From IMG/VR virus record IMGVR_UViG_3300037440_000098, positions 1 through 60,613 of that record: a stretch of DNA of 60,613 bases; one strand, 5' to 3'. The position numbers were made by a program, and so were the translations under genes. The notes beneath the pieces are model-generated. The model was given only the letters and a program-made list of their open reading frames with translations. It did not search any database and was not told the DNA's origin. Positions 1 to 60,613 of this stretch are shown one piece after another. How positions within the stretch are numbered: position 1 is the first letter of the stretch; every line of letters begins with the position of its first letter. Source of the DNA: a virus. Its lineage: Duplodnaviria > Caudoviricetes.

Positions 1-10
1 CTTCTGCATG

Positions 11-466
11 TTACTTCTCCTCGATGGCGATGATCGGCCGCTCGCTGTTGGCGTAGTTGTCCCAGCTCTGCATGGCCACGTTCTTGGCGTTGTGCCTCGC
101 CTCCATGGCACCGAGCACGAACACCGCCGACACGATGTCCTCCGACAGGATGTACCGCTCCTGTCCGTCCTCGGTCCACGTCACCCGGTGCCAGCCGATC
201 GGGACCGGCCCGCTCCTGAGCATGTGCCGCTTCTCCTTGCGCTCGTTGTTCTTCTTTAGCGCGCGGTACACGTCGTCGATGCTGTCCAGGTCCACGGCCA
301 CCGGCTTCATGGGACGACCCATGTTGGCCGGTGTGGTCAGCTCGTACGCCGACCACTTGCCGTTGTCCTGCTTGCTGGCCCGACCGAGGTCACATCCGAA
401 CGTCTTGATGATCCAGTGGCCATCACCCCAGTAGGCCGACCGCTGATAGCTGTAATCCTTGGGCAT
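11..466 (-). CDS. hypothetical phage protein
   Basis: ORF 11..619 trimmed to ATG at 466 (MPKDYSY) behind SD AGGAAGGGGAG. Confidence 0.75.
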   Translation of the reverse strand: MPKDYSYQRSAYWGDGHWIIKTFGCDLGRASKQDNGKWSAYELTTPANMGRPMKPVAVDLDSIDDVYRALKKNNERKEKRHMLRSGPVPIGWHRVTWTEDGQERYILSEDIVSAVFVLGAMEARHNAKNVAMQSWDNYANSERPIIAIEEK

Positions 467-489
467 GACTCCCCTTCCTACGGTTACTT

Positions 490-538
490 GCGTCCCTACC
501 GCCCGACTCGAACGGGCTGTGTGCCTACACAGGGAGGG
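490..538 (-). ncRNA. minimal tRNA-like element A (acceptor-like stem, small hairpin, T-arm)
   Basis: T-arm GCCCG-TTCGAGT-CGGGC (501-517), hairpin TGTGT-AGGC-ACACA, closing CCCTCC/GGTAGGG with a bulge; intergenic. Confidence 0.55.
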
Positions 539-545
539 TGGTGGC

Positions 546-968
546 TCAGTTGAGGCTGTCGCCCCAGCGCCACCCGTTGGGACCGCTGGGCATCCCCAGC
601 TTGATGTAGCAGCCGTCACAGGCGAATTGCCCGGTGTCCCGGTTCAGCGTCCCCTCCTCCTGCCACACGTACTCGTCCGGGGTCAGCCCCTCGTTGGCCG
701 CGTAGTCCGGGATGCCGGGGATGGTTGCCGGTACTCGGCAGCACAGCCCGCAGTGCAGCTCCAGCTCTCGCACGTAGAAGGGGTCCACGAACTTGATCAG
801 ACCCTCGAAGGCCAGGTCAATGGACCTGCGCTCGTTGTGGTACCTCGGGTACTTGGACTTGTCCGCGTCCCCGATGACCTCGGCCCACGTCTCCTTGATC
901 TTGTCGATCATGGGCTGTGTGGTGCTGTGGTTGAAGCCGTCCGCGCGGTCGTGTCGGATCTCCGTCAT
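546..968 (-). CDS. hypothetical protein with two CxxC motifs (possible Zn-binding)
   Basis: CGLC and CDGC motifs; ATGA overlap with upstream gene. Confidence 0.75.
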   Translation of the reverse strand: MTEIRHDRADGFNHSTTQPMIDKIKETWAEVIGDADKSKYPRYHNERRSIDLAFEGLIKFVDPFYVRELELHCGLCCRVPATIPGIPDYAANEGLTPDEYVWQEEGTLNRDTGQFACDGCYIKLGMPSGPNGWRWGDSLN

Positions 969-1375
969 TGTCCCTGCCTCGCTTCCATGAATGCGTGTCT
1001 GCGGTACGGGTTATCCCACCCACGACCGTGTTCGGCCATGTGGTCGGGACGTATGCACAAGGGCTGATCGCATTCCGGCGACAGCTCCACGGACCGAGGC
1101 AGTTCCCGTACACACATGGCGTACAGAATCCGTCTCGCCTTACCTAGCTTGTGGTGCCCCCTACGGGCATCGATGTAGAACTCCGGGGCACCATTGCCGT
1201 CTGTCTTGCCCATCCACACCAAGCACCCGTCCGCCGTAGTCGGCAGACGTACCTTGGCCCACAGTCGGCGCTGTGCCTTCTCGCCGATCACTTCCGGCGC
1301 AACTTCCATGTCAGCCGGACAAGCCTGCCCAGCCAACAGCACGTGCACCCGTACTTGACAGCGTGGCCGAACCAC
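965..1375 (-). CDS. HNH endonuclease-like protein, probably degenerate (start may be 1309)
   Basis: RLWAKV..GCLVWMG..ARRILY..C..PLCIRPDHM pattern of phage HNH proteins, with His and Asn positions substituted. Confidence 0.65.
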   Translation of the reverse strand: MVRPRCQVRVHVLLAGQACPADMEVAPEVIGEKAQRRLWAKVRLPTTADGCLVWMGKTDGNGAPEFYIDARRGHHKLGKARRILYAMCVRELPRSVELSPECDQPLCIRPDHMAEHGRGWDNPYRRHAFMEARQGQ

Positions 1376-1385
1376 GTGTTGCCGT

Positions 1386-1814
1386 TCATCCTTCCTGGTC
1401 CTGTGCGATCAGGCAGTCTTTACGGTCGTCGGCGTGGACCGACACCCAGTGGTTCACGTCCGCGCCCTGGTCCGGGGTGTGGATGAACCAGAACAGGTTG
1501 GCCAGGTGATTGCCCAACCTGCCCTCCCTGAACTTCTCCAGCTCCGTGTACGCATTCGAGTGGATGTCCTGGTCCTTGAGCGCACCGAACACCAGTTGAA
1601 TGCGGTCGTTCTCGCCGTCGTCCTCGACGTCCAGCGAGCGAATGCCGTCTTCCCATACGTCGATGGCCTCGGCCAGGGTGGACGCGCAGTACACGTCCGA
1701 CTCGGGCAGGTATCCCGGCATGTTCTCGCCCACGTGGAAGTGTCCGGTCACCTCCCTGTAGTCGACCCGGTTGGTACCGATGTCCTTGACCGGCTTACTC
1801 AGGCTCACTGCCAT
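1386..1814 (-). CDS. hypothetical phage protein
   Basis: ORF with SD AGGGAG and high-GC3 codon usage. Confidence 0.75.
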   Translation of the reverse strand: MAVSLSKPVKDIGTNRVDYREVTGHFHVGENMPGYLPESDVYCASTLAEAIDVWEDGIRSLDVEDDGENDRIQLVFGALKDQDIHSNAYTELEKFREGRLGNHLANLFWFIHTPDQGADVNHWVSVHADDRKDCLIAQDQEG

Positions 1815-2074
1815 GTGTCCGACTCCCTCTTCTGCTTACGCCACGCGTGGTCACGTGCGTAGTCCATCATGCTGATGTTGGCCATGAGTCCCACCGCAAA
1901 GGCGGACGCGCCGACCATGAGTCCGCCGAAGAACATGAAGAACGAACTCACCGGGTCACTCACCCAATGCGAACCCACCATGCCACCTACGCCGATGACG
2001 ATACCGAGCGTGGCCCATGCCAGCACCCGACGTGTCGTCCTCTTGATGTTCTCGAACACCTCGTCGGTGTCCAT
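1805..2074 (-). CDS. small membrane protein (two TM helices)
   Basis: Two hydrophobic segments; SD GGAGGTGA. Confidence 0.75.
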   Translation of the reverse strand: MDTDEVFENIKRTTRRVLAWATLGIVIGVGGMVGSHWVSDPVSSFFMFFGGLMVGASAFAVGLMANISMMDYARDHAWRKQKRESDTWQ

Positions 2075-2086
2075 TCGATCACCTCC

Positions 2087-2135
2087 AGTGCCGTCCCTGG
2101 CCTTGCACCAGGGTGGGGGCTCGTTCCCCTACGGC
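2087..2135 (-). ncRNA. minimal tRNA-like element B (variant T-loop)
   Basis: GCCGT/ACGGC closing stem, GGGG-AACGAGC-CCCC hairpin, CCCTGG-TGCAAGG-CCAGGG arm, 3' ACT; intergenic. Confidence 0.4.
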
Positions 2136-2142
2136 GGTACTG

Positions 2143-2370
2143 CTACGGCCTGGTGTGCCGTCGTGCGAACTTCACCAGTGCCTCACCCTGCTTGACCGCG
2201 TCCTCGGTACCGACCGCTTCCGCCCCATCGGCGAACTTGAAGCGCGTCGTCTCCGTGGACTCGGCAGTGATCAGGGCATCCCCGTCCGTGATGTTGGCGT
2301 ACTCCGCCTCCAGTCGTTCCAGCTTGGACCGGTTGCCCCGCTCATGTGCATTCACGCTAGACCTCCACAC
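2143..2370 (-). CDS. hypothetical protein
   Basis: ORF in the minus-strand gene run; start uncertain. Confidence 0.6.
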   Translation of the reverse strand: MWRSSVNAHERGNRSKLERLEAEYANITDGDALITAESTETTRFKFADGAEAVGTEDAVKQGEALVKFARRHTRP

Positions 2371-2935
2371 TGGGCTGTACTGCCCACTCGGGAACCGTCA
2401 TGACCGGCCGCAGGTGCGCGGTACGGTCTGAGATCAGGCTCTCTCGGTACTCGGCCAGGTACTCAGGCGAACTGTCGTTGTCCGGGCTGGACTTCAGCCC
2501 CTCGATCTCCAGTTCCGCTTCGTCCCTGGCTCGCTGGTTGTGCTTCTCGACGTACAGCGCCGCCCGGTCCCAGTCCTGGAACGTCATGAAGGCGTGTTCG
2601 TCCGCGCCGTAACCCACGATGACCTGTGCCAGCAGCGGGTAGACCTCATCGGCCCACTCGGTACCCTCCTGCCCGTCGTTCTCCGGGTCGCGGTTGTCCG
2701 CGTAGACGAACGAGACCACGTTCCGGCCGTTGTTCGCACCCTCCAGAGTGGACCGCCATGCCACCTTGACCCGCGCGGTGAGCGTGTTCCCCTGGTTGAA
2801 CCCGACCATGATGCGGTCACCCTCGATCAGGTCACACGCGGGCCACCGCTTGGCCCAGTGCTCCCCCTTCTCCCGCTTGGGCAGCTCCGGAACCGTCAGC
2901 CGGATGGTTCCCCGCTCGCGTCCGTCGTTGCTCAT
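2357..2935 (-). CDS. hypothetical phage protein
   Basis: TAATG coupling with upstream gene; codon bias. Confidence 0.75.
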   Translation of the reverse strand: MSNDGRERGTIRLTVPELPKREKGEHWAKRWPACDLIEGDRIMVGFNQGNTLTARVKVAWRSTLEGANNGRNVVSFVYADNRDPENDGQEGTEWADEVYPLLAQVIVGYGADEHAFMTFQDWDRAALYVEKHNQRARDEAELEIEGLKSSPDNDSSPEYLAEYRESLISDRTAHLRPVMTVPEWAVQPSVEV

Positions 2936-3258
2936 TACGCCCCTCGTTCCTCGTTGATACCGCTACCGTCGCAGCCGTTGCACTTGCACCAGGCCACGTG
3001 AAGCTCACGCGGGTGATAGGCCGCCTGCCTGTTCCACGGCCCGTCATCGGACAGCATGTGAACGATGACCATCTCACTCCCGTACGTGTCCACCACGTCC
3101 CCCACGTAGGTGAAGCGAGCGCGAGCGGAATTGAATCCGCTCCCCGTCTCGCTCTCCATCAGGAAGTACGGACGTACCCGGACCCTCACGTCGTTGTCCA
3201 CCACCTCAGCCGGTGTCGCACCCTTGTGCGTCTGTGGCTTACGAAGACTCCACTTCAT
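2935..3258 (-). CDS. hypothetical protein with C-terminal CxCxxC
   Basis: SD GGGAG; coupled to the next gene. Confidence 0.7.
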   Translation of the reverse strand: MKWSLRKPQTHKGATPAEVVDNDVRVRVRPYFLMESETGSGFNSARARFTYVGDVVDTYGSEMVIVHMLSDDGPWNRQAAYHPRELHVAWCKCNGCDGSGINEERGA

Positions 3259-3261
3259 GAC

Positions 3262-3293
3262 TTGACTCCCACTTGTTGACTCCCACTTGTTGA
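3262..3293. repeat. 14-bp tandem duplication TTGACTCCCACTTG that duplicates the RBS region
   Basis: ttgactcccacttg ttgactcccacttg ttga. Confidence 0.8.
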
Positions 3294-3353
3294 CGTTCGC
3301 GCGGACAGTCGGGCAGAGGCACAGGGCCTCTACCCTCAGACCGTTACGACCGG

Positions 3354-3464
3354 TCAGAACACTTGCTGTGCCAGCCAGGCCAGTCCCAGCACGCTACCGG
3401 CGATGAGCACTACGAGAATCACCACGTAGAGTGTGAACATCACATAGATTACCTTGGGTACCAT
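3354..3464 (-). CDS. 36-aa single-TM membrane peptide (MVPKVIYVMFTLYVVILVVLIAGSVLGLAWLAQQVF)
   Basis: Translated by hand; SD AGGGGAG; below the ORF-track cutoff. Confidence 0.65.
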   Translation of the reverse strand: MVPKVIYVMFTLYVVILVVLIAGSVLGLAWLAQQVF

Positions 3465-3496
3465 GATTTCTCCCCTTGTTGACGGGTCTTGCTGAG

Positions 3497-3542
3497 TGCT
3501 CCGGGCAGGTATCGAGCCTGCCTTACGCCGCGCGGCCGGAGC
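3497..3542 (-). ncRNA. minimal tRNA-like element C
   Basis: 7-bp GCTCCGG/CCGGAGC acceptor stem, 14-nt linker, GCAGG-CTCGATA-CCTGC T-arm, then ACTCA. Confidence 0.6.
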
Positions 3543-3557
3543 TACCAGGCACAGGGC

Positions 3558-4451
3558 CTAGAAGAGTGCGATCTGTCGCGGCTTGGCCGGTACCGGGATG
3601 TCCGAGAACAGATGGTGCTTGACGATCTCCCGCAGGTCATCGGTCGTAGCGTCGATCCACGTACCGCACCCGTCCGCGCCGCAGTACCACTGCCACGAGA
3701 CGAGACGGTTGTGTTCCCGCTGCTCGATGTAGAACGTGGAGTCGTTCTCCCAGTAGGTCAGGTTCGCCACGTATTCCGGGTCGGTGTCGTCGTCCAGCTC
3801 CTCGTACTCCTCCGTCACGTCGGAGCTTCCGAAGGTTCGCCACCCTTCCCCGTCGGAGTTACGGAGCTTACCCAGCAGCCACGCGCGACACCCGGCGTGG
3901 TCCTCTTCCTCGTTCTTCCGGGCGTGCTCGCCGTCCGCGCAGTCGCAACCCTCCTCCGCGTAGCAGTTATACCCGTCCGGGTGGTTGGCCTCCCACTCCC
4001 GCTCGCTGTAGTCCTCCTCATCCAAGACCGGATAATCAGACAGCGCGTTGACGATGTCCATAGCGGCCTTGACCGATACCGCATCGTCCACCCGGATCAT
4101 GACCGACTCATTCCAGCCGTTCAGGCAGGAACCCTCCGTATGGGTCATGTTGCCGGGGTGCTCGGAGATGTGACCGAACGACTCGGCCTTTTCCATCTCC
4201 CGCTCGATCACGGACCAGTTCGATTCCGTACGAGCGTCGGCGTCCCTGTGCGTCCCGAGAGGAGTGGTCACGTAGACCACACCGGACGGCTGTCCCCATT
4301 CGTTGATGTCGTTCCGGTACCCGAACCCTCCCGACCAGTTACGCCGGAAGTTCTCGCGGTCCGATTCCGCACCCTGGCACTCACGAATGAAGTCGCCCAG
4401 CGACGATTCCATGATCCGCTTTGTCCTACGTGCGCGCGTACCCATGCCCAT
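3558..4451 (-). CDS. acidic, Cys-containing hypothetical protein
   Basis: 297-aa ORF with SD GAGGGAG. Confidence 0.8.
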   Translation of the reverse strand: MGMGTRARRTKRIMESSLGDFIRECQGAESDRENFRRNWSGGFGYRNDINEWGQPSGVVYVTTPLGTHRDADARTESNWSVIEREMEKAESFGHISEHPGNMTHTEGSCLNGWNESVMIRVDDAVSVKAAMDIVNALSDYPVLDEEDYSEREWEANHPDGYNCYAEEGCDCADGEHARKNEEEDHAGCRAWLLGKLRNSDGEGWRTFGSSDVTEEYEELDDDTDPEYVANLTYWENDSTFYIEQREHNRLVSWQWYCGADGCGTWIDATTDDLREIVKHHLFSDIPVPAKPRQIALF

Positions 4452-4512
4452 GATGACTCCCTCTTGTGTCGTGTGCCGTGATCGGCCATCCGTGCCGTAA
4501 TCGGCTGATGAG

Positions 4513-4559
4513 TGGACGGCCAGGGGTCGAACCTGGCACCCGGCCTTGACCGGTCGTCC
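4513..4559 (-). ncRNA. minimal tRNA-like element D
   Basis: GGACG/CGTCC stem, CCGGT-CAAG-GCCGG hairpin, GCCAGG-TTCGACC-CCTGGC arm, then ACTCA. Confidence 0.6.
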
Positions 4560-4566
4560 CGATGTC

Positions 4567-4956
4567 TCAGTAATTCAGGTCGGACAGTGACACGTCGAAC
4601 GGCTCCCCGTAGTGCCGACCCTGGAACAGCTCGGTGATCTTGATGGTCTTGCGGTCCACGACCGCAACCACCTTGACCCGCTCCCCGAAGTAGTACAGGG
4701 AGTCACCCTTTTCGATGTTGTGCTTTCCGGCAGTCGGGACCGTACCGAAGCCACACGCCGTCTTGAACTTGTCCCGGTCAAACCGACCATTGTCACGTCC
4801 GAACATGGACGCCAGACCCTCCATGACCTCACGCAACGTGGCTTCCTTGGCAGCCTTACGGACGGGGGTCTCGTATCGCGCGTACTTCCACGAATTCGCG
4901 ATGATCTCAGCGGCGCTCTCGTAGTCCTTACGGCTCATGCTCATGATGACTCCCAC
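4567..4956 (-). CDS. hypothetical protein (start probably 4944, MSMSRKDY)
   Basis: MSRKDY..NGRFDRDKF..AC motif typical of small phage proteins. Confidence 0.75.
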   Translation of the reverse strand: MGVIMSMSRKDYESAAEIIANSWKYARYETPVRKAAKEATLREVMEGLASMFGRDNGRFDRDKFKTACGFGTVPTAGKHNIEKGDSLYYFGERVKVVAVVDRKTIKITELFQGRHYGEPFDVSLSDLNY

Positions 4957-4995
4957 TGTGTAGCTTTTCTACTGCCGACCATGATTGGCCGGGCA

Positions 4996-5053
4996 TGGCG
5001 GAGGTGAGGGGAGTCGAACCCTTCCCGTAGGCCGATCCTGTATCGGCACCCCC
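4996..5053 (-). ncRNA. 58-nt D-armless tRNA-like element E with G3.U70 and encoded CCA
   Basis: GGGGGTG / CCGAT-ACAGG-ATCGG / CC-TACG-GG / AAGGG-TTCGACT-CCCCT / CACCTCC-G-CCA. Confidence 0.65.
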
Positions 5054-5059
5054 TGTGCC

Positions 5060-5677
5060 CTACGGGCACTCGGTACGAATCTCCGTGATCTTGCGCCCGC
5101 CCGGCTTACCGTCCTCGTCGCGGAACTGCACGACATACCGGCCGTCGTACCCGCACTTGGCCTTGAGCTTGTCCATGTTGAGCGGAACGGCCGTCACAGC
5201 TTCCCGGTAGTTGAGCGCTTCCCCCTTCAGGTAGTCGATCATCTCACCCTTGGTCAGACCCTGGTGTGTGATCTCATGCACCAGAACCGGACCAGCCGGA
5301 GCCGACCACATGCCGCCCATGTCACCCGCGATGTACAGCCCGTACGGGTGCTGCCGGTAGACCTTGAGGCACAGAGGCCGGTACTTGGCCGGGAACAACT
5401 TGCAGTCGCTCAGGTGGTTGTGCTTGACCGGCTTAGCCATAGCGACCGGAGCCGTAGGCGCAGCCATCGGCGCAGGCTCCGGGGTCTGTGCCTTGTCCGG
5501 ACCACACGCGGTCAGCAGCACCAGAGCGGCCACGATGATCATGGCGACCGCCGCCGGGGCCATCATTCCGAGGAATTCCCGGATCGGACCGCGCACGTTG
5601 GGCACGTGCTCTACCCCCGTAGCCACGAATCCCGTACGCCCGTCCACCTTGACCGGTCGTGTGTAGTCAATGCTCAT
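5060..5677 (-). CDS. putative lipoprotein or membrane-anchored protein
   Basis: Hydrophobic helix ending in lipobox-like LLTA-C, then a Pro/Ala linker. Confidence 0.65.
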   Translation of the reverse strand: MSIDYTRPVKVDGRTGFVATGVEHVPNVRGPIREFLGMMAPAAVAMIIVAALVLLTACGPDKAQTPEPAPMAAPTAPVAMAKPVKHNHLSDCKLFPAKYRPLCLKVYRQHPYGLYIAGDMGGMWSAPAGPVLVHEITHQGLTKGEMIDYLKGEALNYREAVTAVPLNMDKLKAKCGYDGRYVVQFRDEDGKPGGRKITEIRTECP

Positions 5678-5750
5678 CTTTCCGACTCCCCTTGTCCGTG
5701 GGATTGATCTTGTTCAGTCTCTGCCTGTGGCCCCGTGTGGCGCGTTGTGC

Positions 5751-5789
5751 GCCGCGCGGGAGGGTTGGGGCCGTCACCTCCCGCGCGGC
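5751..5789 (-). terminator. 13-bp stem hairpin, probable terminator or processing site
   Basis: gccgcgcgggagg...cctcccgcgcggc. Confidence 0.55.
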
Positions 5790-5814
5790 TGTCTGTGGTG
5801 CCGTTCTGTCTCGC

Positions 5815-6852
5815 CTAGCGGGTGGCGCGCCGCGCCGCCGCCGCGCGGGACGCACGGGCCTTGTTCGTCTCGACCTGCCGACGGTACCGACGCTGCTGAG
5901 TACGAGTCAGGTTGTCGTACTCATCCTGTGTCATGAAGCCATGACGACCGCCCACGGTGGGAATTTCTACCGAGCGCTTGTCCGTCTGCTCACGACCCAA
6001 AGGAGCGTCCATGGTGGTGGATACCGGCTTGCCACCCTCGGCACGTTCCTTGGGTCCGGTCACCTTGTCCGCGTCCATGGCCTTACCGCGAGTGAGGGAC
6101 GTACGACCGGGCAGCATTCCCGCACGGGCACCCCCGATCATGTCGTCTGCACCCTTGTGCGCACTGTCCACGGTGGCCGGTGCTGCCGGAGCTTCTGACC
6201 CAACCTTGACTTCCGTCAGACCCTCCGACTTAGGCGCACGACCGGCCACCCAATGCGCAGTCATGACCATGGTTCCGTCGTGATCCTTCATGGGACCAAC
6301 CCATGAGCACGCACGGCACACACCGGTTCCGTCGCCGTTCTCCAGACCGGGCGCGTTCGCGATGCACTTGACCTCTCCGACCGGCTTGTCTGTCTTGGCC
6401 GCTTTCTTGGCCTTACCCTTACCGGCTTTCTTGGCCTTGACCGGCTTTTCCGTGGATTCCGACAGTTCGGCCACAGTCGCCGCGCCGTCCATGGTGATGA
6501 TCACCGCGTCCGGGTCGCTCATGATCATGTCCGCTACGGTCGGCCCGTTCTCCAGTGCTGCCGCCGCTTGTGTCGCACTCTCCAGAGCATCGGCATACCC
6601 GAGCGATTCCGACCACTTGACGCACCGCTTGCACTGTGCGTCACCGGTGAACTTGCCCACCATGCGCGCCGTTTCCAGCGTCTTACCCGACGCGCAAACG
6701 ATCTCCACCGTTTCGGAGTTTCCCCCGATGTGGTCACCGCCGAGCGTGATCACGCTGGACATGATCATGTGGCCGACACCCTTTTCGTACCCGAACCATC
6801 CGGGGGTACCGTCAAGGGTCAACGCCATTTCCAGCTTGCTCCGACTGCTCAT
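5815..6852 (-). CDS. hypothetical protein with CxxC motifs, Lys-rich patch and Arg-rich tail; first gene of the leftward operon
   Basis: ORF trimmed to ATG 6852 behind GAAAGCGGGAG. Confidence 0.75.
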   Translation of the reverse strand: MSSRSKLEMALTLDGTPGWFGYEKGVGHMIMSSVITLGGDHIGGNSETVEIVCASGKTLETARMVGKFTGDAQCKRCVKWSESLGYADALESATQAAAALENGPTVADMIMSDPDAVIITMDGAATVAELSESTEKPVKAKKAGKGKAKKAAKTDKPVGEVKCIANAPGLENGDGTGVCRACSWVGPMKDHDGTMVMTAHWVAGRAPKSEGLTEVKVGSEAPAAPATVDSAHKGADDMIGGARAGMLPGRTSLTRGKAMDADKVTGPKERAEGGKPVSTTMDAPLGREQTDKRSVEIPTVGGRHGFMTQDEYDNLTRTQQRRYRRQVETNKARASRAAAARRATR

Positions 6853-7913
6853 GACTCCCGCTTTCCGGGCCGTTATCGGCCCTAGTCGCACCACTCCCCA
6901 TGGCGGAGAGGGTCGCAGAGGCACACGGGCGCACTAGTCCCCTAGCATTTCGGGAACCGTCCGTGACTATGGTGCATTGGCATAGCGCAACAGAGCGTTA
7001 CCGTCGCTTTCCAATGCCCGTGTGCCTTTGACACCCTCCCCGTAGCGCTACCGCACTACGGTTTGGGTGCGACTTTTCGTAATCCGGCCCTAGTTCCCTA
7101 CGTAGGTAGGGAATCGTTGGCCATGTGAGGGGAGCAAGGTTCGTATCCCATGCCTACGCCACGAATTACCGCCGTTGTCAGCGTACGTGACGCATATGGT
7201 TTGTCAACCCTCACACGTTCCTACCGTGCGACCGTGTTCGGTGCACTCTCCGGTTTACAACCCGTGGGCATTCTTCCCGTAGGTAGGACTGTTACGCGTT
7301 CCGTACTAAGGCCATGTCCGTTATCCCGTTCTAGTCGCGTACTTTGCTCGCACCATGTTCCACACTCTCAGCCGTAATCGGCCAATGCATGTGGTCATCA
7401 TGTGACGTTCGCTTTCCGCGTCATGTACTAAGGCAGACACGACCGTTTCAGGTCGCTAGTCGCATACACACTGTGGTCACGGCCCTTGCGTCTCCCGACG
7501 CGCGCCGATCCTGTCAAACAACGGAGGCACACAGCCTCGCTAACGCCATTGCCCAAGGGTCGCCCGCCGTAGTCAGCAGTGCTACCTACGCTCGCTTGTG
7601 CCATGTCCGTGTTCGGCCATGTGTACCGCGCTGCGTCGCATGTGCGCTTGTTTCGCACCACCTACGCCTAGACCAGCCGCCCGAGCGGGAATATCGCTCG
7701 GAAGTCATGGCGCACGGCCATGTGTGGCCATGTTGTGTGATGCGGGGGTGTTGCTGTTGTGGTCGTGTCCCGAGCACTCATACGCTCACTGGCGCTTGCC
7801 CGCCCTGCCTGTGTTGCGCCCACCGTGTTCGGCGGGGTGTTGCTGAGGAGGACTATCCGGGTTTCCGGTGACGACCGCAACCCCCAATCTCAAATGATCA
7901 TGGAATTGGGTGC

Positions 7914-8148
7914 GTTTTGCCTGGTCAGAGCCCTAAAAATTTTTTCACGCAGCCTCGATCTCGTGTCCGAATTGGGGTGGGTATGTCCTGAGATCGGTGT
8001 GAGGGACATATCGGACACCAGGCAAACCGGGACATGCTGACTGTTTTGGCTGGTCAGATGGGGTGTCCCGCCAGTAACTTGACGACTCGTCAGATCCGGC
8101 CTGACGACCTGTCAGGCACAGGACGGCGGGCTCGTTTTGGCTGGTCAG
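7914..8148 (+). repeat. three direct copies of GTTTTG(G/C)CTGGTCAG
   Basis: Copies at 7914-7928, 8043-8057 and 8134-8148. Confidence 0.75.
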
Positions 8149-8300
8149 GTGGGGTGGAGACAGGTATGGGGAGGAAATGGGACAGAAGGGATTGTTACTC
8201 GTGGGTTGTCTTACATCGTGAGACGCGAAAATGACCGGATGGTGAGACAAACAGGGGTGCAGTGCGCTGACCTGGGGTTATACGCGCGTAGACGAATTTT

Positions 8301-9490
8301 GTGAATGCCCGAATTTGACGAGTATGCGTGTCCAATGGTGAATCAGACTCTATTCACCACGAGTGAATAGGGTCATATTCCTTTTCGTTATAAACGACGT
8401 GAGCTGCGGTTATGGTCCCTATTCACTAAAAGCTGTAGCTAATTCACCGAGGAATACCGCTCGGTAATAGTGAATAGGATATAGCAAACTCTCTAATCTA
8501 TATAAGAGTTATATATTTAATTATAGTGAATAAGGTGGGTAGAGCTGTACCTTATTCCTATTCACTACGGAGAGATTAAGAGAGGGTCTAGGCGACACGC
8601 ATTTTTGCTACGACAATTCGGACACCTATGGTGAATAGCGTTTCCGTTATGGGTGTTGTAAGTAACGAGCCGTTATCAAATTGGGCCTTGTTCACTACAA
8701 TCATGGTGAATATGGCGTTGTTCACTGCAATGGTGAATGCGGCGTTATTCACTTGGGTGAATAGGGAATAAGGTAGGGCGGCTGTAGTGAATAGGGTATG
8801 AGTGACAGGTGAATATGGCGTTGTTCACCTCGATGAATAAGGCCATAGCCAATGGTGAACAAGCCGATATCTGTAGCGTATTCACTGTTTTGGTGGTGAA
8901 CAAAGGATGCCGCTATTCACGGTCGTTGGTATCGGGCCGGTAACAGTTTTGATTGTCACCGTTATGTACGTTATTCACTACGGGAAGGGTGAATACGGCC
9001 TAGGTGAATATGGCGTTATTCATTGTTGGGTGCGCGTGAAATAGGTAGTCGTTATTCACGTGCTAGTGAATGTGGCTGTATTCACTAGGGATGTGGTGAA
9101 TACGGTCATGGTGAATAACGTCAATGGTGAATAAGGTATAGTGAATAGGTGTATTTCACTAGCGCGAGAATTGACGCTGACATGACACGTGATGTGAATA
9201 GGCATGTGGTGAATAAAGCCTATGTGAATACGCGCACGGCTCTGTGCCTATTCACACCCTGACTACAATAGGTGTATTACCCATGCATGTAGGTGAATAG
9301 CATAGTCACTATTCACTGCTAATGGTGATGTGACACATAGTCAGAGTGAAGTGATGCAGCATCAGATGAGTGAATTGGAATGCTCGCAGCAATGGCGCAG
9401 CAATGGCCGTGTGCCTATTCACTCGATAATGTAGGTGAATAGGGATGGAATGAATTCGAGTGAATAAGAAACCACGTGAAATGCCGGTGT
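8301..9490. repeat. AT-rich array of GTGAATA/TATTCAC heptamers; candidate origin or packaging region
   Basis: About 32 exact copies counted by eye plus variants, in both orientations; very AT-rich core at about 8488-8532. Confidence 0.85.
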
Positions 9491-9623
9491 GAAAAACCAT
9501 ATTCAGTACCCAATTCTGATAAAAGCTGGGTGGTGATACCTATGTGTCCATCAATGCGAAATTTTTCCTGGCTGCGACATCTACACGGATTTGTCCCATT
9601 TGTAACGCGGTATGCTCAGGAAC

Positions 9624-10292
9624 ATGGACACTCTCACCGAAGAACTCGTCACGCTGCGGGCCAAGGGCCGCACGTGGGCGCAGATCGAGGCAGAGTCGGG
9701 GATTCCGGCGGCGCAGGCTGCTGTGCGGGTGCAGGAGTACCTGCGTACGAGTTACACCGACACCACTGTCACCGATGCGCGCCAGCTCCAGATCAGGCGG
9801 CTGGAGATGTTGATGGGCTACCTGTGGGAACAGGTAGAGCCAGGCGACTTCCTGACGCAAGGCAGGAACACCACCAACCTCATCAACGTCATTCAGCAGG
9901 TCACCGACCTGCTCGACCTCAAGAGCGACCGACTGCGAGATGCGCAGATACAGCTCACCCAAGAACAGGGTGGACTCATTCTGGTGCTTCTTCAGGCTGT
10001 ACAGGCAACGCTCATGGAAGACATCCTGAGCCTGCTGACCGCGCAATCCGAGTACAACGCCAACACCGGCAAGCGTGGGATAGAGGACATCACCGGCTTC
10101 CGCGCCACGCTCGAACGTGACTGGAGCGGGTGGTTCGCCAGCGCGGCCGACAAGGCGCTCGATGAGGCCGGAGCCGACAGCAACAGCGCGACTGCTTCGA
10201 TGCAGCACGAGCTGGCCCGACCGCGCACCTCAGTACCCGGCAACACCATCAAGGGCGAGATCACAAGGGGAAGGTCGGGCAACCGTGGCTAA
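9624..10292 (+). CDS. putative terminase small subunit (N-terminal HTH); alternative start 9612
   Basis: LVTLRAKGRTWAQIEAESGI HTH-like segment; position upstream of the large terminase. Confidence 0.65.
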   Translation: MDTLTEELVTLRAKGRTWAQIEAESGIPAAQAAVRVQEYLRTSYTDTTVTDARQLQIRRLEMLMGYLWEQVEPGDFLTQGRNTTNLINVIQQVTDLLDLKSDRLRDAQIQLTQEQGGLILVLLQAVQATLMEDILSLLTAQSEYNANTGKRGIEDITGFRATLERDWSGWFASAADKALDEAGADSNSATASMQHELARPRTSVPGNTIKGEITRGRSGNRG

Positions 10293-10581
10293 GGGAGACG
10301 GAGCGGCCGGACACAACATCGACCGGGCTTTGTACCAGCCGGAGAAGCAGAAGCCGGTCATAGACAAGCTCGGAGCCATGGTGGGCAACGCCATCGCGTG
10401 GGATGGCTGTGTGCCTGACACCACGCCGTGCGGGGCCTGTGCAGCCTGTCGGCATCGCGCGTCCGTCCGTGTGGTCGGCGAGGCGCTGGAGGACGAGGCA
10501 CACGCCCCGTGGACGCTTCAGGAGACAGCGCGGGTGCTCTGCGCGCTCGGGCTGAAGCTGGACCGCCAGGAGGCCGCGTGA
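10285..10581 (+). CDS. small CxxCxxC protein between the terminase subunits
   Basis: GTG 10285; PCGACAAC motif; TGATG overlap with terL. Confidence 0.6.
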   Translation: MAKGDGAAGHNIDRALYQPEKQKPVIDKLGAMVGNAIAWDGCVPDTTPCGACAACRHRASVRVVGEALEDEAHAPWTLQETARVLCALGLKLDRQEAA

Positions 10582-13130
10582 TGGCGATCGACCCGACGAT
10601 CAGGGCACAGCTCAAAGCTGAGTTCGCGCAGGCGAAGAAGGCTTCGAACTACGCCAAGGACCCCGGCTTGTGGGCGAAGGACAAGTTGGGGGTGCATCTG
10701 TGGTCGAAGCAGCAGAACATCACCGACTCGGTGCGTGACCACAAGCGCACGGTGGTCGCGTCATGTCACGGTTCGGGGAAAGCGCTTACCCTGGATACGC
10801 CGCTGCGGAAGCCCAACGACACGTGGACGACCATGGGAGACGTGCGGGTAGGGGATTGGCTCTGCGACGAGCAGTACCGACCCACCCAGGTGGTCGGAGT
10901 AACAGCCGTCGAGGAGCGCAAGACCCTTGAGGTGTACTTCATCCACACCAACCGGCCCGAGCCGGGCACATCACCCACGGGCATGGGGACTCCTGCGGTA
11001 CTCGTAACCAGCCATGAGCATGAGTGGCAGGTGCTGGGCAGCCAAGAACGTAGCCGCATCCAGGTGATCTGCGGCCGTCACGGCATCAAGCAGCCTGACT
11101 GGTCTTACTGGATGCACCGCACCGAGACCATGGAGAGCATGGGCATGGCGCGGAGGGTAAGCAGGTTTGCTGGGATGCAGGTGGACCGGCCGCTCGTGCC
11201 AGCAGCGCGGCATCTCCAGACGGCGCACAGCTACGGCATCAACCTGGCGACGTTCGGGAACGCCCATGTGGACGACCTCTTCGAGCGGTTCGGCGGAGCC
11301 GACGCACAGGGCCGTCTGTGCCTTCGTGTGCCGGTCAATCTGCCCTCGGGGGCGCTCACCGAGAAGGGCAGGAAGGACGCGGGGATACCGCAGCAGATCA
11401 CGAAGGCGCGGGAATGGCTGGGTCAGGCCGGACACAAGACCATTCTGAGCAAGGAACGTAAGGGCTACACCCTCACGTTCACCTTGAGCATCACCTCGGA
11501 CCCGCGTCCTCTGCTGGCTGAGTTCGTGCCGAATGGGTACGACGGCGGCATGGGCCTCAACGTGGACGACATCCAGGCCATCATCCTCAATGCGTGGGAT
11601 GAGCGGAATGGGATCAAGCCATTGGGTGGGTGGTTGCTGGCGAGGGTAGATCACGGACGGCCGCAGAAGGTCAAGTGCGTGGAGGTAGACGGCGACAGCC
11701 ACATCTACCTGGCCGGACGTAACGACGTGCCCACCCACAACAGCATGATCGCGTCGGTCATCGCGGCGTGGTGGGTGGATGTACACCCGCCTGGCACCGC
11801 CATCGTGGTCTCGACTGCGCCGACGTACGCACAGGTCCACGCCATTCTGTGGGAAGAGATCAGGAAGCACCACGCTACAGCCAAAGACCGCAGCATGGCG
11901 CTGCCAGGCACCATCACCATGGCCGACAACTGGAACCTGGCCAGCGGTCAGATCGTCGGGTTCGGGCGCAAGCCCAAGGATGGGGACCGACACGCCTTCC
12001 AGGGCATCCACCGTAGGTACGTGCTGGCCATTCTGGACGAGGCATGTGGCGTACCAGAGGAACTGTGGACTGGTGCGGAGGCGATCACCACCAACGAGGG
12101 GTGTCGCATCCTGGCCATCGGGAACCCGGACGACCGAGAGACGGAGTTCGGTAAGAACTTCTGCGACCCGGCCACGGCACAGGACTGGAACAGGATCAGC
12201 ATCCCTGCCAGCTCGACACCGAACCTCACCGGTGAGCCTGTGCCTCCGCTGCTGAACGAGGTGCTGGTCTCCAAGGCGTGGTGCGACGAGCGCCTTCGTG
12301 CGTGGGGAGAAGACGACCCGAGGTACATCTCGAAGGTCTTGGCCGAGTTCCCCGAGGCGAACGCAGCCAGCCTGTTCTCACCCACCGTCATCGCCACCGC
12401 GTTCGAGGAAGCTGGCCGAAAGCTGGACGGACCGCCGTTCACGCTTCAGTTCGGGGTGGACGTGGCCAGGTACGGCGGCGACCTCAACGTCCTCACCATG
12501 TTCGACGGGGTACGCGCCACCATCCTCGACTCGTGGGGAGGCACCGACACCGTGTCTTCGGCAGGTCGTGTGCTCATGCGGGTGGCGGAGGAAGTCAAGG
12601 ACCGCAAGGCACAGCACGCTGACATCCGCGTGGACGCGGTCGGCCTCGGTGCTGGTGTGGTGGACACCCTGGCTGCGCGGCGGGCGGAGCTGGAACAGGA
12701 ATTGCTGCCTGCGGGAATGCAGCCGTGGTTCACGGTGCGAGAGATGCACGGGTCGGCGGCGGCCCCCAAGGATGTGGGTGGCTCGATCCAGGGCTATGGC
12801 AACGCTCGTGCATGGTGGTACGACCAGCTCAAGCACCTCATGCGGTCTGGTGCCATCGAGATCGTGGAACACGCTCTGCTCAAGGACGAGCTGGGCGGAG
12901 TCCGGTACGAGTACAAGAACGGTAAGCTGTACATCGAAAGCAAGGAGGACATCAGGAAGCGCAACGGGAAGTCGCCGGACTACACCGACAGCCTGGTTTA
13001 TGCGACAGCTCCTGTGCATGAAGGGCTTTCGCCAGGTGACACAGTGTCAGAAGACGCTCACAGCCTGGCGGTTGCTGAGTTCGATCTCGAAGCGGAGATG
13101 CTGCGCGACATCAGCATCTCGCCATTCTGA
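10581..13130 (+). CDS. terL: terminase large subunit containing an intein
   Basis: Walker A SCHGSGK|S, Walker B AILDEACG, LAIGNP, nuclease GVDVARYGGD, SPDYTDSL. Confidence 0.95.
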   Translation: MAIDPTIRAQLKAEFAQAKKASNYAKDPGLWAKDKLGVHLWSKQQNITDSVRDHKRTVVASCHGSGKALTLDTPLRKPNDTWTTMGDVRVGDWLCDEQYRPTQVVGVTAVEERKTLEVYFIHTNRPEPGTSPTGMGTPAVLVTSHEHEWQVLGSQERSRIQVICGRHGIKQPDWSYWMHRTETMESMGMARRVSRFAGMQVDRPLVPAARHLQTAHSYGINLATFGNAHVDDLFERFGGADAQGRLCLRVPVNLPSGALTEKGRKDAGIPQQITKAREWLGQAGHKTILSKERKGYTLTFTLSITSDPRPLLAEFVPNGYDGGMGLNVDDIQAIILNAWDERNGIKPLGGWLLARVDHGRPQKVKCVEVDGDSHIYLAGRNDVPTHNSMIASVIAAWWVDVHPPGTAIVVSTAPTYAQVHAILWEEIRKHHATAKDRSMALPGTITMADNWNLASGQIVGFGRKPKDGDRHAFQGIHRRYVLAILDEACGVPEELWTGAEAITTNEGCRILAIGNPDDRETEFGKNFCDPATAQDWNRISIPASSTPNLTGEPVPPLLNEVLVSKAWCDERLRAWGEDDPRYISKVLAEFPEANAASLFSPTVIATAFEEAGRKLDGPPFTLQFGVDVARYGGDLNVLTMFDGVRATILDSWGGTDTVSSAGRVLMRVAEEVKDRKAQHADIRVDAVGLGAGVVDTLAARRAELEQELLPAGMQPWFTVREMHGSAAAPKDVGGSIQGYGNARAWWYDQLKHLMRSGAIEIVEHALLKDELGGVRYEYKNGKLYIESKEDIRKRNGKSPDYTDSLVYATAPVHEGLSPGDTVSEDAHSLAVAEFDLEAEMLRDISISPF
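10782..11741 (+). mobile_element. class 3 intein (320 aa) inserted in the Walker A motif
   Basis: Starts ALTLDTPL; block B TSHEHEW; block F VKCVEVD; ends VPTHN before Ser+1. Confidence 0.9.
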
Positions 13131-13223
13131 CCGGATCTTGACGCCAGCGGGCGGGCGGCCGATGCACTGCACAGAGAGTTATGGTGCAATGGTGAATCAC
13201 AGTTCGAGGAAGGGGATCACAGC

Positions 13224-14321
13224 GTGAAGCTCGTGTCTCGAAGCCAGTGGGGAGCACGGCCGTCGAAGGGCTCGCTCACCTACATCGGCAGTACCCGAGG
13301 GGTCAAGGTCCACTACGAGGGGACCTACGTACCCAAGTCGCTGGCCAACGCGGACCAGCACAGCAAGTGCGATGACCGGATGCGGGACATCCAGGCCAGC
13401 CACCTGAACCACCCCACGGAGAACTACTCCGACATCGCGTACAACTACATGGTCTGTCCTCACGGCTACGTGTACGAGGGCCGGGGATACCACAAGAAGA
13501 CCGGCGCGAACGGCAACCAGACCCTGAACGGTCTCGACTACGCGGTGTGTGCCATGGTCGGCAGCTCCGGCCTGGTGTACCCCACCGACGCACAGCTCAA
13601 CGGCATCGTGGACGCCATCGAGCTGCTGCGCGACAAGGGCGATGCGGGTGACTGGGTCGGCGGTCACCGTGATGGCCACGCCACGGCTTGCCCCGGAGGA
13701 CCCCTGTACGCGTGGGTGAAGGACGGCGCGAACCGGCCGGGCGGCGACAGCCCCCAGGGTGGTACGGGTCCGGAGATCCCCGCCGACGACACCGGCAGCA
13801 TCGCGCGGTACCAAGTCACCATCGGTGGTCTGAAGTACGGCTACGGTGCGACTGGCGTGCACATCACCAAGGTCGGCCAGGCCCTCGTGAAGGCCGGGTT
13901 CGGCAAGCACTACAAGGTCGGCCCCGGTCCGGAGTGGTCCGACGCTGACACCCTGAACTACAGCGACTACCAGAAGTCGCTGGGCTACAAGGGAACGTCC
14001 CCCCACCAGGACGCCGATGGCGTTCCTGGCGAGGTCACGCTGAAGAAGCTGCTGGGCACCATCCCGGCCAAGGCGGCGACCACGCCGAAGTTCCCCGGAA
14101 GCGACTACTTCGGCCGGGGCGAGAAGAACAAGTACGTGACCCTCTTGGGCCAGCAGCTCGTACGTAAGGGCTACGGCAGCTACTACAAGGTGGGTCCGGG
14201 GCCGTCGTGGTCCGACGCGGACCGTCGCGCCGTTGCGGCTTTCCAGCGGAACCACAAGGCCCTTGCGGGGGACGCGGACGGATACCCCGGTCCGCTCACG
14301 TGGAAGATCCTGTTCTCGTAG
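13224..14321 (+). CDS. endolysin: N-acetylmuramoyl-L-alanine amidase plus two peptidoglycan-binding repeats
   Basis: SRSQWGAR, DIAYNYMV..G.VYEGRG, GHRD..TACPG; duplicated YKVGPGP.WSDAD and ADG.PG modules. Confidence 0.92.
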   Translation: MKLVSRSQWGARPSKGSLTYIGSTRGVKVHYEGTYVPKSLANADQHSKCDDRMRDIQASHLNHPTENYSDIAYNYMVCPHGYVYEGRGYHKKTGANGNQTLNGLDYAVCAMVGSSGLVYPTDAQLNGIVDAIELLRDKGDAGDWVGGHRDGHATACPGGPLYAWVKDGANRPGGDSPQGGTGPEIPADDTGSIARYQVTIGGLKYGYGATGVHITKVGQALVKAGFGKHYKVGPGPEWSDADTLNYSDYQKSLGYKGTSPHQDADGVPGEVTLKKLLGTIPAKAATTPKFPGSDYFGRGEKNKYVTLLGQQLVRKGYGSYYKVGPGPSWSDADRRAVAAFQRNHKALAGDADGYPGPLTWKILFS

Positions 14322-14351
14322 AGGCAGGGTCAGGTGACAAAGGAGGACTCC

Positions 14352-14573
14352 ATGTTGATGGAGTGGAAGCGGGTCATCCGCACCGTAGTCCAGGTGGTCG
14401 TGCCGCTCGCGGTGGTGCTGCCCGAGATCGTGGAGGCGTCCGGCGTCAACGACTCGCTGCCGTGGGTGGCCGGTGCCATCGCCGGTTCGGCGGCCCTGAC
14501 CAGGATCATGGCCGTCCCCCAGGTGCAGAAGTGGCTGCTCTGGCTGAACACCGAGGAGGACGCTGACCGATGA
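14352..14573 (+). CDS. holin (two TM helices)
   Basis: RVIRTVVQ..TRIMAVPQV..WL pattern; directly after endolysin; SD AGGAGG. Confidence 0.8.
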   Translation: MLMEWKRVIRTVVQVVVPLAVVLPEIVEASGVNDSLPWVAGAIAGSAALTRIMAVPQVQKWLLWLNTEEDADR

Positions 14574-14836
14574 CACCTCCGGGCGACGACCACGTGGTCA
14601 CGCTCCGGGACATCTACCTCGTCGGGGTTGACACCCGAGAGAAGGTGATCGCCGTGCAGGGCCAGGTTGCAAATCTCCAGGCTGAGCAAGGCGAGACCAA
14701 GGAAGAGGTAGAGAAGGTGGCCGACCGAGTGTCGGTTCTGGAGAGGGGCCACTCCAAGATCATCGGTGCGGCAGTGGGGGCGGCCACCATCGCGGGGACC
14801 GCCACCACCGTCATCGGGTGGGCCATCACCAAGTGA
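14570..14836 (+). CDS. lysis-cassette membrane protein (coiled coil plus C-terminal TM)
   Basis: VTLRDIY..RVSVLE followed by a hydrophobic C-terminus; ATGA overlap. Confidence 0.7.
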   Translation: MTPPGDDHVVTLRDIYLVGVDTREKVIAVQGQVANLQAEQGETKEEVEKVADRVSVLERGHSKIIGAAVGAATIAGTATTVIGWAITK

Positions 14837-14843
14837 GGCCCGA

Positions 14844-14883
14844 GACGAGCCCCGGCTGAGTTCCTACCAGCCGGGGCTTCGTC
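14844..14883. terminator. bidirectional terminator between convergent genes
   Basis: agccccggctg...cagccggggct. Confidence 0.7.
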
Positions 14884-15781
14884 ATGCCTGCCGTCGTCGG
14901 TGCTCCTCCTGGATGGCCAGAGCCACCAGGCTGAACTTGTCCAGAACCGACTTGATCTGCTCTCGCAGGCCAAGCGAGTAGCAGTACAGCAGCCAATCCT
15001 CGTAGCTGTCTTCCCGCCGTGGGCGAGTCATGAGAAGAGTGGACGGCGGTGTCGGACGTACACCGCGCATCCGCATCATGGCTTCGCGCTCCAGGGCAAC
15101 TCGGTCGTACTCACGCTTCAGCTCGACGTTCGGGCCATAGTGCGGGTTCGACTCGCGAAGTCCGGGATTGTGGTACAGGTGAACCAGCGGGATGTGCTCG
15201 TACCGCAGGTGCGGACCGAGGATGGTGTCGGCACACACGCCAAACGCCGAGTCCTCTGCGCCCCAGCCGGTGAAGCGTGGATCGAATCCACCAGTAGCCA
15301 GGAAGTGCTGCACAGAGATGACGAAGAGGCCGCCGCCCGCCATGCCTCGGTAAGAGCCACGGACGAGCGGGCTCGTCGGCACCTTCAGGCGCGGGCCTGG
15401 CTGGCGCTTCAGCAGCTCCGCAGTGGGCTCCGCACGGAGACGGAGCACACGGCCGTGCGGGACGATCCACGGGGCGACCACGGCCTGCCTCGCGGCCGTC
15501 TTGAGCCGGTCGGCCAGCGGGAACACGTCGGTGTCGGAGACGACGACCACCTGAGCGCCCATGGCCTTGGCCAAGTTGACCCCGTAGTTGATGGCGGTCG
15601 GCTTGTTCCACTTACCTCCGCCACCATCGGTGTGGATGAGATCCCATTCGGGATGCATCTCCGCGTACCATTCGGTGACCCATGCCTTGCTGCGCTGCCT
15701 GTCCTCATCGCCCTGGTCCTTCCAGGGGAAGACGACGGCGACCTGTGGATCTGTGTCCTCGCCGTTGATGAGGTCCGTCAT
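14882..15781 (-). CDS. glycosyltransferase (GT-A fold, GT2/GT7-like)
   Basis: VVFPW, SDTD (DxD), GGFDPRFTGWGAED, HLYH. Confidence 0.88.
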   Translation of the reverse strand: MTDLINGEDTDPQVAVVFPWKDQGDEDRQRSKAWVTEWYAEMHPEWDLIHTDGGGGKWNKPTAINYGVNLAKAMGAQVVVVSDTDVFPLADRLKTAARQAVVAPWIVPHGRVLRLRAEPTAELLKRQPGPRLKVPTSPLVRGSYRGMAGGGLFVISVQHFLATGGFDPRFTGWGAEDSAFGVCADTILGPHLRYEHIPLVHLYHNPGLRESNPHYGPNVELKREYDRVALEREAMMRMRGVRPTPPSTLLMTRPRREDSYEDWLLYCYSLGLREQIKSVLDKFSLVALAIQEEHRRRQA

Positions 15782-16386
15782 GCCGCCCGCTCCAGCACAG
15801 CGAAGCGGTCGCTGTCCTCGTGGTACACGGAGAAGATCCAGTCTCCGTACTCCAAGGTGTCCTGGACCAGCTCCTTCACGGCGCGGTTTACCTGCGGCGA
15901 GTTGTAGTCATCGAAGACCATGTACCCGCCGATGCGAACCTTGGCAGCCCACAGCTCGATGTCTTTCTTGACCATCGGGTACTTGTGGCTGCCATCCACG
16001 TAGATCATGCCGACCGGACTCGGAGAGTTCCAGCGCTTGGCCGCGTCCTCGCTGAACCCGTGGAACTCGGTGATCTCGTGCGTCATGCCGCACTTGACGA
16101 CGTTCTCGCGGAACAGCTCGTGTGCCTGTGCGCGCGTCTGCGCGATGGTCAGGCCGGTGCCGGTGATTGGCACATCGAGCAGTTCCCACGGGTCCACGCT
16201 GTACAGGTGGAGAATGCCGGGGTGCTTCTGGATACCGCGACCCATGAAGCATGAGGACTTCCCGGTGAAGGGACCGATCTCGATGACGCAGTCGCCTGCG
16301 GTCAGGTTGGAGATCATGGCTTCCAGGAAGATGCCATCCTCATTGCGGATCAGACCCGGTACGTTCTCGGGCTTCTTGTATGCCAT
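15778..16386 (-). CDS. class I SAM-dependent methyltransferase (Methyltransf_24-like)
   Basis: VIEIGPFTGKS, YSVDPW, IYVDGSHKY, GGYMVFDDY. Confidence 0.88.
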   Translation of the reverse strand: MAYKKPENVPGLIRNEDGIFLEAMISNLTAGDCVIEIGPFTGKSSCFMGRGIQKHPGILHLYSVDPWELLDVPITGTGLTIAQTRAQAHELFRENVVKCGMTHEITEFHGFSEDAAKRWNSPSPVGMIYVDGSHKYPMVKKDIELWAAKVRIGGYMVFDDYNSPQVNRAVKELVQDTLEYGDWIFSVYHEDSDRFAVLERAA

Positions 16387-17063
16387 TACAGTGCCTCCAG
16401 CACGTTGAGAAGTCGTTCCTGCGCGAGGCCGAATCCGTCGGTCACGCCCATCGCGTAGTCCACCCACTTCAGGTCACCACCGATGACCTTGTGGTACGGC
16501 AGCCGCATTGCCGGGATGCCCAGCGACTCGGCCACGATCAGGCCGTGCAGACTACTGCTCAGGATGCGGTCGCACTTACTGATCTCCCAGATGACCTCGT
16601 GCGGCGGAGCCGTCACGTCGATGACCACGTCGGCGTAGGAGAAGGCGCGGTTGTCGATGTAGTGCGGCACAACGCCCAGCCTCTGTGCCTGACGCGGAGC
16701 TGTCTCATAGAGCGTCCCGGCCAGAATGCCGGGGTCACCCAGCGGGATGTCGCCGATGTTGTGCTTGCTGCTCTCGTTCAAGGCACGTCGTGTGAGTTCA
16801 CCACGCAGCGCCCTGATGTCGAGGTGCTTCACGTTCGGCAGTGGCTTCAAGCCCATGTGCATGGAGCCCACCCCGGCGACGATGCAGCCACGCGGTGCCA
16901 CGGTCAGCTTCTCCAAGATGGAGCCGCAAACGGCCACCTCCGCTGTTTGCGGCGTGGCGCGAACCACGTTGTGCCCCAGACGACGGAGGATGTCCGGCCC
17001 CAGCTCGTCACCGAAGTTTGCGACGCCCGGCTTGTCCCATGCGTACACCGCGAGGGTGCTCAT
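16386..17063 (-). CDS. polysaccharide pyruvyltransferase family protein
   Basis: NFGDELGP, GSIL, ALRGELT, GDPGIL, GVVPHY, SSSLHGLIVAESLGIP. Confidence 0.88.
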   Translation of the reverse strand: MSTLAVYAWDKPGVANFGDELGPDILRRLGHNVVRATPQTAEVAVCGSILEKLTVAPRGCIVAGVGSMHMGLKPLPNVKHLDIRALRGELTRRALNESSKHNIGDIPLGDPGILAGTLYETAPRQAQRLGVVPHYIDNRAFSYADVVIDVTAPPHEVIWEISKCDRILSSSLHGLIVAESLGIPAMRLPYHKVIGGDLKWVDYAMGVTDGFGLAQERLLNVLEAL

Positions 17064-17694
17064 TCCTTTTTCTCCCATGCGTCGAGTAGAAGTAGTGCTC
17101 TGCGTAGATGTTTCCCTTGTACCGCAAGGCGGCCTTGTTGACCGAACCCATTTTGGTGCGGGGGTGGAATGCAGGTGACGGCACCAGCGTGACACAGCTC
17201 GGGCGGAAGTGCGTGTTCCTGATGTGATCGAACAGACCCGCTCCTGTCTTCTGCCACGAAGGATGGATGTAGTCACCCACTTCGCAGAGGTGGCCGACGT
17301 AGGACTGCATCACCGCGTTACCCGGCTCGCAACCCATCGCGGCGTTCTGTGACCTGTTCGGATCGTGAGGAGACTGACTGATCCACATCTTCGAGCCCAT
17401 GAAGGGCGCACCCTGCATAGTCTTGATGCAGACCATATCGGCGTCGATGTAGACGCCACCCTCAAGCATCAGGATCAGCACACGAGCGACGTTGACCGCA
17501 CCGCAGTAGCGCTCATCGGCGATGTACTGGTCGTAGACCTTCCTGGCTCCGGTCGGCCAGGCCAGTTGATCTATGTCTTCCTCACGCCAGAGCCGGTAAC
17601 CCCAGGCGGGATGCATCTCAGGCCAGGTATCACACCAGTCAGTCGGCACAGGGTCAGGACCGATCCATACCTGATGGATGTATTGCGGGATCAT
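17008..17694 (-). CDS. DxD glycosyltransferase (GT32-like)
   Basis: MIPQYIHQVWIG, HPAWGYRLW, EGGVYIDADM. Confidence 0.88.
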   Translation of the reverse strand: MIPQYIHQVWIGPDPVPTDWCDTWPEMHPAWGYRLWREEDIDQLAWPTGARKVYDQYIADERYCGAVNVARVLILMLEGGVYIDADMVCIKTMQGAPFMGSKMWISQSPHDPNRSQNAAMGCEPGNAVMQSYVGHLCEVGDYIHPSWQKTGAGLFDHIRNTHFRPSCVTLVPSPAFHPRTKMGSVNKAALRYKGNIYAEHYFYSTHGRKRNEHPRGVRMGQAGRRKLR

Positions 17695-17737
17695 TCCCAG
17701 CTCCTTTTCCCTGGATTACGGGTCTATTATTCAGCAC

Positions 17738-19327
17738 ATGAACCCCGCTATGGAACAGGGAACCGAAACCCTGGAAGAACTCAAAGCGCAGGTCGAGTCC
17801 CTGGAACTCAGGAATGAGGATCTGCTCAGCGACCTCAAGGAGTCGATGGCCGAAGTACAGATTGCCATCGACGACATCGGGTGGGCTCCTCTTGGTGGTC
17901 AAGCTGAGGGAATCCACGAGATCCCTCTCGTCAAGCTCAAGCGACTCAGCGAGCTGTGTCGAGCACTGACCACAGTCAACCCTCTGGTGAAGAACGGCGT
18001 CGGCATCCGTACGTCGTGGATCTGGGGGGACGGCGTGAAGATCGCCGTCAGCTCCAGCACACGCGGGCGTCCTCGGTCGAGCGACATGGAACTGCCGCCC
18101 TCACTCCGACGCGTCTTCGGTACGACACAGGCACAGATGGAACTCGAACGTTCCCTCGCTGCCGATGGTCAACTGTTCTTCCTGTGCGACCCCCGCACCA
18201 GGACTGTTCAGCGCCTGCCGTTCTGGCAGATCACCGGCGCTGTCACCCAGAACGGCGACAGCGAAACCGTCCTCTACTACAAGCGAACCTGGGATGACTC
18301 GGAGGTTGACCTCGACACCGGGTATACCGAAGGTGCCATGACCGAGATGTGGTACCCCAGTTCGGAGCTGGAAGGCCAGCCGACCGAGCGGGTTCTCAAC
18401 GTTCCTGTGGACTCTCGCCGTCGCATCGTGCACATCCCAGTCAACCGCATGACCGGCTGGCGTTGGGGTATCCCCGACGTGTTCCCCTGCATCTTCTGGA
18501 GCAAGGCGTACAAGGAGTTCCTGGAGAACTGCGCCACCCTCACCAAGGCGTACGCCCGCTTCGCCTGGAAGGTCACGTCTGCCTCCGGCCGTGGCACCAG
18601 CCGCGTGGCGTCGCAGCTTGCTGCCGCTCCCCAGCGTGACCCGATGACTGGCAAGCCTCTCCAGGTTGGCGCGTCGGCTGTCCTCGGTGCCGGTCAAGAC
18701 CTCACGGCCATTCAGCGCAGCACCGGAGTGAACTTCGGTGAGGGTCGTCCGCTGGCAGCCATGGTCGCGGCTGGCCTCGGTGTGCCTCTGCCGATGCTCA
18801 CCACCGACCCTGGTGACGGTTCCAGGTCCACAGCGGAGACTCTGGACGAGCCGACCATCCTCTCGATGCGCGCCCGCCAGAACCTGATGGACGATGCCAT
18901 CAAGGCCATCTGCCGGGTGCTTCGCTACAACGTCACCATCGAGTGGCCTGAGATCGATGCAGAGCCGGTTCACCGCCGCATCCAGGCCATCGACATGGCA
19001 GGCCGTACCGGGACCATCTTCCCCAAGGAATGGCGGGCCATGCTGCTCGAAGCCCTGGGTCCGAAGTACGTCGAGCGCTATCCCGACCGTGTGCCGAACG
19101 AGGAGCAGGTTCCCCTCATCCTCAAGAACACGGTGCCCAAGTCGGAGGAGGAGCAGGCCAAGGAGGACCAGCGTCAGATCGATCTCCAGAAGCAGCGAGC
19201 TGCACTTACCCCGGCTCAGCCTGGCCAGGATGGTCGTACCTCGACTCAGCCCAAGCAGACGGACCCGCCGTCGCGCGGCGACCACGAGCTTCGTGATGAA
19301 GGCACACAGAGCCACACTTCCGATTGA
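17738..19327 (+). CDS. portal protein
   Basis: About 530 aa; NPLVKNGV.IRTSWIWG; position before protease and capsid. Confidence 0.82.
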   Translation: MNPAMEQGTETLEELKAQVESLELRNEDLLSDLKESMAEVQIAIDDIGWAPLGGQAEGIHEIPLVKLKRLSELCRALTTVNPLVKNGVGIRTSWIWGDGVKIAVSSSTRGRPRSSDMELPPSLRRVFGTTQAQMELERSLAADGQLFFLCDPRTRTVQRLPFWQITGAVTQNGDSETVLYYKRTWDDSEVDLDTGYTEGAMTEMWYPSSELEGQPTERVLNVPVDSRRRIVHIPVNRMTGWRWGIPDVFPCIFWSKAYKEFLENCATLTKAYARFAWKVTSASGRGTSRVASQLAAAPQRDPMTGKPLQVGASAVLGAGQDLTAIQRSTGVNFGEGRPLAAMVAAGLGVPLPMLTTDPGDGSRSTAETLDEPTILSMRARQNLMDDAIKAICRVLRYNVTIEWPEIDAEPVHRRIQAIDMAGRTGTIFPKEWRAMLLEALGPKYVERYPDRVPNEEQVPLILKNTVPKSEEEQAKEDQRQIDLQKQRAALTPAQPGQDGRTSTQPKQTDPPSRGDHELRDEGTQSHTSD

Positions 19328-19376
19328 CCAGCTATAGTGGCGCACGTAGGTGCGTCGCTCGACAGGGAAGGCCAGG

Positions 19377-20336
19377 ATGACCGGGACACTGCTCCACGAG
19401 TCCTTCACCGTGGCACCCCGGAAGACCACCAAGGGCCGCTGGCGCGTTCGGCTGATCGAGGCCGACGTGATGGGCAGCTCGGGGTACTACTCCACAGAGG
19501 TGCTGCGGAGAGATGGACCGAAGGCGTTCCCTGCCGGGACGCACGTGTACTTCGACCATGCAACCGAGGCAGAGTCCTACGAACGGCCGGAAAGGTCGGT
19601 CAAGGACCTGGCTGGTGCACTGATCGAAGACGCACAGTATGAGGACGGGCCGGACGGCAAGGGCCTGTTCGCCCGAGTGCAGTTCTTCCCTGACTACATC
19701 CCCAAGATCGAGGCGATGGCCGAAGTCATGCCGGTGGAGATGTCCATCCGTGCGGCAGGCACGATCGAGGAGAACGAGTCAGGGCGGATCGTCACCAGCA
19801 TCGTCCACGGGATGTCCGTGGATGTCGTCACCCGTGCGGGTGCAGGAGGAAGGCTGATCAGCATGACCGAGGCCGCGAAGCCCGCTGCCGCGCAGGTGGC
19901 GAACCTGAGCGAAGCAGACAAGAAGGTGATGACCGATCTCGCGACCGGCATCACCACGCTCAACACGCTCAACACGACCATGACGAGCTTCCTGGACAAG
20001 CTGGCCGAGAGCCAGAAGGCCAAGGAGGAGGCGGACGAGAAGAAGAACGAGCTGTCGGCGGGCCAGATCGTGGCCAAGCTGGCGGAGTCGGCCCTTCCCG
20101 CCCCGAGCCAGAAGCGTCTGGCCGAGTCCTACGTCAAGGGTGCCGACCTCGACAAGATGATCGAGGACGAGAAGGCGTACGTCACGTCCATCACCGAGTC
20201 CGCGAAGCCGGGCAAGGTCACCCGAGGCACCGACGACAAGGGCCAGAAGCCCGGCACCGTCGAGACCGACGACAAGGAGGTCGAGGACAAGGAACTGACC
20301 GAGTCCCTGGCCGCCTTCTCCAACCTCTTCGGCTGA
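19377..20336 (+). CDS. capsid maturation protease / scaffold fusion
   Basis: GSSGYYS.EVL, YFDHA, MSIRA.G, SVDVVTRAGAGG; helical charged C-terminus. Confidence 0.82.
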   Translation: MTGTLLHESFTVAPRKTTKGRWRVRLIEADVMGSSGYYSTEVLRRDGPKAFPAGTHVYFDHATEAESYERPERSVKDLAGALIEDAQYEDGPDGKGLFARVQFFPDYIPKIEAMAEVMPVEMSIRAAGTIEENESGRIVTSIVHGMSVDVVTRAGAGGRLISMTEAAKPAAAQVANLSEADKKVMTDLATGITTLNTLNTTMTSFLDKLAESQKAKEEADEKKNELSAGQIVAKLAESALPAPSQKRLAESYVKGADLDKMIEDEKAYVTSITESAKPGKVTRGTDDKGQKPGTVETDDKEVEDKELTESLAAFSNLFG

Positions 20337-20358
20337 CCCCAGGAAGGAGTAAGCCAAC

Positions 20359-20781
20359 ATGGCTACGAACGAGGTCTACAAGTACAGCGACTGGATTCCG
20401 CTGCCGATCGACCCGAGCACTCTCCAGGTGCTCCCCAACGACCCGGTCAAGGTCAACGGGCTGGTCGGTGTAGCGCAGGCAGTCGGCGGTCACACCACGA
20501 CCTACACCATCGGCAGCTCCACCGTCACCGAGACCGACACGATCTCGGCGTCGCTGGAGGAGGGCTACATGTCGGTGGCTCTGGTGGGTGCCTTCGCCTT
20601 CGAGGTGACGGGTGCCGACGAGAACACCGAGATGGGCACGCCCGTCTACTTCGTGGTGGGCGATCTCGACACGTCCTCCACCCTGTCCACCTCCGTGGTG
20701 GCGGACACCGGCTTCGGCCACATCATCAACCGTACGACCGACGGCCGGTTCGTCGTTCGTCTCGCCGGGGAGGCGTTCTGA
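20359..20781 (+). CDS. capsid decoration/cement protein (DUF2190-like)
   Basis: DPVKV.GLVGVA and G.PVY motifs; between scaffold and major capsid. Confidence 0.7.
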   Translation: MATNEVYKYSDWIPLPIDPSTLQVLPNDPVKVNGLVGVAQAVGGHTTTYTIGSSTVTETDTISASLEEGYMSVALVGAFAFEVTGADENTEMGTPVYFVVGDLDTSSTLSTSVVADTGFGHIINRTTDGRFVVRLAGEAF

Positions 20782-21992
20782 TGTCCGTGGACAACCTTCC
20801 GCAGCACAAGAAGCGGCTCCTGGCCAAGCTCCAGGAGAGCACCAAGATCTACTTCGGGAAGAACAAGCTCGCTCGCGGCCTGGTCACCGACCTGGGTCTC
20901 GCCATGGACGGCAACTTCGCGGCCATGGCACGACTCAAGGAGGCCATCGCCAGCCAGGACTTCCCGATCCTGTTCGGCCAGGTCACCCAGATCGCCCTCC
21001 AGGGCCAGTACGCCCGTCTGCCCCAGCAGTGGACCTCCTTCAGCTCGCGCTACACCGCGTCGAACCTGAAGAAGCAGCGCATCATGGACTGGAACGCCAC
21101 CTTCGACCAGCTTCCGGTGCAGAACGGCGGCGCTCCCCGTCACTCGATGGCGCTCCCCCGCGTCCCCGAGCTGACCGAGTACCCGACCTTCTCCCTGGAG
21201 GCGCGGGGCGAGGAGTGGGGTCTGGCCAAGTACGGTGCCCGGTTCCCGTTCTCGTTCGAGGCGTTCATCAACGACGAGTTCCAGGTCATCCAGGACATGC
21301 CCGGTGAGATGGCCGCGATGGGCCGCGACACCGAGGATGTCCTGACCACGGGTGTTCTCGCCACCTCGACCGGTCCGAACCCGGACTACTTCAACGGTTC
21401 CTGGGACTTCGGCCCTCTCGCCGACGCGGGCAACATCATGGCCGGTAACCCGGCGCTCTCCGTGGAGGCGCTGGAGCTGGCGATGCAGGAGATCGGCCTC
21501 CGCCGTCTCAACGACCGCCCGGTGGTCGTTCCCTCCTGGGTCCTCGTCGTGCCGCCCTCCATGGAGATCACGGCCAACGAGATCGCGGCCATCGCGAATC
21601 AGGAGATCGTCCAGGGCGACCCGACCACGGGCCGTCAGGTCCGCTTCACCCGCACCAACCAGGCGCGCGGCCGGTTCACCGTCCAGGTCAACCAGTGGCT
21701 CCCGCTCATCGACACGTCGGCGACGGCGGCCACCACGTGGTACCTCGTCCCGACCGGCGGCACCACGGGTACGCGTCGGGCCATCGTGACCTCCTTCCTG
21801 GCGGGCCACGAGGCACCGGAGCTGCGTATCTCCAACGACACCGGCTCGAACATCGGCGGCGGGGACATCTCCCCGTTCGAAGGCTCGTTCAGCCACGACG
21901 ACGTGCAGTACCGCGTCCGTCACTTCGTCGGCGCGGCGGGCATCGACCCGTCCCCGTCGATGGTGTCGCTGGGCACCGGCCTCGACAGCTAG
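20781..21992 (+). CDS. major capsid protein
   Basis: DFPIL, LPRVPELTEYP, KYGARF.FSFEAFINDE, LVVPP, FL.GHE.PEL, YRVRH; very strong codon bias. Confidence 0.9.
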   Translation: MSVDNLPQHKKRLLAKLQESTKIYFGKNKLARGLVTDLGLAMDGNFAAMARLKEAIASQDFPILFGQVTQIALQGQYARLPQQWTSFSSRYTASNLKKQRIMDWNATFDQLPVQNGGAPRHSMALPRVPELTEYPTFSLEARGEEWGLAKYGARFPFSFEAFINDEFQVIQDMPGEMAAMGRDTEDVLTTGVLATSTGPNPDYFNGSWDFGPLADAGNIMAGNPALSVEALELAMQEIGLRRLNDRPVVVPSWVLVVPPSMEITANEIAAIANQEIVQGDPTTGRQVRFTRTNQARGRFTVQVNQWLPLIDTSATAATTWYLVPTGGTTGTRRAIVTSFLAGHEAPELRISNDTGSNIGGGDISPFEGSFSHDDVQYRVRHFVGAAGIDPSPSMVSLGTGLDS

Positions 21993-22014
21993 TAGGTCGT
22001 CGGCCACACAGACA

Positions 22015-22048
22015 GGAGCCCCGGAGGAGATCCCCCCTCCGGGGCTCC
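22015..22048. terminator. bidirectional terminator
   Basis: ggagccccggagg...cctccggggctcc between convergent genes. Confidence 0.75.
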
Positions 22049-22065
22049 GCTGCGTCCTGTGCCTC

Positions 22066-24831
22066 TCAGCTATCGTCGGCGAGGCTCACCCAGAACCGGT
22101 TGCCTCCGTCCGTCAGCAGGGTGGGGACGGTGGCCGGGGGCGTTGTCACAGCGGCTGTGCTGTAGCCGAACCTCACCACACCGTTCCTGGCGAGGATGTT
22201 CGGCGGAGCACCGGCACTGTTCTCGTACTCCAGCAGAGCTGGACCGTCCGGCACTCCGTAGTTGTAGATGAAGCGCCAGACTACGGTGTAGACGCCGGGG
22301 CTCAGGACGACGCTTCCCTCATCCAGCGGCGAACCGCTCATCGCACCGCCAGCGTCGTGCACCTCGGGCGGCTCCGACCCCACTGCGGTCAAGTCGGCCA
22401 CAGTGCCGACCTTTGTGCCAGCCGAGTCGTAGATGGCCGCCCACGAACCCGCCGTGAGACCTCCATCGTAGCCCAGCATGTACCACACGATGTCAGTCAC
22501 CGTGGTGGTCCTGTGGATCGAGATGGCGGCCGACCGAATACGGTTGGCCGACTCATAGCGGATGGTGGACTGGCAGTTGGCCGGGTCCGAAGTCCAGGCC
22601 ACCAGACCCACATCCTCGGGCTGCCAGGTGTTCCTGGTCTCCACCAGGATCGCCGCCGCGTTGGCGTCCGCGTCTGCCTGCACAGCAGCATCGCCGTCGT
22701 CCACGTAGGACTTGACGGCCATCTGGCTGTCGGTCGTCGGCTCCGGACCGGTCGGGCTGAGCGAGAACGTCTTGACCCCGCCGACCGTCTGGTTGCCGGT
22801 CAGCTTCACCACGTCGGCGTCGTTGGCCATCACCGGCCCTGCGGTGCTGGTATCCGCGATGTCGCCGCGTGTATCGAGTGCCGACAGCAGTGACGCCAAT
22901 GCTTCGCCGGTAGACCGCTCTCCGGTGATGGTCGCCTGCTCTACAGGCTCAGCTCCGTGGAAGGCCACTGTATTGGTGAAGCCGTCCAGCGTATGCACAG
23001 CAGCACCGAACGGGCCGTCTGCGAAGATCCACCTACCCGTGGCGTGAGCCAATCCGGCAGCGTTCTCCAGCCGGAGGTACTGGAACTGGTCTCCGCTGAA
23101 ATCGCCGTTCTCGAAGACTGAGATGTAGAGACTCTGACCAGCACCCTCGAAGTCGAGTGCTTCGCCACTTCGGCGGAATCGGTACGCTTTGCTGTCGTCG
23201 GCTGCCTTGATCGTGAGGTCCGTATTCACCAACCCCAACGATCCCGCAGCAAGGCGCTCCAGGAAGGAATCCACGGGGTTGATGCCGTCGCCCCACTCCA
23301 TCGCACCATCAGTGCGCCTGATGTAGCGAGCCACCGGGTCATCGCTCACCCTGGACTCGACAGCCACGTCATCCGTCGCGGCCAGCTCGGAGCTGATCGC
23401 ACCGGTCATGGTGCCACCGGCCAACAACAGGTAGTTCGCCAGAGCATCCTGGCTCGATGCCGGACCGACACCGAACTTGGCTGCCGGAACAAACTGCGCC
23501 TGCAACGGATCGCTCAGGTTGGTGGCGTTCCGTCGAACGCACAGGAAGCCCAGCAAGACACCGAACGTCGGCAGGAACGGGTTGACCACATGGCTGGCGG
23601 TGCTGATCGCGGCCACAGCCGCCGTCAGGCTGCTGTAGACCGTCTGTCCGTACTGGATGATGATTTGATCCTCATCATCCTTGGTCGGGAACAGCCATAC
23701 CCTCTGGATGGTGGCGTTGTTGGTGCTTCCCCCGACAGCGGTGAGTACGCCGTTCAGGTCGTAGTTCGCCGGGTCCACGTTGGCGACCGGCGCGGGAACC
23801 ACCGTGGTGTTCCGCAACACGTACGTGAGTGTGGCCGGGGCCTGTGCCTGCGTCGGCGAGATGTGCGGGTTGTTGGTGTTCGTCGCACCCTGGAACTGAT
23901 TCCAGCCTCGGGAGAAGACTTGGCCAGCAGCGTGGTCAAGCATGAGGTTCACACCGTTCGGCGTGATCTCGTTGCCTGACAGGTTGAACGCGCCCACCGC
24001 GTCCATGAAGTCGTAGAGCTGATTGATGGGCTGCTGGATGATGACCTGTACCGTCTGGTCAACATCGATCTGGCCGCCGACCTGGGTAGTTACACCCAGC
24101 ACGATGGTCTCTCGCCGTTGTACCGGCGTCGGCGTCGTAGCCTGCTGTGTGACGTTGAGGTCAGCGTCGATCAGCCACCAGGTGACCGTTCTCGCCAGAG
24201 CGCCAGCGTCCATGGCCACCGTGATGACGGCGGGGTTGGTTACCAGCGTGACGATGGCGTTGTCCGGATCGGTCAGGTAGTCCACGATCAGCCCACGGAA
24301 CGGGTTGATGTCGATGGAGGACGGGTCTCCCACGTTGGGGCTGATGTCACCGCCCACGATGATGCCGGTGGTCAGACCGCCCTGGTCGGAGTTCACCCCA
24401 TCAGTACCATCGGCACCGTCAGCGCCAGCAGGTCCGGCCGGACCAGGCGGGCCTTGCACAGGGACGATGATTTCGTCGCCCTCCTGTGCCCCCAGGATGT
24501 CGGTGATGTCGAGCGCCCCTACACCTTCAGGCAGCTCGAAGTACCAGGTGTTCCACTCTCCATCGACGTACTCGCGCAGCCTCCACAGTCGGCCGTCTTC
24601 CGGCAACACACCGGCCGCGTCAGTGCACACGAGGTCTTCGGAGAACTGGCCATTGGCGTCCAGGTTTACCTGTCCGCCGCCCACCAGAATCTGGTTGCCG
24701 GTCTGGTCCGTCCACCTTTCCGGCACAGGCTCGAAGATGACGAAGTGTTCCCCACTCGTTCCGTCGTAGGGATCACCAGTCACCGGGTTGGTGTAGGTCC
24801 CTGTGACAGTGCGTTCCGTAGGCAGTGGCAT
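22066..24831 (-). CDS. fibre-like virion protein with short collagen G-X-Y tract (921 aa)
   Basis: GPPGPAGPAGADGADGTDG; VVKLTGNQTVGGVKTF fibre repeat; ATG 24831 behind GGAGGT. Confidence 0.7.
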   Translation of the reverse strand: MPLPTERTVTGTYTNPVTGDPYDGTSGEHFVIFEPVPERWTDQTGNQILVGGGQVNLDANGQFSEDLVCTDAAGVLPEDGRLWRLREYVDGEWNTWYFELPEGVGALDITDILGAQEGDEIIVPVQGPPGPAGPAGADGADGTDGVNSDQGGLTTGIIVGGDISPNVGDPSSIDINPFRGLIVDYLTDPDNAIVTLVTNPAVITVAMDAGALARTVTWWLIDADLNVTQQATTPTPVQRRETIVLGVTTQVGGQIDVDQTVQVIIQQPINQLYDFMDAVGAFNLSGNEITPNGVNLMLDHAAGQVFSRGWNQFQGATNTNNPHISPTQAQAPATLTYVLRNTTVVPAPVANVDPANYDLNGVLTAVGGSTNNATIQRVWLFPTKDDEDQIIIQYGQTVYSSLTAAVAAISTASHVVNPFLPTFGVLLGFLCVRRNATNLSDPLQAQFVPAAKFGVGPASSQDALANYLLLAGGTMTGAISSELAATDDVAVESRVSDDPVARYIRRTDGAMEWGDGINPVDSFLERLAAGSLGLVNTDLTIKAADDSKAYRFRRSGEALDFEGAGQSLYISVFENGDFSGDQFQYLRLENAAGLAHATGRWIFADGPFGAAVHTLDGFTNTVAFHGAEPVEQATITGERSTGEALASLLSALDTRGDIADTSTAGPVMANDADVVKLTGNQTVGGVKTFSLSPTGPEPTTDSQMAVKSYVDDGDAAVQADADANAAAILVETRNTWQPEDVGLVAWTSDPANCQSTIRYESANRIRSAAISIHRTTTVTDIVWYMLGYDGGLTAGSWAAIYDSAGTKVGTVADLTAVGSEPPEVHDAGGAMSGSPLDEGSVVLSPGVYTVVWRFIYNYGVPDGPALLEYENSAGAPPNILARNGVVRFGYSTAAVTTPPATVPTLLTDGGNRFWVSLADDS

Positions 24832-24892
24832 CGGACCTCCTCTCGTCGGTCCTATGGTATCCGGCCTCGACCTGACGAGCATGACGCACCCG

Positions 24893-25228
24893 GTGAATAA
24901 GAATCTTTGCCAATCCTTTACTAAGTGAATTGAGTTAATTCACCACTCAAGGTACGAAGATTCTCCCAAGACTTCCTTGAATGTCCTACTTGTGTAGCAT
25001 GTTAGGATCGAAGCGTCAGCTCCCCTGAGCTGATCGGCCGTTTACGGCCGACCGAAAGGCGCGTCGATCCTAGACCTGGAACCGGGATAAACTAGGACAA
25101 GACAGACAGTGAATAAGGTTAATTCACCATAATTTTGGTGAATAGAGGCCAGTGAATAAAGCCATATTCACCAAGTGAATAACTAATCACCAAAACCGTA
25201 GTGAATACGCCCTGCGTATCAGTGAATA
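24893..25228. repeat. second GTGAATA/TATTCAC cluster in a divergent intergenic region
   Basis: About 11 exact or near-exact copies, including gtgaattgagttaattcac, gtgaataaggttaattcac and gtgaataaagccatattcac. Confidence 0.8.
25003..25072 (+). ncRNA. candidate structured RNA or ssDNA element forming a perfect four-way junction
   Basis: Closing stem TAGGATCGA-A-GCG/CGC-G-TCGATCCTA around three abutting hairpins with CCCT, TTTA and GAAA loops. Confidence 0.55.
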
Positions 25229-25306
25229 GCCTCTGTGCCTCGACGCTGTAGCCTGGCCCCAGCAGCGATCCCCCGGTCGCAGTGGCAGCCCTTGTCCGTG
25301 GGCAAC

Positions 25307-25347
25307 GAGAGCCCCGTACCTACTCCGAGGTCAGGTACGGGGCTCTC
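25307..25347. terminator. 15-bp stem hairpin
   Basis: gagagccccgtacct...aggtacggggctctc. Confidence 0.55.
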
Positions 25348-25393
25348 TGCTGTCCAGGCAGCTATGCTATGGACATAGGACAAGGAGGACGCC

Positions 25394-25876
25394 ATGGCAG
25401 ACCAGTTTCCTCCGGACTACTCCACATCGGTGGGCAAAGTCCGGGCGCTCATCCCCGATGTAGAATTCGTGGACTGGGAGAACGACGGCAATGCCTCGTT
25501 CATGTTCACCGACAACCACCTTGAGGGGCTTCTCTCCCTCTACCCGGCCATCGAGAACCCGAACGATGTGGACTACACCAGCACGGTCCACATTCGCCGG
25601 GCTGCTGCGGACGCGGTGGACGCGCTGGCCACCAGCGAGGCGCTGATCTCCAAGGTCATCAAGACCGAAGACCTCCAGACCGATGGTGCCAAGCTGGCCA
25701 ACGCACTGATCCAGCGAGCCATCCAGCTCCGGCGTCAGGCGGACAAGGAAGAGGACGCCCTCGAACTGGACACCGCCTTCACCGTGGTGGACTTCCAGGC
25801 TGCTCGACAGCCGCTCGGTATCTGGCCTGCCACGGTTCGCTCGTCGCCGTTCGATCAGGTGTGGGGTAACGCATGA
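25394..25876 (+). CDS. head-to-tail adaptor
   Basis: VGKVRALIPD..FTD..RAAADA; SD AAGGAGG; synteny. Confidence 0.75.
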   Translation: MADQFPPDYSTSVGKVRALIPDVEFVDWENDGNASFMFTDNHLEGLLSLYPAIENPNDVDYTSTVHIRRAAADAVDALATSEALISKVIKTEDLQTDGAKLANALIQRAIQLRRQADKEEDALELDTAFTVVDFQAARQPLGIWPATVRSSPFDQVWGNA

Positions 25877-26367
25877 GTCCCCTCAACCTGCGACCCAGCA
25901 TGGACCCGAGGTGGCCGCTCCACCACCGTACGGTGCCGATCGGGTGGCAGACGGCAGAGCTGGTCTTCGCCAGGCGTTCCGGCACCGAAGCGGTTTGGGA
26001 CCCCGAGACGGGTCAGATCACCGGAGGCGAGTGGACCTACGTCTGGTGGGGCGAAGCTCGGGTGCAGCCCAACAAGGACTGGCGCGCGCGCCGCCGTAAC
26101 GGCGAAGACTCCCCCACGGTGCAGCACGCTGTGCGTATCCAGATGTCGATGGACTGCCCGGCCATCCTGCTCGGGGATGCTGTGGGTGTCCTCTACTCGC
26201 CGTACGACGACAGCCTGGAGCGCTACATCTTCCACATCCGGAACCCGCTGGAGTCCAGCAACACGTGGGGCCGGTCTGTACTTGGTGACCTCGACGTGTC
26301 TGAGAGCAGCCTTCAGTGGGACGCTCTCCAAGACCTCGCGCTTGCCAACGGATGGGTGGCTCACTGA
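25873..26367 (+). CDS. head-to-tail stopper-like protein
   Basis: WDPETG..W.GEARVQP; synteny; ATGA overlap. Confidence 0.7.
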   Translation: MSPLNLRPSMDPRWPLHHRTVPIGWQTAELVFARRSGTEAVWDPETGQITGGEWTYVWWGEARVQPNKDWRARRRNGEDSPTVQHAVRIQMSMDCPAILLGDAVGVLYSPYDDSLERYIFHIRNPLESSNTWGRSVLGDLDVSESSLQWDALQDLALANGWVAH

Positions 26368-26409
26368 TGGCCGGTAGTTTTGTCCAACGAATGCGGTACG
26401 CTGGCTCTC

Positions 26410-26862
26410 ATGGGTATCAAGCGGACCGGTCCGGTCACTCTCGAATGGTTGTGGACTCGCTGTGATCGGAGTGGAGGTGAAGACGCTTGCTGGCCTTGGA
26501 CCAAGGGAACTGATTCCAAGGGATATGGCCAGCTTTCAAGTCAAGGTGTCTCGATGCTGGCAACAAGGTGGCTCATGAGTCATCTTTTGCATAAGCGGCT
26601 GGAGAAGTATGAGTGTGTACTGCACTCCTGTGACAATCCTCCGTGCATCAATCCAAAACATCTCTACATCGGTAGTCAGGCGCAGAACGCGGCTGACCGC
26701 AGTAATCGTGGCCGACATGGGATGTGGCGGAAGCCTCCAAAGACTCACTGCAAGTACGGCCACGAGTACACAGAGGAGAACACGTACAGGACCAAGACAG
26801 GTCGGTCGTGTCTCACGTGTCGACGGATTCGTTCAAGGGGTGAGCAGCCATCGCAAGTATAA
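26410..26862 (+). CDS. HNH homing endonuclease
   Basis: CWPWT..GYG, VLHSCDNPPCINPKHL.IGS...N, KTHCKYGHEY; lower GC than neighbours. Confidence 0.88.
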   Translation: MGIKRTGPVTLEWLWTRCDRSGGEDACWPWTKGTDSKGYGQLSSQGVSMLATRWLMSHLLHKRLEKYECVLHSCDNPPCINPKHLYIGSQAQNAADRSNRGRHGMWRKPPKTHCKYGHEYTEENTYRTKTGRSCLTCRRIRSRGEQPSQV

Positions 26863-27263
26863 GCTGGAAGTACCAGTACCGAACCAGCCTGCCGGGTGGC
26901 TACACCTACTACGGCAGCGGCTCACCGGTAGGTGCACAGGAGCAGATACTCGAAGCCTTCGTCATCGACCATCTCAACCGTTCGCGGCAGAAGATAGTCG
27001 ATGGCCTGAAGACCATCGAGAACCGGGCCAAGCTCGATGTCATCAGGCGGGCCAGGGTCGAGACTGGGAACATGAAGTCTCGTACGTACTCTGAGGGAAG
27101 CTACAACACGGACATCCTTCGCATCCGGTTCGGATGGAAGGAGCTGGCTCCGTACTACGCTCCGTTCCAGGAGTTCGGTACGAGGACAGGAATCAAGCCG
27201 ATGCGGGCTGTCTATGCGGCGTACAACAACGCGCTGCCCGAGGTGAAGAGGCTGGTGCGATGA
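26850..27263 (+). CDS. HK97 gp10-like neck/tail-completion protein; start unresolved (no canonical start before ATG 27072)
   Basis: ETGNM..APYYAPFQEFGT..KPM motif; frame open from 26844. Confidence 0.65.
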   Translation: MASISWKYQYRTSLPGGYTYYGSGSPVGAQEQILEAFVIDHLNRSRQKIVDGLKTIENRAKLDVIRRARVETGNMKSRTYSEGSYNTDILRIRFGWKELAPYYAPFQEFGTRTGIKPMRAVYAAYNNALPEVKRLVR

Positions 27264-27703
27264 GGCTGCTTCCGTGGCAGGACGCCATCATGGATGAGCT
27301 TCGTTCAGCTCTCGGGGTAAACATCGACGTGCTCGATGGAGGTTACGGGGAGAGCGAAGAACCTGCTCGACTGGAGAACGGCATGATCCGGCCCTACGTC
27401 CTCGTGTGGTTTGGAGGGTCGATCGACGCCGGACCGGGGTTCGCCACCATAGGTGGTGTTCGCCAGGCAAGTCGGCAAGGCTACCTGCACGTGGAGTGTG
27501 TAGGCACGACCATGACCCACGCGCGACAGCTCGGGGACCTGTGCCGTGACGCGCTGCACGGCTTCCGGCCGGACGGCGAGGGCGAACTGGAGGAGGACGG
27601 AGCCCCGTCCATCCGCAACCCCATCAGCACGACCACAGGCGTCGACGTGCGGTACTCGTACCCACTGGCGTTCCACGGCGTCGTCAACACGACAACCGCC
27701 TGA
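27260..27703 (+). CDS. tail terminator-like protein
   Basis: ATGA overlap; RPYVLVWFG; directly before the major tail gene. Confidence 0.7.
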   Translation: MRLLPWQDAIMDELRSALGVNIDVLDGGYGESEEPARLENGMIRPYVLVWFGGSIDAGPGFATIGGVRQASRQGYLHVECVGTTMTHARQLGDLCRDALHGFRPDGEGELEEDGAPSIRNPISTTTGVDVRYSYPLAFHGVVNTTTA

Positions 27704-27755
27704 CCACGTATGCTAGGGGCCGCTAGGCCCCCGGCGCTCACGAAGGAGAAGCCAC

Positions 27756-28274
27756 ATGCCCCAGAAGATGCTCCCGCCGAACGTGACCGTTTGGTGGGTG
27801 GACACCACCCCCGGCATCGTCGACATCGACAACCCCACGGCCGCCGAGATCAACGCAGGAACGAACATCTCCTGCGCCATCGTGGACCCGTACACCCTGG
27901 GTTGGACCGACCGCGACACCGACGACACGGCCTCGATCTGTGACGACTCCAACGTGGAGACCCCGACCCGCAAGAACTACGAGGGCGACCTCACCTTCTT
28001 CCGGGACGCGGACCTGGACGATGTGGCCTCGGTGTTCAACATCGCCGCCGCGCTGTTCAAGACCCCCCTGGTCCAGGGATACCTGGTCCAGCGCATCGGG
28101 AAGAACCCCAACCTCTTCCCGACTGCGGCGGCGGGCGACGAGGTGTCCGTGTTCGAGTTCCTGTCGGGTGACCCGAACATCGTCAAGGACAACGACGGGC
28201 CGGTCCAGATGCAGGTTCGCTTCTACGCGCAGGGTCGTTCCTCGAACGGCCTCGTGCTCGTGGACGCGAGCTGA
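27756..28274 (+). CDS. major tail protein
   Basis: PTAAEINAG.NISCAI..YTLG, YEGDLTFFRD, GYLVQRIGK; strong codon bias. Confidence 0.85.
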   Translation: MPQKMLPPNVTVWWVDTTPGIVDIDNPTAAEINAGTNISCAIVDPYTLGWTDRDTDDTASICDDSNVETPTRKNYEGDLTFFRDADLDDVASVFNIAAALFKTPLVQGYLVQRIGKNPNLFPTAAAGDEVSVFEFLSGDPNIVKDNDGPVQMQVRFYAQGRSSNGLVLVDAS

Positions 28275-28306
28275 CCAAGCACCACCAACACTAGGGGATC
28301 ACCGAC

Positions 28307-29014
28307 ATGTCAGAGAACATCAAGGTCGAGGCGACCGCCGAAGGCGGGCGCAAGGACAAGCACATCGAGGTGCCGGATGCCATGCCGACACCTGCAACCT
28401 TCAGCCTGAACGACTTCGTCCAGGAGAAGTGCACCGTCCCGATCGTGGGCGTCACCGTCTTCCTGGACGCGGACGCCGGTAAGCAGCTCTACGACGCGCA
28501 GGTCAAGCGTGACGAGCTGAACATCGAGATGGTCGAGGTCAACAACTCGACTGCGCCGAAGCTGGCTGTCGGTGAGACCAACCCCAAGATGGTGCGGCTG
28601 GATCAGATTCAGCGGGAGGTCGCACTTCTGGACGCGAAGATCGCGGGGCTGGAGGAGCGTGTCCGTTCCTCCGCCCTGCTGATCGAGCTTCAGGTCACCG
28701 ACCCGAAGATGCCCGACCGTGTACGTGAGACGATCCGGGCGGCTCTGGGCGGGAACACCGAGGACGAGAAGTTCTCGGAGGAGGCGATGACCGGGATGCT
28801 GGCCGAAGCCACTGTTCGCATCATGCGGACGGACGGCGCGGTCATCAAGGGTCCGATCTCCATGGAGTCCATGCGCTCGATGCGGAACCGGCTCATCGTC
28901 ACCGAGTCCACCAAGCTGGTCGCCGGTCTGTACGAGGCGCTGAACCTCAACGTCCAGTGGATGGCCAACATCGATGCCGGGTTTCCTGGCCGAGACGCTG
29001 ACGTGGCCGGGTAA
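28307..29014 (+). CDS. tail assembly chaperone (G-like)
   Basis: Position between major tail and tape measure genes. Confidence 0.75.
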   Translation: MSENIKVEATAEGGRKDKHIEVPDAMPTPATFSLNDFVQEKCTVPIVGVTVFLDADAGKQLYDAQVKRDELNIEMVEVNNSTAPKLAVGETNPKMVRLDQIQREVALLDAKIAGLEERVRSSALLIELQVTDPKMPDRVRETIRAALGGNTEDEKFSEEAMTGMLAEATVRIMRTDGAVIKGPISMESMRSMRNRLIVTESTKLVAGLYEALNLNVQWMANIDAGFPGRDADVAG

Positions 29015-29387
29015 CCGGCACTACGTCACTGACCTCAAGACGGCGCGGTCGTGGTCTGTGCCTCCGCTGACAGTCATCACCGGCAGCGAGCAGGGATGGA
29101 CCGTGACCAACAGGAAGTTGGCCAAGGCCCTGACTGTCATGGAGGAGGAGGTTTGTAACTCCTGCAAGACTCCTCTGTGGCAGGCGTACAGCACCGACAA
29201 CCGAGTCCAGTTCGAGGTCAAGACGAGCCACTGCTACGCCTGCGCCGCGCTGGAGAAGCACCGAGAAGAACACAAGAAGGACGCCAAGCCGGGCGAGATC
29301 CAGTACGTCAAGGCGTTCAATGTCTTCGAGGGTGAGCCACTGCCTAGCAGGTACGAGTCTTACATGAGGGAAGCGGGCAAGAAATGA
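28974..29387 (+). CDS. tail assembly chaperone extension (T-like), probably reached by frameshift
   Basis: Overlaps the G-like ORF in the +1 frame at GGG TTT C; CxxC..CxxC motifs. Confidence 0.7.
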   Translation: MPGFLAETLTWPGNRHYVTDLKTARSWSVPPLTVITGSEQGWTVTNRKLAKALTVMEEEVCNSCKTPLWQAYSTDNRVQFEVKTSHCYACAALEKHREEHKKDAKPGEIQYVKAFNVFEGEPLPSRYESYMREAGKK

Positions 29388-32300
29388 CGCAGTTCGACGC
29401 CACAGCACGGATCAACGTAGACCTGTCCGGGTTTGCTCGGGCTGCGGCGTCGTCCACCTCTGCGGGTGGCGCGTTCACCACATCGATTCGCAGCCTTCAG
29501 ACGGCGCTGACGCAGGTTGAGGGCGTAAATAAGCGGACCACCAGTCAGCTCATGAACGCCCTGAACCTGTACAAGCAGCTCGCTTCCACGGTGAACACCT
29601 ACGCCAGTGCAGTGAAGACCCTGGCGGATGGGAACAACAGGGCGTCGGTCAACCAGAGGCGGATTAACTCCGCTCTCGATGCCCTGTCTGGCAGCCTTGC
29701 CAGGGTAACCGGGCTGACCAAGGAGGAGACCGCAGCCAAGCAGCGGGAACTCCGGCTTTACCAGCAGCTCGCTGGGGCATTGAACTCCTACGCCAGCGCG
29801 CTCCAGAAGATGGCCGCTGTTCAGCAGAAGAACACGCAGCTCACCAACCAGCAGGCTCAGGCACAGCAGCGAGCTGAGCAGGCGGCTCAGCGACTGGCTC
29901 AGCAGGAACAGCGGTTGGCCATCGCTCAGCAGAACCTCCAGCTCCAGTCGCAGCGGCTGGCACAGCAGCAGCAGGCCATGGCCAACTCCATGAACCGTAC
30001 GGCTGGTGCGGCGAACGCGGGCGACCGGGCTTTCACCAACTTCAGTCACTCGACCTTCGCCCTCCGGTCCAGCGTGGGTGAGCTGGAGCAGGGGTTCAGC
30101 AGGATCTTCGTGGTCCTCGGTGCTATCCCTGTGGCTGCTGCTGCGGCAGCGATCAGCCAAGAGCAGGCGTTCGCGCAGGTGGCCCGAGTCGTGGGCGAGG
30201 CAGAGGCAGCGTCGGCTGGTCTGCTCGACCGCTTCAGGGAGATCGCTCAGACGGCACCGATTAGCTTCGAGGAAGTGGCCAAGATTGGCCAGCTCGGTGC
30301 GCAGATCGGCATCTCCGCCAACGAGCTGGGTGACTTCACCGACACGATCGTGCGCTTCTCCATCACGACCGGTGTAGCTGCGGAAGAGTCCACTCTGCTG
30401 CTGGGCCGCATCGCCGAGATGCAGAACGTGCCGATCGGTGAGATGGAGAACCTGGGCTCCGCCATCCTGGCCCTTGGTACCGCGTCGGCAGCCACCGACC
30501 AGGAGATCCTGCGGGTCAACGAGTCCATCGCAACGGCCTCGAACATCTTCGGACTGACGACACAGGCAACCTCTGGCCTGGCCGCAGCGCTGGCCACCCT
30601 TCGTGTGCGTCCGGAGCTGGCACGTGGCTCGCTCACCCGTGTCTTCGGTCAGCTCCGAGACGCTGTGGAGCAAGGTGGGGACAGCCTGGTCAGGCTCAGC
30701 GACATCATGGGCCTGACCCAGAAGGCCACCGTCGAACTGTTCCAGACGGACACCGATCAGTTCTTCGTCAAGTTCGTGGAGGGCTTGTCCAAGGCTGCCG
30801 AGAATGGTGAGTCGTTCCGCAACGTCCTCAGCGACCTGGGCGTCAACGCTGTCCGAGACATCGACACCTTCAGCCGTCTCGGTAACAACTTCGACGTGCT
30901 GGCTGACTCGGTAGACCGGGCCAACATCGAGTACGCCAAGGGCAGCGAACTCCAGAAGCAGTCCAAGACGATCTACGAGACGACTGCCAACGAGATCCAG
31001 AACCTGTCCGACGCGTTCAAGACCTTCCTGGCCATCGTGGGTGCGCCGTTGGCTAAGGCCATCAACACCATCGCGAAGGCGCTGACCGGCGCGGTAGAGA
31101 CCGTGGCGAAGCTGGGTCCGATCGTTCCCATCCTGGGTTTCGTGGCTACTGCTGTGGCCGTGGGTGCTACTGCATGGCTGGCACTCCAGATCGCCATGGC
31201 CAAGACGCTCCAGGGCATCATCGCCATGCGAGAACTCCAGAACACCCTCGGTGTGCGTACGATCAACCTGACCACGGTGATCCGCGCATGGCGCGGTGAG
31301 CTGCTGGGTGCTTCACAGGCAACTGCCGCAACCACCACCGCAATGCGGGGACAAACGGTAACCGCAGGACAGCTCGCTACCGCCATGGGTGCGGTGGGAA
31401 CTGCGTCGAGTCGCGCCGTGGTGGCCAACGCTGCACTCAGTACGTCCCTCGTCAGCAGCAACGCGGGGTTCAAGGCCAACACTCTGGCTGCTGGCACTGC
31501 TACCAACTCGTCTACCGCGTTCACCACCGCTACCGCTCGGGCAGCCGTAGCCAACCAGGCGTTTGCGGTCAGCAGCGCGCAGGCGGCCACGTCTACCCGC
31601 GCTGTGTCGGCTGCTCTGGTACTGACGGGCTCCTCGGCAAACACGGCTGCGGCCGGTGTGACTGCGGCGGCTGCCGCTACCACCAGGGCCAGTGCCGCTA
31701 CCACCAGGGCCAGTGCAGCTACCAGGGCCATGACCTTCGCCATGGGTCCGTGGGGTATCGCCATCGGTACCGCTGCTCTGCTGCTGGGTGGACTGGTCGG
31801 CGGCATGGATCTCTTCACCAGCAGCGGTGACAAGCTGTACCAGTCCGCACTTGAGCAGACTGGTGGCCTCGACACGCTGCGGAACGCCATCAAGGCGGAC
31901 ACCGATGCAGCTCGGGAAGGCGGGAAGGTCTATCGCGAGGTGGCCGTCACCAAGGACAAGGTGTCCGAGGCCGACCGCCGATCGGCTGAAGCTGCACGCG
32001 ACTCTGCCAAGGCCCGCATTGCTGAGATCGAGCTGATTGCTGGCTCGGTGGCTGAGCTGAGGAGGCAGGGCAAGGCTGCTCAGCAGTACCTCAACATCAT
32101 CGAGGACGAGACTGGCAAGATCGCTGAGGCGAACGCCGTCCTCGAAGACAACGTGGCCATCATCGGTGAGCAGACCAGGGCATGGCTGCTGAACACGGTC
32201 CAGGCTGCCGCGAATGAGTCCGGCATCGCCAGCAACAACAAGGCGCTGAAGGAACTCAACAAAACCGGCGTCGATGTTGGTGACATCCTGACCAAATCCC

Positions 32301-34045
32301 TTAGTGACCCCAAGAAGCCGACTGAGGACCTTGAGGCCGCAATTAAGCAGCTCAAGGGGGTTATGGAGGAAGAGATTCAGGGTGGCATCATGGTCAACTC
32401 TGGTCCTCAGCTCAACGAGACAGGTAAGGCGGCCAAGAAGGCCAAGGACTTCCTCGAAGCTATGAAGAAGGCCATCGAGGAGAACAGCGACGAGGCCGCA
32501 GCCAACGTCGTGATCCAGGATCTCCTCGGTCAGGCTCTCGATGACACCGGCAACACCGCCGTAACGGCCGGTGGCAAGGTCAAGCTGACCACCGACAACC
32601 TCGAAGACCTCAACCTGACCACCGACGAGGCACAGACGCAGCTCAATGAGCTGATCAAGACCCTCGGTGGCTTCGGAACTGCCTTCGACGCCTTCAAGAC
32701 GGCGGCTGAAGCTGCCGCAGGGACCACCAAGAGCAGCACCGAAGAGGCTACGGCCGCTGTAGAGAACTTCAGCCTCAAGACCAAGACCGGATTCGATGCC
32801 TACCTCAAGGAACTGGAGAAGATCGCTACCGCTCAGCGCAACTGGGCGACCAACCTGATCAAAATCAGCGCCACTCTGGGTCCGGGCATCGCTGCTGAGC
32901 TTCAGAAGCTGGGTCCGGAAGCCGCTCCGTTCATCCAGGAGCTGGCCGATCTCTCTGCGGACAAGCTGACCAAGCTGAAGCCCCGCCTTGAGGCCATCAT
33001 GGGCGACAACGTGGCCGGAATCGCTACCTCCATCATCAAGGGGCAGGCTGCGATCGAGAATGCGTCGTCTGGGACGGCCACGCTCATCGCCAACACCCTG
33101 GCCAACGAGCTGGGAGCTGCGAAGAACACCGAAAAGTTCAATGCGGTCATCGAAAAGTACGGGACGCTGCTCGAAAACCTCAAGAACCACAAGGGCGAAG
33201 TCAACATTGACAACGTCAAGGGCTTGAAGTCCATCGATGACATCATCAACTACATCGAACTGAGCGAAGACAAGCGTCTGTTCGACCCTGATGGCCGGGC
33301 TGAGCTGAAGACCGAGTTGTTCAAGCGTGGTGCGCTCGATCTGCTGTCCCTCATCATCCAGATGGAGAAGGCTGGAGCCTTCGACCCGGATGGTAAGGCC
33401 AAGATGGACCCGAGCAGCTTCACCAAGACGCTCGGGAGCATCCAGGACGGCGTGTACCGGGCCGAGAGGAACGGTTCGCTCAACCCTGATGGCAAGGCCG
33501 GGCTGACCAACGGCAACTTCTACGTCAAGCTGGCTCAGTTCAAGCGAGACTCGAACTCTGCGGGTCAGACCATCCAGGCCAACCTCACCAGGTCGGCTAC
33601 GGTGTCGGTGGGCTACTACTACTACCAGAAGAACACCCCGCCGAAGACCGCTCAGGTCAAGGATGGTGGCTGGATCTCTGGTCCTGGTGGTCCTCGCGAC
33701 GACCGAGTCCCCGCCATGCTGTCCAACGGCGAGTTCGTGGTCAACGCCAGGTCGGCAGAGGCCAACGCGTCTCTGCTGGAGGCCATCAACAACGGTGGCC
33801 GTAGTGTTGTGTCCACCGAGGTGGATGGCCTGGCTGCCAAGATGGCTGCGATCTCCAGCGGCGGCCGTTCGTCCGGCTCCATGGCTCGTGTGCCTGAGTC
33901 AGCGGCAGCGCTTTCGACCGGCCTGGCCCGTCCTACGGCACAGACTGTCATCAACGTGACCAACTACTACCCGCAGGCTGAGCCGACCTCCAAGACGGTT
34001 AACCGCACGCTGGCCTTCGCCTCTGCTCTGGACGGTACGACATGA
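29384..34045 (+). CDS. tape measure protein (1553 aa)
   Basis: Long Ala-rich helical ORF; GPGGPRDDRVPAMLSNGEFVVNA near the C-terminus. Confidence 0.93.
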   Translation: MTQFDATARINVDLSGFARAAASSTSAGGAFTTSIRSLQTALTQVEGVNKRTTSQLMNALNLYKQLASTVNTYASAVKTLADGNNRASVNQRRINSALDALSGSLARVTGLTKEETAAKQRELRLYQQLAGALNSYASALQKMAAVQQKNTQLTNQQAQAQQRAEQAAQRLAQQEQRLAIAQQNLQLQSQRLAQQQQAMANSMNRTAGAANAGDRAFTNFSHSTFALRSSVGELEQGFSRIFVVLGAIPVAAAAAAISQEQAFAQVARVVGEAEAASAGLLDRFREIAQTAPISFEEVAKIGQLGAQIGISANELGDFTDTIVRFSITTGVAAEESTLLLGRIAEMQNVPIGEMENLGSAILALGTASAATDQEILRVNESIATASNIFGLTTQATSGLAAALATLRVRPELARGSLTRVFGQLRDAVEQGGDSLVRLSDIMGLTQKATVELFQTDTDQFFVKFVEGLSKAAENGESFRNVLSDLGVNAVRDIDTFSRLGNNFDVLADSVDRANIEYAKGSELQKQSKTIYETTANEIQNLSDAFKTFLAIVGAPLAKAINTIAKALTGAVETVAKLGPIVPILGFVATAVAVGATAWLALQIAMAKTLQGIIAMRELQNTLGVRTINLTTVIRAWRGELLGASQATAATTTAMRGQTVTAGQLATAMGAVGTASSRAVVANAALSTSLVSSNAGFKANTLAAGTATNSSTAFTTATARAAVANQAFAVSSAQAATSTRAVSAALVLTGSSANTAAAGVTAAAAATTRASAATTRASAATRAMTFAMGPWGIAIGTAALLLGGLVGGMDLFTSSGDKLYQSALEQTGGLDTLRNAIKADTDAAREGGKVYREVAVTKDKVSEADRRSAEAARDSAKARIAEIELIAGSVAELRRQGKAAQQYLNIIEDETGKIAEANAVLEDNVAIIGEQTRAWLLNTVQAAANESGIASNNKALKELNKTGVDVGDILTKSLSDPKKPTEDLEAAIKQLKGVMEEEIQGGIMVNSGPQLNETGKAAKKAKDFLEAMKKAIEENSDEAAANVVIQDLLGQALDDTGNTAVTAGGKVKLTTDNLEDLNLTTDEAQTQLNELIKTLGGFGTAFDAFKTAAEAAAGTTKSSTEEATAAVENFSLKTKTGFDAYLKELEKIATAQRNWATNLIKISATLGPGIAAELQKLGPEAAPFIQELADLSADKLTKLKPRLEAIMGDNVAGIATSIIKGQAAIENASSGTATLIANTLANELGAAKNTEKFNAVIEKYGTLLENLKNHKGEVNIDNVKGLKSIDDIINYIELSEDKRLFDPDGRAELKTELFKRGALDLLSLIIQMEKAGAFDPDGKAKMDPSSFTKTLGSIQDGVYRAERNGSLNPDGKAGLTNGNFYVKLAQFKRDSNSAGQTIQANLTRSATVSVGYYYYQKNTPPKTAQVKDGGWISGPGGPRDDRVPAMLSNGEFVVNARSAEANASLLEAINNGGRSVVSTEVDGLAAKMAAISSGGRSSGSMARVPESAAALSTGLARPTAQTVINVTNYYPQAEPTSKTVNRTLAFASALDGTT
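31672..31730 (+). repeat. in-frame 21-bp tandem repeat in the tape measure gene
   Basis: TGCCGCTACCACCAGGGCCAG twice plus a degenerate third copy (AATTRAS). Confidence 0.75.
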
Positions 34046-34890
34046 CGCTGCTCTACTCCGTGAACGGCCTTGCTCTGCACAACCCGGCGCAGGGCAGGAA
34101 GCTCCTGGACGCCACTCAGTGGGCCGGTCCTATCCAGATGCGGAACACGGTCATCACCCTGCCGAACATGCATGGGTCCATCCCTGTGTGGCAAGCACCA
34201 CTGGAGCCTGGTTCGATCATCTTCCGTGTACGTATCCAGGGAAGTACACCGGCTGAACTGAACGAGCGATGGAACGAGCTGATCCGTCACATGGGTGTCG
34301 GCATCAACCAGCCGGTCACCTTGGCCAGGACCAGGAACGCACCTGATGGCGGGGATGGCCAGCAGGTATCGGTGGCCGGTCAGCTCGTCAGCATGGAACC
34401 TCCGGACTTCTTCTGCAACCCCGGTTTCTGTGATACGAACATCGTGTTCAGTATCCCCGAGGGCAGGTGGTTCGGCGATGAGGAGGACACTGCCCTCATC
34501 ATCCCTGGAAGCAACCAGATCGTCAGCGTTGCGCAGGATTCCACGCTCCCGCTGACGAACATGCAGTTTCTCTGCCAAGGTCCGATCAGCTCACTCCAGA
34601 TCAACGACAACGTCAGCCAGACCGGCTTTGCGTGGTCAGGTGCCAACATCCTCGGCTCTGAATGGTTGCTGGTGGACCTTCAGACCTACACCGCGTGGCA
34701 GAAAGACACCGAAGACTGGGAACTGACGGGAACCAACGTCAGTGCGCAGCTCAGGTCCATGCTCTTGGGCTGGCTCACCCTCGTGCCCGGTATCGCACCG
34801 GGAAGTGCGGCATCGGACGTGACGGTGTCCGCCTCCGGCACCAGTGGTGCAACAACCTGTACGCTGAGGACTCGACCGGCTTACCACTAA
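34042..34890 (+). CDS. distal tail (Dit-like) protein
   Basis: First gene after tape measure; ATGA overlap. Confidence 0.72.
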   Translation: MTLLYSVNGLALHNPAQGRKLLDATQWAGPIQMRNTVITLPNMHGSIPVWQAPLEPGSIIFRVRIQGSTPAELNERWNELIRHMGVGINQPVTLARTRNAPDGGDGQQVSVAGQLVSMEPPDFFCNPGFCDTNIVFSIPEGRWFGDEEDTALIIPGSNQIVSVAQDSTLPLTNMQFLCQGPISSLQINDNVSQTGFAWSGANILGSEWLLVDLQTYTAWQKDTEDWELTGTNVSAQLRSMLLGWLTLVPGIAPGSAASDVTVSASGTSGATTCTLRTRPAYH

Positions 34891-34902
34891 GGAGCTACGG
34901 AC

Positions 34903-35253
34903 ATGGCACTGACCAACAACCTCTTCAACCCGATGCTGGACGCGGCCGGTACCGAGATCGGCGAGGTCTCGCTGCACTCCGCCGACCCCGGAGCGACCGG
35001 CGCGAACGAGCTGGTCGGCGGCTCCTACACCCGCGCGGTTCCCGCCTGGGGTGCGGCTTCGGGTGGTTCGGTGCAGACGAGTGCGGCCATGGACTTCACC
35101 GTACCGGGCGGGTCCACCGTGGCATGGGTGGGTCTGTGGGATGGCGCGGGAACCACCTTCCTGGGTGGGGTGCAGCTCGCTACGACCGAGGTGTTCGCGG
35201 CTGACGGTACCTACACGGTCACCAACATCACCCTGACTCTCGCCAACGCCTGA
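34903..35253 (+). CDS. small minor tail protein
   Basis: SLHSADPG.TGANE..GGSY.R...W and VGLWD motifs. Confidence 0.7.
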   Translation: MALTNNLFNPMLDAAGTEIGEVSLHSADPGATGANELVGGSYTRAVPAWGAASGGSVQTSAAMDFTVPGGSTVAWVGLWDGAGTTFLGGVQLATTEVFAADGTYTVTNITLTLANA

Positions 35254-35254
35254 G

Positions 35255-38200
35255 ATGGCTTTCGTTCCGGAGAACGCCAACCCGGACTTCGGCACTGATC
35301 TCTCCGACTGGAGTGACAGTGGTGGTGGAACCATCAGCAGAATCGACATCTCTGCTGACGATCCTCCTGCTGGGTCAAATGGCTGGGCGATGCACATCGT
35401 GCCGGATGGCGCGAGTCAGTTCCCCGGTGGTGAGAGCGATCACTACGCGGTGGCACCCGGTGAGTACAAGTGGGGCCAGGCAACTGTACGTTGCTCCGAC
35501 GATCACTCAGTCGGTATCGACGTCAACTGGTTCGACGTAGCTCACGCTTACTTGAGCACCACAAACCTCACGGTAGCTGCGGAAGCAGGTGTTTGGTACG
35601 AGCAAGGCAGCCGACGTATAGCTCCAGTCGATGCTGCTTTCTACTCGCTGAAGATCACCATCCCGGACACACCGGCTGCGTCCATCACAGTCGATGTGGA
35701 CTTCGCGGGGATCGGCGACGACCCTACGTCTGAGTCGCTGACCATCGGGATGGTGGCCGACGCCAGCGTCGAAGGCACAGGGCCGAGAGACCCGAGCGTC
35801 ACGGTTCCGGCCAGCGCTACGGCGACCGGCTCGAAGGACTCCAGCGCGGCGGCCAGCGGCGGCATGGAGGCGTCCGGAGCTGCCTCCGGGTCCAAGGACA
35901 CCAGCGGCTCGGGGTCGGCTGCCAGCGAGGCGTCTACCGCGTCCTCGGGCACGAAGGCCAGCAGCGGTGAGCCTGTCGGCTCGCTCGACATGGTGATGTC
36001 GTCCAGCGCGACCGGCCGTGTCCAGGGCGAAGAGGTGGTCTTCTCCGACTTCCCTCCGCTTCGGTGGAGGATCAGGGCCTACGACCCTGACGGAACACTC
36101 CGAGGCCAGCTTCCTGTGCCTCTCGGCTGGACAGTGGCGCTGCCGTTCGATGACCTCAGCTCCATGACACTGGAGTACGCCAACAGTGCGCCTGGCATCG
36201 ACTTGCTCCAGGCTCCCTGCGAAGTGGTACTGGAGCTGAGCGATGAGAACGCCATGTTCCAGGAGTACCCCGACTGCCGGTTCCTGAACATCCGACAAAG
36301 CCAGGACTTGATCCAGGCTGATGTGACGACGAAGCTCACCATGCCGTCGTACGGATGGATGCTCCGTAAGGTCAGGAACATCAACACGGCAACCTTCAAC
36401 GAGGAAGGGAACCGCGTCTTCACCAACGTCACGGTGGGCGCGCTCATCAACACCTTCCTCACCGAGGCACACACGCGCGGGAACGTCCCGTTCCTGGTCA
36501 CCGACTTCAATGCGACTAACGACAGTGATGGTGAGGCATGGACCAACCTCATCACCATCGAGGTAGCCGCAGGCCAAGATCTGTGGTCACTGCTCCAGAC
36601 CATGGTGGCTCAGGGACAGTGCGACTTCCGCATGAACGGCCGGACGCTTCAGCTCTACAAGGCCGACACGTTCCTGAACCGAGACCAGACGCTGAACCCC
36701 ACGGCCAAGGTGCTCCATACCTTCCGTGATGTGTCGGCGGCTCCGGATGACCGCAGCTACGAGGACATTGCCCACACCATCCTGGTGCAGGGCGATGACG
36801 CCAAGTTCGTCACGGTCGAGCAGGCTGTGAACCCGTCTCCATGGGGAGAGTGGGAGAACTTCATGACCCAAAGCGGTGTCACCGACACCGGGGTCCTGAA
36901 CTCTCTCGCTGTCCGCGCGCTGGAGATGGCCAACGCTCCTCGTACGCAGATGACCAGGGAGCTGGTGTTCCGCAGCCAGTCGCCGCTGCCGATCATCGAC
37001 TACCGCAGCGGTGACCACGTTCTGGCGCAGGACGAGACCGCCCTGATGGACGATCTCCGTGTCCGTCAGATCACCCTGACCATGGGCGGTGAGGCGCTGA
37101 CCGGGAATGTGGTCCTGGGCGACAAGTTCACCGAGAGGGACATCCGCATTCAGCGGCAGATCGCCGCTCTGGCTGGGTCTGCCTCCACCATCGGCGGTTC
37201 TGGTACTACGCCGACCGTTCCGACCACGCCGATCCCCGACACCTCCGTACCCGCGCAGGTAACCGGGCTGGTGCTGGCAGCAGACAGCTACGTGGACGAG
37301 CTTGGCCGTCCTCGTGGTCTGTTCTCGGCGCAGTGGGCGGAAGTCACTCTGGATACCGGAGGTGATCCGCAGGACATCTCCAGCTACCGTGTTCGGTGGT
37401 CTGCTCTCGGGTCAGGCTTCTGGAAGCAGCGCACGGTGGGCGGAGACACGCTCATCACCTGGATCGGTGAGGACATCCAAGTCCTCACCATCTACACAGT
37501 TGAGGTTGCTGCGGTCGGCAGCAACAACATCCAGGGAGCATGGTCCGACTCCGAGAACATCTTCATCCCCGCCGATGCAACGGCACCTCCTGTGCCTTCG
37601 GACCCCGTGGTCACCTCGCGGCTCGGTACGCTGCGGGTTCACTGGGATGGGCTGGACGAGGACACCCTCCCCATGCCTGCCGACTTCGCACGTGTCGAGG
37701 TCGAGATGGGCAACACCGGCAGCGGTCCGTTTGCTGTGGTCGGTACTGTGTCCAGTACCAGCGATCTCATCATCGCCGATCAGCCATACGAGGCAGAGCG
37801 GTTCTTCCGGTTCAGGGCCGTTGACACCAGTGGCAACACGTCTGGCTACAGCGGAGTGGTGAGTGGGTCCACCGAGCCTTTGGTGGACACCGACATCATC
37901 GGTCAGGTCATCGATGGTGCCAACATCGTCGACGGCACGTTGGTAGCCAGCGACAAGATCGTGGCCAACTCCATCACCGGCGGCTTGATCGAGGCCCTGG
38001 CTATCAACGCGGGCCACATCCAGGCAAACGCCATCACCTCGGACAAGATCGAGGCTGGTGCGATCACAGCCGAGAAAATCTCTGCGTACTCCATCGACGC
38101 AACCCGGCTGGCCATCGGCGGTAATCGGAACCTGGTGGCTGACGGCAACGCGGCCAATGAAGACCTCGGTACGGCAAGGACCCAGAACGCTACGGGTCTG

Positions 38201-39427
38201 CCCAACTCGGCAACGGCCATCGACTGGACACATGAGTCCGACGCCTTCTACCGAGCCAAGTTGTCCAGCGCTGTTGGTGAAGCGTTCGGCCGCATCGGAT
38301 GGCACGCGAACACCGGCATCGACCCGGATCTCGCCAGTGGAACCATCGCGGTGGATCCTCTGTTCGTCTATCCGGTTGACCGCACCATGGGTGGCCTTCA
38401 TGGGAAAATCGCCTACAACGTAAGCCTGGACTCAGGTACATGGCCTGCTGGCTCCACCGTGGCCGTCGTGGTCTTCGGCAGGTGGGTGCTGAAGGACGGC
38501 ACCATGGCAACCTCCTTCGTTCTGGCGAACACCGGGGACGATGAGGGAGTCACTGGCGGATGGGTGACTGTCAGCGCCACTACGCCAGTGTCCATCCCTG
38601 CTGACGCAGTCGGCGTCATATCGTACGCCCGAGTTCGCTTCGTCAACGGAACCACGCTGATGAACGTGGACCTGTCGGAGATGTTCCTTGGTCAGGTAAA
38701 TGGCGGAGTCCTCATTGAGGATGGTTCCATCACCGCCAACAAGATCGTGGCCAATGCGATTACGGCCACCAAGATCGCAGCCAACGCCATCACCACCGAC
38801 CAGCTCTCGGCCAACGCCATCACGTCCAAGCACACGATCACCGGCTCCGTCATCCAGACGGCAAGCAGCCAGCCACGTGTGATCATGTCTCCGAATGCCA
38901 ACTACCTCGGCCAACATGGCATTCGGCTGGACAGCTCCGGCTCAGGTGCGCGAGACACCAACATCTTCATCGCCAGCACCACCGAAGGTGGGTGGGAACA
39001 GTACAGCTTCGCCATCGTCGGACCCGAAGTGACGAGGAACAGCTCCGGTCGGGCTGACCTGAACTTCAAGACCGGTGGCGGGTTCTTCATGAAGAAGCAG
39101 TGGGTCACCGACTCCAGGTTCGCCGGGGTTGAAGCACCGACTGCGTCCAACGAGCTGCTGCTGGCCGGTACGATTCCGCGAGGAACCCAAATCGGAGATG
39201 CCTTCGGTGCGGTTCGTGGCCTGACCTCGAACTTCGCCATCAACACCATCACTTGGGGGTTCAACAACGGGTGGGCCTACCGAGGTGCCATCTGTCCGAA
39301 CTCGCCGGGCTCCACTCCGAGGTACGGTTGTATGCAGTCCACCTCATCAAGCAGCTTCACATATAACTGCAATGCCAGCGTAGACAATGTGGACATGTGG
39401 CTGTACCGAGGCGGATACATCCTTTAG
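35255..39427 (+). CDS. large minor tail / central fibre protein with carbohydrate-binding-like and fibronectin III-like domains
   Basis: YTVEVAAVG and FRFRAVDTSGN FN3 motifs; ITA.KI.A repeats; position. Confidence 0.8.
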   Translation: MAFVPENANPDFGTDLSDWSDSGGGTISRIDISADDPPAGSNGWAMHIVPDGASQFPGGESDHYAVAPGEYKWGQATVRCSDDHSVGIDVNWFDVAHAYLSTTNLTVAAEAGVWYEQGSRRIAPVDAAFYSLKITIPDTPAASITVDVDFAGIGDDPTSESLTIGMVADASVEGTGPRDPSVTVPASATATGSKDSSAAASGGMEASGAASGSKDTSGSGSAASEASTASSGTKASSGEPVGSLDMVMSSSATGRVQGEEVVFSDFPPLRWRIRAYDPDGTLRGQLPVPLGWTVALPFDDLSSMTLEYANSAPGIDLLQAPCEVVLELSDENAMFQEYPDCRFLNIRQSQDLIQADVTTKLTMPSYGWMLRKVRNINTATFNEEGNRVFTNVTVGALINTFLTEAHTRGNVPFLVTDFNATNDSDGEAWTNLITIEVAAGQDLWSLLQTMVAQGQCDFRMNGRTLQLYKADTFLNRDQTLNPTAKVLHTFRDVSAAPDDRSYEDIAHTILVQGDDAKFVTVEQAVNPSPWGEWENFMTQSGVTDTGVLNSLAVRALEMANAPRTQMTRELVFRSQSPLPIIDYRSGDHVLAQDETALMDDLRVRQITLTMGGEALTGNVVLGDKFTERDIRIQRQIAALAGSASTIGGSGTTPTVPTTPIPDTSVPAQVTGLVLAADSYVDELGRPRGLFSAQWAEVTLDTGGDPQDISSYRVRWSALGSGFWKQRTVGGDTLITWIGEDIQVLTIYTVEVAAVGSNNIQGAWSDSENIFIPADATAPPVPSDPVVTSRLGTLRVHWDGLDEDTLPMPADFARVEVEMGNTGSGPFAVVGTVSSTSDLIIADQPYEAERFFRFRAVDTSGNTSGYSGVVSGSTEPLVDTDIIGQVIDGANIVDGTLVASDKIVANSITGGLIEALAINAGHIQANAITSDKIEAGAITAEKISAYSIDATRLAIGGNRNLVADGNAANEDLGTARTQNATGLPNSATAIDWTHESDAFYRAKLSSAVGEAFGRIGWHANTGIDPDLASGTIAVDPLFVYPVDRTMGGLHGKIAYNVSLDSGTWPAGSTVAVVVFGRWVLKDGTMATSFVLANTGDDEGVTGGWVTVSATTPVSIPADAVGVISYARVRFVNGTTLMNVDLSEMFLGQVNGGVLIEDGSITANKIVANAITATKIAANAITTDQLSANAITSKHTITGSVIQTASSQPRVIMSPNANYLGQHGIRLDSSGSGARDTNIFIASTTEGGWEQYSFAIVGPEVTRNSSGRADLNFKTGGGFFMKKQWVTDSRFAGVEAPTASNELLLAGTIPRGTQIGDAFGAVRGLTSNFAINTITWGFNNGWAYRGAICPNSPGSTPRYGCMQSTSSSSFTYNCNASVDNVDMWLYRGGYIL

Positions 39428-39440
39428 TAGGAAAGGCGTC

Positions 39441-39920
39441 ATGAAGAAACTTCTGGCACTCATCGCGGGCATCATGCTCGTATTCGCCACGCCCACGATG
39501 GCGCAGGCGGCTGTCATCGATCTGCCCGCCGTGGTGACCATCACCCCGAACCCGGCCGATGCGTCTACGAGCCCCATCGTGACTGTGGAAGTCACGGTTA
39601 CCAACAACACGGGTGCGGCCAAGCCGGTCGGCCTGCGACTTCGTGCCAACGGTCTGACGGCATCGCAGCTCAAGTACCAGAGCTGCAACATCACGCCTTC
39701 TCCTGGCGTGAGCTGGGGTTGTGGGGAATACGTCACCAGCCCGAGCCTTGAGTTCGGATACAGCTCTCCGAGCCTGGCTGCGGGCGCATCTCGTACGTTC
39801 ACCACCACCTTCAAGGTGTACCAGTACACCCCGATCGGTACGTACCAGATGGAATACTGGGCTGTGTCAGGCTCGGACACCGGACCGGTCACGGATACAC
39901 CGGATCTGGAACTGAACTAA
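39441..39920 (+). CDS. secreted beta-rich (Ig-like) protein with signal peptide
   Basis: MKKLLALIAGIMLVFATPTMAQA; VTVTNNTG and SLAAGASRTFT. Confidence 0.7.
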   Translation: MKKLLALIAGIMLVFATPTMAQAAVIDLPAVVTITPNPADASTSPIVTVEVTVTNNTGAAKPVGLRLRANGLTASQLKYQSCNITPSPGVSWGCGEYVTSPSLEFGYSSPSLAAGASRTFTTTFKVYQYTPIGTYQMEYWAVSGSDTGPVTDTPDLELN

Positions 39921-39936
39921 GGACAGGGGGATCGCT

Positions 39937-40635
39937 GTGGTGAACATCGAAATCAAGTCAGTGCAGACTGCGCGTACTCGCCAAACCGACTTCGGTATGG
40001 CTGAAGGCAGTCGTCTGTACCACGTGGCGTACGACATTCCGAACTTCCCCGAGATGAACGGGCACGTCCACACCATTCCGGCTGCGGCTCTGGCCAACTA
40101 CCGGATCGACACCTCCGAGGTGGACCCGATGGTGGCCATGGACTACTACCTGCGGGAGGCCATGACCAGTCTCCAGACATCCATCGCAGCCAAGACCATG
40201 CGGGCGATGTCCGACGACGACCCGAGAGTAATGGCTGTCAAGGCTCAGCAGGTGGTCAGAACCAGGCTCGAACAGGACATCTTCGAGCTGGCCGGGGAAG
40301 CTCCAGGGGACTCGCCGGAAGAGATCCAGGAGGCCGTGGAAGAGGTCGTCGTCTCGCCGGTCGCGCGTCTGTCCGGCGCTCGCGCTCTCTCTGTGCCTGC
40401 CGCAGCGACGGCCGCCAGCCGCCTCGACACGGCACAGCAGGCGTTCGCCGGGGTCCTGTCCCGAACGGTCGCTGCCAGCGCCGTAGACACGAGCCTGAAG
40501 CCGTGGGCGACGCTCGCGCAGATGGTGGCCGACGACACGGCGGAGCTGGACAGGGAGCGGGCTCAGTGGTTCGACGCCAGGTATGGTGAGCGAATCCGGC
40601 TGAAGGCCGGGATGCGATTCCGGGGAACGAGGTAA
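39937..40635 (+). CDS. hypothetical protein
   Basis: 232-aa ORF with SD AGGGGG. Confidence 0.7.
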   Translation: MVNIEIKSVQTARTRQTDFGMAEGSRLYHVAYDIPNFPEMNGHVHTIPAAALANYRIDTSEVDPMVAMDYYLREAMTSLQTSIAAKTMRAMSDDDPRVMAVKAQQVVRTRLEQDIFELAGEAPGDSPEEIQEAVEEVVVSPVARLSGARALSVPAAATAASRLDTAQQAFAGVLSRTVAASAVDTSLKPWATLAQMVADDTAELDRERAQWFDARYGERIRLKAGMRFRGTR

Positions 40636-40637
40636 TC

Positions 40638-40814
40638 ATGGTCAAGTCCGAGCATGTCATCACATCGTTGAAGCGCCAGCTCAGCGACGCACACCTTCGT
40701 ATAGCCGTGCTGGAGGCACAGCTCATGGAGGTGGGCGCGGCTCAGCCTGAGCAGGAACAGATGCTGGTGGTACCGGCCGACGAGACTGGTCTCGGCCAGG
40801 ACCGTGTAGTCTGA
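40638..40814 (+). CDS. 58-aa coiled-coil hypothetical protein
   Basis: Translated by hand (MVKSEHVITSLKRQLSDAHLRIAVLEAQL...); SD GAGGT. Confidence 0.6.
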   Translation: MVKSEHVITSLKRQLSDAHLRIAVLEAQLMEVGAAQPEQEQMLVVPADETGLGQDRVV

Positions 40815-40833
40815 CCCAGCGAGTCCGCGCACG

Positions 40834-40873
40834 CGAAGGGCCGGGGAGGCTGACACACCTTCCCGGCCCTTCG
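40834..40873. terminator. bidirectional terminator at the convergence of the two genome arms
   Basis: cgaagggccggg...cccggcccttcg. Confidence 0.78.
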
Positions 40874-40879
40874 TCATGC

Positions 40880-41410
40880 TCAGCCCCGGTAGTCCGGGTC
40901 CTCGTCCAGGATGATGGCCACGGCCATCGGGCCGGTCTCACCCTCGAAGTACCCGTGCTCGTCGTCGTCGCCCACCATGGGCATGGTCGGCATGAAGGTC
41001 TTGGCGAACGACTCGGGCAGGGCTCCCGTGTCCACCATCATGGACAGCAGGAACCGCGTCCCACCCAGCTCGGTCTTCAGCTCGGTGATGACCTTCTCGG
41101 CCACCTCCAGGGCCAGTTCCTGCGCCCTGGTGATTCCGTCCTTCTGGTTCAGCTCCCGCTTCAGGGTTTCGATGGTGTTGACCTGCGTCTCGTTGCGGGT
41201 CTCGTACACCTGGACCTTGGACCGGAGCTGCGTCATCTCAGCCTGGCTGACCACGACCGACAGCGGGGGCATGTCGCCCGGCTGCGGCGCGTATTCGAAC
41301 GCCTGGCACGTGCACTCCATGCACTCTTGCTGGACGGTAGCCTCGTTGTGTGAGCTGCGTCGGTGCCCGCAGGCTTTCTCGGCGCAGCGCTCTCGTCGTT
41401 CCTGTGCCAT
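40880..41410 (-). CDS. hypothetical protein with N-terminal Cys/His cluster and coiled coil
   Basis: C....CGH...H......C.ECTC; SD AAGGAGG. Confidence 0.72.
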   Translation of the reverse strand: MAQERRERCAEKACGHRRSSHNEATVQQECMECTCQAFEYAPQPGDMPPLSVVVSQAEMTQLRSKVQVYETRNETQVNTIETLKRELNQKDGITRAQELALEVAEKVITELKTELGGTRFLLSMMVDTGALPESFAKTFMPTMPMVGDDDEHGYFEGETGPMAVAIILDEDPDYRG

Positions 41411-41413
41411 GCC

Positions 41414-41944
41414 TTAGTCCTCCTTGGGAAACGCGGCCACGCACGTACCGTGGTGGGCCTGATCGACCAGCCACGAGATACCGTGTCGTGTCGCGTCGTT
41501 GATGTGCCGGTTGGCGTGGCCAGGCAGCCACACCCCGGTCCGCAGCAAGACCTGGTTCGTCACCATCATCTTGCCTTGAACCGGGATGCGCTCGTGGAAC
41601 TTGGACTTCATTCGGTTGCCATGCATGGCCCACCAGCAGTCCAGAACACCCATCACCTTCATGGCCGTCAGCTCCGGGTCCACTACACCCGGCCGCTTGG
41701 TGAACTTCTCCAGGACGATGTCCACCGACTCCATGCCGTACATGCCGAAGGCGGACTCGTAGTAGTTCTGGACGCGCAGGAAGAAGTCCTTCGCGCCAGA
41801 CCCACTCTTCTGGTAGTTGATCGTGTCGTGCCGTATCAACACCGGCATGGTCCGCTGTCCGTTGATGCCCAGCAGAGACATGCCGGTGTCGTATCCGGGG
41901 TCAACACAGATCAACCCCATCGGAAGGGTGCGCCCCCCGATCAT
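41414..41944 (-). CDS. RuvC-like Holliday junction resolvase
   Basis: ICVDPGYDTG, IVLEKF, HINDA.RH. Confidence 0.72.
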   Translation of the reverse strand: MIGGRTLPMGLICVDPGYDTGMSLLGINGQRTMPVLIRHDTINYQKSGSGAKDFFLRVQNYYESAFGMYGMESVDIVLEKFTKRPGVVDPELTAMKVMGVLDCWWAMHGNRMKSKFHERIPVQGKMMVTNQVLLRTGVWLPGHANRHINDATRHGISWLVDQAHHGTCVAAFPKED

Positions 41945-42270
41945 GGCTCGATCACCGGACGGAAGTTGTCGTCCTCGTCCAGGTCGCCCGGCTTCACCCG
42001 CTGGCAGACCAGCAACGTCGGCACACAGCCGTCCACGTAGCCGCCGTTCTCCAGGCCGTTGACCTGACCGGCCAGCGACCGCATGAACTCCAGCTCCGCC
42101 GCGTCCAGGGAGCGCTCGATGAGCGCGCTGTCGTGGCACGAGATCAGCTTGATGCGGTACACCGGCTCGGCCAGCTCGAAGTCTTCCGGCTTGTCGAACA
42201 GCTCACCGGTCCTGTCGTAGTGAGCAGCCTCGTCCACGATGACGAGGTCTGCCTTCGGTCCCCTTGCCAT
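41941..42270 (-). CDS. hypothetical protein
   Basis: ORF coupled to the resolvase; SD AGGGGA. Confidence 0.7.
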   Translation of the reverse strand: MARGPKADLVIVDEAAHYDRTGELFDKPEDFELAEPVYRIKLISCHDSALIERSLDAAELEFMRSLAGQVNGLENGGYVDGCVPTLLVCQRVKPGDLDEDDNFRPVIEP

Positions 42271-42278
42271 GCGATCCC

Positions 42279-42722
42279 CTATCCGTGGCAGGTACGGCAG
42301 ACTCGGCTACCGCGACCTGTGATGTACGTGTTCTGTTTGGTGTACTCGTGCCCTCTGGGACAATGAGTCTTCTTTGCGTTGGCGTGAGTGCCATGCCGTA
42401 CGGAGTCCTTGGTGTTCTCTGACTTGGTTCCGTACTCCAAGTTCGTCACCTGATTGTTGGTATTGTTGCCATCCTTGTGACGAACCTCTACGTTGTCGGG
42501 ACGAGGACCAAGGAAAGCCTCAGCAACTATGACGCTGATCTTCTTGGTCTTTCCCCGACCGTTTCGGTACAGCATGACCTGCGGGTAACCGTCACCATCC
42601 TTCGATGGCTTCAGCTCCTTGAGCTGGGTCCTGTTCTTGCGTGGCAGGCTACGAACCTTGCCGGTGCTGGACACTTCGTACTTGCCCTCGTAGCCCACTA
42701 CGCTACGCCACTGCTCACTCAT
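42279..42722 (-). CDS. NUMOD4-HNH homing endonuclease
   Basis: EQWRSVVGYEGKYEVSS.GKVRS; VRHKDGNNTNN..NLEYGT.SEN; KTHCPRGHEY. Confidence 0.9.
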   Translation of the reverse strand: MSEQWRSVVGYEGKYEVSSTGKVRSLPRKNRTQLKELKPSKDGDGYPQVMLYRNGRGKTKKISVIVAEAFLGPRPDNVEVRHKDGNNTNNQVTNLEYGTKSENTKDSVRHGTHANAKKTHCPRGHEYTKQNTYITGRGSRVCRTCHG

Positions 42723-44917
42723 CCTGTGGCATCCCAGGTTTTTCCATAGCCGCCGTCAGCAGCGAAGGTGACTTCGGGAAAGATGCGCTCACCGTGTTTG
42801 ACCAGCATGGCCCTAGTCACTGAGCTTGCCTCTTCCGCGTCCTCCTCTGGCACGTCCAGCGTGATGCTGTCGTGTACCAAGGCCATGAGGTACCACGGCT
42901 TCTGGTTGTCTTCGATCCACTTGAACAGCTCGACGGCCGCCAGCACGCAGCAGTCCGAGGCCGACGACTGCGGTTCGAAGGACAGGGCGGACCTTTCCAC
43001 GGCCGCCTTGTTCCTCGGGGTGATGACGTCGTTCTGGAAGTACCGGCCGTGTCGAGTACGGAGTCCTTCGCCGCTGTGGAGGCGCTTGTACACCGACTCT
43101 CGCCAGCCTGCCAGGCCCGTCGCCGCACCCAGGAAGTTGTCGATGATGCCCTGTGCCTCTCGCGGGTGCATGTCCAGCGAGTGGCCGATCGCCTTGGCTT
43201 GCCGACCGAAGGCCAGTCCGTAGATGACCCCCTTCAGCTTGGCTCGCATGTCCTTCTTCTCCTCCGCGTTCTTGGGAACACGGTGAGGGAAGGCCATCGG
43301 CAGCATCTCCTCGAACACGTCCACGTCCGGGTCCGCGAAGATCTCGATCAGCCAGGCGTCGTTGCCCAGGGCCGCCATGACCCGCAGCTCCGCCTGACTG
43401 TAGTCAGCTTGCATCAGGACGTGCCCCGGCCACCCTGCCCGGAAGCAGCGGCGAACTCGCTTCTGCCTGGGCTGGTTCTGGATGTTCGGGTCAGCCGACG
43501 ACAGTCGGCCGGTGATGACCCCGAACAGCTTGTAGTCCGGGAACACCCGATCACCAGGCAGCAGATCCTTGCTCAGCGTCTTGGGCGGCACGTCCAGCTT
43601 GGGCCGGACGTACGTACCCATCAGCTTGGTGGCTCCCCGGTAATCCAGCAGCCGGGGCGCGAACTCGTCGCCCTTCTCGATCAGGCCGGACAGAGCGTCC
43701 TCGTCCGTGGACTTGAGGATGACTCCCTGTGCCTCGTACAGCTTCTTGACCTGAGCCGGGGAGCCGGGGTTGAACTTGTGCACCCACACCGGCTTGCCCT
43801 TGATCGACCCTGGACCATGGCTGCGGGGCCATGCCTTGTTGGGATCGATGTCGAACTCGGCCAGGATCTTGTCGGCCTTGTCCTGAACACCGGCCAGGGC
43901 CGCGTCGATCTCGTTCTGTACGTCCGGGACCAGCTCCTCCTCGACGTACTTGGTCCAGATGCACACGCCGAAGAACTGCTGCTTGGCCAGCAGGTTGTTC
44001 AGCGGCCCGAGCACGTTGGCCCACACGTTGGCGGCGTTCTGGTTCTCCGCCAGCATGGCGAACAGGTCGCCAGCAAGCGCCCCTGTTCCCTGTACGTCCT
44101 TGGCCAGGTAGGTGTACAGCTTATCGAGCGGTATCGAACGCATGTCGTTGTACTCGGCCTGCGTCAGAGACCAGCTCTCCCACCCGTAGAACTTCTCGAC
44201 CACGAAGTCCAGTGCGTGCTTCTGCGCGGCCGGGTACAGGATGCCGTGGACGATCTGAGTATCGAAGTCCACCTTCAGCGGCCGGTTCTTGCGCAGCAGG
44301 ACCCACGACGTGGTCATGGTGTCGAACTTGGCGTTGTGTCCCACCAGCCCGAACTGAGACAGCAGGTCGTACAGCTCCTGCCACCCATAACCCATGTCGT
44401 AGTCCGGACCGTAGAGCTGGTCCTCGGGCACGACGAAGGCTTCCTGTCCGTCGAACAGTCCGAGGCACAGGATCTCTCGCTTGGCCGGGTGCCGGGCGAG
44501 GCCGCCCGCCGTCTCGATGTCGAACACCAGACGGCGGACCTTGCCCACCCGAGCCTTCAGCCAGCGCTCCGTGTGGCTACGCGAGGAGGAAAGGGTGTAC
44601 TCCCCGCTCGGCGGCTCCTGTGCCTTCCCCGACAGGGCCTTCGTCGCCCGCGTGAAGGCCATCTTCAGGTGCGTCAGCGTGTCCGGCATCGCCAGCATCT
44701 GCTTCATCGTCGGAAGCGAGATAGACGGCAGGGGCGAACGCGTCGGCGTTTCCAGCAGCAGATGAGGGCGGACGGAGGAGGGATTCACCCTCGACGTCAG
44801 GCTCATCGTACTCGGCACGACTTTCGCCGCTTCCAACAGGATGTCCCTCAGCACGGGGTTCGGTGCTTCGGGCAGCGTCACGCAGATCGCTGGCTTCGAG
44901 GCTGACGTTGACGACAA
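42719..44917 (-). CDS. polA: family A DNA polymerase with 3'-5' exonuclease
   Basis: FDIET, GHNAKFD, TGRLSS.DPNIQN, ADYSQAELR, K...YG..FG, VHDS. Confidence 0.95.
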   Translation of the reverse strand: MSSTSASKPAICVTLPEAPNPVLRDILLEAAKVVPSTMSLTSRVNPSSVRPHLLLETPTRSPLPSISLPTMKQMLAMPDTLTHLKMAFTRATKALSGKAQEPPSGEYTLSSSRSHTERWLKARVGKVRRLVFDIETAGGLARHPAKREILCLGLFDGQEAFVVPEDQLYGPDYDMGYGWQELYDLLSQFGLVGHNAKFDTMTTSWVLLRKNRPLKVDFDTQIVHGILYPAAQKHALDFVVEKFYGWESWSLTQAEYNDMRSIPLDKLYTYLAKDVQGTGALAGDLFAMLAENQNAANVWANVLGPLNNLLAKQQFFGVCIWTKYVEEELVPDVQNEIDAALAGVQDKADKILAEFDIDPNKAWPRSHGPGSIKGKPVWVHKFNPGSPAQVKKLYEAQGVILKSTDEDALSGLIEKGDEFAPRLLDYRGATKLMGTYVRPKLDVPPKTLSKDLLPGDRVFPDYKLFGVITGRLSSADPNIQNQPRQKRVRRCFRAGWPGHVLMQADYSQAELRVMAALGNDAWLIEIFADPDVDVFEEMLPMAFPHRVPKNAEEKKDMRAKLKGVIYGLAFGRQAKAIGHSLDMHPREAQGIIDNFLGAATGLAGWRESVYKRLHSGEGLRTRHGRYFQNDVITPRNKAAVERSALSFEPQSSASDCCVLAAVELFKWIEDNQKPWYLMALVHDSITLDVPEEDAEEASSVTRAMLVKHGERIFPEVTFAADGGYGKTWDATG

Positions 44918-45536
44918 CGGGGGTCTCCTTGTCCGTGTTTTCGGCCGCCTTCTTGGCCTGCTGTACCGTCTTGCCGGTGAGCCTGGCGATGACCGGCCAT
45001 GTCGCGCCTTCCTTGTAGGCGCGATCCAGCAGCCAGCCCTTGGACGTGCTGTTCGGGGACTTCAGCAGCTCCGTCCACCAGGACAGGATGAGGTTCAGCG
45101 CCTCAACCGTCAGTTCCCCACCGAGGCGCTGCATGGGGAAGACTTCCGGCCGACCAGGCGACCAGGCGACCACCGTTCCCCGGCTCACGCTGAGGATGGT
45201 GGCGATGTTGTTGTTGTTGAACAGGCAGGTACCCATCAGCACCCGCGCCACGTCCGACTTCTCGCGGTTGTCGAACGTGCTGCGGATGGAGTGCACCTTG
45301 ATGGCCAGCCTGATGCAGTCCATGAAGATGTGGGCCGGGTACTTCAGCACCACCTGCTTGCCCGCGCCGTTGTGCTTCAGCTCGGTCAGCTCGTCCACGT
45401 CCACGTCGTGGTCCAGCCACCGGAGGACCAGCTTGTGCACCTCCGGGTAGTCGTCATAGACCTTGATGTTGTTGAGCGCCTTGATCATCAGGTCACGCGG
45501 GGATGTCGTCTGCTCCGAGGAAGCTGCCGATTCCAT
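44577..45536 (-). CDS. putative DNA-binding protein with two HTH-like segments and an acidic tail
   Basis: IATILSVSRGTV and TWPVIARLTG; ATG 45536 behind GAAGGGA; tail overlaps the polymerase start. Confidence 0.65.
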   Translation of the reverse strand: MESAASSEQTTSPRDLMIKALNNIKVYDDYPEVHKLVLRWLDHDVDVDELTELKHNGAGKQVVLKYPAHIFMDCIRLAIKVHSIRSTFDNREKSDVARVLMGTCLFNNNNIATILSVSRGTVVAWSPGRPEVFPMQRLGGELTVEALNLILSWWTELLKSPNSTSKGWLLDRAYKEGATWPVIARLTGKTVQQAKKAAENTDKETPVVVNVSLEASDLRDAARSTEPRAEGHPVGSGESRAEYDEPDVEGESLLRPPSSAAGNADAFAPAVYLASDDEADAGDAGHADAPEDGLHAGDEGPVGEGTGAAERGVHPFLLA

Positions 45537-47931
45537 GTTCTTGTCCCTTCTCCGCCTCAGCGGAATCACTACTGCTGAATGTCCGTCCGGCAGCGGGGAT
45601 TGCGCCGGGCTTCGCCTGCTGCTCATTGGAGTTTCCGATCCTATAGACCACCTTGTTGCGGCTCTCCACGCTAGTCCGCACTTCGCCCGCTTCCGAAAGA
45701 GCTTGGATGATCTCCTCGAACTGCTTGGGCCGCAGCTTGCCACGGAACTTCTTGTACAGCGAAGTCCATGTCATGCGTCCGTTCACCGCATCCAGGGTTG
45801 CGATCACGTCGTCCTGCTGGCGTTGCCAGCCAGACTCGCGGATACGGTTAGCGATGACGAGCATGTGGTGGAACCACTCCTCGCCCAGCTCGATGGCCTT
45901 GAGCATGTGGCGCATCTTCACTGTGGCGCTGGCCTCGGACATGGCCAGCAGGCAGGCGACCTTCAGTACGGACTTAGCCATACGGTCGGCCACCGGTTCA
46001 AGCATCTTCGCCATGTCGCTCTCGGCAGCAGCAGTACCGAGGTCCCAGGCGAAGTCGTTCAGCCTTTCCCACGCTTCCAGCTCGAACGGGATTCGGACTG
46101 GCTCACCTCGCTTGGTCCTGGCTTCCCAGAAAGACCTGATGGCCTTGAGTTCTTCCCTGATCTCCAGGTACTCAAGGTCATCTCGCTTGGTGGCGGTCGG
46201 CTGGAACTGCTCCATCCGCTCACCCTTGCGGGTGCGCTTGGGAGCGTCGGCGTAGACGTACAGGAATCGGGCCAGGAAGCCCGAGGCGAAGTCCGAAGGT
46301 TCCAGCGACTCGGTGACGTGGTCCGTCACACCCGACCAGTTCATGATGAAGTTGGTCGTTGTCGCAGGCTTCTTCTTCTTGTTGCCTCTCGTCCCTGCCG
46401 TACCCACACGCTTACGGATACGGACATGGCCGTCGTACAGCTCCGTGAAGTCCTCTCGCAGACCGGCCAGATAGCCCTTGGAGGATTCCTGCCCGAGCAG
46501 ACCGTGGACCTCGTCACGGTGGAACACGCTGGACCAGCCCGGCTTCTCGGACAGTTCCTCGGCCAGCGCCTCCGGCGTCACGTCGGAGCCGATGTCGTAG
46601 TCGTACTCCCCGGTCTGAAGGTCCCTCAGCAGCTTCAGCCACATGTGTCGAGCAGTGGACTTCCGAGACCGAGTAGTCCCACCGAGCACCAGGAACCACA
46701 GGTTCAGGCGTCCCATGTAGAACTTAGTCGGAGGAAGACCGAACTCCCCGAACACGGCGGACAACACCGTGAGGATGCCCGCCTTGTGGTACTGCTTGGC
46801 TGCATCGGTGATGGTTCCAGCCCACTGCACGTACCGATCCACCATGGTGTCGTCGGCCAGATGCTTTCGCTCCTCGGGCGACAGGAACAGGTGCATACGG
46901 ACGACCTCTCGGCCGTCGCGCGCTGCCTGCTCAGCATCCCGCATCATCAGGTGGCTCTCGATGCCAGCCTCGGTGATGGCTGGCTGGTTCTCAGGCTGCC
47001 CGTATGCCTTGCACAGCTCCCGCCACAGTTCCTCTGCGGGTCGGCCGTCCAGCCTGTACTTGCAGCAGCCTGCGTTCCAGGCCAGCGCCATCGCGCTGTA
47101 CCTGTCGATGCTACGTCGGGACAGCTCGGACAGCAGCCGCCACATCCGACCCGAGGCATCGAAGGGGATGCCGTCGTTGTACCGCTTTCCCTCCTCGTCT
47201 CGGTAGTTCGGCTCCAGGTAGTACAGATCCCGGAGGTCGGTGTTGATTACCAGGATTTCCTCGGCTTGCTCCCTGGTCGGCCAGGATGCCGGTGTGGGCA
47301 TCGGTCCGTACGCCGTGATCGGCATCTGAACCAGGTCGGCGGGGTACTTATCCCGCAGATCCTCGACATCGAACAGCTCACCGCTCGTGGTGGCCCGCAC
47401 GAAGTACGGTCCTGTGCCTCGCGGCTTGTTGTTCGTGGTGCCAGGGATACGGAGTAGCTGGCCCGCGTCCCATCCGCCCTTGTCACAGCCCTGTGACGCA
47501 TGAGCGTGAGAGATCGCCTTGCCGATCAGGCACAGCTCCGCACTGTTGTCCGTGGTCGTCTTCCAGAACAGATGGTGACGACCAGGGCTGGTCTCCATGG
47601 TGATGGTCGGCGTCACCAGGAACAGTTCTGGACCAGCGCCATCCGCGTCCGCATAGACCATGGTCTGGTGCTTGATGTTGCTTGCCCGGTTCGAGGCGTT
47701 GTTCTCGAACAAGGCCGGGATGACGTACAGATCCAGGGTGGAGTTGGCCAGTACGAAGGCGATCATCTCATTCCTGCGTTGCGGCCACTGGAACCAGTGA
47801 CGCTGCACAGGGCCATCTTTGTGGCCGAACCTACCGCCGGGGAATGTACGGATGCAGGCGAATCCGTGATCACTCCCAAACAGGAAGTCGAAGTACGCCC
47901 CCGCCAGAAGTGGTGTACCCGAGTCAGACAT
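45493..47931 (-). CDS. primase (RepB/AEP-like) fused to a helicase-like domain
   Basis: YADAD, ETSPGRHHLFW, LLRIPGTTNNK; LG.TTRSRKST, TPEAL, RDEV, SGFLARF. Confidence 0.82.
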   Translation of the reverse strand: MSDSGTPLLAGAYFDFLFGSDHGFACIRTFPGGRFGHKDGPVQRHWFQWPQRRNEMIAFVLANSTLDLYVIPALFENNASNRASNIKHQTMVYADADGAGPELFLVTPTITMETSPGRHHLFWKTTTDNSAELCLIGKAISHAHASQGCDKGGWDAGQLLRIPGTTNNKPRGTGPYFVRATTSGELFDVEDLRDKYPADLVQMPITAYGPMPTPASWPTREQAEEILVINTDLRDLYYLEPNYRDEEGKRYNDGIPFDASGRMWRLLSELSRRSIDRYSAMALAWNAGCCKYRLDGRPAEELWRELCKAYGQPENQPAITEAGIESHLMMRDAEQAARDGREVVRMHLFLSPEERKHLADDTMVDRYVQWAGTITDAAKQYHKAGILTVLSAVFGEFGLPPTKFYMGRLNLWFLVLGGTTRSRKSTARHMWLKLLRDLQTGEYDYDIGSDVTPEALAEELSEKPGWSSVFHRDEVHGLLGQESSKGYLAGLREDFTELYDGHVRIRKRVGTAGTRGNKKKKPATTTNFIMNWSGVTDHVTESLEPSDFASGFLARFLYVYADAPKRTRKGERMEQFQPTATKRDDLEYLEIREELKAIRSFWEARTKRGEPVRIPFELEAWERLNDFAWDLGTAAAESDMAKMLEPVADRMAKSVLKVACLLAMSEASATVKMRHMLKAIELGEEWFHHMLVIANRIRESGWQRQQDDVIATLDAVNGRMTWTSLYKKFRGKLRPKQFEEIIQALSEAGEVRTSVESRNKVVYRIGNSNEQQAKPGAIPAAGRTFSSSDSAEAEKGQEHGIGSFLGADDIPA

Positions 47932-47960
47932 CTACTCTCCTGATGAAGGCTGTGGAGTGC

Positions 47961-47995
47961 GAACGGGAGGCGACATAGGCTGCCGCCTCCCGTTC
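47961..47995 (-). terminator. hairpin / terminator upstream of the primase
   Basis: gaacgggaggcg...cgcctcccgttc. Confidence 0.55.
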
Positions 47996-48014
47996 ACGAC
48001 CGGCGTCGGTCAGG

Positions 48015-48227
48015 TCAGATGATGACCTTGTAGATCACCAGGGCCTCGCCCTCGTCCAGCTTCTCGATCTCACCGATCAAGCCCTGGACCATGGCCAGCT
48101 CCTCGTCCTCGCGGCTGTGGATGACCTCCGTGCTCTCACTGAGAGTGGAGGGGAAGACGGCCACGTCGGACATCGAGTCCCCGTCGCCGTCCACCACACC
48201 CGTCTTGTGGACGATGATGCGGCTCAC
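48015..48227 (-). CDS. hypothetical protein
   Basis: GTGA overlap; codon bias. Confidence 0.65.
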   Translation of the reverse strand: MSRIIVHKTGVVDGDGDSMSDVAVFPSTLSESTEVIHSREDEELAMVQGLIGEIEKLDEGEALVIYKVII

Positions 48228-48949
48228 GCGTCGCCCTTGAAGATGCCGGGTGCGCCCTGTGCCTTGGCCACGGCCTCGTGCTCGGCGACGGATCGGAACT
48301 CGTCCACGCTGACGAACGCGCGGGCGTGACCGGCGTCCAGTGCAGCCTTCTCCGACGAGAACTTGTCGAAGCTGCCGCTGACCGAGTAGTGGGTGACCTT
48401 GGCGTAGAACTCCAGGCCCTCCAGGGTCTTCGGCGACGGCATCACGTACGCGCCCTTGGGGATCTTCTTGCTCTCGGTGAAGATACCCCCCTCCTGGACC
48501 AGCTTGGCCAGCTCACCGGGGAACTGGTCCATGTCGGCCGCGTCGAAGAACGCGCCCTTCTGGAGGCTTTCCTTGGTCGGGGCGACCTCGGCCGCCTTGA
48601 AGACCGCGTACGCCGTGAAGAACGCGCCGTTGAAGAGGTTGGCGAAGACCGTGAACTTCCGGTTCTTGCCCCACTCCGCCGTCTCGTCCTGGTTGCGGAT
48701 GGTGATCTTGTACTTCGGCTTGCCGTAGTTCTTCTCGGACTTGACCATGCCAGGCTCGACCTCGTACACGGCCACCCGGAGCCAGGTGCCGACCGGGATC
48801 GCCGGGTACCGGCCGTCCGTCAGGTCGTCGTCGGTGAGGTTGAGGGTGAAGCCCCCGCCCACGGCCGCCGTCGCTGCCCCATCCGAGGCCACCGGGGCAG
48901 AAGCCGTCGCACCGAAGAACGCGCCGTCGTCCTTGAACTGCTCGCTCAT
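48224..48949 (-). CDS. putative ssDNA-binding protein
   Basis: YPAIPVG.W....V.EVE...KSEKN.GKP pattern; position in replication module; strong codon bias. Confidence 0.5.
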   Translation of the reverse strand: MSEQFKDDGAFFGATASAPVASDGAATAAVGGGFTLNLTDDDLTDGRYPAIPVGTWLRVAVYEVEPGMVKSEKNYGKPKYKITIRNQDETAEWGKNRKFTVFANLFNGAFFTAYAVFKAAEVAPTKESLQKGAFFDAADMDQFPGELAKLVQEGGIFTESKKIPKGAYVMPSPKTLEGLEFYAKVTHYSVSGSFDKFSSEKAALDAGHARAFVSVDEFRSVAEHEAVAKAQGAPGIFKGDA

Positions 48950-49004
48950 ACTGCTTTCTCCATCTCTCGTACTTCTGTGTGATGTTGCGTGGGTTTCCCC
49001 ACCC

Positions 49005-49700
49005 TCAGCGCAGCATTCCCAGTGTCGCCATCTTGCAGACGAAGCAATCGGTATGTGAGCTGAAGTCTGATTCCCCGGCCTGGAGCTTAGCCCAGATGGC
49101 TTCGGCTCGGGCCAGGGCGTTGAGGGCGATCTGCTCGTCGTATTCGGCAGTCGCTACCCAGATGTTGTCCGGGTTGTTGTTGTCCCGAGGGATGTAGGTG
49201 AGCGCAGCGTAGTCCGCCTTGCGCCCTGCCTTCCGGAGCCCGTATCCATACAGCATGAGCTGCACCACGTGCTTCCACGGAGGTCCATCGAGCTTGTACT
49301 TCTTCAGGTCATCGACCTTGCACGACTTGTAGTCGTTCCAGATTCCCAGCAACAGGAACTGTACGTCGATGTGTCCATTGATCCTGCCGTAGCCGGGGAT
49401 CTCATGGATGAAGACCTTCTCCTCGCAGAGATACATCTCGGGAGGGAGGTCTATGTCCTTCTCCAGCTTCTCGTGCATGGATGTACCAACCCATGCGCTG
49501 AGGGAGAAGCCGGACTCACGTCCCTGTCCTACAGCCAGTGGGCCATGTCGGGCCATCTTGCTGGCAAGGCATAGGTCGCAGGGGTCGCCCAGATCTGACG
49601 GACCGACAGATGACTGCCTGTCGCGCGCCGACTGCTTCATGATGATCGCGCGCGTCGTGTCCCGAACGAACTGGCGGGCGTAGTCAATACCTTCCATCAC
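49005..49700 (-). CDS. Cas4-like PD-(D/E)XK exonuclease
   Basis: GPSDLG.PC..C, GTSMH, GHID, DYKS, QLMLYG, C..C. Confidence 0.82.
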   Translation of the reverse strand: MMEGIDYARQFVRDTTRAIIMKQSARDRQSSVGPSDLGDPCDLCLASKMARHGPLAVGQGRESGFSLSAWVGTSMHEKLEKDIDLPPEMYLCEEKVFIHEIPGYGRINGHIDVQFLLLGIWNDYKSCKVDDLKKYKLDGPPWKHVVQLMLYGYGLRKAGRKADYAALTYIPRDNNNPDNIWVATAEYDEQIALNALARAEAIWAKLQAGESDFSSHTDCFVCKMATLGMLR

Positions 49701-50113
49701 TTACCTGTCTTCCGAACCCGGTCACAGGTCCGGCAATGCCGGGCACCCTTGTAGACACGAGTGTTCTTCTCGGTGAACTCGTGGCCATGACGACAATGCG
49801 TCCTGGTCTTCCTTGTACGTTTCCTGTTCTTCCAGGAAAGTCGGATGTTCTCCGAATGGGTGACCGGCTTCAGGTGGCCAGGATTTACACAGGCGCGGTT
49901 CTCGCAGGTGTGATGCAGTTCCATGCCTTCAGGCACGAGGCCCATCAAGGACTCATACGAGACGATGTGGGCACGACGAGCCCGCCGCCGCAGCGTGAGC
50001 TGTCCATATCCGTCTCGGTCAGTGTTGGCGGTCCACGCCGTGCAGCCGTTACCGGCCAGTACGTTGACCTTCGACCAGAAGCGCGTGGCCTCGACATCTG
50101 TGAGCACAAGCAA
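49697..50113 (-). CDS. HNH homing endonuclease
   Basis: RFWSKV..GC..W..DGYG, AH, LHHTCENRACVNPGHL.PVTHSEN, THCRHGHEF. Confidence 0.9.
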   Translation of the reverse strand: MLVLTDVEATRFWSKVNVLAGNGCTAWTANTDRDGYGQLTLRRRARRAHIVSYESLMGLVPEGMELHHTCENRACVNPGHLKPVTHSENIRLSWKNRKRTRKTRTHCRHGHEFTEKNTRVYKGARHCRTCDRVRKTGK

Positions 50114-50147
50114 GTGAGATCCCCTTCACCTCTGAGCTGGTGAAGAG

Positions 50148-50170
50148 AGTCTACCCCGAGGTGCCGACAA
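50148..50170 (-). promoter_or_regulatory. PafBC/RecA-NDp-type promoter
   Basis: TGTCGG-N10-TAGACT on the minus strand. Confidence 0.6.
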
Positions 50171-50178
50171 CGCAGAGA

Positions 50179-50209
50179 AGGGCGGTCCGCCGTGGTCGGC
50201 AGCCGCCCT
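50179..50209 (-). terminator. terminator-like hairpin preceding the promoter
   Basis: agggcgg...ccgccct; shares a 16-bp core with 58855-58880. Confidence 0.55.
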
Positions 50210-50228
50210 GTTCGCTCTCAGCGAACAC

Positions 50229-50696
50229 TCACCTTCCGGGGCAGGCCGCAGCAACGCGGCCCTCCACCAGCCAGCAGTGAGGTCCATGTGATGTGGTGTC
50301 CGGACACTGCATGTCCGCCTCCGGCTTCTGTACTGAGATGACGAAGTCCGGACCACAGTCGTGTCCGAACTGAACCATGGGGTTGCATCCGCAGTTCCGG
50401 CCAGGGATGTTGTGATCCCTGATCGTGACCAGGATGTCGGCCATACTCACGTGGTCCTGGAAGTTCTCCATCCAGTCCGGCATACGACCGCACTTGGCGC
50501 AGACGATACCGATCTGCCCCTCGTCGATGCTGAGACGGAAGGGAGGACCACCCTCGCAGGCACAGGGCTGGTACTCGGGCGGGTCGATCGGTGAATCTTC
50601 CAGAGGAAAGAAGAACTCTCCCCGGCCGTATTCGGCCGTGTCATACGGATCGAGCCCAGGGTGATGCTTCTCGAAGATCTCATCGAAGTGGGACAT
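50229..50696 (-). CDS. Cys-rich hypothetical protein
   Basis: Multiple Cys pairs; TGATG coupling. Confidence 0.65.
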   Translation of the reverse strand: MSHFDEIFEKHHPGLDPYDTAEYGRGEFFFPLEDSPIDPPEYQPCACEGGPPFRLSIDEGQIGIVCAKCGRMPDWMENFQDHVSMADILVTIRDHNIPGRNCGCNPMVQFGHDCGPDFVISVQKPEADMQCPDTTSHGPHCWLVEGRVAAACPGR

Positions 50697-50896
50697 CAGA
50701 AGAGTAGGTCCCCTTCCTCGTCCACCGGAATGCCGTCGATGGTGGAGCTGATGTCGATGTCGCCCATCATGTCCAGGATCTTGCCATGCGCCTCCGTGAA
50801 CTTCTCCTTGTGGTCTTCCCCGGCCTTGGTGGTGAAGCGAACTACGATCACGATCTCGTGGCCGTCGTCCTCTTCCTCCATCTCGTCAAAGTCCAT
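50696..50896 (-). CDS. small acidic hypothetical protein
   Basis: SD GAGGGG; codon bias. Confidence 0.7.
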   Translation of the reverse strand: MDFDEMEEEDDGHEIVIVVRFTTKAGEDHKEKFTEAHGKILDMMGDIDISSTIDGIPVDEEGDLLF

Positions 50897-51224
50897 GGCT
50901 TCCCCTCGTCACGGGGCAGACCTGCTTGGCCTGCCCCCACTCGCGAAGCTGATCGTCGGACATGACCGACAGCTCCGCTATCTTTGACCGAAGCTGGGCT
51001 CGCTTGAGATCATCTCCCGAGCCCACCTTCCTTGCCTCGCTGCTGACCTCCATGACGGAGATCAGGGTGTCGATGACCTGAGCACCGGACCGCGCAGCGT
51101 CATCGCAGGGTGATTCCTCCTGCGCGACATGGACGACAAGCATCCACAGCAGGCCGATCACCACCCCTACAGCGAGTCCGATGGCGACGCCCAGCTTGAT
51201 GCTCATCTTGCGCGGTCCGCTCAT
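50886..51224 (-). CDS. single-TM membrane protein
   Basis: LGVAIGLAVGVVIGLLWMLVV. Confidence 0.7.
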   Translation of the reverse strand: MSGPRKMSIKLGVAIGLAVGVVIGLLWMLVVHVAQEESPCDDAARSGAQVIDTLISVMEVSSEARKVGSGDDLKRAQLRSKIAELSVMSDDQLREWGQAKQVCPVTRGSHGL

Positions 51225-51227
51225 GAC

Positions 51228-51584
51228 CTACTCCTCGACGGTGATCGTGATGGCGTTGTCGTACTTCTTGCGGGTCTGCTCGTACTCGGCCTTGCTCAGC
51301 ACCGCCTTGGCCAGGGTGGAATCCGGCTTGGCGATGCAGATCTTCTTGTACTTGGCCGGGGGCAGAACCTCCTCGGCCAGTCCGGCGTCGAACCGCAGGG
51401 TCGGGGCGACCTTGATGCGGATCTTGCCGAAGGCGTGCGGCGTACGTCCGGACAGGGGCAGCCGCTTACGCAGCTCCGCCTTGGCGGTGTCGGCCAGCTT
51501 CTTGGCCTTCTCGGCCTCCAGCGCCAGACGGAAGGCCATGTTGGCCACCTCGGCGTCGGTGTTCTTCGTGAAGTCGATGTCCAT
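51228..51584 (-). CDS. hypothetical basic protein
   Basis: Strong codon bias; SD AGAAGGG. Confidence 0.75.
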   Translation of the reverse strand: MDIDFTKNTDAEVANMAFRLALEAEKAKKLADTAKAELRKRLPLSGRTPHAFGKIRIKVAPTLRFDAGLAEEVLPPAKYKKICIAKPDSTLAKAVLSKAEYEQTRKKYDNAITITVEE

Positions 51585-51593
51585 GGGTGTTGT

Positions 51594-52118
51594 TCAGCCC
51601 TTCTTGATCTCGATGTGCTTGGTGGCCTTGACCCCGTTGCCGTCCTTCTCCGTGTAGGACACGAAGAACCTGTCGATGGCGAACAGGGTGCGGGCCTTGA
51701 TGGTCCACAGCATCTGCTTGGGGTCGGCGGGCCAGCCACCGGGGATGGTGATGTGCGGCACGAACGGGTAGAGGTCGTCCACGTTCATCTCGTTGGCGGC
51801 GAGACGCTGCATGATGCGCTCCCGCTCGGTGTAGATGGTGTGGTTCCCGATGCGGGGGATCGGCGGCGACACGAGGATGACATCCACGTGGTCCCCGTCC
51901 GCGTTCATCCACCGCGCCGTTCCGTGTGCCTCGGACAGGATGGGCTCGTACGGCATGTTGTGGTACGAGACCTTGGAGGTCATGGCCTCCGCCACCTGCT
52001 CCGGGTCCACGTCGCCCAGGTAGGCCATCGTGATGTGGCACTCGTCCGTCCGGCTGTCGATCAGACCGGGGATGTGCAGGCTCGGCCGCGCTTCGATCCA
52101 GGTACCGATTCTAACCAT
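51594..52118 (-). CDS. 2H phosphoesterase (LigT/Acb1 superfamily)
   Basis: Two HxT motifs, CHITMAYLG and FVPHITI; ATG 52118 behind GAGGGAAGGA. Confidence 0.78.
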   Translation of the reverse strand: MVRIGTWIEARPSLHIPGLIDSRTDECHITMAYLGDVDPEQVAEAMTSKVSYHNMPYEPILSEAHGTARWMNADGDHVDVILVSPPIPRIGNHTIYTERERIMQRLAANEMNVDDLYPFVPHITIPGGWPADPKQMLWTIKARTLFAIDRFFVSYTEKDGNGVKATKHIEIKKG

Positions 52119-52131
52119 GTCCTTCCCTCGC

Positions 52132-52689
52132 TTACTGTCCTGAGTGCTGGGCCGGTCGGCCCGTGTGCGTGGCCGGGGCTCCGCCGAAGGGCTCACCCTG
52201 GAGCGTACGCACGTCGTGCTGGCCCGTCTCGCCGCCGTTCGGCGTGTCCGTGGCCTGAGCTGCCGTGTTCTGCACAGCAGCCGCAGAGACGAGCCTCTGT
52301 GCCTCCCGCAGCCGGAAGGCGTGGCGCGTCTGCCGGTCGATCTCGGTACTCACCGAGTCCGCCGCATCTTCCAGACGCTTGGCGTACTGGAGCGCCTGCC
52401 CTGCACCCATCTCGACCACCGGCGTACCGATGACCTCGTAGATGGAGCGGATGATGTCCGAGCTACCCCGGTCGGCGACCGACATACCTCGGGCCTCGAC
52501 CACGGCGACCGCGTCCAGGTCGCGCAGCATGTCGAGCACCCACTCAGGGTTGCGCGTGGCTGCCGTCGCCAGGGTCAGCAGCACCGACGACACGATGTCG
52601 TCATGGTCTACGTAGATGGGCGGCTCGTTGCCCTGCACCATGATCTGGGGCAGGCCAACCGATCTGTGGTTACTGTTCGGTTCCGACAC
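52132..52689 (-). CDS. hypothetical protein
   Basis: SD GAGGAG; codon bias. Confidence 0.7.
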   Translation of the reverse strand: MSEPNSNHRSVGLPQIMVQGNEPPIYVDHDDIVSSVLLTLATAATRNPEWVLDMLRDLDAVAVVEARGMSVADRGSSDIIRSIYEVIGTPVVEMGAGQALQYAKRLEDAADSVSTEIDRQTRHAFRLREAQRLVSAAAVQNTAAQATDTPNGGETGQHDVRTLQGEPFGGAPATHTGRPAQHSGQ

Positions 52690-54274
52690 GGTAGAAGCTC
52701 CTCATCTCTACGCGGTTCTCATCGGTACGGATGTAGACACCCTTGTCGATGGTGCCTCGGGACTGGATATACCACCGGTTGACCATCCTCTCCTGCCCCG
52801 TGCGGAGCAGTCGAGCCTTGGCCTGCTCGTTCATGAGGTTGTTGTCGTCCTGGCTAAGCCAGACCTCATTGGCACAGACGCGCTGAAGGCCGTCCGTACC
52901 TTCGGCGACAGCACCGATCACGGCCACGATGATCTGCGGACCGTTCGGCTTCCCGAAGGTGTCCATGATCTTCCGCCGCTGCGGCTGTGACGTGTCGCCA
53001 GACCAGATCACGGCGCGCTTACCGAGCTGGTGTTGTACCGGGACAGCGAAGCGCTTGCTGTGGAGGTAGACCATGACCGGCTCACCATCAGGCAGGTCAG
53101 CCAGGATCTCCTTCAACGCCTCGATCTTGGAGGACTTCGAGTTGGGCCGGAAGTACACTTCCAGCTTCTCCTCGATCTCCTCCGTGATGACTGTCTCGAC
53201 TACGTCATCCCATTTCTCATCAAGGACGTTGTCGTCCTCGTCTCGGGTGACCTCGACCAGCTTGCGCTTGGTCACCTCCATGGGCTTGCGCTTGACCTTC
53301 TCCACCACCACGGCGGATGGCGTACCGAGGGCGACCTGCCTGAGCCGGATACGCTGCGTGATGGGCAGCGGTGTACCGACAGGCATGTCTTCCAGCCAGG
53401 CGAAGGCTTGGTCCTTGAAGTCCTTGTAGATCTTGGACTGCTTCGGACCCATCTCCACCTCGACCACGTGCTCAGCCAGCGGCGGAAGCTGAGCCACGTC
53501 CTCCAGCTCCAGCCTGGTGTAGCTGGGGATGTCACGGATGGTGGACCCCGGCTCGACTTCGCCCTCGATGGCGATCTTCTTGTACGGGTCGGGCCTGGTG
53601 ATCATGGTCTCGTTGATCCATGGCCAGAAGTACGGATACTTCGCAGGCCACAGCCAGTTGAGCGTGGACCACAGCCCCTCCTTGCGGTTGCCCGCAGGAG
53701 TACCGGACATGGCCAGCCGACGAACCGTGTCGATGTGCTTCAGCACCTTGGCCGACATCGATTTGCGGTTCTGCATCCGATGGCACTCGTCAGCCACGAC
53801 CAGGTCGAACGTGCCCGCGAGTTGCCACGGTGGCACGTGGCTGATCTCTCCAACCACATCCCCGGCTGGGTCCTTGACCTTCTCGACCCATCCATGCATG
53901 GCCTCCCACCCGATGATGTACACACCACCGAGCTTGAAGCTGGAGGTCAGTCGCTTCCAGTTGGGTTCGTCAGATGATGGTGTACCGACGATGAACACCG
54001 CCGTACCCGGCATCTGCCGCTTGATGGTGTACTCCCACGAATGGTGGGTGTTGATGGGAGCGACCACCAATGCCCGGAGTCGGCCGGGCAATTCCGTCTC
54101 GACGCCGTTGATCTCCTTGATCCTGGGCGTCTCCTGGATCTGTCGCATCAGCTCCACAGCAAGAAGGGTCTTGCCGGTTCCCATTCCCCACGCCACCAAG
54201 GACGATCGGAACTGTGAAACCTGGTCAAGACCCTTTTGCTGGTAGCTTCTGAGCTTCAGAGGCTCGTCAGCCAC
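52670..54274 (-). CDS. SNF2-like superfamily 2 helicase
   Basis: LRSYQ, MGTGKT, LVVAP, DECH, MSGTP, EGTDGLQ, Q...RL.R.GQ. Confidence 0.9.
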   Translation of the reverse strand: MADEPLKLRSYQQKGLDQVSQFRSSLVAWGMGTGKTLLAVELMRQIQETPRIKEINGVETELPGRLRALVVAPINTHHSWEYTIKRQMPGTAVFIVGTPSSDEPNWKRLTSSFKLGGVYIIGWEAMHGWVEKVKDPAGDVVGEISHVPPWQLAGTFDLVVADECHRMQNRKSMSAKVLKHIDTVRRLAMSGTPAGNRKEGLWSTLNWLWPAKYPYFWPWINETMITRPDPYKKIAIEGEVEPGSTIRDIPSYTRLELEDVAQLPPLAEHVVEVEMGPKQSKIYKDFKDQAFAWLEDMPVGTPLPITQRIRLRQVALGTPSAVVVEKVKRKPMEVTKRKLVEVTRDEDDNVLDEKWDDVVETVITEEIEEKLEVYFRPNSKSSKIEALKEILADLPDGEPVMVYLHSKRFAVPVQHQLGKRAVIWSGDTSQPQRRKIMDTFGKPNGPQIIVAVIGAVAEGTDGLQRVCANEVWLSQDDNNLMNEQAKARLLRTGQERMVNRWYIQSRGTIDKGVYIRTDENRVEMRSFYRVGTEQ

Positions 54275-54579
54275 TCCAACATGCCTTTCTCTCGGAGCCC
54301 GGCGTCCACGTCCACCCATCGGTGCGCGGCCGTCTGCTCGTTCCAACCCTTCAGGTCGGCGTACCACTGCCGCCAGGCGGGGAGGGTGGAGGTGGACCAC
54401 CCGTACGTCTTCTTCGTCTCGCCCTTGACCTGCTGCTGTGCCAGTACGACCGTGGGGTCAGGCACACGGGCCTCGCTTCTGGTCTCCGGACCGTGGCGCA
54501 TGAGCCACTGGTACACAGCCGTCCGCTCCACGCCGCAGTAGTCCGCGATCGTCTGGATTCCGATGTAGTTGTCCGGCAT
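54256..54579 (-). CDS. HTH DNA-binding protein
   Basis: IGIQTIADYCGVERTAVYQWLMR. Confidence 0.72.
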   Translation of the reverse strand: MPDNYIGIQTIADYCGVERTAVYQWLMRHGPETRSEARVPDPTVVLAQQQVKGETKKTYGWSTSTLPAWRQWYADLKGWNEQTAAHRWVDVDAGLREKGMLEWLTSL

Positions 54580-54592
54580 GTCCTGCCTTTCG

Positions 54593-55654
54593 TCAGCGCT
54601 TGAGGCGCGTTACCTTCTCGCGGCGCACCAGAGGCAGACCCTCGTGTCCAACCCAGTGCGCGGGAATCCAGATCGGATGCTCACGCAGCTCAGGGCTGAA
54701 CTTCTCGTTCTTGTACTCCCTCCAGTGCCCTCGGCGATCATATCGCACCGAAAGCTGGCGCTTGGGTGCAGCCTCGTCCACCTCCTTGGTGGGGTTCGGC
54801 TTGATGGTGCGCTTGTCGATGACCGTGACGCTCGTACCGAGTTCAGGGTTCATCCGCTGGATACGACGCCACGATGAGCGCGGAGCCTCGACCACAGAAG
54901 CAGCCGTCGTGTACTGACGGAGCATCAGGCACCCACTCAGGAGAATGGCCATGGTGTGCCTGCTGTAGCTCTCGCCCTCCAGGAAGTTGGCGTTGTTCTG
55001 GTTCCTAGAGATGCGCCGCATGTAGTCGCTGAGCTTCACGGTGAGTTGACCACAGACCATGAGTGGTCCCATGTTCATCATCCGCGCGTTGACTTCCTGC
55101 CTGGTAGGCGCAGAACCACCGACCAGGTCACGCATCCGATCCGACCGCGCCTGTTCCATGGCCAGCCGCATGAAGCTGTCCGTCTCGGTCCATGCCAGGA
55201 TGCGGATGACCTCGCCCGTGATGCACCAGGACAGAGCCATCATCCTGGTCTCGTTCGGAGACTTGGCCTTCCACTCGTACGCCCGGTCATCGAACGCCTT
55301 GGTGCTGTAGCCCTTCTCGAAGAACATCACACCGTGGTCGGTGTGGAACCAGTGACGCTGTACGTCCAAGTCCAGCGGCAGCTTGCCCGCCGCTTCGATG
55401 ACCTCTGGCATCTTGTGGTCCGTGATGTGGAACAGGTCAGCGATGTTCAGGCTGGCGCTGTGCCGCCTGGCCAACCCTCGGGCCTGTGCCTGATCGGTCT
55501 CGCTCGGTCCGCTGTCCAGCAGCGTCTCCACGTCACCGACCAGGTAGGCCATCATCGAACCAGCACCATCCTGGTCCGACCTGTCCATCCACTGGTGCAT
55601 CTCAGCTCTGTATTCCGGGCACTTGACCGGCCAGACCTGCTTGATCCTTCCCAT
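54593..55654 (-). CDS. hypothetical phage protein with C-terminal RGHWR..WI..HW.G motif
   Basis: ATG 55654 behind GGGAG. Confidence 0.75.
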   Translation of the reverse strand: MGRIKQVWPVKCPEYRAEMHQWMDRSDQDGAGSMMAYLVGDVETLLDSGPSETDQAQARGLARRHSASLNIADLFHITDHKMPEVIEAAGKLPLDLDVQRHWFHTDHGVMFFEKGYSTKAFDDRAYEWKAKSPNETRMMALSWCITGEVIRILAWTETDSFMRLAMEQARSDRMRDLVGGSAPTRQEVNARMMNMGPLMVCGQLTVKLSDYMRRISRNQNNANFLEGESYSRHTMAILLSGCLMLRQYTTAASVVEAPRSSWRRIQRMNPELGTSVTVIDKRTIKPNPTKEVDEAAPKRQLSVRYDRRGHWREYKNEKFSPELREHPIWIPAHWVGHEGLPLVRREKVTRLKR

Positions 55655-55685
55655 ACTGACTCCCGCTTGTCCGTGTTGCATTGCG

Positions 55686-55760
55686 CGGTCGGGGCTGGAT
55701 TCGAACCAGCACTGACGGGGGCTATCCTCCCCTGCCTCTGCGCGATTGGGCTACCCGACC
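55686..55760 (-). tRNA. tRNA-like element F with non-canonical anticodon loop (AGGATAG; nominal GAT)
   Basis: GGTCGGG/CCCGACC acceptor, D arm, GCTGG-TTCGAAT-CCAGC; no U33 and no encoded CCA. Confidence 0.7.
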
Positions 55761-55766
55761 TGCGGC

Positions 55767-56081
55767 TTAGTTGCCGCCGTTCTGCCTGAGCTGTTCCTTG
55801 TCCACCGAGTGCTGCTTGAACTGCGAGCAGAACTTGTCCCACGACTCGACCCGCATCAGCGAGGTGAAGTCACGGGTGGTGGAGGCGAAGCCCGCGCCAC
55901 GAACACAGAGCAGGCCGATGTTCGGCCGTCCGTCCGTGTTGTTGTAGATCTCGGCGTACTCCGGGTCGTACGAGCTGACGTTCTCCAGGTCGCGCTTGTC
56001 GTTCGTACCGCAGGCGGTGAGGCCCACGGCCATGGTGACAGCAGCTCCGGCCAGTACGACGTTGCGAAGGCGCACCTTCAT
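55767..56081 (-). CDS. lipoprotein
   Basis: MKVRLRN, hydrophobic core, lipobox GLTA-C; SD AAGGAG. Confidence 0.8.
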   Translation of the reverse strand: MKVRLRNVVLAGAAVTMAVGLTACGTNDKRDLENVSSYDPEYAEIYNNTDGRPNIGLLCVRGAGFASTTRDFTSLMRVESWDKFCSQFKQHSVDKEQLRQNGGN

Positions 56082-56109
56082 GTTGTTCTCCTTGTCCGAC
56101 AGTGAGGCG

Positions 56110-56185
56110 TGGATGGGACGGGAATCGAACCCGTGTCAGCTCCGAGGTCTAAGTCTCAGCCGCTCTACCATTGAGCTACCCACCC
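56110..56185 (-). tRNA. tRNA-like element G with G3.U70, A73 and an irregular 8-nt anticodon loop
   Basis: GGGTGGG/CCCATCC-A, TA-GCTC-AATGGTA-GAGC, CTGAG-ACTTAGAC-CTCGG, ACGGG-TTCGATT-CCCGT. Confidence 0.72.
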
Positions 56186-56211
56186 TCACCCGGCACAGGG
56201 CCGGGCTCCGT

Positions 56212-56367
56212 TCAGTTCTTCCGTGGAGGAAGCGGTACCCGCTCCCACTTCTGGCGCTTGCGTGTCTCAGCCGTGTACTGGTACGAGCAGGACATCTTGT
56301 GCGCCCTGCCCTTCAGCACCTTGCAGCAGGCACACCGCATGATGTGCCCGCCCTCGGTGACAGTCAC
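56212..56367 (-). CDS. 51-aa micro-ORF with CxCC
   Basis: Translated by hand; GTGA-coupled. Confidence 0.5.
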   Translation of the reverse strand: MTVTEGGHIMRCACCKVLKGRAHKMSCSYQYTAETRKRQKWERVPLPPRKN

Positions 56368-56486
56368 TCGCCCTCGTGGCTGTCCTGCGGCTCGGTCGTA
56401 CCCGAGCTGCCGTTGGACTCGCCGTCGTCGTTGGTCATGTGGTCCGAGTGGTTCTCGTTCCGGTGGTCGTCGTGCTCCCTGGCCAT
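56364..56486 (-). CDS. 40-aa acidic His-rich micro-ORF
   Basis: MAREHDDHRNENHSDH...; TGATG-coupled; SD GGAGG. Confidence 0.55.
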   Translation of the reverse strand: MAREHDDHRNENHSDHMTNDDGESNGSSGTTEPQDSHEGE

Positions 56487-56551
56487 CAGCTCTCGTCCTC
56501 CGGCTTGGGCTGCGGAACCGGACGCGGTTCCAGGATGGGCATGTCCGTCAC
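56486..56551 (-). CDS. 21-aa Pro-rich micro-ORF
   Basis: MTDMPILEPRPVPQPKPEDES; SD AGGAGG; GTGA-coupled. Confidence 0.45.
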   Translation of the reverse strand: MTDMPILEPRPVPQPKPEDES

Positions 56552-56634
56552 TTGCCGTCCTCCTGGTATCCGGCCGGGCACCCGCAGTGCGGCGGGAAGT
56601 GGGGCGGGTTGGTGCAGTTGTGCGTGTTCGTCAT
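56548..56634 (-). CDS. 28-aa Cys/His/Pro micro-ORF
   Basis: MTNTHNCTNPPHFPPHCGCPAGYQEDGK; ATGA-coupled to the recombinase. Confidence 0.5.
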   Translation of the reverse strand: MTNTHNCTNPPHFPPHCGCPAGYQEDGK

Positions 56635-57557
56635 TCCATGACCTCGGCTTCCACCAGCTCGCTGTTGTAGTCGGTCTCGGGTGTCAGGGCTTCGGCCTTG
56701 GCCCTGTCGGCCTGCTCCCCGCCGGTCCCTGCGGACCCTTGCCGTTCCCCCTCGGGGTCCTGTCGCTCCCCGGCCCCTTCGGATTCGGCCCTTGCGGCAC
56801 TCGTGATCTCCTTCGCTCTCGTGTTGAGCAGGGTGAGGATGGTCCGCATCCGGCCAGCCTGCATCTCGCTGGTCGGCACCGACTCCAGAATCCCGCCGAG
56901 AACTGCATCTCGGTGCAGCTTCTCCAGCGAGGTCATGTCCACGGCGTGGATGATCTGCGGAGCCAGCATGTCCTCGAACGAGGAGGTCTCCATGCGTTCG
57001 ACGTGGACGGGGTGGCCGTCCTCGTTGATGACGCGGTTGGGGTCCAGCTCCTCGACCGTGTAGTGGACGCCCATCAGGGCTTCCTCACACGCCTCCCTGG
57101 CGCACTGGGTGATGGCCCGCCACCCGAGCAGGCTTGCCGGGTACTTCACCCAGTTCTGCTTGGTCAGCAGGCCAGCATCCTGCGCGCTGGGGTTGCCGTT
57201 CTTGTTGGCCTTCAGCTCCCACGTCACCTCGAAGGTGAAGTCGGGGTCGTCCGACCGGATGATCTGTGCCGTGGCGTGGGTCGTGGTGGTCTTGACCCGC
57301 AGCTTGTGACCCGCCCGCCGCACGAGTGCGGAGATCAGGGCACCGGAGGCACAGGGCTTGCCGTCGATGACGTAGATACCCGTCACGGCCACCATGGGGT
57401 GAACGTTCAGGGACTTGGCGTACTCGGCAGCCCAGATCAGGTTGCCCGGCCTACCTCTGTACTGACCCGGAAGCATCTCCGCGCCAGCCAGCCGGTTGGC
57501 CCACGCCACCGTGTTGGCTACCTCCTGGCCACCCGCCAGTTCGATCTCTTTGCCCAT
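56631..57557 (-). CDS. RecT-like ssDNA-annealing protein
   Basis: LP.QYRG.P.N, IYVIDGKP, A.AGL..K.NW.KYP..L.WRA, G..Y..EEL. Confidence 0.78.
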   Translation of the reverse strand: MGKEIELAGGQEVANTVAWANRLAGAEMLPGQYRGRPGNLIWAAEYAKSLNVHPMVAVTGIYVIDGKPCASGALISALVRRAGHKLRVKTTTTHATAQIIRSDDPDFTFEVTWELKANKNGNPSAQDAGLLTKQNWVKYPASLLGWRAITQCAREACEEALMGVHYTVEELDPNRVINEDGHPVHVERMETSSFEDMLAPQIIHAVDMTSLEKLHRDAVLGGILESVPTSEMQAGRMRTILTLLNTRAKEITSAARAESEGAGERQDPEGERQGSAGTGGEQADRAKAEALTPETDYNSELVEAEVME

Positions 57558-57589
57558 ACCCGTGGTTCTCCTACTCTGTCGGTACTGCG

Positions 57590-57681
57590 TGGACGGAACA
57601 GGGATCGAACCTGCACCTATGGCCGGAAGGTGGGGAGTCATACCACGTCGGCCATCGACCTACCGTTTAGTCGATCCGTCC
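57590..57681 (-). tRNA. tRNA-like element H with greatly extended anticodon arm
   Basis: GGACGGA/TCCGTCC-A, D arm, ATGGCCG-AC-GTGG-(9 nt)-CCAC-CTTC-CGGCCAT, GCAGG-TTCGATC-CCTGT. Confidence 0.68.
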
Positions 57682-57724
57682 TGGGCCAGCCGGGTGCTGG
57701 GGGCGCCCGACCGGCAGTCTCGCA

Positions 57725-57928
57725 CTACTTCTTGTGTCGCCCACGCTGGGGCAGCTCGGCCCCCTGCGGGGGCTTCTGCGGCTCGACCACGCGGAGCTGT
57801 GTGGTCTGGTCCGGGTCGTGGAAGTTCGCCGCCGCGTACCCGTGCGGGTCGGCGTGACTGTCCTCGAACGCCTGCGCCTTCTGAGCCGGGGTCATGTTGC
57901 TGAACCCGCTCCTGTCCTGCGCTGCCAT
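57725..57928 (-). CDS. small hydrophilic hypothetical protein
   Basis: SD GAGAGG; codon bias. Confidence 0.65.
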   Translation of the reverse strand: MAAQDRSGFSNMTPAQKAQAFEDSHADPHGYAAANFHDPDQTTQLRVVEPQKPPQGAELPQRGRHKK

Positions 57929-57938
57929 GCTGTGCCTC

Positions 57939-58133
57939 TCAGCGGTTGATGGTGTCCGGCCCGTCAGCCGGACCGTTGATCTCGTCCGGCTTGCCGTCCG
58001 TGATGGGCTTGATCGACGAGTTCGACCGGCCTCCCGATCCCTCGTGGGAGTTCGGCGGGTTCGAGCCGTTCGGGTTGCGCTTGGGCAGTCCCGAGTCGGT
58101 GGTTCCCTTGGTTGTGCGGTTACGGATACTCAT
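57939..58133 (-). CDS. small low-complexity (N/S/P/G) hypothetical protein
   Basis: SD GAGGT; codon bias. Confidence 0.6.
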   Translation of the reverse strand: MSIRNRTTKGTTDSGLPKRNPNGSNPPNSHEGSGGRSNSSIKPITDGKPDEINGPADGPDTINR

Positions 58134-58142
58134 CCGTACCTC

Positions 58143-58274
58143 TCAGTGAGTGGGCGGGGTGTCCTGCTCCGAGGTAGACGGGTCCGGCGACCCGTCCGTC
58201 ATGGCGTGGACGATGGTGTACTGCGGCGGCTGTTCCGGCAGGTCGGCCGGACATGCCTCGTCGTCGTTGCCCAT
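58143..58274 (-). CDS. 43-aa acidic Pro-rich micro-ORF
   Basis: MGNDDEACPADLPEQPPQY...; SD AAGGAGG. Confidence 0.55.
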   Translation of the reverse strand: MGNDDEACPADLPEQPPQYTIVHAMTDGSPDPSTSEQDTPPTH

Positions 58275-58277
58275 GGA

Positions 58278-58790
58278 CTACGCCTCCTTGATGATGAGCG
58301 TGAACTCGTACGGCCGGTAGTGGTCCGGCGTGTTGGGGTCCTTGCTCTTGCGCATCCGCCACCGCATGGACTCGTACCGCGCCTCGGTTTCGGCGAAGTC
58401 CTTGTCGTCCGACATGATGGCGTAGCTGCCGTTCTTGAGGTTGGCTTCCCACGCCCACCGTGCCGACGCTGCGGAACTGGCGACGATGTAGAAGCTGACC
58501 ACCTCGGCCATGTTGTTGGCCTCTTCCACCAGGTCCTTGGCGGACTGCTGGAGGAAGCTGTCTCCGATCTCGGACGCGTTGTCGTACTCGCCCACGTATC
58601 CGGAGCTGGCCACGTAGCCACCTACCGAGTGGATCTCCTCGCTCCCGAGGTAGACCGTGATGATGTACGGCTCGAAGTGGCCGTCTTCCAGCCCTCGCTT
58701 CTCGTGCTCGATGATCTCGGGCACGTTCGAAGCCGTCTCCGGGTCGTACTCGGTGTCGATGTCGAGCTTGACCGTGGGTGTCACCCGCAT
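58278..58790 (-). CDS. acidic hypothetical protein
   Basis: SD AGGGGAG; codon bias. Confidence 0.78.
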   Translation of the reverse strand: MRVTPTVKLDIDTEYDPETASNVPEIIEHEKRGLEDGHFEPYIITVYLGSEEIHSVGGYVASSGYVGEYDNASEIGDSFLQQSAKDLVEEANNMAEVVSFYIVASSAASARWAWEANLKNGSYAIMSDDKDFAETEARYESMRWRMRKSKDPNTPDHYRPYEFTLIIKEA

Positions 58791-58823
58791 GTCTTACTCC
58801 CCTTGTCCGTGCTGTGCCTCTCG

Positions 58824-58846
58824 ACTCTACCGAGAGGGTCTGACAA
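58824..58846 (-). promoter_or_regulatory. PafBC/RecA-NDp-type promoter
   Basis: TGTCAG-N10-TAGAGT on the minus strand. Confidence 0.58.
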
Positions 58847-58854
58847 CGACGGAA

Positions 58855-58880
58855 AGCCCCCGCCGTGGTCGGCAGGGGCT
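58855..58880 (-). terminator. terminator-like hairpin preceding the promoter
   Basis: agcccc...ggggct followed by TT on the minus strand; shares a core with 50179-50209. Confidence 0.6.
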
Positions 58881-58960
58881 CCGTGTGTGGCTGCGGCGCG
58901 CGGTTCTGGGGGAACCGGGCTCTGTCCGCTCCTCGGCCCGCCACAGGGCCGCTCAGGGGG

Positions 58961-59293
58961 TCAGCCGGAGAACGCGGGGGCGTCCGTGCTGTCCTCGTCG
59001 GTGTCGTCCTCGACCTCGGCGACCGGGCCGACGTACTTGGCGAAGACGTAGTGCGCCTCGTTGTCCTCGCCGACGTTCTCCGAGACGGCCTCGGCCTCGA
59101 AGTGCTTCGGGTTGTACGCGGTCTTGCCCTTCTTGATGTCCGAGACCATGGAGGTGGCCGACGCGCGCTTGCTGTACTCGCCGATCTGCGCCCACTGGCC
59201 GGGGTTCTCCGCCAGCTCGACGGCGTTCTCGGCGTGCTTCGAGCGGGGGGCGATCTCGTCCTGCGGCAGCTCGGTGACGAACTTCAGACCCAT
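58961..59293 (-). CDS. hypothetical protein, possibly DNA-binding
   Basis: L.ENPGQWA..FEA..VFAKYVG motif; SD GAGGAG. Confidence 0.75.
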   Translation of the reverse strand: MGLKFVTELPQDEIAPRSKHAENAVELAENPGQWAQIGEYSKRASATSMVSDIKKGKTAYNPKHFEAEAVSENVGEDNEAHYVFAKYVGPVAEVEDDTDEDSTDAPAFSG

Positions 59294-59405
59294 GTCCGTG
59301 TACTCCTCGTGAATAGGGGCCAGTCGGCCCCGTGTCCTTGTGTTTTGCGGTGGAACACCACCCTACCACGGGCGGCAGGGTGGTCCGTGCATCTTGCCCG
59401 TGTCG

Positions 59406-59840
59406 TCAGACTCGGTTGATGGTCGTCCTCTGTCGCACGTCCATCGGCCGGGGTGCCTTGCTGTCCCCGGCTCCGACCTTGCCGTCACCGTGAGCGGCGG
59501 CGGGCTTGTTGAACAACGACATGATCACGCCCAGAGGTACCTCCAAGGTGAACAAGCCGTCGATACTGACGCTGGCCTTGGTCTTCCAGCGACGGCTACC
59601 CCTCTTCCCGACCTGCCGGAAGACGAGGATGACCTTCAGCTCGTGCGTAGGACCGGAGCAGTCGGCGCTCGACTTGTCCGTCTCGTGCTCCAGTCCCATG
59701 TGGATCAGGTCGGAGCACTCCTGTGCCTCGCTGATCTCGATGGTCCACACGTTGGTGACCAGGTCCAGGATTGGTTCAACTTCCCGACCCTTGGCCGCCA
59801 GCATGGACATCAGGTGTGTGATCTTGGCCGGTGCCGTCAC
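59406..59840 (-). CDS. hypothetical protein
   Basis: GTGA-coupled to the HU-like gene. Confidence 0.65.
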   Translation of the reverse strand: MTAPAKITHLMSMLAAKGREVEPILDLVTNVWTIEISEAQECSDLIHMGLEHETDKSSADCSGPTHELKVILVFRQVGKRGSRRWKTKASVSIDGLFTLEVPLGVIMSLFNKPAAAHGDGKVGAGDSKAPRPMDVRQRTTINRV

Positions 59841-60205
59841 TTGGCCACCGTCTTGGCCGACTTGCGGACCGTGAACACCTTGGTCCGTCCGTTGACCACG
59901 TCCCTCAGCCGGTCGGAGGCGACCCACTTCACGCGCTTCTGCGCCTGGATCGTCACCCGCTCCCCGGTCTGCGGGTTGCAGGCGGTGCGCTCGTGCTGCT
60001 TGACCGGGGTCAGGCTGCCGAAGTTGGCCACGACCACGGTGAACCCGTTGGCCAGGGCCAGGTACATGGCGTCGAACACCTCGTCCACCAGCTCGTTGGC
60101 CTCGGCCATGCTGATGGGCTTGCCCTTGTTCTGACGGGTGCGGAAGACATGCGTGGCGATACGCTGCTTGCCAGCCCGCCGTGCCTTGTCCACTCCGTTG
60201 TTCAT
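59837..60205 (-). CDS. HU/IHF-family DNA-binding protein
   Basis: V.VANFGSL....ERTACNPQTGERVTI.A...VKW..S. Confidence 0.85.
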   Translation of the reverse strand: MNNGVDKARRAGKQRIATHVFRTRQNKGKPISMAEANELVDEVFDAMYLALANGFTVVVANFGSLTPVKQHERTACNPQTGERVTIQAQKRVKWVASDRLRDVVNGRTKVFTVRKSAKTVAK

Positions 60206-60251
60206 GTGTGCTCCCACTTGTCCGTTGCCGGTGAGGGACCGGCGGCCCGAG

Positions 60252-60296
60252 TGCTGTGGCCCGACTCGAACGGGCTGCCTGCCTTCAAGGCACAGC
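60252..60296 (-). ncRNA. minimal tRNA-like element I
   Basis: GCTGTG/CACAGC-A stem, small hairpin, T-arm GCCCG-TTCGAGT-CGGGC identical to element A. Confidence 0.6.
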
Positions 60297-60300
60297 TCCA

Positions 60301-60600
60301 TCACTGCTCTCGTACGCGGTAGACCCTGCCGCTGATCTGGATGCCGACCTCGGCCGGGTACCGGTGCGTCTTGAACGAACCGAAGAACGCGGCAGCCAAG
60401 AGGTACGTCCCCTGCTCTCCGCCCATGATGACGTGCTGCATGGTGGAGATCCTGGTCAGATGGTCGATCATGACCTCCAGCGCGGACGTGTACCCCTGGT
60501 CCTTGGCCAGCTTGTTGGGCGCGGACATGGCCACGTCCTCGTCACGCCAGGGGCGCTCCTTGCTGGTGTCGAACATGTAGGTCGGAAGATCCTCGGCCAC
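60301..60600 (-). CDS. hypothetical protein
   Basis: 99-aa ORF; its SD would be completed by joining the window end to the window start. Confidence 0.65.
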   Translation of the reverse strand: MAEDLPTYMFDTSKERPWRDEDVAMSAPNKLAKDQGYTSALEVMIDHLTRISTMQHVIMGGEQGTYLLAAAFFGSFKTHRYPAEVGIQISGRVYRVREQ

Positions 60601-60613
60601 GTATGCCGTCTTC

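Follow-up and report, generated by a model that had tools for sequence, protein, structure and literature searches.

The window, that is the whole stretch of 60,613 nt which we analysed, represents an uncultivated actinophage of ~61 kb and has a G+C content of 62.3% by base counts, lower than the ~65% estimated earlier. By our own heuristic calls it carries 66 genes and is 85% coding. The word AGGCACAG has 38 copies in it (15 on the + strand and 23 on the - strand), a density of 627 per Mb (Table 1). The original prediction had listed 36 starts and regarded the word as over-represented genome-wide; it turned out that 36 of 36 were exact, and two more copies were found. Dinucleotide-preserving shuffles contained 3.14 +/- 1.91 copies and none of 100 reached 38 (maximum 10), which bears out the over-representation: the word is ~15x above chance on both strands. 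The Markov expectations of orders 0-6 are 2.4, 2.9, 2.7, 2.0, 5.3, 15.6 and 34.2, those of orders 5 and 6 being high because these orders absorb the enriched sub-words of the motif itself.

Table 1. Copies of AGGCACAG and its variant AGGCACAC, and other features of the window (gene context by heuristic calls; "kept in" names a compared genome that retains the site)
Feature	Position	Strand	Context
AGGCACAG	1271..1278	-	spacer
AGGCACAG	3317..3324	+	spacer; flanked by AGAGGC/GCCTCT stem
AGGCACAG	3547..3554	+	spacer
AGGCACAG	5367..5374	+	antisense, genic
AGGCACAG	5486..5493	-	sense, K-A-Q
AGGCACAG	8114..8121	+	large non-coding region
AGGCACAG	9242..9249	-	fused to GTGAATA unit
AGGCACAG	11316..11323	-	antisense, terminase gene
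AGGCACAG	12238..12245	-	antisense; kept in G001
AGGCACAG	12607..12614	+	sense, K-A-Q
AGGCACAG	16683..16690	-	sense, Q-A-Q
AGGCACAG	18129..18136	+	sense; GGCACAG kept in G001, G002
AGGCACAG	22057..22064	-	spacer, convergent genes either side; kept in G001
AGGCACAG	23842..23849	-	sense
AGGCACAG	25233..25240	-	adjoins second GTGAATA array
AGGCACAG	29056..29063	-	antisense; not in original list
AGGCACAG	29859..29866	+	sense, tape-measure gene
AGGCACAG	32628..32635	+	sense; kept in G002
AGGCACAG	35773..35780	+	sense, other frame
AGGCACAG	36114..36121	-	antisense; not in original list
AGGCACAG	37590..37597	-	antisense; G002 keeps core with 5' C
AGGCACAG	40391..40398	-	kept in L113
AGGCACAG	40714..40721	+	spacer; kept in L113
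AGGCACAG	43151..43158	-	sense, PolA gene; kept in L113
AGGCACAG	43727..43734	-	sense, PolA gene; lost in L113
AGGCACAG	44463..44470	+	antisense; kept in G002; L113 has ACGCACAG
AGGCACAG	44618..44625	-	sense; kept in L113
AGGCACAG	47412..47419	-	primase-helicase gene; one arm of inverted pair
AGGCACAG	47528..47535	+	primase-helicase gene; other arm of inverted pair
AGGCACAG	48257..48264	-	sense; kept in L112
AGGCACAG	50558..50565	+	antisense; kept in L112
AGGCACAG	52297..52304	-	sense; kept in L112
AGGCACAG	55484..55491	-	sense; kept in L112
AGGCACAG	57347..57354	+	antisense, RecT-like gene; kept in L112
AGGCACAG	57930..57937	-	short spacer, ATG 1 base on
AGGCACAG	58812..58819	-	spacer
AGGCACAG	59721..59728	-	sense, E-A-Q
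AGGCACAG	60288..60295	+	spacer
AGGCACAC, starts 1-8 (range 519..56335)	519-, 6919+, 7020-, 7525+, 9409-, 10409-, 10496+, 16120-		
AGGCACAC, starts 9-16	18780-, 19300+, 33888-, 36465+, 51924-, 54460+, 54954-, 56328+		
SAM methyltransferase	15778-16386		TylF-like, among glycosyltransferases
NUMOD4-HNH endonuclease	42279-42722	-	
Primase-helicase (candidate reader)	45493..47931	-	812 aa; RepB'-type AEP primase + MCM-like AAA+ helicase; Pfam PF16793 + PF13148; ORF P0001
PD-(D/E)XK (Cas4/RecB-like) exonuclease	49005..49700	-	Pfam PF12705, E 5.5e-4, below cut-off
HTH protein	54256-54579	-	weak match
tRNA	56110-56185		only tRNA supported by Rfam; adjoined by GGCACAG copy at 56192
RecT-like gene	56631-57557		
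HU-like protein	59837-60217	-	

The selected word can be written as AGGCACA[G/C], with 54 copies, whose four flanking bases on the 3' side are biased (no T, then purine, then C/G C/G). The base directly after AGGCACAS is T in 0 of 54 and purine in 43 of 54 copies, and the following base is purine in 41 of 54. The variant AGGCACAC has 16 copies against 3.05 expected, while the remaining single-base variants of AGGCACAG in the window are near expectation; GGCACAG has 56 copies. As had been claimed, copies or variants sit in or beside both GTGAATA arrays, for those starting at 9242 and 9409 overlap GTGAATA and that at 25233 is 4 bases from one. Proximity to several tRNA-like elements holds for one tRNA, and "several" is unconfirmed by Rfam. 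Besides, the GGCACAG cores of the inverted pair in the primase-helicase gene are 117 bp apart, and the pair is conserved likewise in G002, a relative at ~70% identity.

By the heuristic gene calls, 27 of the 38 copies are genic and the other 11 lie in the 15% called non-coding, in agreement with the predicted occurrence on both strands, in genes and in spacers. The 27 genic copies compare with 5.5 +/- 1.9 in a within-gene synonymous shuffle (maximum 12), 4.7 +/- 1.9 in a genome-wide one (maximum 11) and 9.3 +/- 2.2 when codon-junction dinucleotides were kept (maximum 17; n=500 for each), so the enrichment persists under amino-acid-preserving nulls, against the refutation offered in the original prediction. 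A strict dicodon-preserving null was left out because it would retain most of any 3-codon word by construction. The reading (E/K/Q)-A-Q with GCA, a codon that makes up 12.3% of Ala codons in the window, was described as frequent among genic copies and applies to 14 of 27 but not to the other 13, of which 2 are sense in another frame and 11 antisense across three frames (16 sense vs 11 antisense overall). These results, with the site conservation described below, support the view that AGGCACAG is a dispersed signal selected at the DNA level, as the original prediction held.

L112/L113, with 84% identity to the window, retain 13 of the 17 sites that align (neutral expectation 0.25 per site, P = 1e-5), and the identity is 0.949 in site cores vs 0.836 in flanks. 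G002 keeps 7 of 21 aligned sites (P = 1e-3) and its site density is still high, which shows that the sites are under purifying selection with turnover. Related phages of 56-61 kb carry drifted words (GGCACAGR, GCACACSC, CGACASGG). For example, GGCACAG(R) has 72 copies in G002 vs 9.7 expected, the word of G310 is GCACAC[GC]C, that of G312 is CGACACC and that of G308 is CGACA[GC]GG, where CGACAGGG has 53 copies vs 1 for the control and the commonest form, CCCTGTCG, contains no GTG. In these four other motif-bearing genomes the words survive synonymous shuffles (z 7 to 19), and we looked for an enriched word in Streptomyces phage Kela and other jumbo relatives and found none. These data show that the word has drifted between related phages. 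The per-strand spacing of sites in G002 (mean ~1.6-1.9 kb) has CVs of 0.55 and 0.68 (P = 0.0003, 0.0067), with a strand-label permutation P < 1e-4, or P = 0.0024 without the sites having a neighbour within <150 bp. Such strand-aware spacing is marginal in the window (P 0.02-0.07 in some tests, not significant in others), comes mostly from close pairs in G310, and is absent from G308 and G312.

For the bacterial side, five Streptomycetaceae genomes (7.7-9.4 Mb) contain 236-389 copies of AGGCACAG each. In four of the five the reversed-word control is at least as frequent, the exception being G006 (389 vs 359). Among 301 actinomycete genomes the highest density read is ~44 per Mb (G019) vs 627 in the window. 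The word is phage-private and not a signal of the host; Streptomyces as host is a guess from endolysin relatives of 46-48% identity.

Leaving structural proteins aside, just two proteins of the window have tblastn matches at E <= 1e-5 in each of the four other motif-bearing genomes, namely the primase-helicase and the PD-(D/E)XK exonuclease; fast-evolving small DNA-binding proteins can be missed by tblastn. In the AF2 model of the primase-helicase (pLDDT 83.3), the N-terminus matches primase RepB' (Foldseek 3h20, E 6e-7; 3h25_A, TMt 0.63) and the C-terminus MCM helicases (8s09_5, E 2e-8), by which the predicted fold is shown to join a RepB'-type primase to a helicase of MCM-like type. The helical region of residues 207-340 is the fastest-evolving part, with 67% identity to the closest homologue vs 85-96% elsewhere. 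We regard AGGCACA[G/C], together with its 3' flank, as a cis-acting signal that selection preserves throughout the genome. Of the explanations considered we tentatively favour an extended recognition or priming site with the primase-helicase as candidate reader, which we hold to be possible rather than probable; both the reader and the priming function are what we infer. The strand-aware spacing in G002 speaks for this reading, and its weakness or absence in the window and the other genomes speaks against it. The strand bearing the complement 5'-CTGTGCCT-3' would be the template, on which the primase helical domain would recognise the GTG-centred word and start the primer just 5' of it, so that a motif-strand primer would open with the purine-rich bases after AGGCACAG. 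Because the proposed specificity is long, the genome would have been forced to gather sites on both strands, ~1 per 1.1-1.6 kb overall, and host DNA, with ~1 copy per 23 kb or fewer, would rarely be primed. However, an ortholog of the primase-helicase (40% identity) is encoded by Kela and other jumbo relatives, in which no word is enriched, therefore the protein alone does not predict the motif.

It is rather less likely that the word is the binding site of a phage duplex-DNA-binding protein that marks or organises phage DNA in an architectural, packaging-recognition or regulatory role, comparable to DNA uptake sequences or a monomeric stoperator repressor. Candidates are the HU-like protein, the small helix-turn-helix (HTH) protein and the small terminase; that the window encodes the first and, by a weak match, the second agrees with this explanation. 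Inverted pairs of uptake sequences build hairpins in terminators, and some copies in relatives are paired in inverted orientation and form strong spacer hairpins (e.g. G002 37066/37094). The asymmetric, stringent core has a ~12 bp footprint, the 3' purine bias may be nothing but a further part of such a site, and the 11 copies in the small non-coding fraction are also in favour. Precedents are found in PMC6550527, where stoperator motifs drift by lineage with their repressors, and in PMC9283540, where an asymmetric site is readable by a monomeric repressor. Yet the HU-like family turned up in just 2 of the 5 genomes that bear the motif, which also speaks against HU as the binder named earlier, and tblastn found no DNA-binding protein beyond replication proteins in all five. 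Moreover, an orientation-blind binder does not predict the strand-aware spacing of G002, most copies are genic in either orientation unlike operators, and the integrase families searched had no match in the window.

A private Chi-like mark is unlikely. Here a helicase-nuclease, be it the phage exonuclease together with a partner helicase or an enzyme of the host, would be attenuated by the correctly oriented word, sparing phage DNA that has permuted ends or breaks and degrading host DNA. An asymmetric 7-8-mer at ~1 per kb on both strands, turning over with density kept, fits this, as do the spread of both orientations along an apparently circularly permuted genome, the RecT-like partner, the exonuclease as one of two non-structural genes in all motif-bearing genomes, and the rarity of the word in likely hosts, a prerequisite for telling self from host. 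The exonuclease has tblastn matches in every genome compared, but Kela has it without the motif, and the window revealed no large helicase-nuclease of the RecBCD, AddAB or AdnAB kind. We know of no sequence-regulated RecE- or lambda-Exo-type nuclease, and the host chromosome should be rich in the word if it were the host's own Chi, which is not so.

Two further explanations are improbable. In the one, the word is the target of a nicking or base-modifying enzyme, e.g. the NUMOD4-HNH endonuclease or a modification enzyme that escaped recognition, and would show where virion DNA is nicked or carries modified bases. Nickases and type IIG, type III and BREX-like enzymes typically have asymmetric words of 7-8 bp and specificities that drift easily, and the HNH endonuclease has matches in G002 and G310, but none in G308 and G312. 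The window has no match to the DNA methyltransferase families PF01555, PF00145 and PF02384, its sole SAM methyltransferase is TylF-like amid glycosyltransferases, and such activity alone does not select for more sites. In the other, the phage recruits or titrates a host factor whose sites are unenriched in the host chromosome, the motif differing with the hosts of the lineages. Motif variants do track lineages that may differ in host, and none of the phage genes is shared by every motif-bearing genome while missing from the relatives that lack the motif; however, we know of no candidate factor, the host itself is guessed from the endolysin, and motifs as close as A versus C at position 1 distinguish phages of ~70% nucleotide identity. 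Least probable, and already largely refuted, is a functionless side effect of peptide or codon preference, or of mutational or gene-conversion drive: (E/K/Q)-A-Q is the reading of half of the genic copies, and synonymous shuffles yield ~5 rather than ~2.5 copies, therefore the amino-acid sequence contributes a little, but the enrichment over amino-acid-preserving nulls is 5-fold, copies span five frame/orientation classes plus spacers, sites are conserved beyond their flanks and different words in four other genomes behave alike.

As for known systems, the original prediction of a dispersed protein-binding or self-recognition site stands in so far as the sites are dispersed and selected on the DNA, and "self-recognition" is fair, but its named analogues do not fit. 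Host Chi or KOPS sites are expected to be enriched in host chromosomes, and neither is supported, since AGGCACAG is unenriched in the five Streptomycetaceae and 301 actinomycete genomes. Stoperators (PMC6550527) are 13 bp long, mostly face one way with respect to transcription, and are found in temperate phages that have a repressor; the 8 bp core, mostly genic placement, mixed orientation and lack of an integrase match here leave this membership unsupported as well.

For the primase-helicase as reader, the comparison is with AEP primase-helicases, which recognise short template words via a helix-bundle domain and initiate at the first base 5' of the recognition site (PMC8718748). The known words are mostly of 3-4 bases and the word here is of 8, which counts against the priming reading. 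A match to GTG also carries little weight, because GTG/CAC occurs by chance in ~1/6 of 8-mers by our own arithmetic and the variants are related by descent; that CCCTGTCG of G308 has no GTG counts against the reading too. In PMC8718748, the word of pRN1 ORF904 is 5'-GTG-3' and those of phage NrS-1 are 5'-TTTGGTTA-3' and 5'-GTG(A/G)-3', and this GTG core is also contained in the complement of the phage word described here.

Counting both strands, the 60,613-base window contains 38 copies of the octamer AGGCACAG (15 plus, 23 minus). Dinucleotide-preserving shuffles gave 3.14 +/- 1.91 copies of AGGCACAG, and none of 100 shuffles reached 38. The original prediction had listed 36 copy positions by eye, and all of them are correct; copies at 29056 and 36114 had been overlooked. 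With a G+C content of 62.3%, the Markov expectation for the word is 2.0-5.3 copies at orders 0-4, and it rises to 15.6 at order 5 and 34.2 at order 6 because the 6- and 7-base sub-words of the octamer are themselves enriched. Depending on the choice of null, the word is over-represented 12-19 times. An unbiased scan of all k-mers in the window returned two outliers, which are AGGCACAG and the unrelated GTGAATA.

To relate the copies to genes, we used a self-trained codon model, a heuristic which called 66 genes covering 85% of the window. It turned out that 27 of the 38 copies are genic, while 11 lie in the 15% of the window called non-coding. Among the genic copies, 14 are read as xAG-GCA-CAG, encoding (E/K/Q)-A-Q, a further 2 are sense but in a different frame, and the antisense copies, 11 in number, occupy all three frames, which by our own gene calls makes 16 sense and 11 antisense. 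GCA is a minor alanine codon (12.3%), and 14 GCA codons fall within the word. We then shuffled synonymous codons in three ways (500 shuffles each): the 27 observed genic copies compare with 5.5 +/- 1.9 when codons were shuffled within genes, 4.7 +/- 1.9 when they were shuffled across genes, and 9.3 +/- 2.2 when codon-junction dinucleotides were also preserved. The enrichment therefore reflects selection on the DNA, and it persists in all three amino-acid-preserving shuffles, as the original prediction of DNA-level selection supposed. A codon or peptide artefact is ruled out by these shuffles and by the spread of copies over frames and orientations.

Counts of single-base variants in the window are close to expectation with three exceptions: G to C at position 8 (16 copies vs 1.9 expected), ACGCACAG (8 vs 2.0) and, more weakly, A to C at position 1 (9 vs 3.9). 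The base that follows AGGCACAS (S, G or C) at position 9 is a purine in 43 of 54 cases and T in 0 of 54; purines prevail at positions 9-10, and positions 11-12 carry C or G. Thus the site is AGGCACA[G/C] with a weaker flank of ~4 bases, asymmetric and ~12 bp in total.

The tail genes of the window, which is a virus record of IMG/VR, resemble those of the Streptomyces phage Kela and similar phages of ~185 kb (about 69% nucleotide identity), and the closest full-length relative is the 61,050-bp viral genome G002, which carries a terminal repeat of 127 bp. The two are colinear when G002 is taken as a circular permutation of the window; the two window ends lie about 890 bp apart on the G002 map vs 826 bp in the window, and a 233-codon open frame spans the joined ends. 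On the basis of the colinearity and the open frame, the window is probably a complete or nearly complete genome of ~61 kb. The CheckV completeness estimate of 32% seems to derive from comparison with jumbo relatives.

A capsid-profile scan of IMG/VR gave 79 loci. G001, a 10.8-kb relative with 94% capsid identity, contains 6 copies of the word, and the loci L112/L113 (17.3 kb, ~84% nucleotide identity) contain 19. In L112/L113, 13 of the 17 aligned window sites are kept (neutral expectation 0.25 per site, P = 1e-5), and identity is 0.949 in the word core vs 0.836 in the flanks. G002, with ~70% nucleotide identity, has 9 exact 8-mers but 72 copies of GGCACAG vs 9.7 expected, with C preferred at position -1 and R-R downstream. 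There, of 56 window sites, 21 could be aligned and 7 of these are conserved (P = 1e-3); the other 35 fall in sequence that does not align. The few sites kept in G002, together with the high count of GGCACAG, indicate from the alignments that sites turn over while their density is maintained. The word is real and unusual, and selection maintains it even as single sites come and go.

Other relatives of 56-61 kb bear asymmetric words of their own, which all survive synonymous shuffles, and the core common to the lineage words is [C/G]ACA[C/G]. For example, G310 (L104-L106) carries GCACAC[GC]C, with 40 copies of GCACACGC vs 4.4 expected and 25 of GCACACCC vs 3.8, and G308 (L101-L103) carries CGACA[GC]GG, with 53 copies of CGACAGGG (5.6 expected; 1 copy of the reversed-word control) and 34 of CGACACGG (5.5 expected). 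G309 has 52 copies of CGACAGGG and 2 of the reversed control, and the word of G312 (L107-L110), CGACACC, is weaker (103 vs 42.5 expected). Kela has 4 copies of the window's word in 185 kb, and no comparable over-represented word was found in the 46 kb of it examined; in nine loci of 17-21 kb from contigs >150 kb, related 6-mers are enriched at most 2-2.5-fold. In G308 there are also words rich in TATATA and a gene for a C5 DNA methyltransferase.

Plus and minus copies are interspersed over the whole window, balanced between the strands and without a switch point, and judging by copy strands and gene orientation no polarity linked to replication or transcription was found in the window. With respect to genes, AGGCACAS is sense at 21 sites and antisense at 16, and orientations are mixed in G002 too; the own words of G308 and G310 are mostly antisense, an excess that may be attributed to codon cost. 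The two orientations alternate along G002 (runs test, P = 0.003), where per-strand spacing is also even (CV 0.55 and 0.68; P = 0.0003 and 0.0067), with P < 1e-4 by strand-label permutation and P = 0.0024 without sites having a neighbour <150 bp away. In the window, GGCACAG reaches P = 0.02 in the runs test and the 8-mer P = 0.21, and the strand-label permutation is marginal (P = 0.04-0.07, with some filtered sets non-significant); strand-blind spacing is weak (CV 0.71 for the 8-mer, P = 0.018; broader definitions non-significant). Strand-aware regularity of sites is absent in G308 and G312. Spacing of this kind, which an AEP primase site would be expected to show as Okazaki-fragment-like intervals on each strand, speaks for a strand-specific mechanism; it is firm in G002 alone. 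Close pairs of the word are usually inverted, so that hairpins could form. One inverted pair lies inside the primase-helicase gene with its cores 117 bp apart, and G002 has a pair with the same core spacing at about 70% identity.

As to likely hosts, 5 of 7 loci encoding full-length endolysin relatives are in Streptomyces (46-48% identity). We searched four of those Streptomyces genomes and one Yinghuangia genome, all Streptomycetaceae, and found 236-389 copies of the word in each per 7.7-9.4 Mb vs 359-632 for the reversed-word controls. The word was no more frequent than its control in 4 of the 5, the exception being G006 (389 vs 359). Among 301 actinomycete genomes drawn evenly from the same class as the likely hosts, the densest (G019) has about 44 copies per Mb vs 627 per Mb in the phage; eight of them are unpublished (G269, G013, G042, G036, G049, G038, G030, G021), and the claim holds without these. 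A host-wide signal such as Chi, KOPS or DUS is therefore ruled out for the genomes sampled, in which the word is not enriched. The earlier analogy with Chi and KOPS does not extend to membership of those host families, in view of the lack of enrichment in the 5 Streptomycetaceae and the 301 actinomycete genomes.

For the gene content of the window, terminase, portal, protease, capsid and tail genes were recognised by match to the Kela annotation. Further genes encode an amidase endolysin, DNA polymerase A, an HNH endonuclease, a primase-helicase, a PD-(D/E)XK exonuclease, a SNF2 helicase, a RecT-like protein and an HU-like protein, together with a glycosyltransferase, methyltransferase and pyruvyl-transferase group. 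Most early genes have no match in PHROGs and Pfam. No integrase (PF00589 or PF00239) was matched in six frames of the window, and Pfam scans of 50 of the 66 called genes, leaving out 16 that are mostly structural, gave no repressor-like match. The glycosyltransferase group, lying inside the structural block, points to decoration of the virion with glycans rather than to modification of the DNA. The G002 homologue of the HNH endonuclease is at a different locus, as expected of a mobile homing endonuclease.

Several other features of the window are of separate interest. A 353-aa protein falls with AcrVA2-like (PF26125) clusters in a protein atlas, with a very high feature score, and is treated as a lead only; it matches PHROG 15934, of unknown function, and a PDB sequence search gave no match at E <= 1. 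The structure of a 241-aa protein resembles DUF669 models (TM 0.46 by query, 0.64 by target), and judging from this model it may be a phage single-strand-binding protein; its PDB sequence search returned four weak chance-level matches only (E 0.31-0.73). GTGAATA/TATTCAC occurs 42 times vs 2.6 expected, in both orientations and often as GGTGAATA or GTGAATAGG. Of these copies, 32 are in a 1.1-kb non-coding stretch and 8 in a divergent spacer 15.5 kb from the first array. The arrays look like iteron or operator arrays and are perhaps an origin or pac region. In phage P4, a similar octamer is present in the ori and crr iterons, which the P4 primase-helicase binds. A different AT-rich word, TGAATTAG, occurs in 11 copies in G002.

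Coordinates of the features discussed, in the window and two related genomes
Genome	Position (strand)	Feature	Remark
Window	8351-9460	First GTGAATA array	Upstream of putative small terminase and terminase genes
Window	9612-10292	Putative small terminase	
Window	14882-17078(-)	Glycosyltransferase, TylF-like SAM methyltransferase, polysaccharide pyruvyl transferase	Opposite strand inside structural block
Window	24893-25222	Second GTGAATA array	
Window	42279-42722(-)	NUMOD4 + HNH_3 endonuclease	Directly downstream of DNA polymerase A gene
Window	45493-47931(-)	Primase-helicase	
Window	47412/47528	Inverted pair of the word	GGCACAG cores at 47412 and 47529
Window	48224-48949(-)	241-aa protein	Between primase-helicase and exonuclease
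Window	49005-49700(-)	PD-(D/E)XK exonuclease	
Window	54593-55654(-)	353-aa protein	
Window	55685-55760(-)	tRNA-Ile(gat), ARAGORN	No Rfam report at gathering score
Window	56109-56185(-)	tRNA with four-base anticodon 'ttag', ARAGORN	Rfam tRNA, 53.7 bits
G002	26914/27031	Pair of the word	
G308	5577-6125	C5 DNA methyltransferase	

To narrow down the protein that may read the word, we compared the five motif-bearing genomes. By tblastn (E <= 1e-5), just two non-structural window proteins have matches in all of G002, G310, G308 and G312, namely the primase-helicase and the PD-(D/E)XK exonuclease; Kela also has both. SNF2 had no match in G310, nor PolA in G308 and G312. The primase-helicase is an 812-aa protein with PF16793 and PF13148, and a PDB sequence search gave no match at E <= 0.01. 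In its AlphaFold model (alignment of 30 homologues, mean pLDDT 83.3), the N-terminal part matches the primase RepB' (3h20, E 6e-7; 3h25_A, TMt 0.63) and the C-terminal part matches MCM helicases (E 2e-8). Residues 207-340, a predicted helical region between the two parts, are the fastest-diverging. In other collections, homologues of the primase are carried by contigs of about 59-60 kb. According to PMC8718748, the helix-bundle domain of pRN1 ORF904 recognises 5'-GTG-3', phage NrS-1 has an enzyme that reads 5'-TTTGGTTA-3' and 5'-GTG(A/G)-3', and synthesis begins at the first base 5' of the recognition site. GTG stands in the middle of CTGTGCCT, the complement of the word, and the bases at which a primer would begin are rich in purines and never T, features which are also expected for other readers.

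The word may serve the phage's own primase-helicase for recognition or priming, which from these comparisons we tentatively regard as the single most likely mechanism. The strongest counter-argument is, however, that the jumbo relatives keep the protein without the word. In a more elaborate version, which we consider doubtful, the word would be a phage-private replication barcode: the primase-helicase would have evolved an 8-12-base template specificity, sites would have co-evolved on both strands, phage DNA alone would be efficiently primed, and word and reader would drift together between lineages (AGGCACAS, GGCACAGR, GCACACSC, CGACASGG). If so, each lineage would have its own lock and key, which could isolate lineages or bar satellites and host DNA from the phage replisome.

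That the word is the site of a duplex-binding protein is possible, and ranks next after the primase-helicase reading; an HU-like protein was dropped as the common reader, the family being found in 2 of the 5 motif-bearing genomes. A private Chi-like mark is unlikely, and no large helicase-nuclease was seen in the phage. It is very unlikely that the word is a nicking or modification target: the window has no match to the DNA methyltransferase families PF01555, PF00145 and PF02384, which rules out a phage methyltransferase of these families for the word, and among the motif-bearing genomes a C5 methyltransferase occurs in G308 alone. Recruitment of a host factor to the sites is equally improbable. 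A word without function is the least probable reading of all.

Each of the known classes, namely Chi, KOPS, uptake sequences and stoperators, brought to light a DNA-tracking machine along with its self/non-self discrimination. The phage word is a clean new example of dispersed selected oligomers, private to the phage, not enriched in the likely host class and changing stepwise among related uncultivated phages. We know of no earlier case in which the sequence specificity of a replicative primase shapes a whole genome. If the primase-helicase is the reader, this would be the first such case known to us and would offer a natural series of reader/word pairs for the evolution of primase specificity; if another protein is the reader, the sites provide a ready-made assay to find it. 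Besides, the word can serve in practice to bin and classify members of this phage group in metagenomic data.

Among known systems, RepB' of RSF1010 reads hairpin ssi sites (ssiA/ssiB) at an origin. The phage resembles such AEP primase systems in encoding a RepB'-fold primase and a predicted helical domain fused to a ring-helicase fold, and possibly in the GTG of the word's complement and in the purine-rich, never-T primer-start bases. A phage enzyme of this class has an 8-base recognition word, as described in PMC8718748; known primase words are mostly 3-4 bases, and genome-wide enrichment of an AEP primase site on both strands was not reported in the literature searched. Chi (RecBCD/AddAB) is likewise an asymmetric over-represented word of 5-8 bases, dispersed in genes and serving as a self mark for a DNA-tracking enzyme, but it is set by the host's enzyme and over-represented in that host's chromosome, unlike the phage word in the sampled genomes. 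KOPS/SRS (FtsK/SpoIIIE) are also asymmetric octamers, read by a translocase. KOPS are strongly skewed toward dif on the host chromosome, whereas the phage word is strand-balanced (15 plus vs 23 minus), has no switch point and is not enriched in the host genomes sampled.

In cluster A mycobacteriophages and in R4-like Streptomyces phages, stoperators are, according to PMC6550527, dozens of asymmetric sites whose motif drifts between relatives, with a 13-bp core, mostly one orientation with respect to transcription and a repressor in temperate phages. The likeness lies in the dozens of asymmetric sites across an actinophage genome and in motif drift. The word differs in its 8-bp core, in having 27 of 38 copies genic and 16 sense vs 11 antisense, and in a genome that showed neither an integrase nor, among the 50 genes scanned, a repressor. 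The suggested analogy thus fails as class membership: a 13-bp core, a predominant orientation and the signs of a temperate phage with an immunity repressor plus integrase or parABS were not seen here, and stoperator identity is ruled out by the 8-bp core, mixed orientation and absence of integrase matches. An earlier description of a phage-private genome-wide octamer was not found in the literature searched. Finally, Neisseria DUS and Haemophilus USS occur at about one copy per kb in both orientations, in genes and as inverted pairs in spacers. Those are chromosomal tags for the competence machinery, whereas the phage word is private to the phage genome, and it is like them in its density of ~ one per kb, its similar numbers in both orientations, its genic copies and inverted spacer pairs, and its turnover at kept density.

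Follow-up and report, generated by a model that had tools for sequence, protein, structure and literature searches.

The array of GTGAATA heptamers described here most plausibly forms the body of a direct terminal repeat (DTR) of ~1.4-1.7 kb that the virion DNA would carry at each end and that would be filled with docking sites for a phage-specific binder; from comparison with relatives whose ends have been mapped, we put the probability of this reading at roughly 60%. The DTR would have been collapsed to one copy by metagenome assembly. Where terminase cuts is probably set by class I boxes conserved in the family, CWGGTCAG on the left and GAAAACCA on the right, and the interior would offer 32-48 operators to a lineage-specific, probably dimeric, DNA-binding protein encoded by the phage, a reading suggested because palindromic pairs occur together with single half-sites. 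A further ~10 sites, in the gap where the tail-fibre gene and the tail operon would have their promoters, may be bound by the same protein. The complex that it forms with the DNA would probably mark or organise the ends of the genome and the junction of the concatemer, and serve packaging, the handling of ends or both, with a possible link to late-gene control. The first-pass annotation of this DNA had proposed a platform of binding sites that is not a CRISPR array, and that part of its interpretation stands; it had overlooked the match in position and boundaries to mapped DTRs, as well as the motif at a late gap. Two of the roles it offered, a packaging-initiation platform and a protein sponge or sink, are compatible with a DTR.

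The window (the whole stretch of DNA that was analysed, 60,613 bp) is a near-complete genome of ~60.6 kb from a lytic soil actinophage, a siphovirus. Its map runs collinear with that of a 61-kb relative whose assembly closes into a circle (127-nt end overlap), and on the map of this relative the two ends of the window are neighbours; the completeness estimate of 32% for the record is misleading. No near-identical DNA was found among GenBank phages. A single large non-coding gap is present in the window, at 6925-9611 (2.7 kb), and thus exceeds the extent of 8301-9490 given before. This island sits between the leftward early arm and the genes for a TerS-like protein and the large terminase (terS-like and terL; Table 1), and searches of the gap for tRNAs and known RNA families found none.

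Table 1. Coordinates of the features discussed, as positions in the window
Feature	Position	Strand	Description
Last leftward gene before the island	5815-6924	-	369 aa; CxxC pairs and Lys/Arg-rich stretches; function unassigned
Predicted DTR, one collapsed copy	7880-9533		Low GC (0.47), G-skew +0.23, non-coding; predicted from boxes, skew and synteny
Class I boxes	7914-8274		GTTTTGSCTGGTCAG at 7914, 8043 and 8134; inverted CTGACCTG at 8267
Heptamer array	8351-9466	both	32 exact GTGAATA/TATTCAC, 20 on + and 12 on -
Further array palindromes	8338-8357, 8809-8828, 9004-9023, 9066-9085		GTGAATA-N6-TATTCAC form
AT-rich core	8488-8532		GC 0.18; motif copies alongside at 8470, 8526 and 8559
Two adjoining 20-bp palindromes, predicted operators	8706-8752		GTGAATA-N6-TATTCAC at 8706-8725 and 8733-8752
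Two same-orientation runs	9094-9230	+	14-16 bp apart: 9096, 9111, 9127, 9141; 9194, 9209, 9224
Right-end box GAAAAACCA	9491-9499	+	Homologue of the BM box GAAAACCA
TerS-like DNA-binding protein	9612-10292	+	N-terminal helix-turn-helix, long helices; start probably 9624
Large terminase (TerL), long form	10428-13130	+	N-terminal extension of ~370 aa; true start probably later than 10428
Second GTGAATA cluster	24893-25228		9 exact copies; palindromes at about 24925-24943, 25109-25127 and 25152-25171

GTGAATA/TATTCAC occurs in 42 exact copies in the window, as against a mean of 1.98 and a maximum of 7 in dinucleotide-preserving shuffles, 0 of 100 of which reached 42. The array holds 32 of them, the number that the first-pass annotation had approximated, a second cluster holds 9 and 1 lies elsewhere. 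When one mismatch is tolerated, 48 sites (30 on + and 18 on -) are found in 8290-9500, and the consensus of the array widens from the bare heptamer reported earlier to RGTGAATAnGG. The direct runs, the 20-bp inverted pairs and the AT-rich core were all recovered as they had been described. A scan for GTGAATA-N6-TATTCAC with at most 2 mismatches returned 8 sites in the window, compared with 0 for a reversed-pattern control; the array contains 7 of these (those in Table 1 and one at 8363) and the eighth is at 25152. In 6 of 14 cases the inverted pairs are offset by exactly 13 nt, and TRF reports a period of 27 for 8684-8753 and a period of 16 (3.6 copies) for 9094-9147. The 15-bp phasing that had been claimed is real locally but does not extend over the array, in which periodicity analysis detected none (Fourier best power 3.2, at period 14) and inter-site distances range from 7 to 72 bp. 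The contrast in composition also holds, the GC content being 0.44 in the array versus 0.55-0.69 in every 500-bp bin outside the island; the lowest-GC 45-mer of the window starts at 8479. CRISPR arrays have repeats of 24-40 bp, unique spacers of similar length and one orientation; the 7-bp unit, its spacing and its occurrence in both orientations agree with the earlier view that this is not one. The array is kept at 95-99% identity in contigs from three other metagenome samples and, among the differences listed, 12 of 12 variable positions within 8301-9490 spare the exact heptamers, with 129 further differences across 5500-11500 besides those listed. A contig of run X2 that skips 8298-8465 was treated as unreliable, one of its sides being only 23 nt.

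By sequence, the closest cultured relatives are Streptomyces phages of the BM cluster, with identities of 46.7-47.1% for TerL (over 100% of the query), 42-43% for the portal and 37-43% for the TerS-like protein; they are the only ones, 7 of 150 matching records, with TerL coverage of at least 80%. DTRs of 1,049 and 1,043 bp have been mapped in BM phages by read pile-ups and two-fold coverage (PMC6687918), and the accessible part of another report gives 1,038 bp, also with mapped ends (PMC10652959). We verified identical ends of 1049, 1043, 1043 and 1038 bp in the genomes of Satis, JustBecause, Kela and Frankenweenie. The next relatives, Arthrobacter phages of cluster AQ, have DTRs of 1,584 bp according to the accessible part of their description (PMC5513430). 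The characterised relatives that match TerL at full length make short DTRs. Moreover, homologues of the 369-aa protein are encoded by the last large gene before the right DTR in 4 of 4 BM phages, with the TerS-like protein and TerL on the other side, and the portal is shared as well. Like the island, the BM DTRs are non-coding, low in GC and G-skewed, their own values being a GC content of 0.55-0.58 and a skew of +0.16 to +0.24; they have a boundary box of the GAAAACCA type on the right and, with a less certain correspondence to the window, CWGGTCAG boxes on the left, and carry each its own array of a short motif; in JustBecause, GGAATGCA is found 5 times per DTR copy and 1 time elsewhere in 184 kb.

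The two groups also differ. The window genome, at ~61 kb, is three times smaller than the BM genomes of 184-200 kb, and the island, of ~1.4-1.7 kb, adjoins terS-like directly, whereas the BM DTRs are ~1 kb long and about 4-5 kb of genes separate them from the TerS-like gene, so that the layout is not identical. The motif in the window is far more regular than the BM arrays, with its 32 exact copies, palindromic pairs and second locus. The mapped ends are those of the BM phages, those of the window being predicted, and the long evolutionary distance spanned by the comparison (37-47% protein identity) counts against it. Amigovirus genomes were set aside as guides to the layout, being too divergent and having a DTR that carries genes. 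Literature searches restricted to the main articles turned up no account of such arrays within these DTRs, and the announcement papers give the DTR length alone, without arrays (PMC6687918 and the accessible part of PMC10652959).

The boundary boxes allow the limits of the DTR to be predicted. In 4 of 4 BM phages, GAAAACCA begins 42 nt before the right DTR end. That exact 8-mer is nowhere in the window; its homologue, the right-end box of Table 1, is present also in G001 (a 64%-related phage), L008 and L027, and the G-skewed domain stops exactly at the box, at 9491 in the window and at 6766 in G001. The right end of the DTR is accordingly placed, as a prediction, at about 9532-9533. On the left, 3 of 4 BM phages have CAGGTCAG at DTR position 42, the box of the fourth being inexact, and CTGGTCAG occurs in the window as three direct copies and one inverted copy; the core of this box, CWGGTCAG, is direct at 7921, 8050 and 8141 and inverted at 8267. 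Moreover, the 15 nt at 8260-8274 are identical to positions 84-98 of the Satis DTR. This second repeat family of the gap, with GTTTTGSCTGGTCAG three times, was absent from the first-pass annotation. In the BM pattern the left box lies ~42 nt inside the boundary and an inverted copy follows ~50 nt further, whereas the window has three direct copies with other spacing, and the left end of its DTR, between about 7880 and 8180, is uncertain. The change-point of the skew was rejected as a locator of the left boundary, for it misses the true left end in the Satis and JustBecause controls. Taken together, the boxes, the left-neighbour gene and the end of the G-skew at the right box in both the window and G001 point to about 7880/8180-9533 as the collapsed DTR. 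The 10 runs found consist of assembled contigs, a form of data that is silent on ends and depth and gives the DTR no direct support; in 4 of these runs the contigs show no ends and have a flat per-contig depth, and the contig of the source sample is continuous.

The second cluster, which had gone unnoticed, lies in the divergent gap between the tail-fibre gene (22066-24882, on the - strand) and the connector/tail operon (25394 onward), a late-operon promoter gap. In G001 the motif is GAATTAG, with 14 copies, 11 in the island, 3 in the syntenic late gap and 0 elsewhere, and the GTGAATA sites of the window and the GAATTAG sites of G001 align in register. The use of the same two loci with a different motif suggests a co-evolving, phage-encoded DNA binder as the candidate reader of these sites. 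Every relative has a motif of its own (GAATTAG, GGAATGCA, AGGCAGG, TGATCAT and ATGGTTGC), and no such second motif cluster was found in the BM phages or in G002. Its distance from the ends is unexpected for a pure packaging signal and tells against the DTR reading in that form.

These sites could, instead, act independently of the ends. The gap would then be a divergent early/late control region, and GTGAATA the operator of a phage transcription factor for two late operons, terS-terL-lysin and the tail genes, with its many surplus sites acting as a sink to set a threshold or the timing. The sole possible promoter place for the tail operon and the tail-fibre gene is exactly where the second cluster lies, the array ends ~150 bp upstream of terS-like, single sites occur in three other intergenic gaps (3433, 13192 and 59309), and the co-variation in register with G001 affects both loci, all of which favours such a factor. 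However, ~40 sites in 1.2 kb are far beyond the needs of promoter control, the gap shows no enrichment of sigma-70-type promoter-like sites (1 versus 3.4 expected), and the homologous BM islands are mapped DTRs to which the motifs are confined. We regard an end-independent role as unlikely; as operators, the sites are compatible with a DTR and do not compete with it. A + strand ORF at 59506-59874, considered as an autoregulated regulator near the site at 59309, was discarded, its translation looking spurious. The two functions might also be joined, and we offer this as a speculation that is doubtful as it stands: one protein would have ~40 operators in each terminal repeat and ~10 at the tail gap, and free or packaged ends would titrate it, coupling replication or packaging to the expression of the late tail genes. 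If so, motif and protein would co-evolve fast, and the private 'end code' that each lineage thereby acquires could also keep packaging specific when relatives infect the same cell.

Which protein might occupy the predicted operators of the DTR? The TerS-like HTH protein encoded next to the array is one candidate. Its gene lies 135 bp upstream of terL and its product has 222 or 226 aa; an AF2 model (pLDDT 69) has an N-terminal 3-helix HTH followed by long helices. Foldseek gave no match for this model at E <=0.001; by VIA-align, residues 1-47 resemble the small terminase of phage G20C (Z 7.1) and, equally well, sigma region 4 and LuxR-type HTHs. There is no Pfam match and a weak 'DNA binding protein' match in PHROGs, and a profile search of the PDB gave a chance match (E 0.61), which was dropped. 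In IMG/VR, a single-sequence search found no close relatives and an alignment search found 5 loci. Two comparisons count against this protein as the reader of the array: L025 and L026 have identical TerS-like recognition helices and partly different arrays, and Satis and JustBecause differ by conservative helix changes only and have unrelated arrays. Pfam and PHROGs scans of the genome returned no further sequence-specific DNA-binding protein. The 369-aa protein beside the island and an HU-like protein (59837-60304) might also be considered as binders. A ribbon-helix-helix binder was also considered, since the island of G001 contains a 73-aa FitA/Arc-like ORF (26.2 bits, cutoff 27); since neither the window nor 9 other loci contain a homologue, this ORF is not the general binder. 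Host regulators with similar sites (PhoP boxes, CRP-type TGTGA-N6-TCACA, the ECF -35 element GGAAT and the DnaA box) were rejected on the misfit of spacing or flanks and on the variation of the motif between relatives.

The first-pass annotation had listed an iteron-like origin first, and this proved the least supported of its proposals. On this hypothesis an initiator would recognise the heptamers in the manner of iterons or DnaA boxes, and unwinding would take place at the 45-bp AT-rich core. The sites are dense and in both orientations, the core has the lowest GC content in the window, a comparable AT-rich stretch, itself containing a GTGAATA copy, exists in G001 (L006, about 5800-5850), and the GC skew reverses sign at the island. 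Moreover, the E. coli-type DnaA box TTATNCACA, which has 9 positions, reads GTGAATA in its 7 central ones when taken as the reverse complement. The flanks, however, do not fit that box (a 5' T in 3 of 40 sites and a 3' A in 12 of 40), and the motif is different in every relative, which makes a conserved host initiator unlikely. The skew reversal coincides with the switch in gene strand; Pfam and PHROGs scans found no initiator gene nearby, the replication genes (polymerase, primase-helicase and others) being at 42.7-57.6 kb; and an origin leaves the cluster at the late promoter unexplained. Iteron origins combine direct units of about 17-22 bp, kept in helical phase, with an adjacent initiator gene and an AT-rich unwinding element; here the AT-rich element alone was found, the units being 7-10 bp long and irregularly spaced. 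We thus consider an origin improbable, though it could coexist with a DTR. Least probable is a pac site for headful packaging, with TerS oligomerising on the array, terminase cutting nearby and the DNA permuted and terminally redundant: the array is directly upstream of terS-like and terL, its local 14-16-bp spacing might suit the neighbouring HTH domains of a ring, and circular assemblies fit permuted genomes as well as collapsed DTRs, but the long-form TerL is common at full length only to phages with fixed ends and short DTRs, the AQ phages also have DTRs, and the boundary boxes are at a fixed distance from mapped ends.

The short terminal repeats of actinophages are routinely reported as a length alone. 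A structured repeat would extend here across a family made up of the BM cluster, the window phage and four or more uncultured relatives: it is non-coding, its boundary boxes are conserved and its interior, consisting of lineage-specific arrays, evolves fast, and in two lineages the island motif is also on the late promoter gap. With the boxes, ends could be predicted in other metagenome-assembled members of the family, and the 20-bp palindrome gives a concrete handle for finding a candidate end-reading protein. The system also opens three possible uses of the ends to study: packaging specificity, end protection and gene timing.

Several known systems resemble parts of this arrangement. The TerS sites of cos and pac regions (the R sites of lambda cosB, the P1 pac hexamers and SPP1 pacL/pacR) are short repeats beside terminase genes that are bound by an HTH small terminase, but they number about 3-10 within ~200 bp or less, unlike the 32-48 sites over 1.2 kb seen here, and no cos or pac TerS site is known to recur at a late promoter. 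As TerS sites, the class I boxes shared by the family would be a better fit than the GTGAATA array. Iteron-type origins likewise have clustered repeats beside an AT-rich stretch, whereas the array units are shorter, in both orientations, without helical phasing and without an adjacent initiator gene. In the left terminal repeat of phage T5, the injection-stop-signal region, untranslated repeats are conserved better than the neighbouring genes and have been proposed to bind DnaA, according to the accessible part of the report (bioRxiv 10.1101/866236). The T5 repeat described there is ~10 kb long, carries genes and has heterogeneous elements, unlike the non-coding island with its single heptamer, its proposed role is in two-step DNA transfer, and there is no sequence or protein homology to the window. 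The omega heptad arrays of pSM19035, the KorB OB sites of RK2 and p6 at the genome ends of phi29 are cases in which one protein, acting on arrays of short sites, serves both DNA handling and transcription control. No ParA/ParB-type or p6-like gene was found by Pfam and PHROGs scans, and the array differs in that its sites are 13-17 bp apart and not contiguous heptads, in a lytic phage and not a plasmid; the likeness to these systems, drawn as an analogy, lies in the short sites and in their occurrence in both orientations.

The GTGAATA heptamer array is real and functional-looking. GTGAATA and its complement occur 42 times in the window, against a mean of 1.98 and a maximum of 7 in dinucleotide-preserving shuffles, and the about 32 exact copies reported for the array in the first-pass annotation are all there (32 at 8351-9466, 20 on the plus and 12 on the minus strand). 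With one mismatch allowed, 48 sites are found in 8290-9500, the top variants being GTGAACA (five) and GTGAATG (three); 40 exact sites, from this and a second cluster, give the extended consensus RGTGAATAnGG. The direct runs described at 9096-9141 and 9194-9224 are present, and the 20-bp inverted pairs (GTGAATA-N6-TATTCAC, at most two mismatches) occur in eight places, versus none with a reversed control. The AT-rich core at 8488-8532 has a GC content of 0.18, and the lowest-GC 45-mer of the window begins at 8479. TRF detects 3.6 copies of a 16-nt unit at 9094-9147 and 2.5 copies of a 27-nt unit at 8684-8753; neighbouring sites lie 14-16 nt apart in 6 of 19 same-orientation cases, and are offset by 13 nt in 6 of 14 plus-then-minus pairs. 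Periodicity analysis, however, found no array-wide period, and the proposed 15-bp phasing is therefore a local feature.

The array occupies the sole large non-coding gap (6925-9611; 2,687 bp, by a crude GC3-based gene call) of a siphovirus genome (see table). No tRNA or Rfam family matches within this gap, in which GTTTTGSCTGGTCAG occurs three times (7914, 8043 and 8134) alongside the heptamers. About 1 kb (6925-7880; GC about 0.58-0.60), with no convincing ORF and no match to a tRNA or Rfam family, separates the last leftward gene from the low-GC, G-skewed island that holds the array; early promoters or unrecognised RNAs may lie inside this 1-kb stretch. No integrase or repressor was found among the scanned ORFs of the window (Pfam, PHROGs). 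Elsewhere, a minus-strand block between lysin and portal carries glycosyltransferase, methyltransferase and polysaccharide pyruvyl-transferase-like genes, four HNH/His-Me homing-endonuclease-like genes are dispersed, and an ARAGORN tRNA call with a four-base anticodon (ttag) and no assigned identity, adjoining a tRNA-Ile, may represent either a tRNA resembling frameshift or stop suppressors or an erroneous prediction. The record's completeness value of 32% is misleading, as is the same value for G001, an uncultured relative (TerL 64%, TerS-like 60% identity). The G001 contig (61,050 bp) begins and ends with the same 127 nt and is therefore a circular assembly. The two genomes are collinear all the way round (4.2 kb separate the window's two ends in G001, versus 4.9 kb across the window's ends), so that the window is essentially a whole genome of ~60.6 kb, opened at an arbitrary point.

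Coordinates of features in the window and its relatives, with interior island motifs
Feature	Genome or locus	Position	Direction or strand	Motif
Small genes	Window	1-6924	leftward	
369-aa protein gene	Window	5815-6924	(-)	
Promoter-like stretch ahead of terS-like	Window	9590-9626		
Promoter-like stretch ahead of terS-like	G001 (L006)	6895-6925		
terS-like	Window	9612/9624-10292	rightward	
terL	Window	10428-13130	rightward	
Endolysin	Window	after terL	rightward	
Glycosyltransferase-containing block	Window	14882-17694	(-)	
Portal	Window	17678-19327	rightward	
Protease	Window	between portal and capsid	rightward	
Capsid	Window	20781-21992	rightward	
Connector and tail genes	Window	after capsid	rightward	
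Connector leader	Window	25230-25350		
Connector leader	G001 (L012)	about 1640-1760		
Tape measure	Window	29384-34045	rightward	
Family A DNA polymerase, primase-helicase, Cas4-like exonuclease, SNF2 helicase, RecT-like and HU-like genes	Window	40.9-60.3 kb	leftward	
HU-like protein gene	Window	59837-60304		
HNH/His-Me-like genes	Window	965-1375, 26380-26862, 42279-42722, 49697-50113		
tRNA-Ile	Window	55685-55760	(-)	
tRNA call (ttag)	Window	56109-56185	(-)	
RHH ORF	G001 (L006)	5329-5547	(-)	
Island interior	G001			GAATTAG, within GTGGAATTAGG / CTAATTC
Island interior	G002 (L025)			GGCATGGTTGGTTGC
Island interior	L026			TGGCAGGAATGGTTGC
Island interior	L027			TGATCAT / GATGATCTTG

The nearest cultured phages are those of the Streptomyces BM cluster. 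The large terminase, with an additional N-terminal region of about 370 aa, matches theirs at 46.7-47.1% over its full length; only 7 of 150 matching records, all from BM phages, cover at least 80% of the query, and this full-length form is, among GenBank phages, common only to the BM cluster, other relatives matching from residue 358 or later, or as two separated pieces. The portal is 42-43% identical, and the seven records that match the TerS-like protein (37-43%, annotated 'DNA binding protein') are all from BM phages. The physical ends of Satis and JustBecause were determined from read pile-ups and two-fold coverage, giving terminal repeats of 1,049 and 1,043 bp (PMC6687918), and a repeat of 1,038 bp is listed for Frankenweenie (PMC10652959); we confirmed exactly identical genome ends of 1049 (Satis), 1043 (JustBecause and Kela) and 1038 bp (Frankenweenie). 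Like the window island, these direct terminal repeats (DTRs) are non-coding, low in GC (0.55-0.58, in genomes of about 0.666; PMC6687918) and G-skewed (+0.16 to +0.24), and the 1.5-1.9 kb of unique non-coding DNA ahead of the right DTR, similar to that at 6925-7880, has a skew near 0. They too hold over-represented motifs: AGGCAGG (eight copies) in Satis, GAATGCA (seven) in JustBecause and Kela, GCGGGAG (nine) in Frankenweenie, and, in JustBecause, GGAATGCA, found five times per DTR copy and once in the remaining 182 kb. Cluster AQ of Arthrobacter comes next among cultured relatives (TerL 37.5%, portal 36%), with DTRs listed as 1,584 bp (PMC5513430).

Boundary boxes, skew domain and synteny tie the window island to the BM DTRs. 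The right box, GAAAACCA, begins exactly 42 nt ahead of the right DTR end in all four BM phages. This box, aligned across five phages, is also present at 9491 in the window, at 6766 in G001 and at position 3 of locus L008, and the L027 island has two copies close to its right edge. In both the window and G001, the maximum of the cumulative G-minus-C curve falls exactly on this box. The left box, CAGGTCAG, is at DTR position 42 in three of the four BM phages and recurs inverted at 91; in the window the left-type box CTGGTCAG occurs at 7921, 8050 and 8141, with an inverted box at 8267, and 8260-8274 is identical to Satis 84-98. Moreover, the last gene ahead of the island encodes a 369-aa protein whose homologues (34-38% over about 100-160 aa) are encoded by the last large gene ahead of the right DTR in all four BM phages, and also occur in G001. 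By analogy, the window DTR would have its right end at about 9532-9533 and its left end between about 7880 and 8180 (1.35-1.65 kb), enclosing the entire heptamer array. The left end is a range because there are three direct boxes and because, in Satis and JustBecause as controls, the skew change-point does not fall on the true left end. The source-sample contig spans the island at a flat per-contig depth, which is uninformative on ends. Membership in the DTR class would follow from homology and synteny to mapped relatives, rather than from the window phage's own ends.

Uncultured relatives, retrieved with the TerS-like alignment, carry islands of the same kind (1.2-1.9 kb, low GC, G-skewed), with the same boundary boxes and different interiors. 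Across these genomes, conserved boundaries enclose an interior whose motif is replaced from lineage to lineage. Contigs of three other metagenome samples carry the window array at 95-99% identity (8756-9232, for example, differs at 3 of 477 nt, and 9105-9408 at 2 of 304 nt), about the conservation of flanking coding DNA. All 12 of the differences listed within 8301-9490 fall outside exact heptamers, with 129 further differences over 5500-11500 beyond those listed, and a sparing of the heptamers is only suggestive.

Nine further exact GTGAATA copies, at 24893-25228, form a second cluster. They lie in a 511-bp gap that has the minus-strand tail-fibre gene (starting at 24882) on one side and the connector/tail operon (from 25394) on the other. 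As the capsid operon and the tail-fibre gene are convergent, we infer that this gap holds the promoters of both flanking units. GAATTAG occurs 14 times in the 61 kb of G001, and every copy falls either in the island (11) or in the syntenic late gap (3). The two late gaps align in conserved blocks, with GTGAATA-type sites opposite GAATTAG-type sites at matching positions, and a perfect 20-bp palindrome of the window (25152-25171) aligns with TTGAATTAG-CTAATTCAA of G001. Because the motif shifts in concert at two distant loci, a single phage-encoded binder, co-evolving with it at both, would best explain the pattern. No second cluster is found in the BM phages or G002, and it is therefore a feature of the window/G001 lineage. 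The most probable reading is that the array makes up the interior of a collapsed DTR and serves as a binding field for a lineage-specific protein with some involvement in late-gene control as well. Single exact or near-exact heptamers lie in three other intergenic gaps (3433, 13192 and 59309); in one case an exact GTGAATAGGGG precedes the start of a minus-strand gene (58961-59293) by 15 nt. A conserved leader also precedes the connector gene, with a well-conserved block (GTAGCCTGGCCCC ... CCCCGGTCGC.GTGGC.GCCCTTGTCCGTGGGCA), a hairpin whose stem sequence differs between the window and G001 with pairing kept, and TCTGCTG; its Rfam matches are sub-threshold (F6, 26.7 bits versus a gathering score of 46), and its role may be that of a terminator, attenuator or structured 5' leader.

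The 222-aa TerS-like protein encoded next to the island is a candidate for the heptamer binder. It has 32 relatives at E ≤0.001, several on 56-60-kb contigs, and its model (pLDDT 69) shows an N-terminal three-helix HTH followed by long helices. Foldseek returned no significant match to the model; for residues 1-47, sigma region 4, LuxR-type HTHs and the HTH of the phage G20C small terminase tied (Z 7.1). The putative recognition helix reads IPAAQAAVRVQEYL in the window group versus IPAQSAAVRVSDYL in the G001 group. Against this candidate, however, the helices of Satis and JustBecause differ by conservative changes only while their arrays are unrelated, and those of L025 and L026 are identical while their arrays are partly different. 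Being conserved itself, the protein would more naturally target the conserved boundary boxes. No further sequence-specific DNA-binding protein was recognised in the window (Pfam, PHROGs), which does encode an HU-like protein. A 73-aa FitA/Arc-like RHH ORF (26.2 bits) inside the G001 island was rejected, being absent from the window and nine other loci. Ahead of the terS-like gene, a conserved GTCCCATTTGT is followed by a TAnnnT hexamer (TATGCT or TACATT) 7 nt before the ATG (9624), an arrangement that would fit a leaderless-mRNA promoter.

An iteron-like origin, as proposed in the first-pass annotation, is not supported, and an origin lying inside the DTR is conceivable. Literature searches found no description of arrays in these DTRs. 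The pac site of P1 contains methylation-sensitive TGATCA hexamers, of which the L027 island (3400-4900 of a BM-like 153-kb contig), dense in GATC-containing motifs (TGATCAT, 12 copies; GATGATC, 11), is reminiscent. In print, the untranslated repeat region within the terminal repeat of T5 comes closest as a functional analogue (bioRxiv 10.1101/866236).
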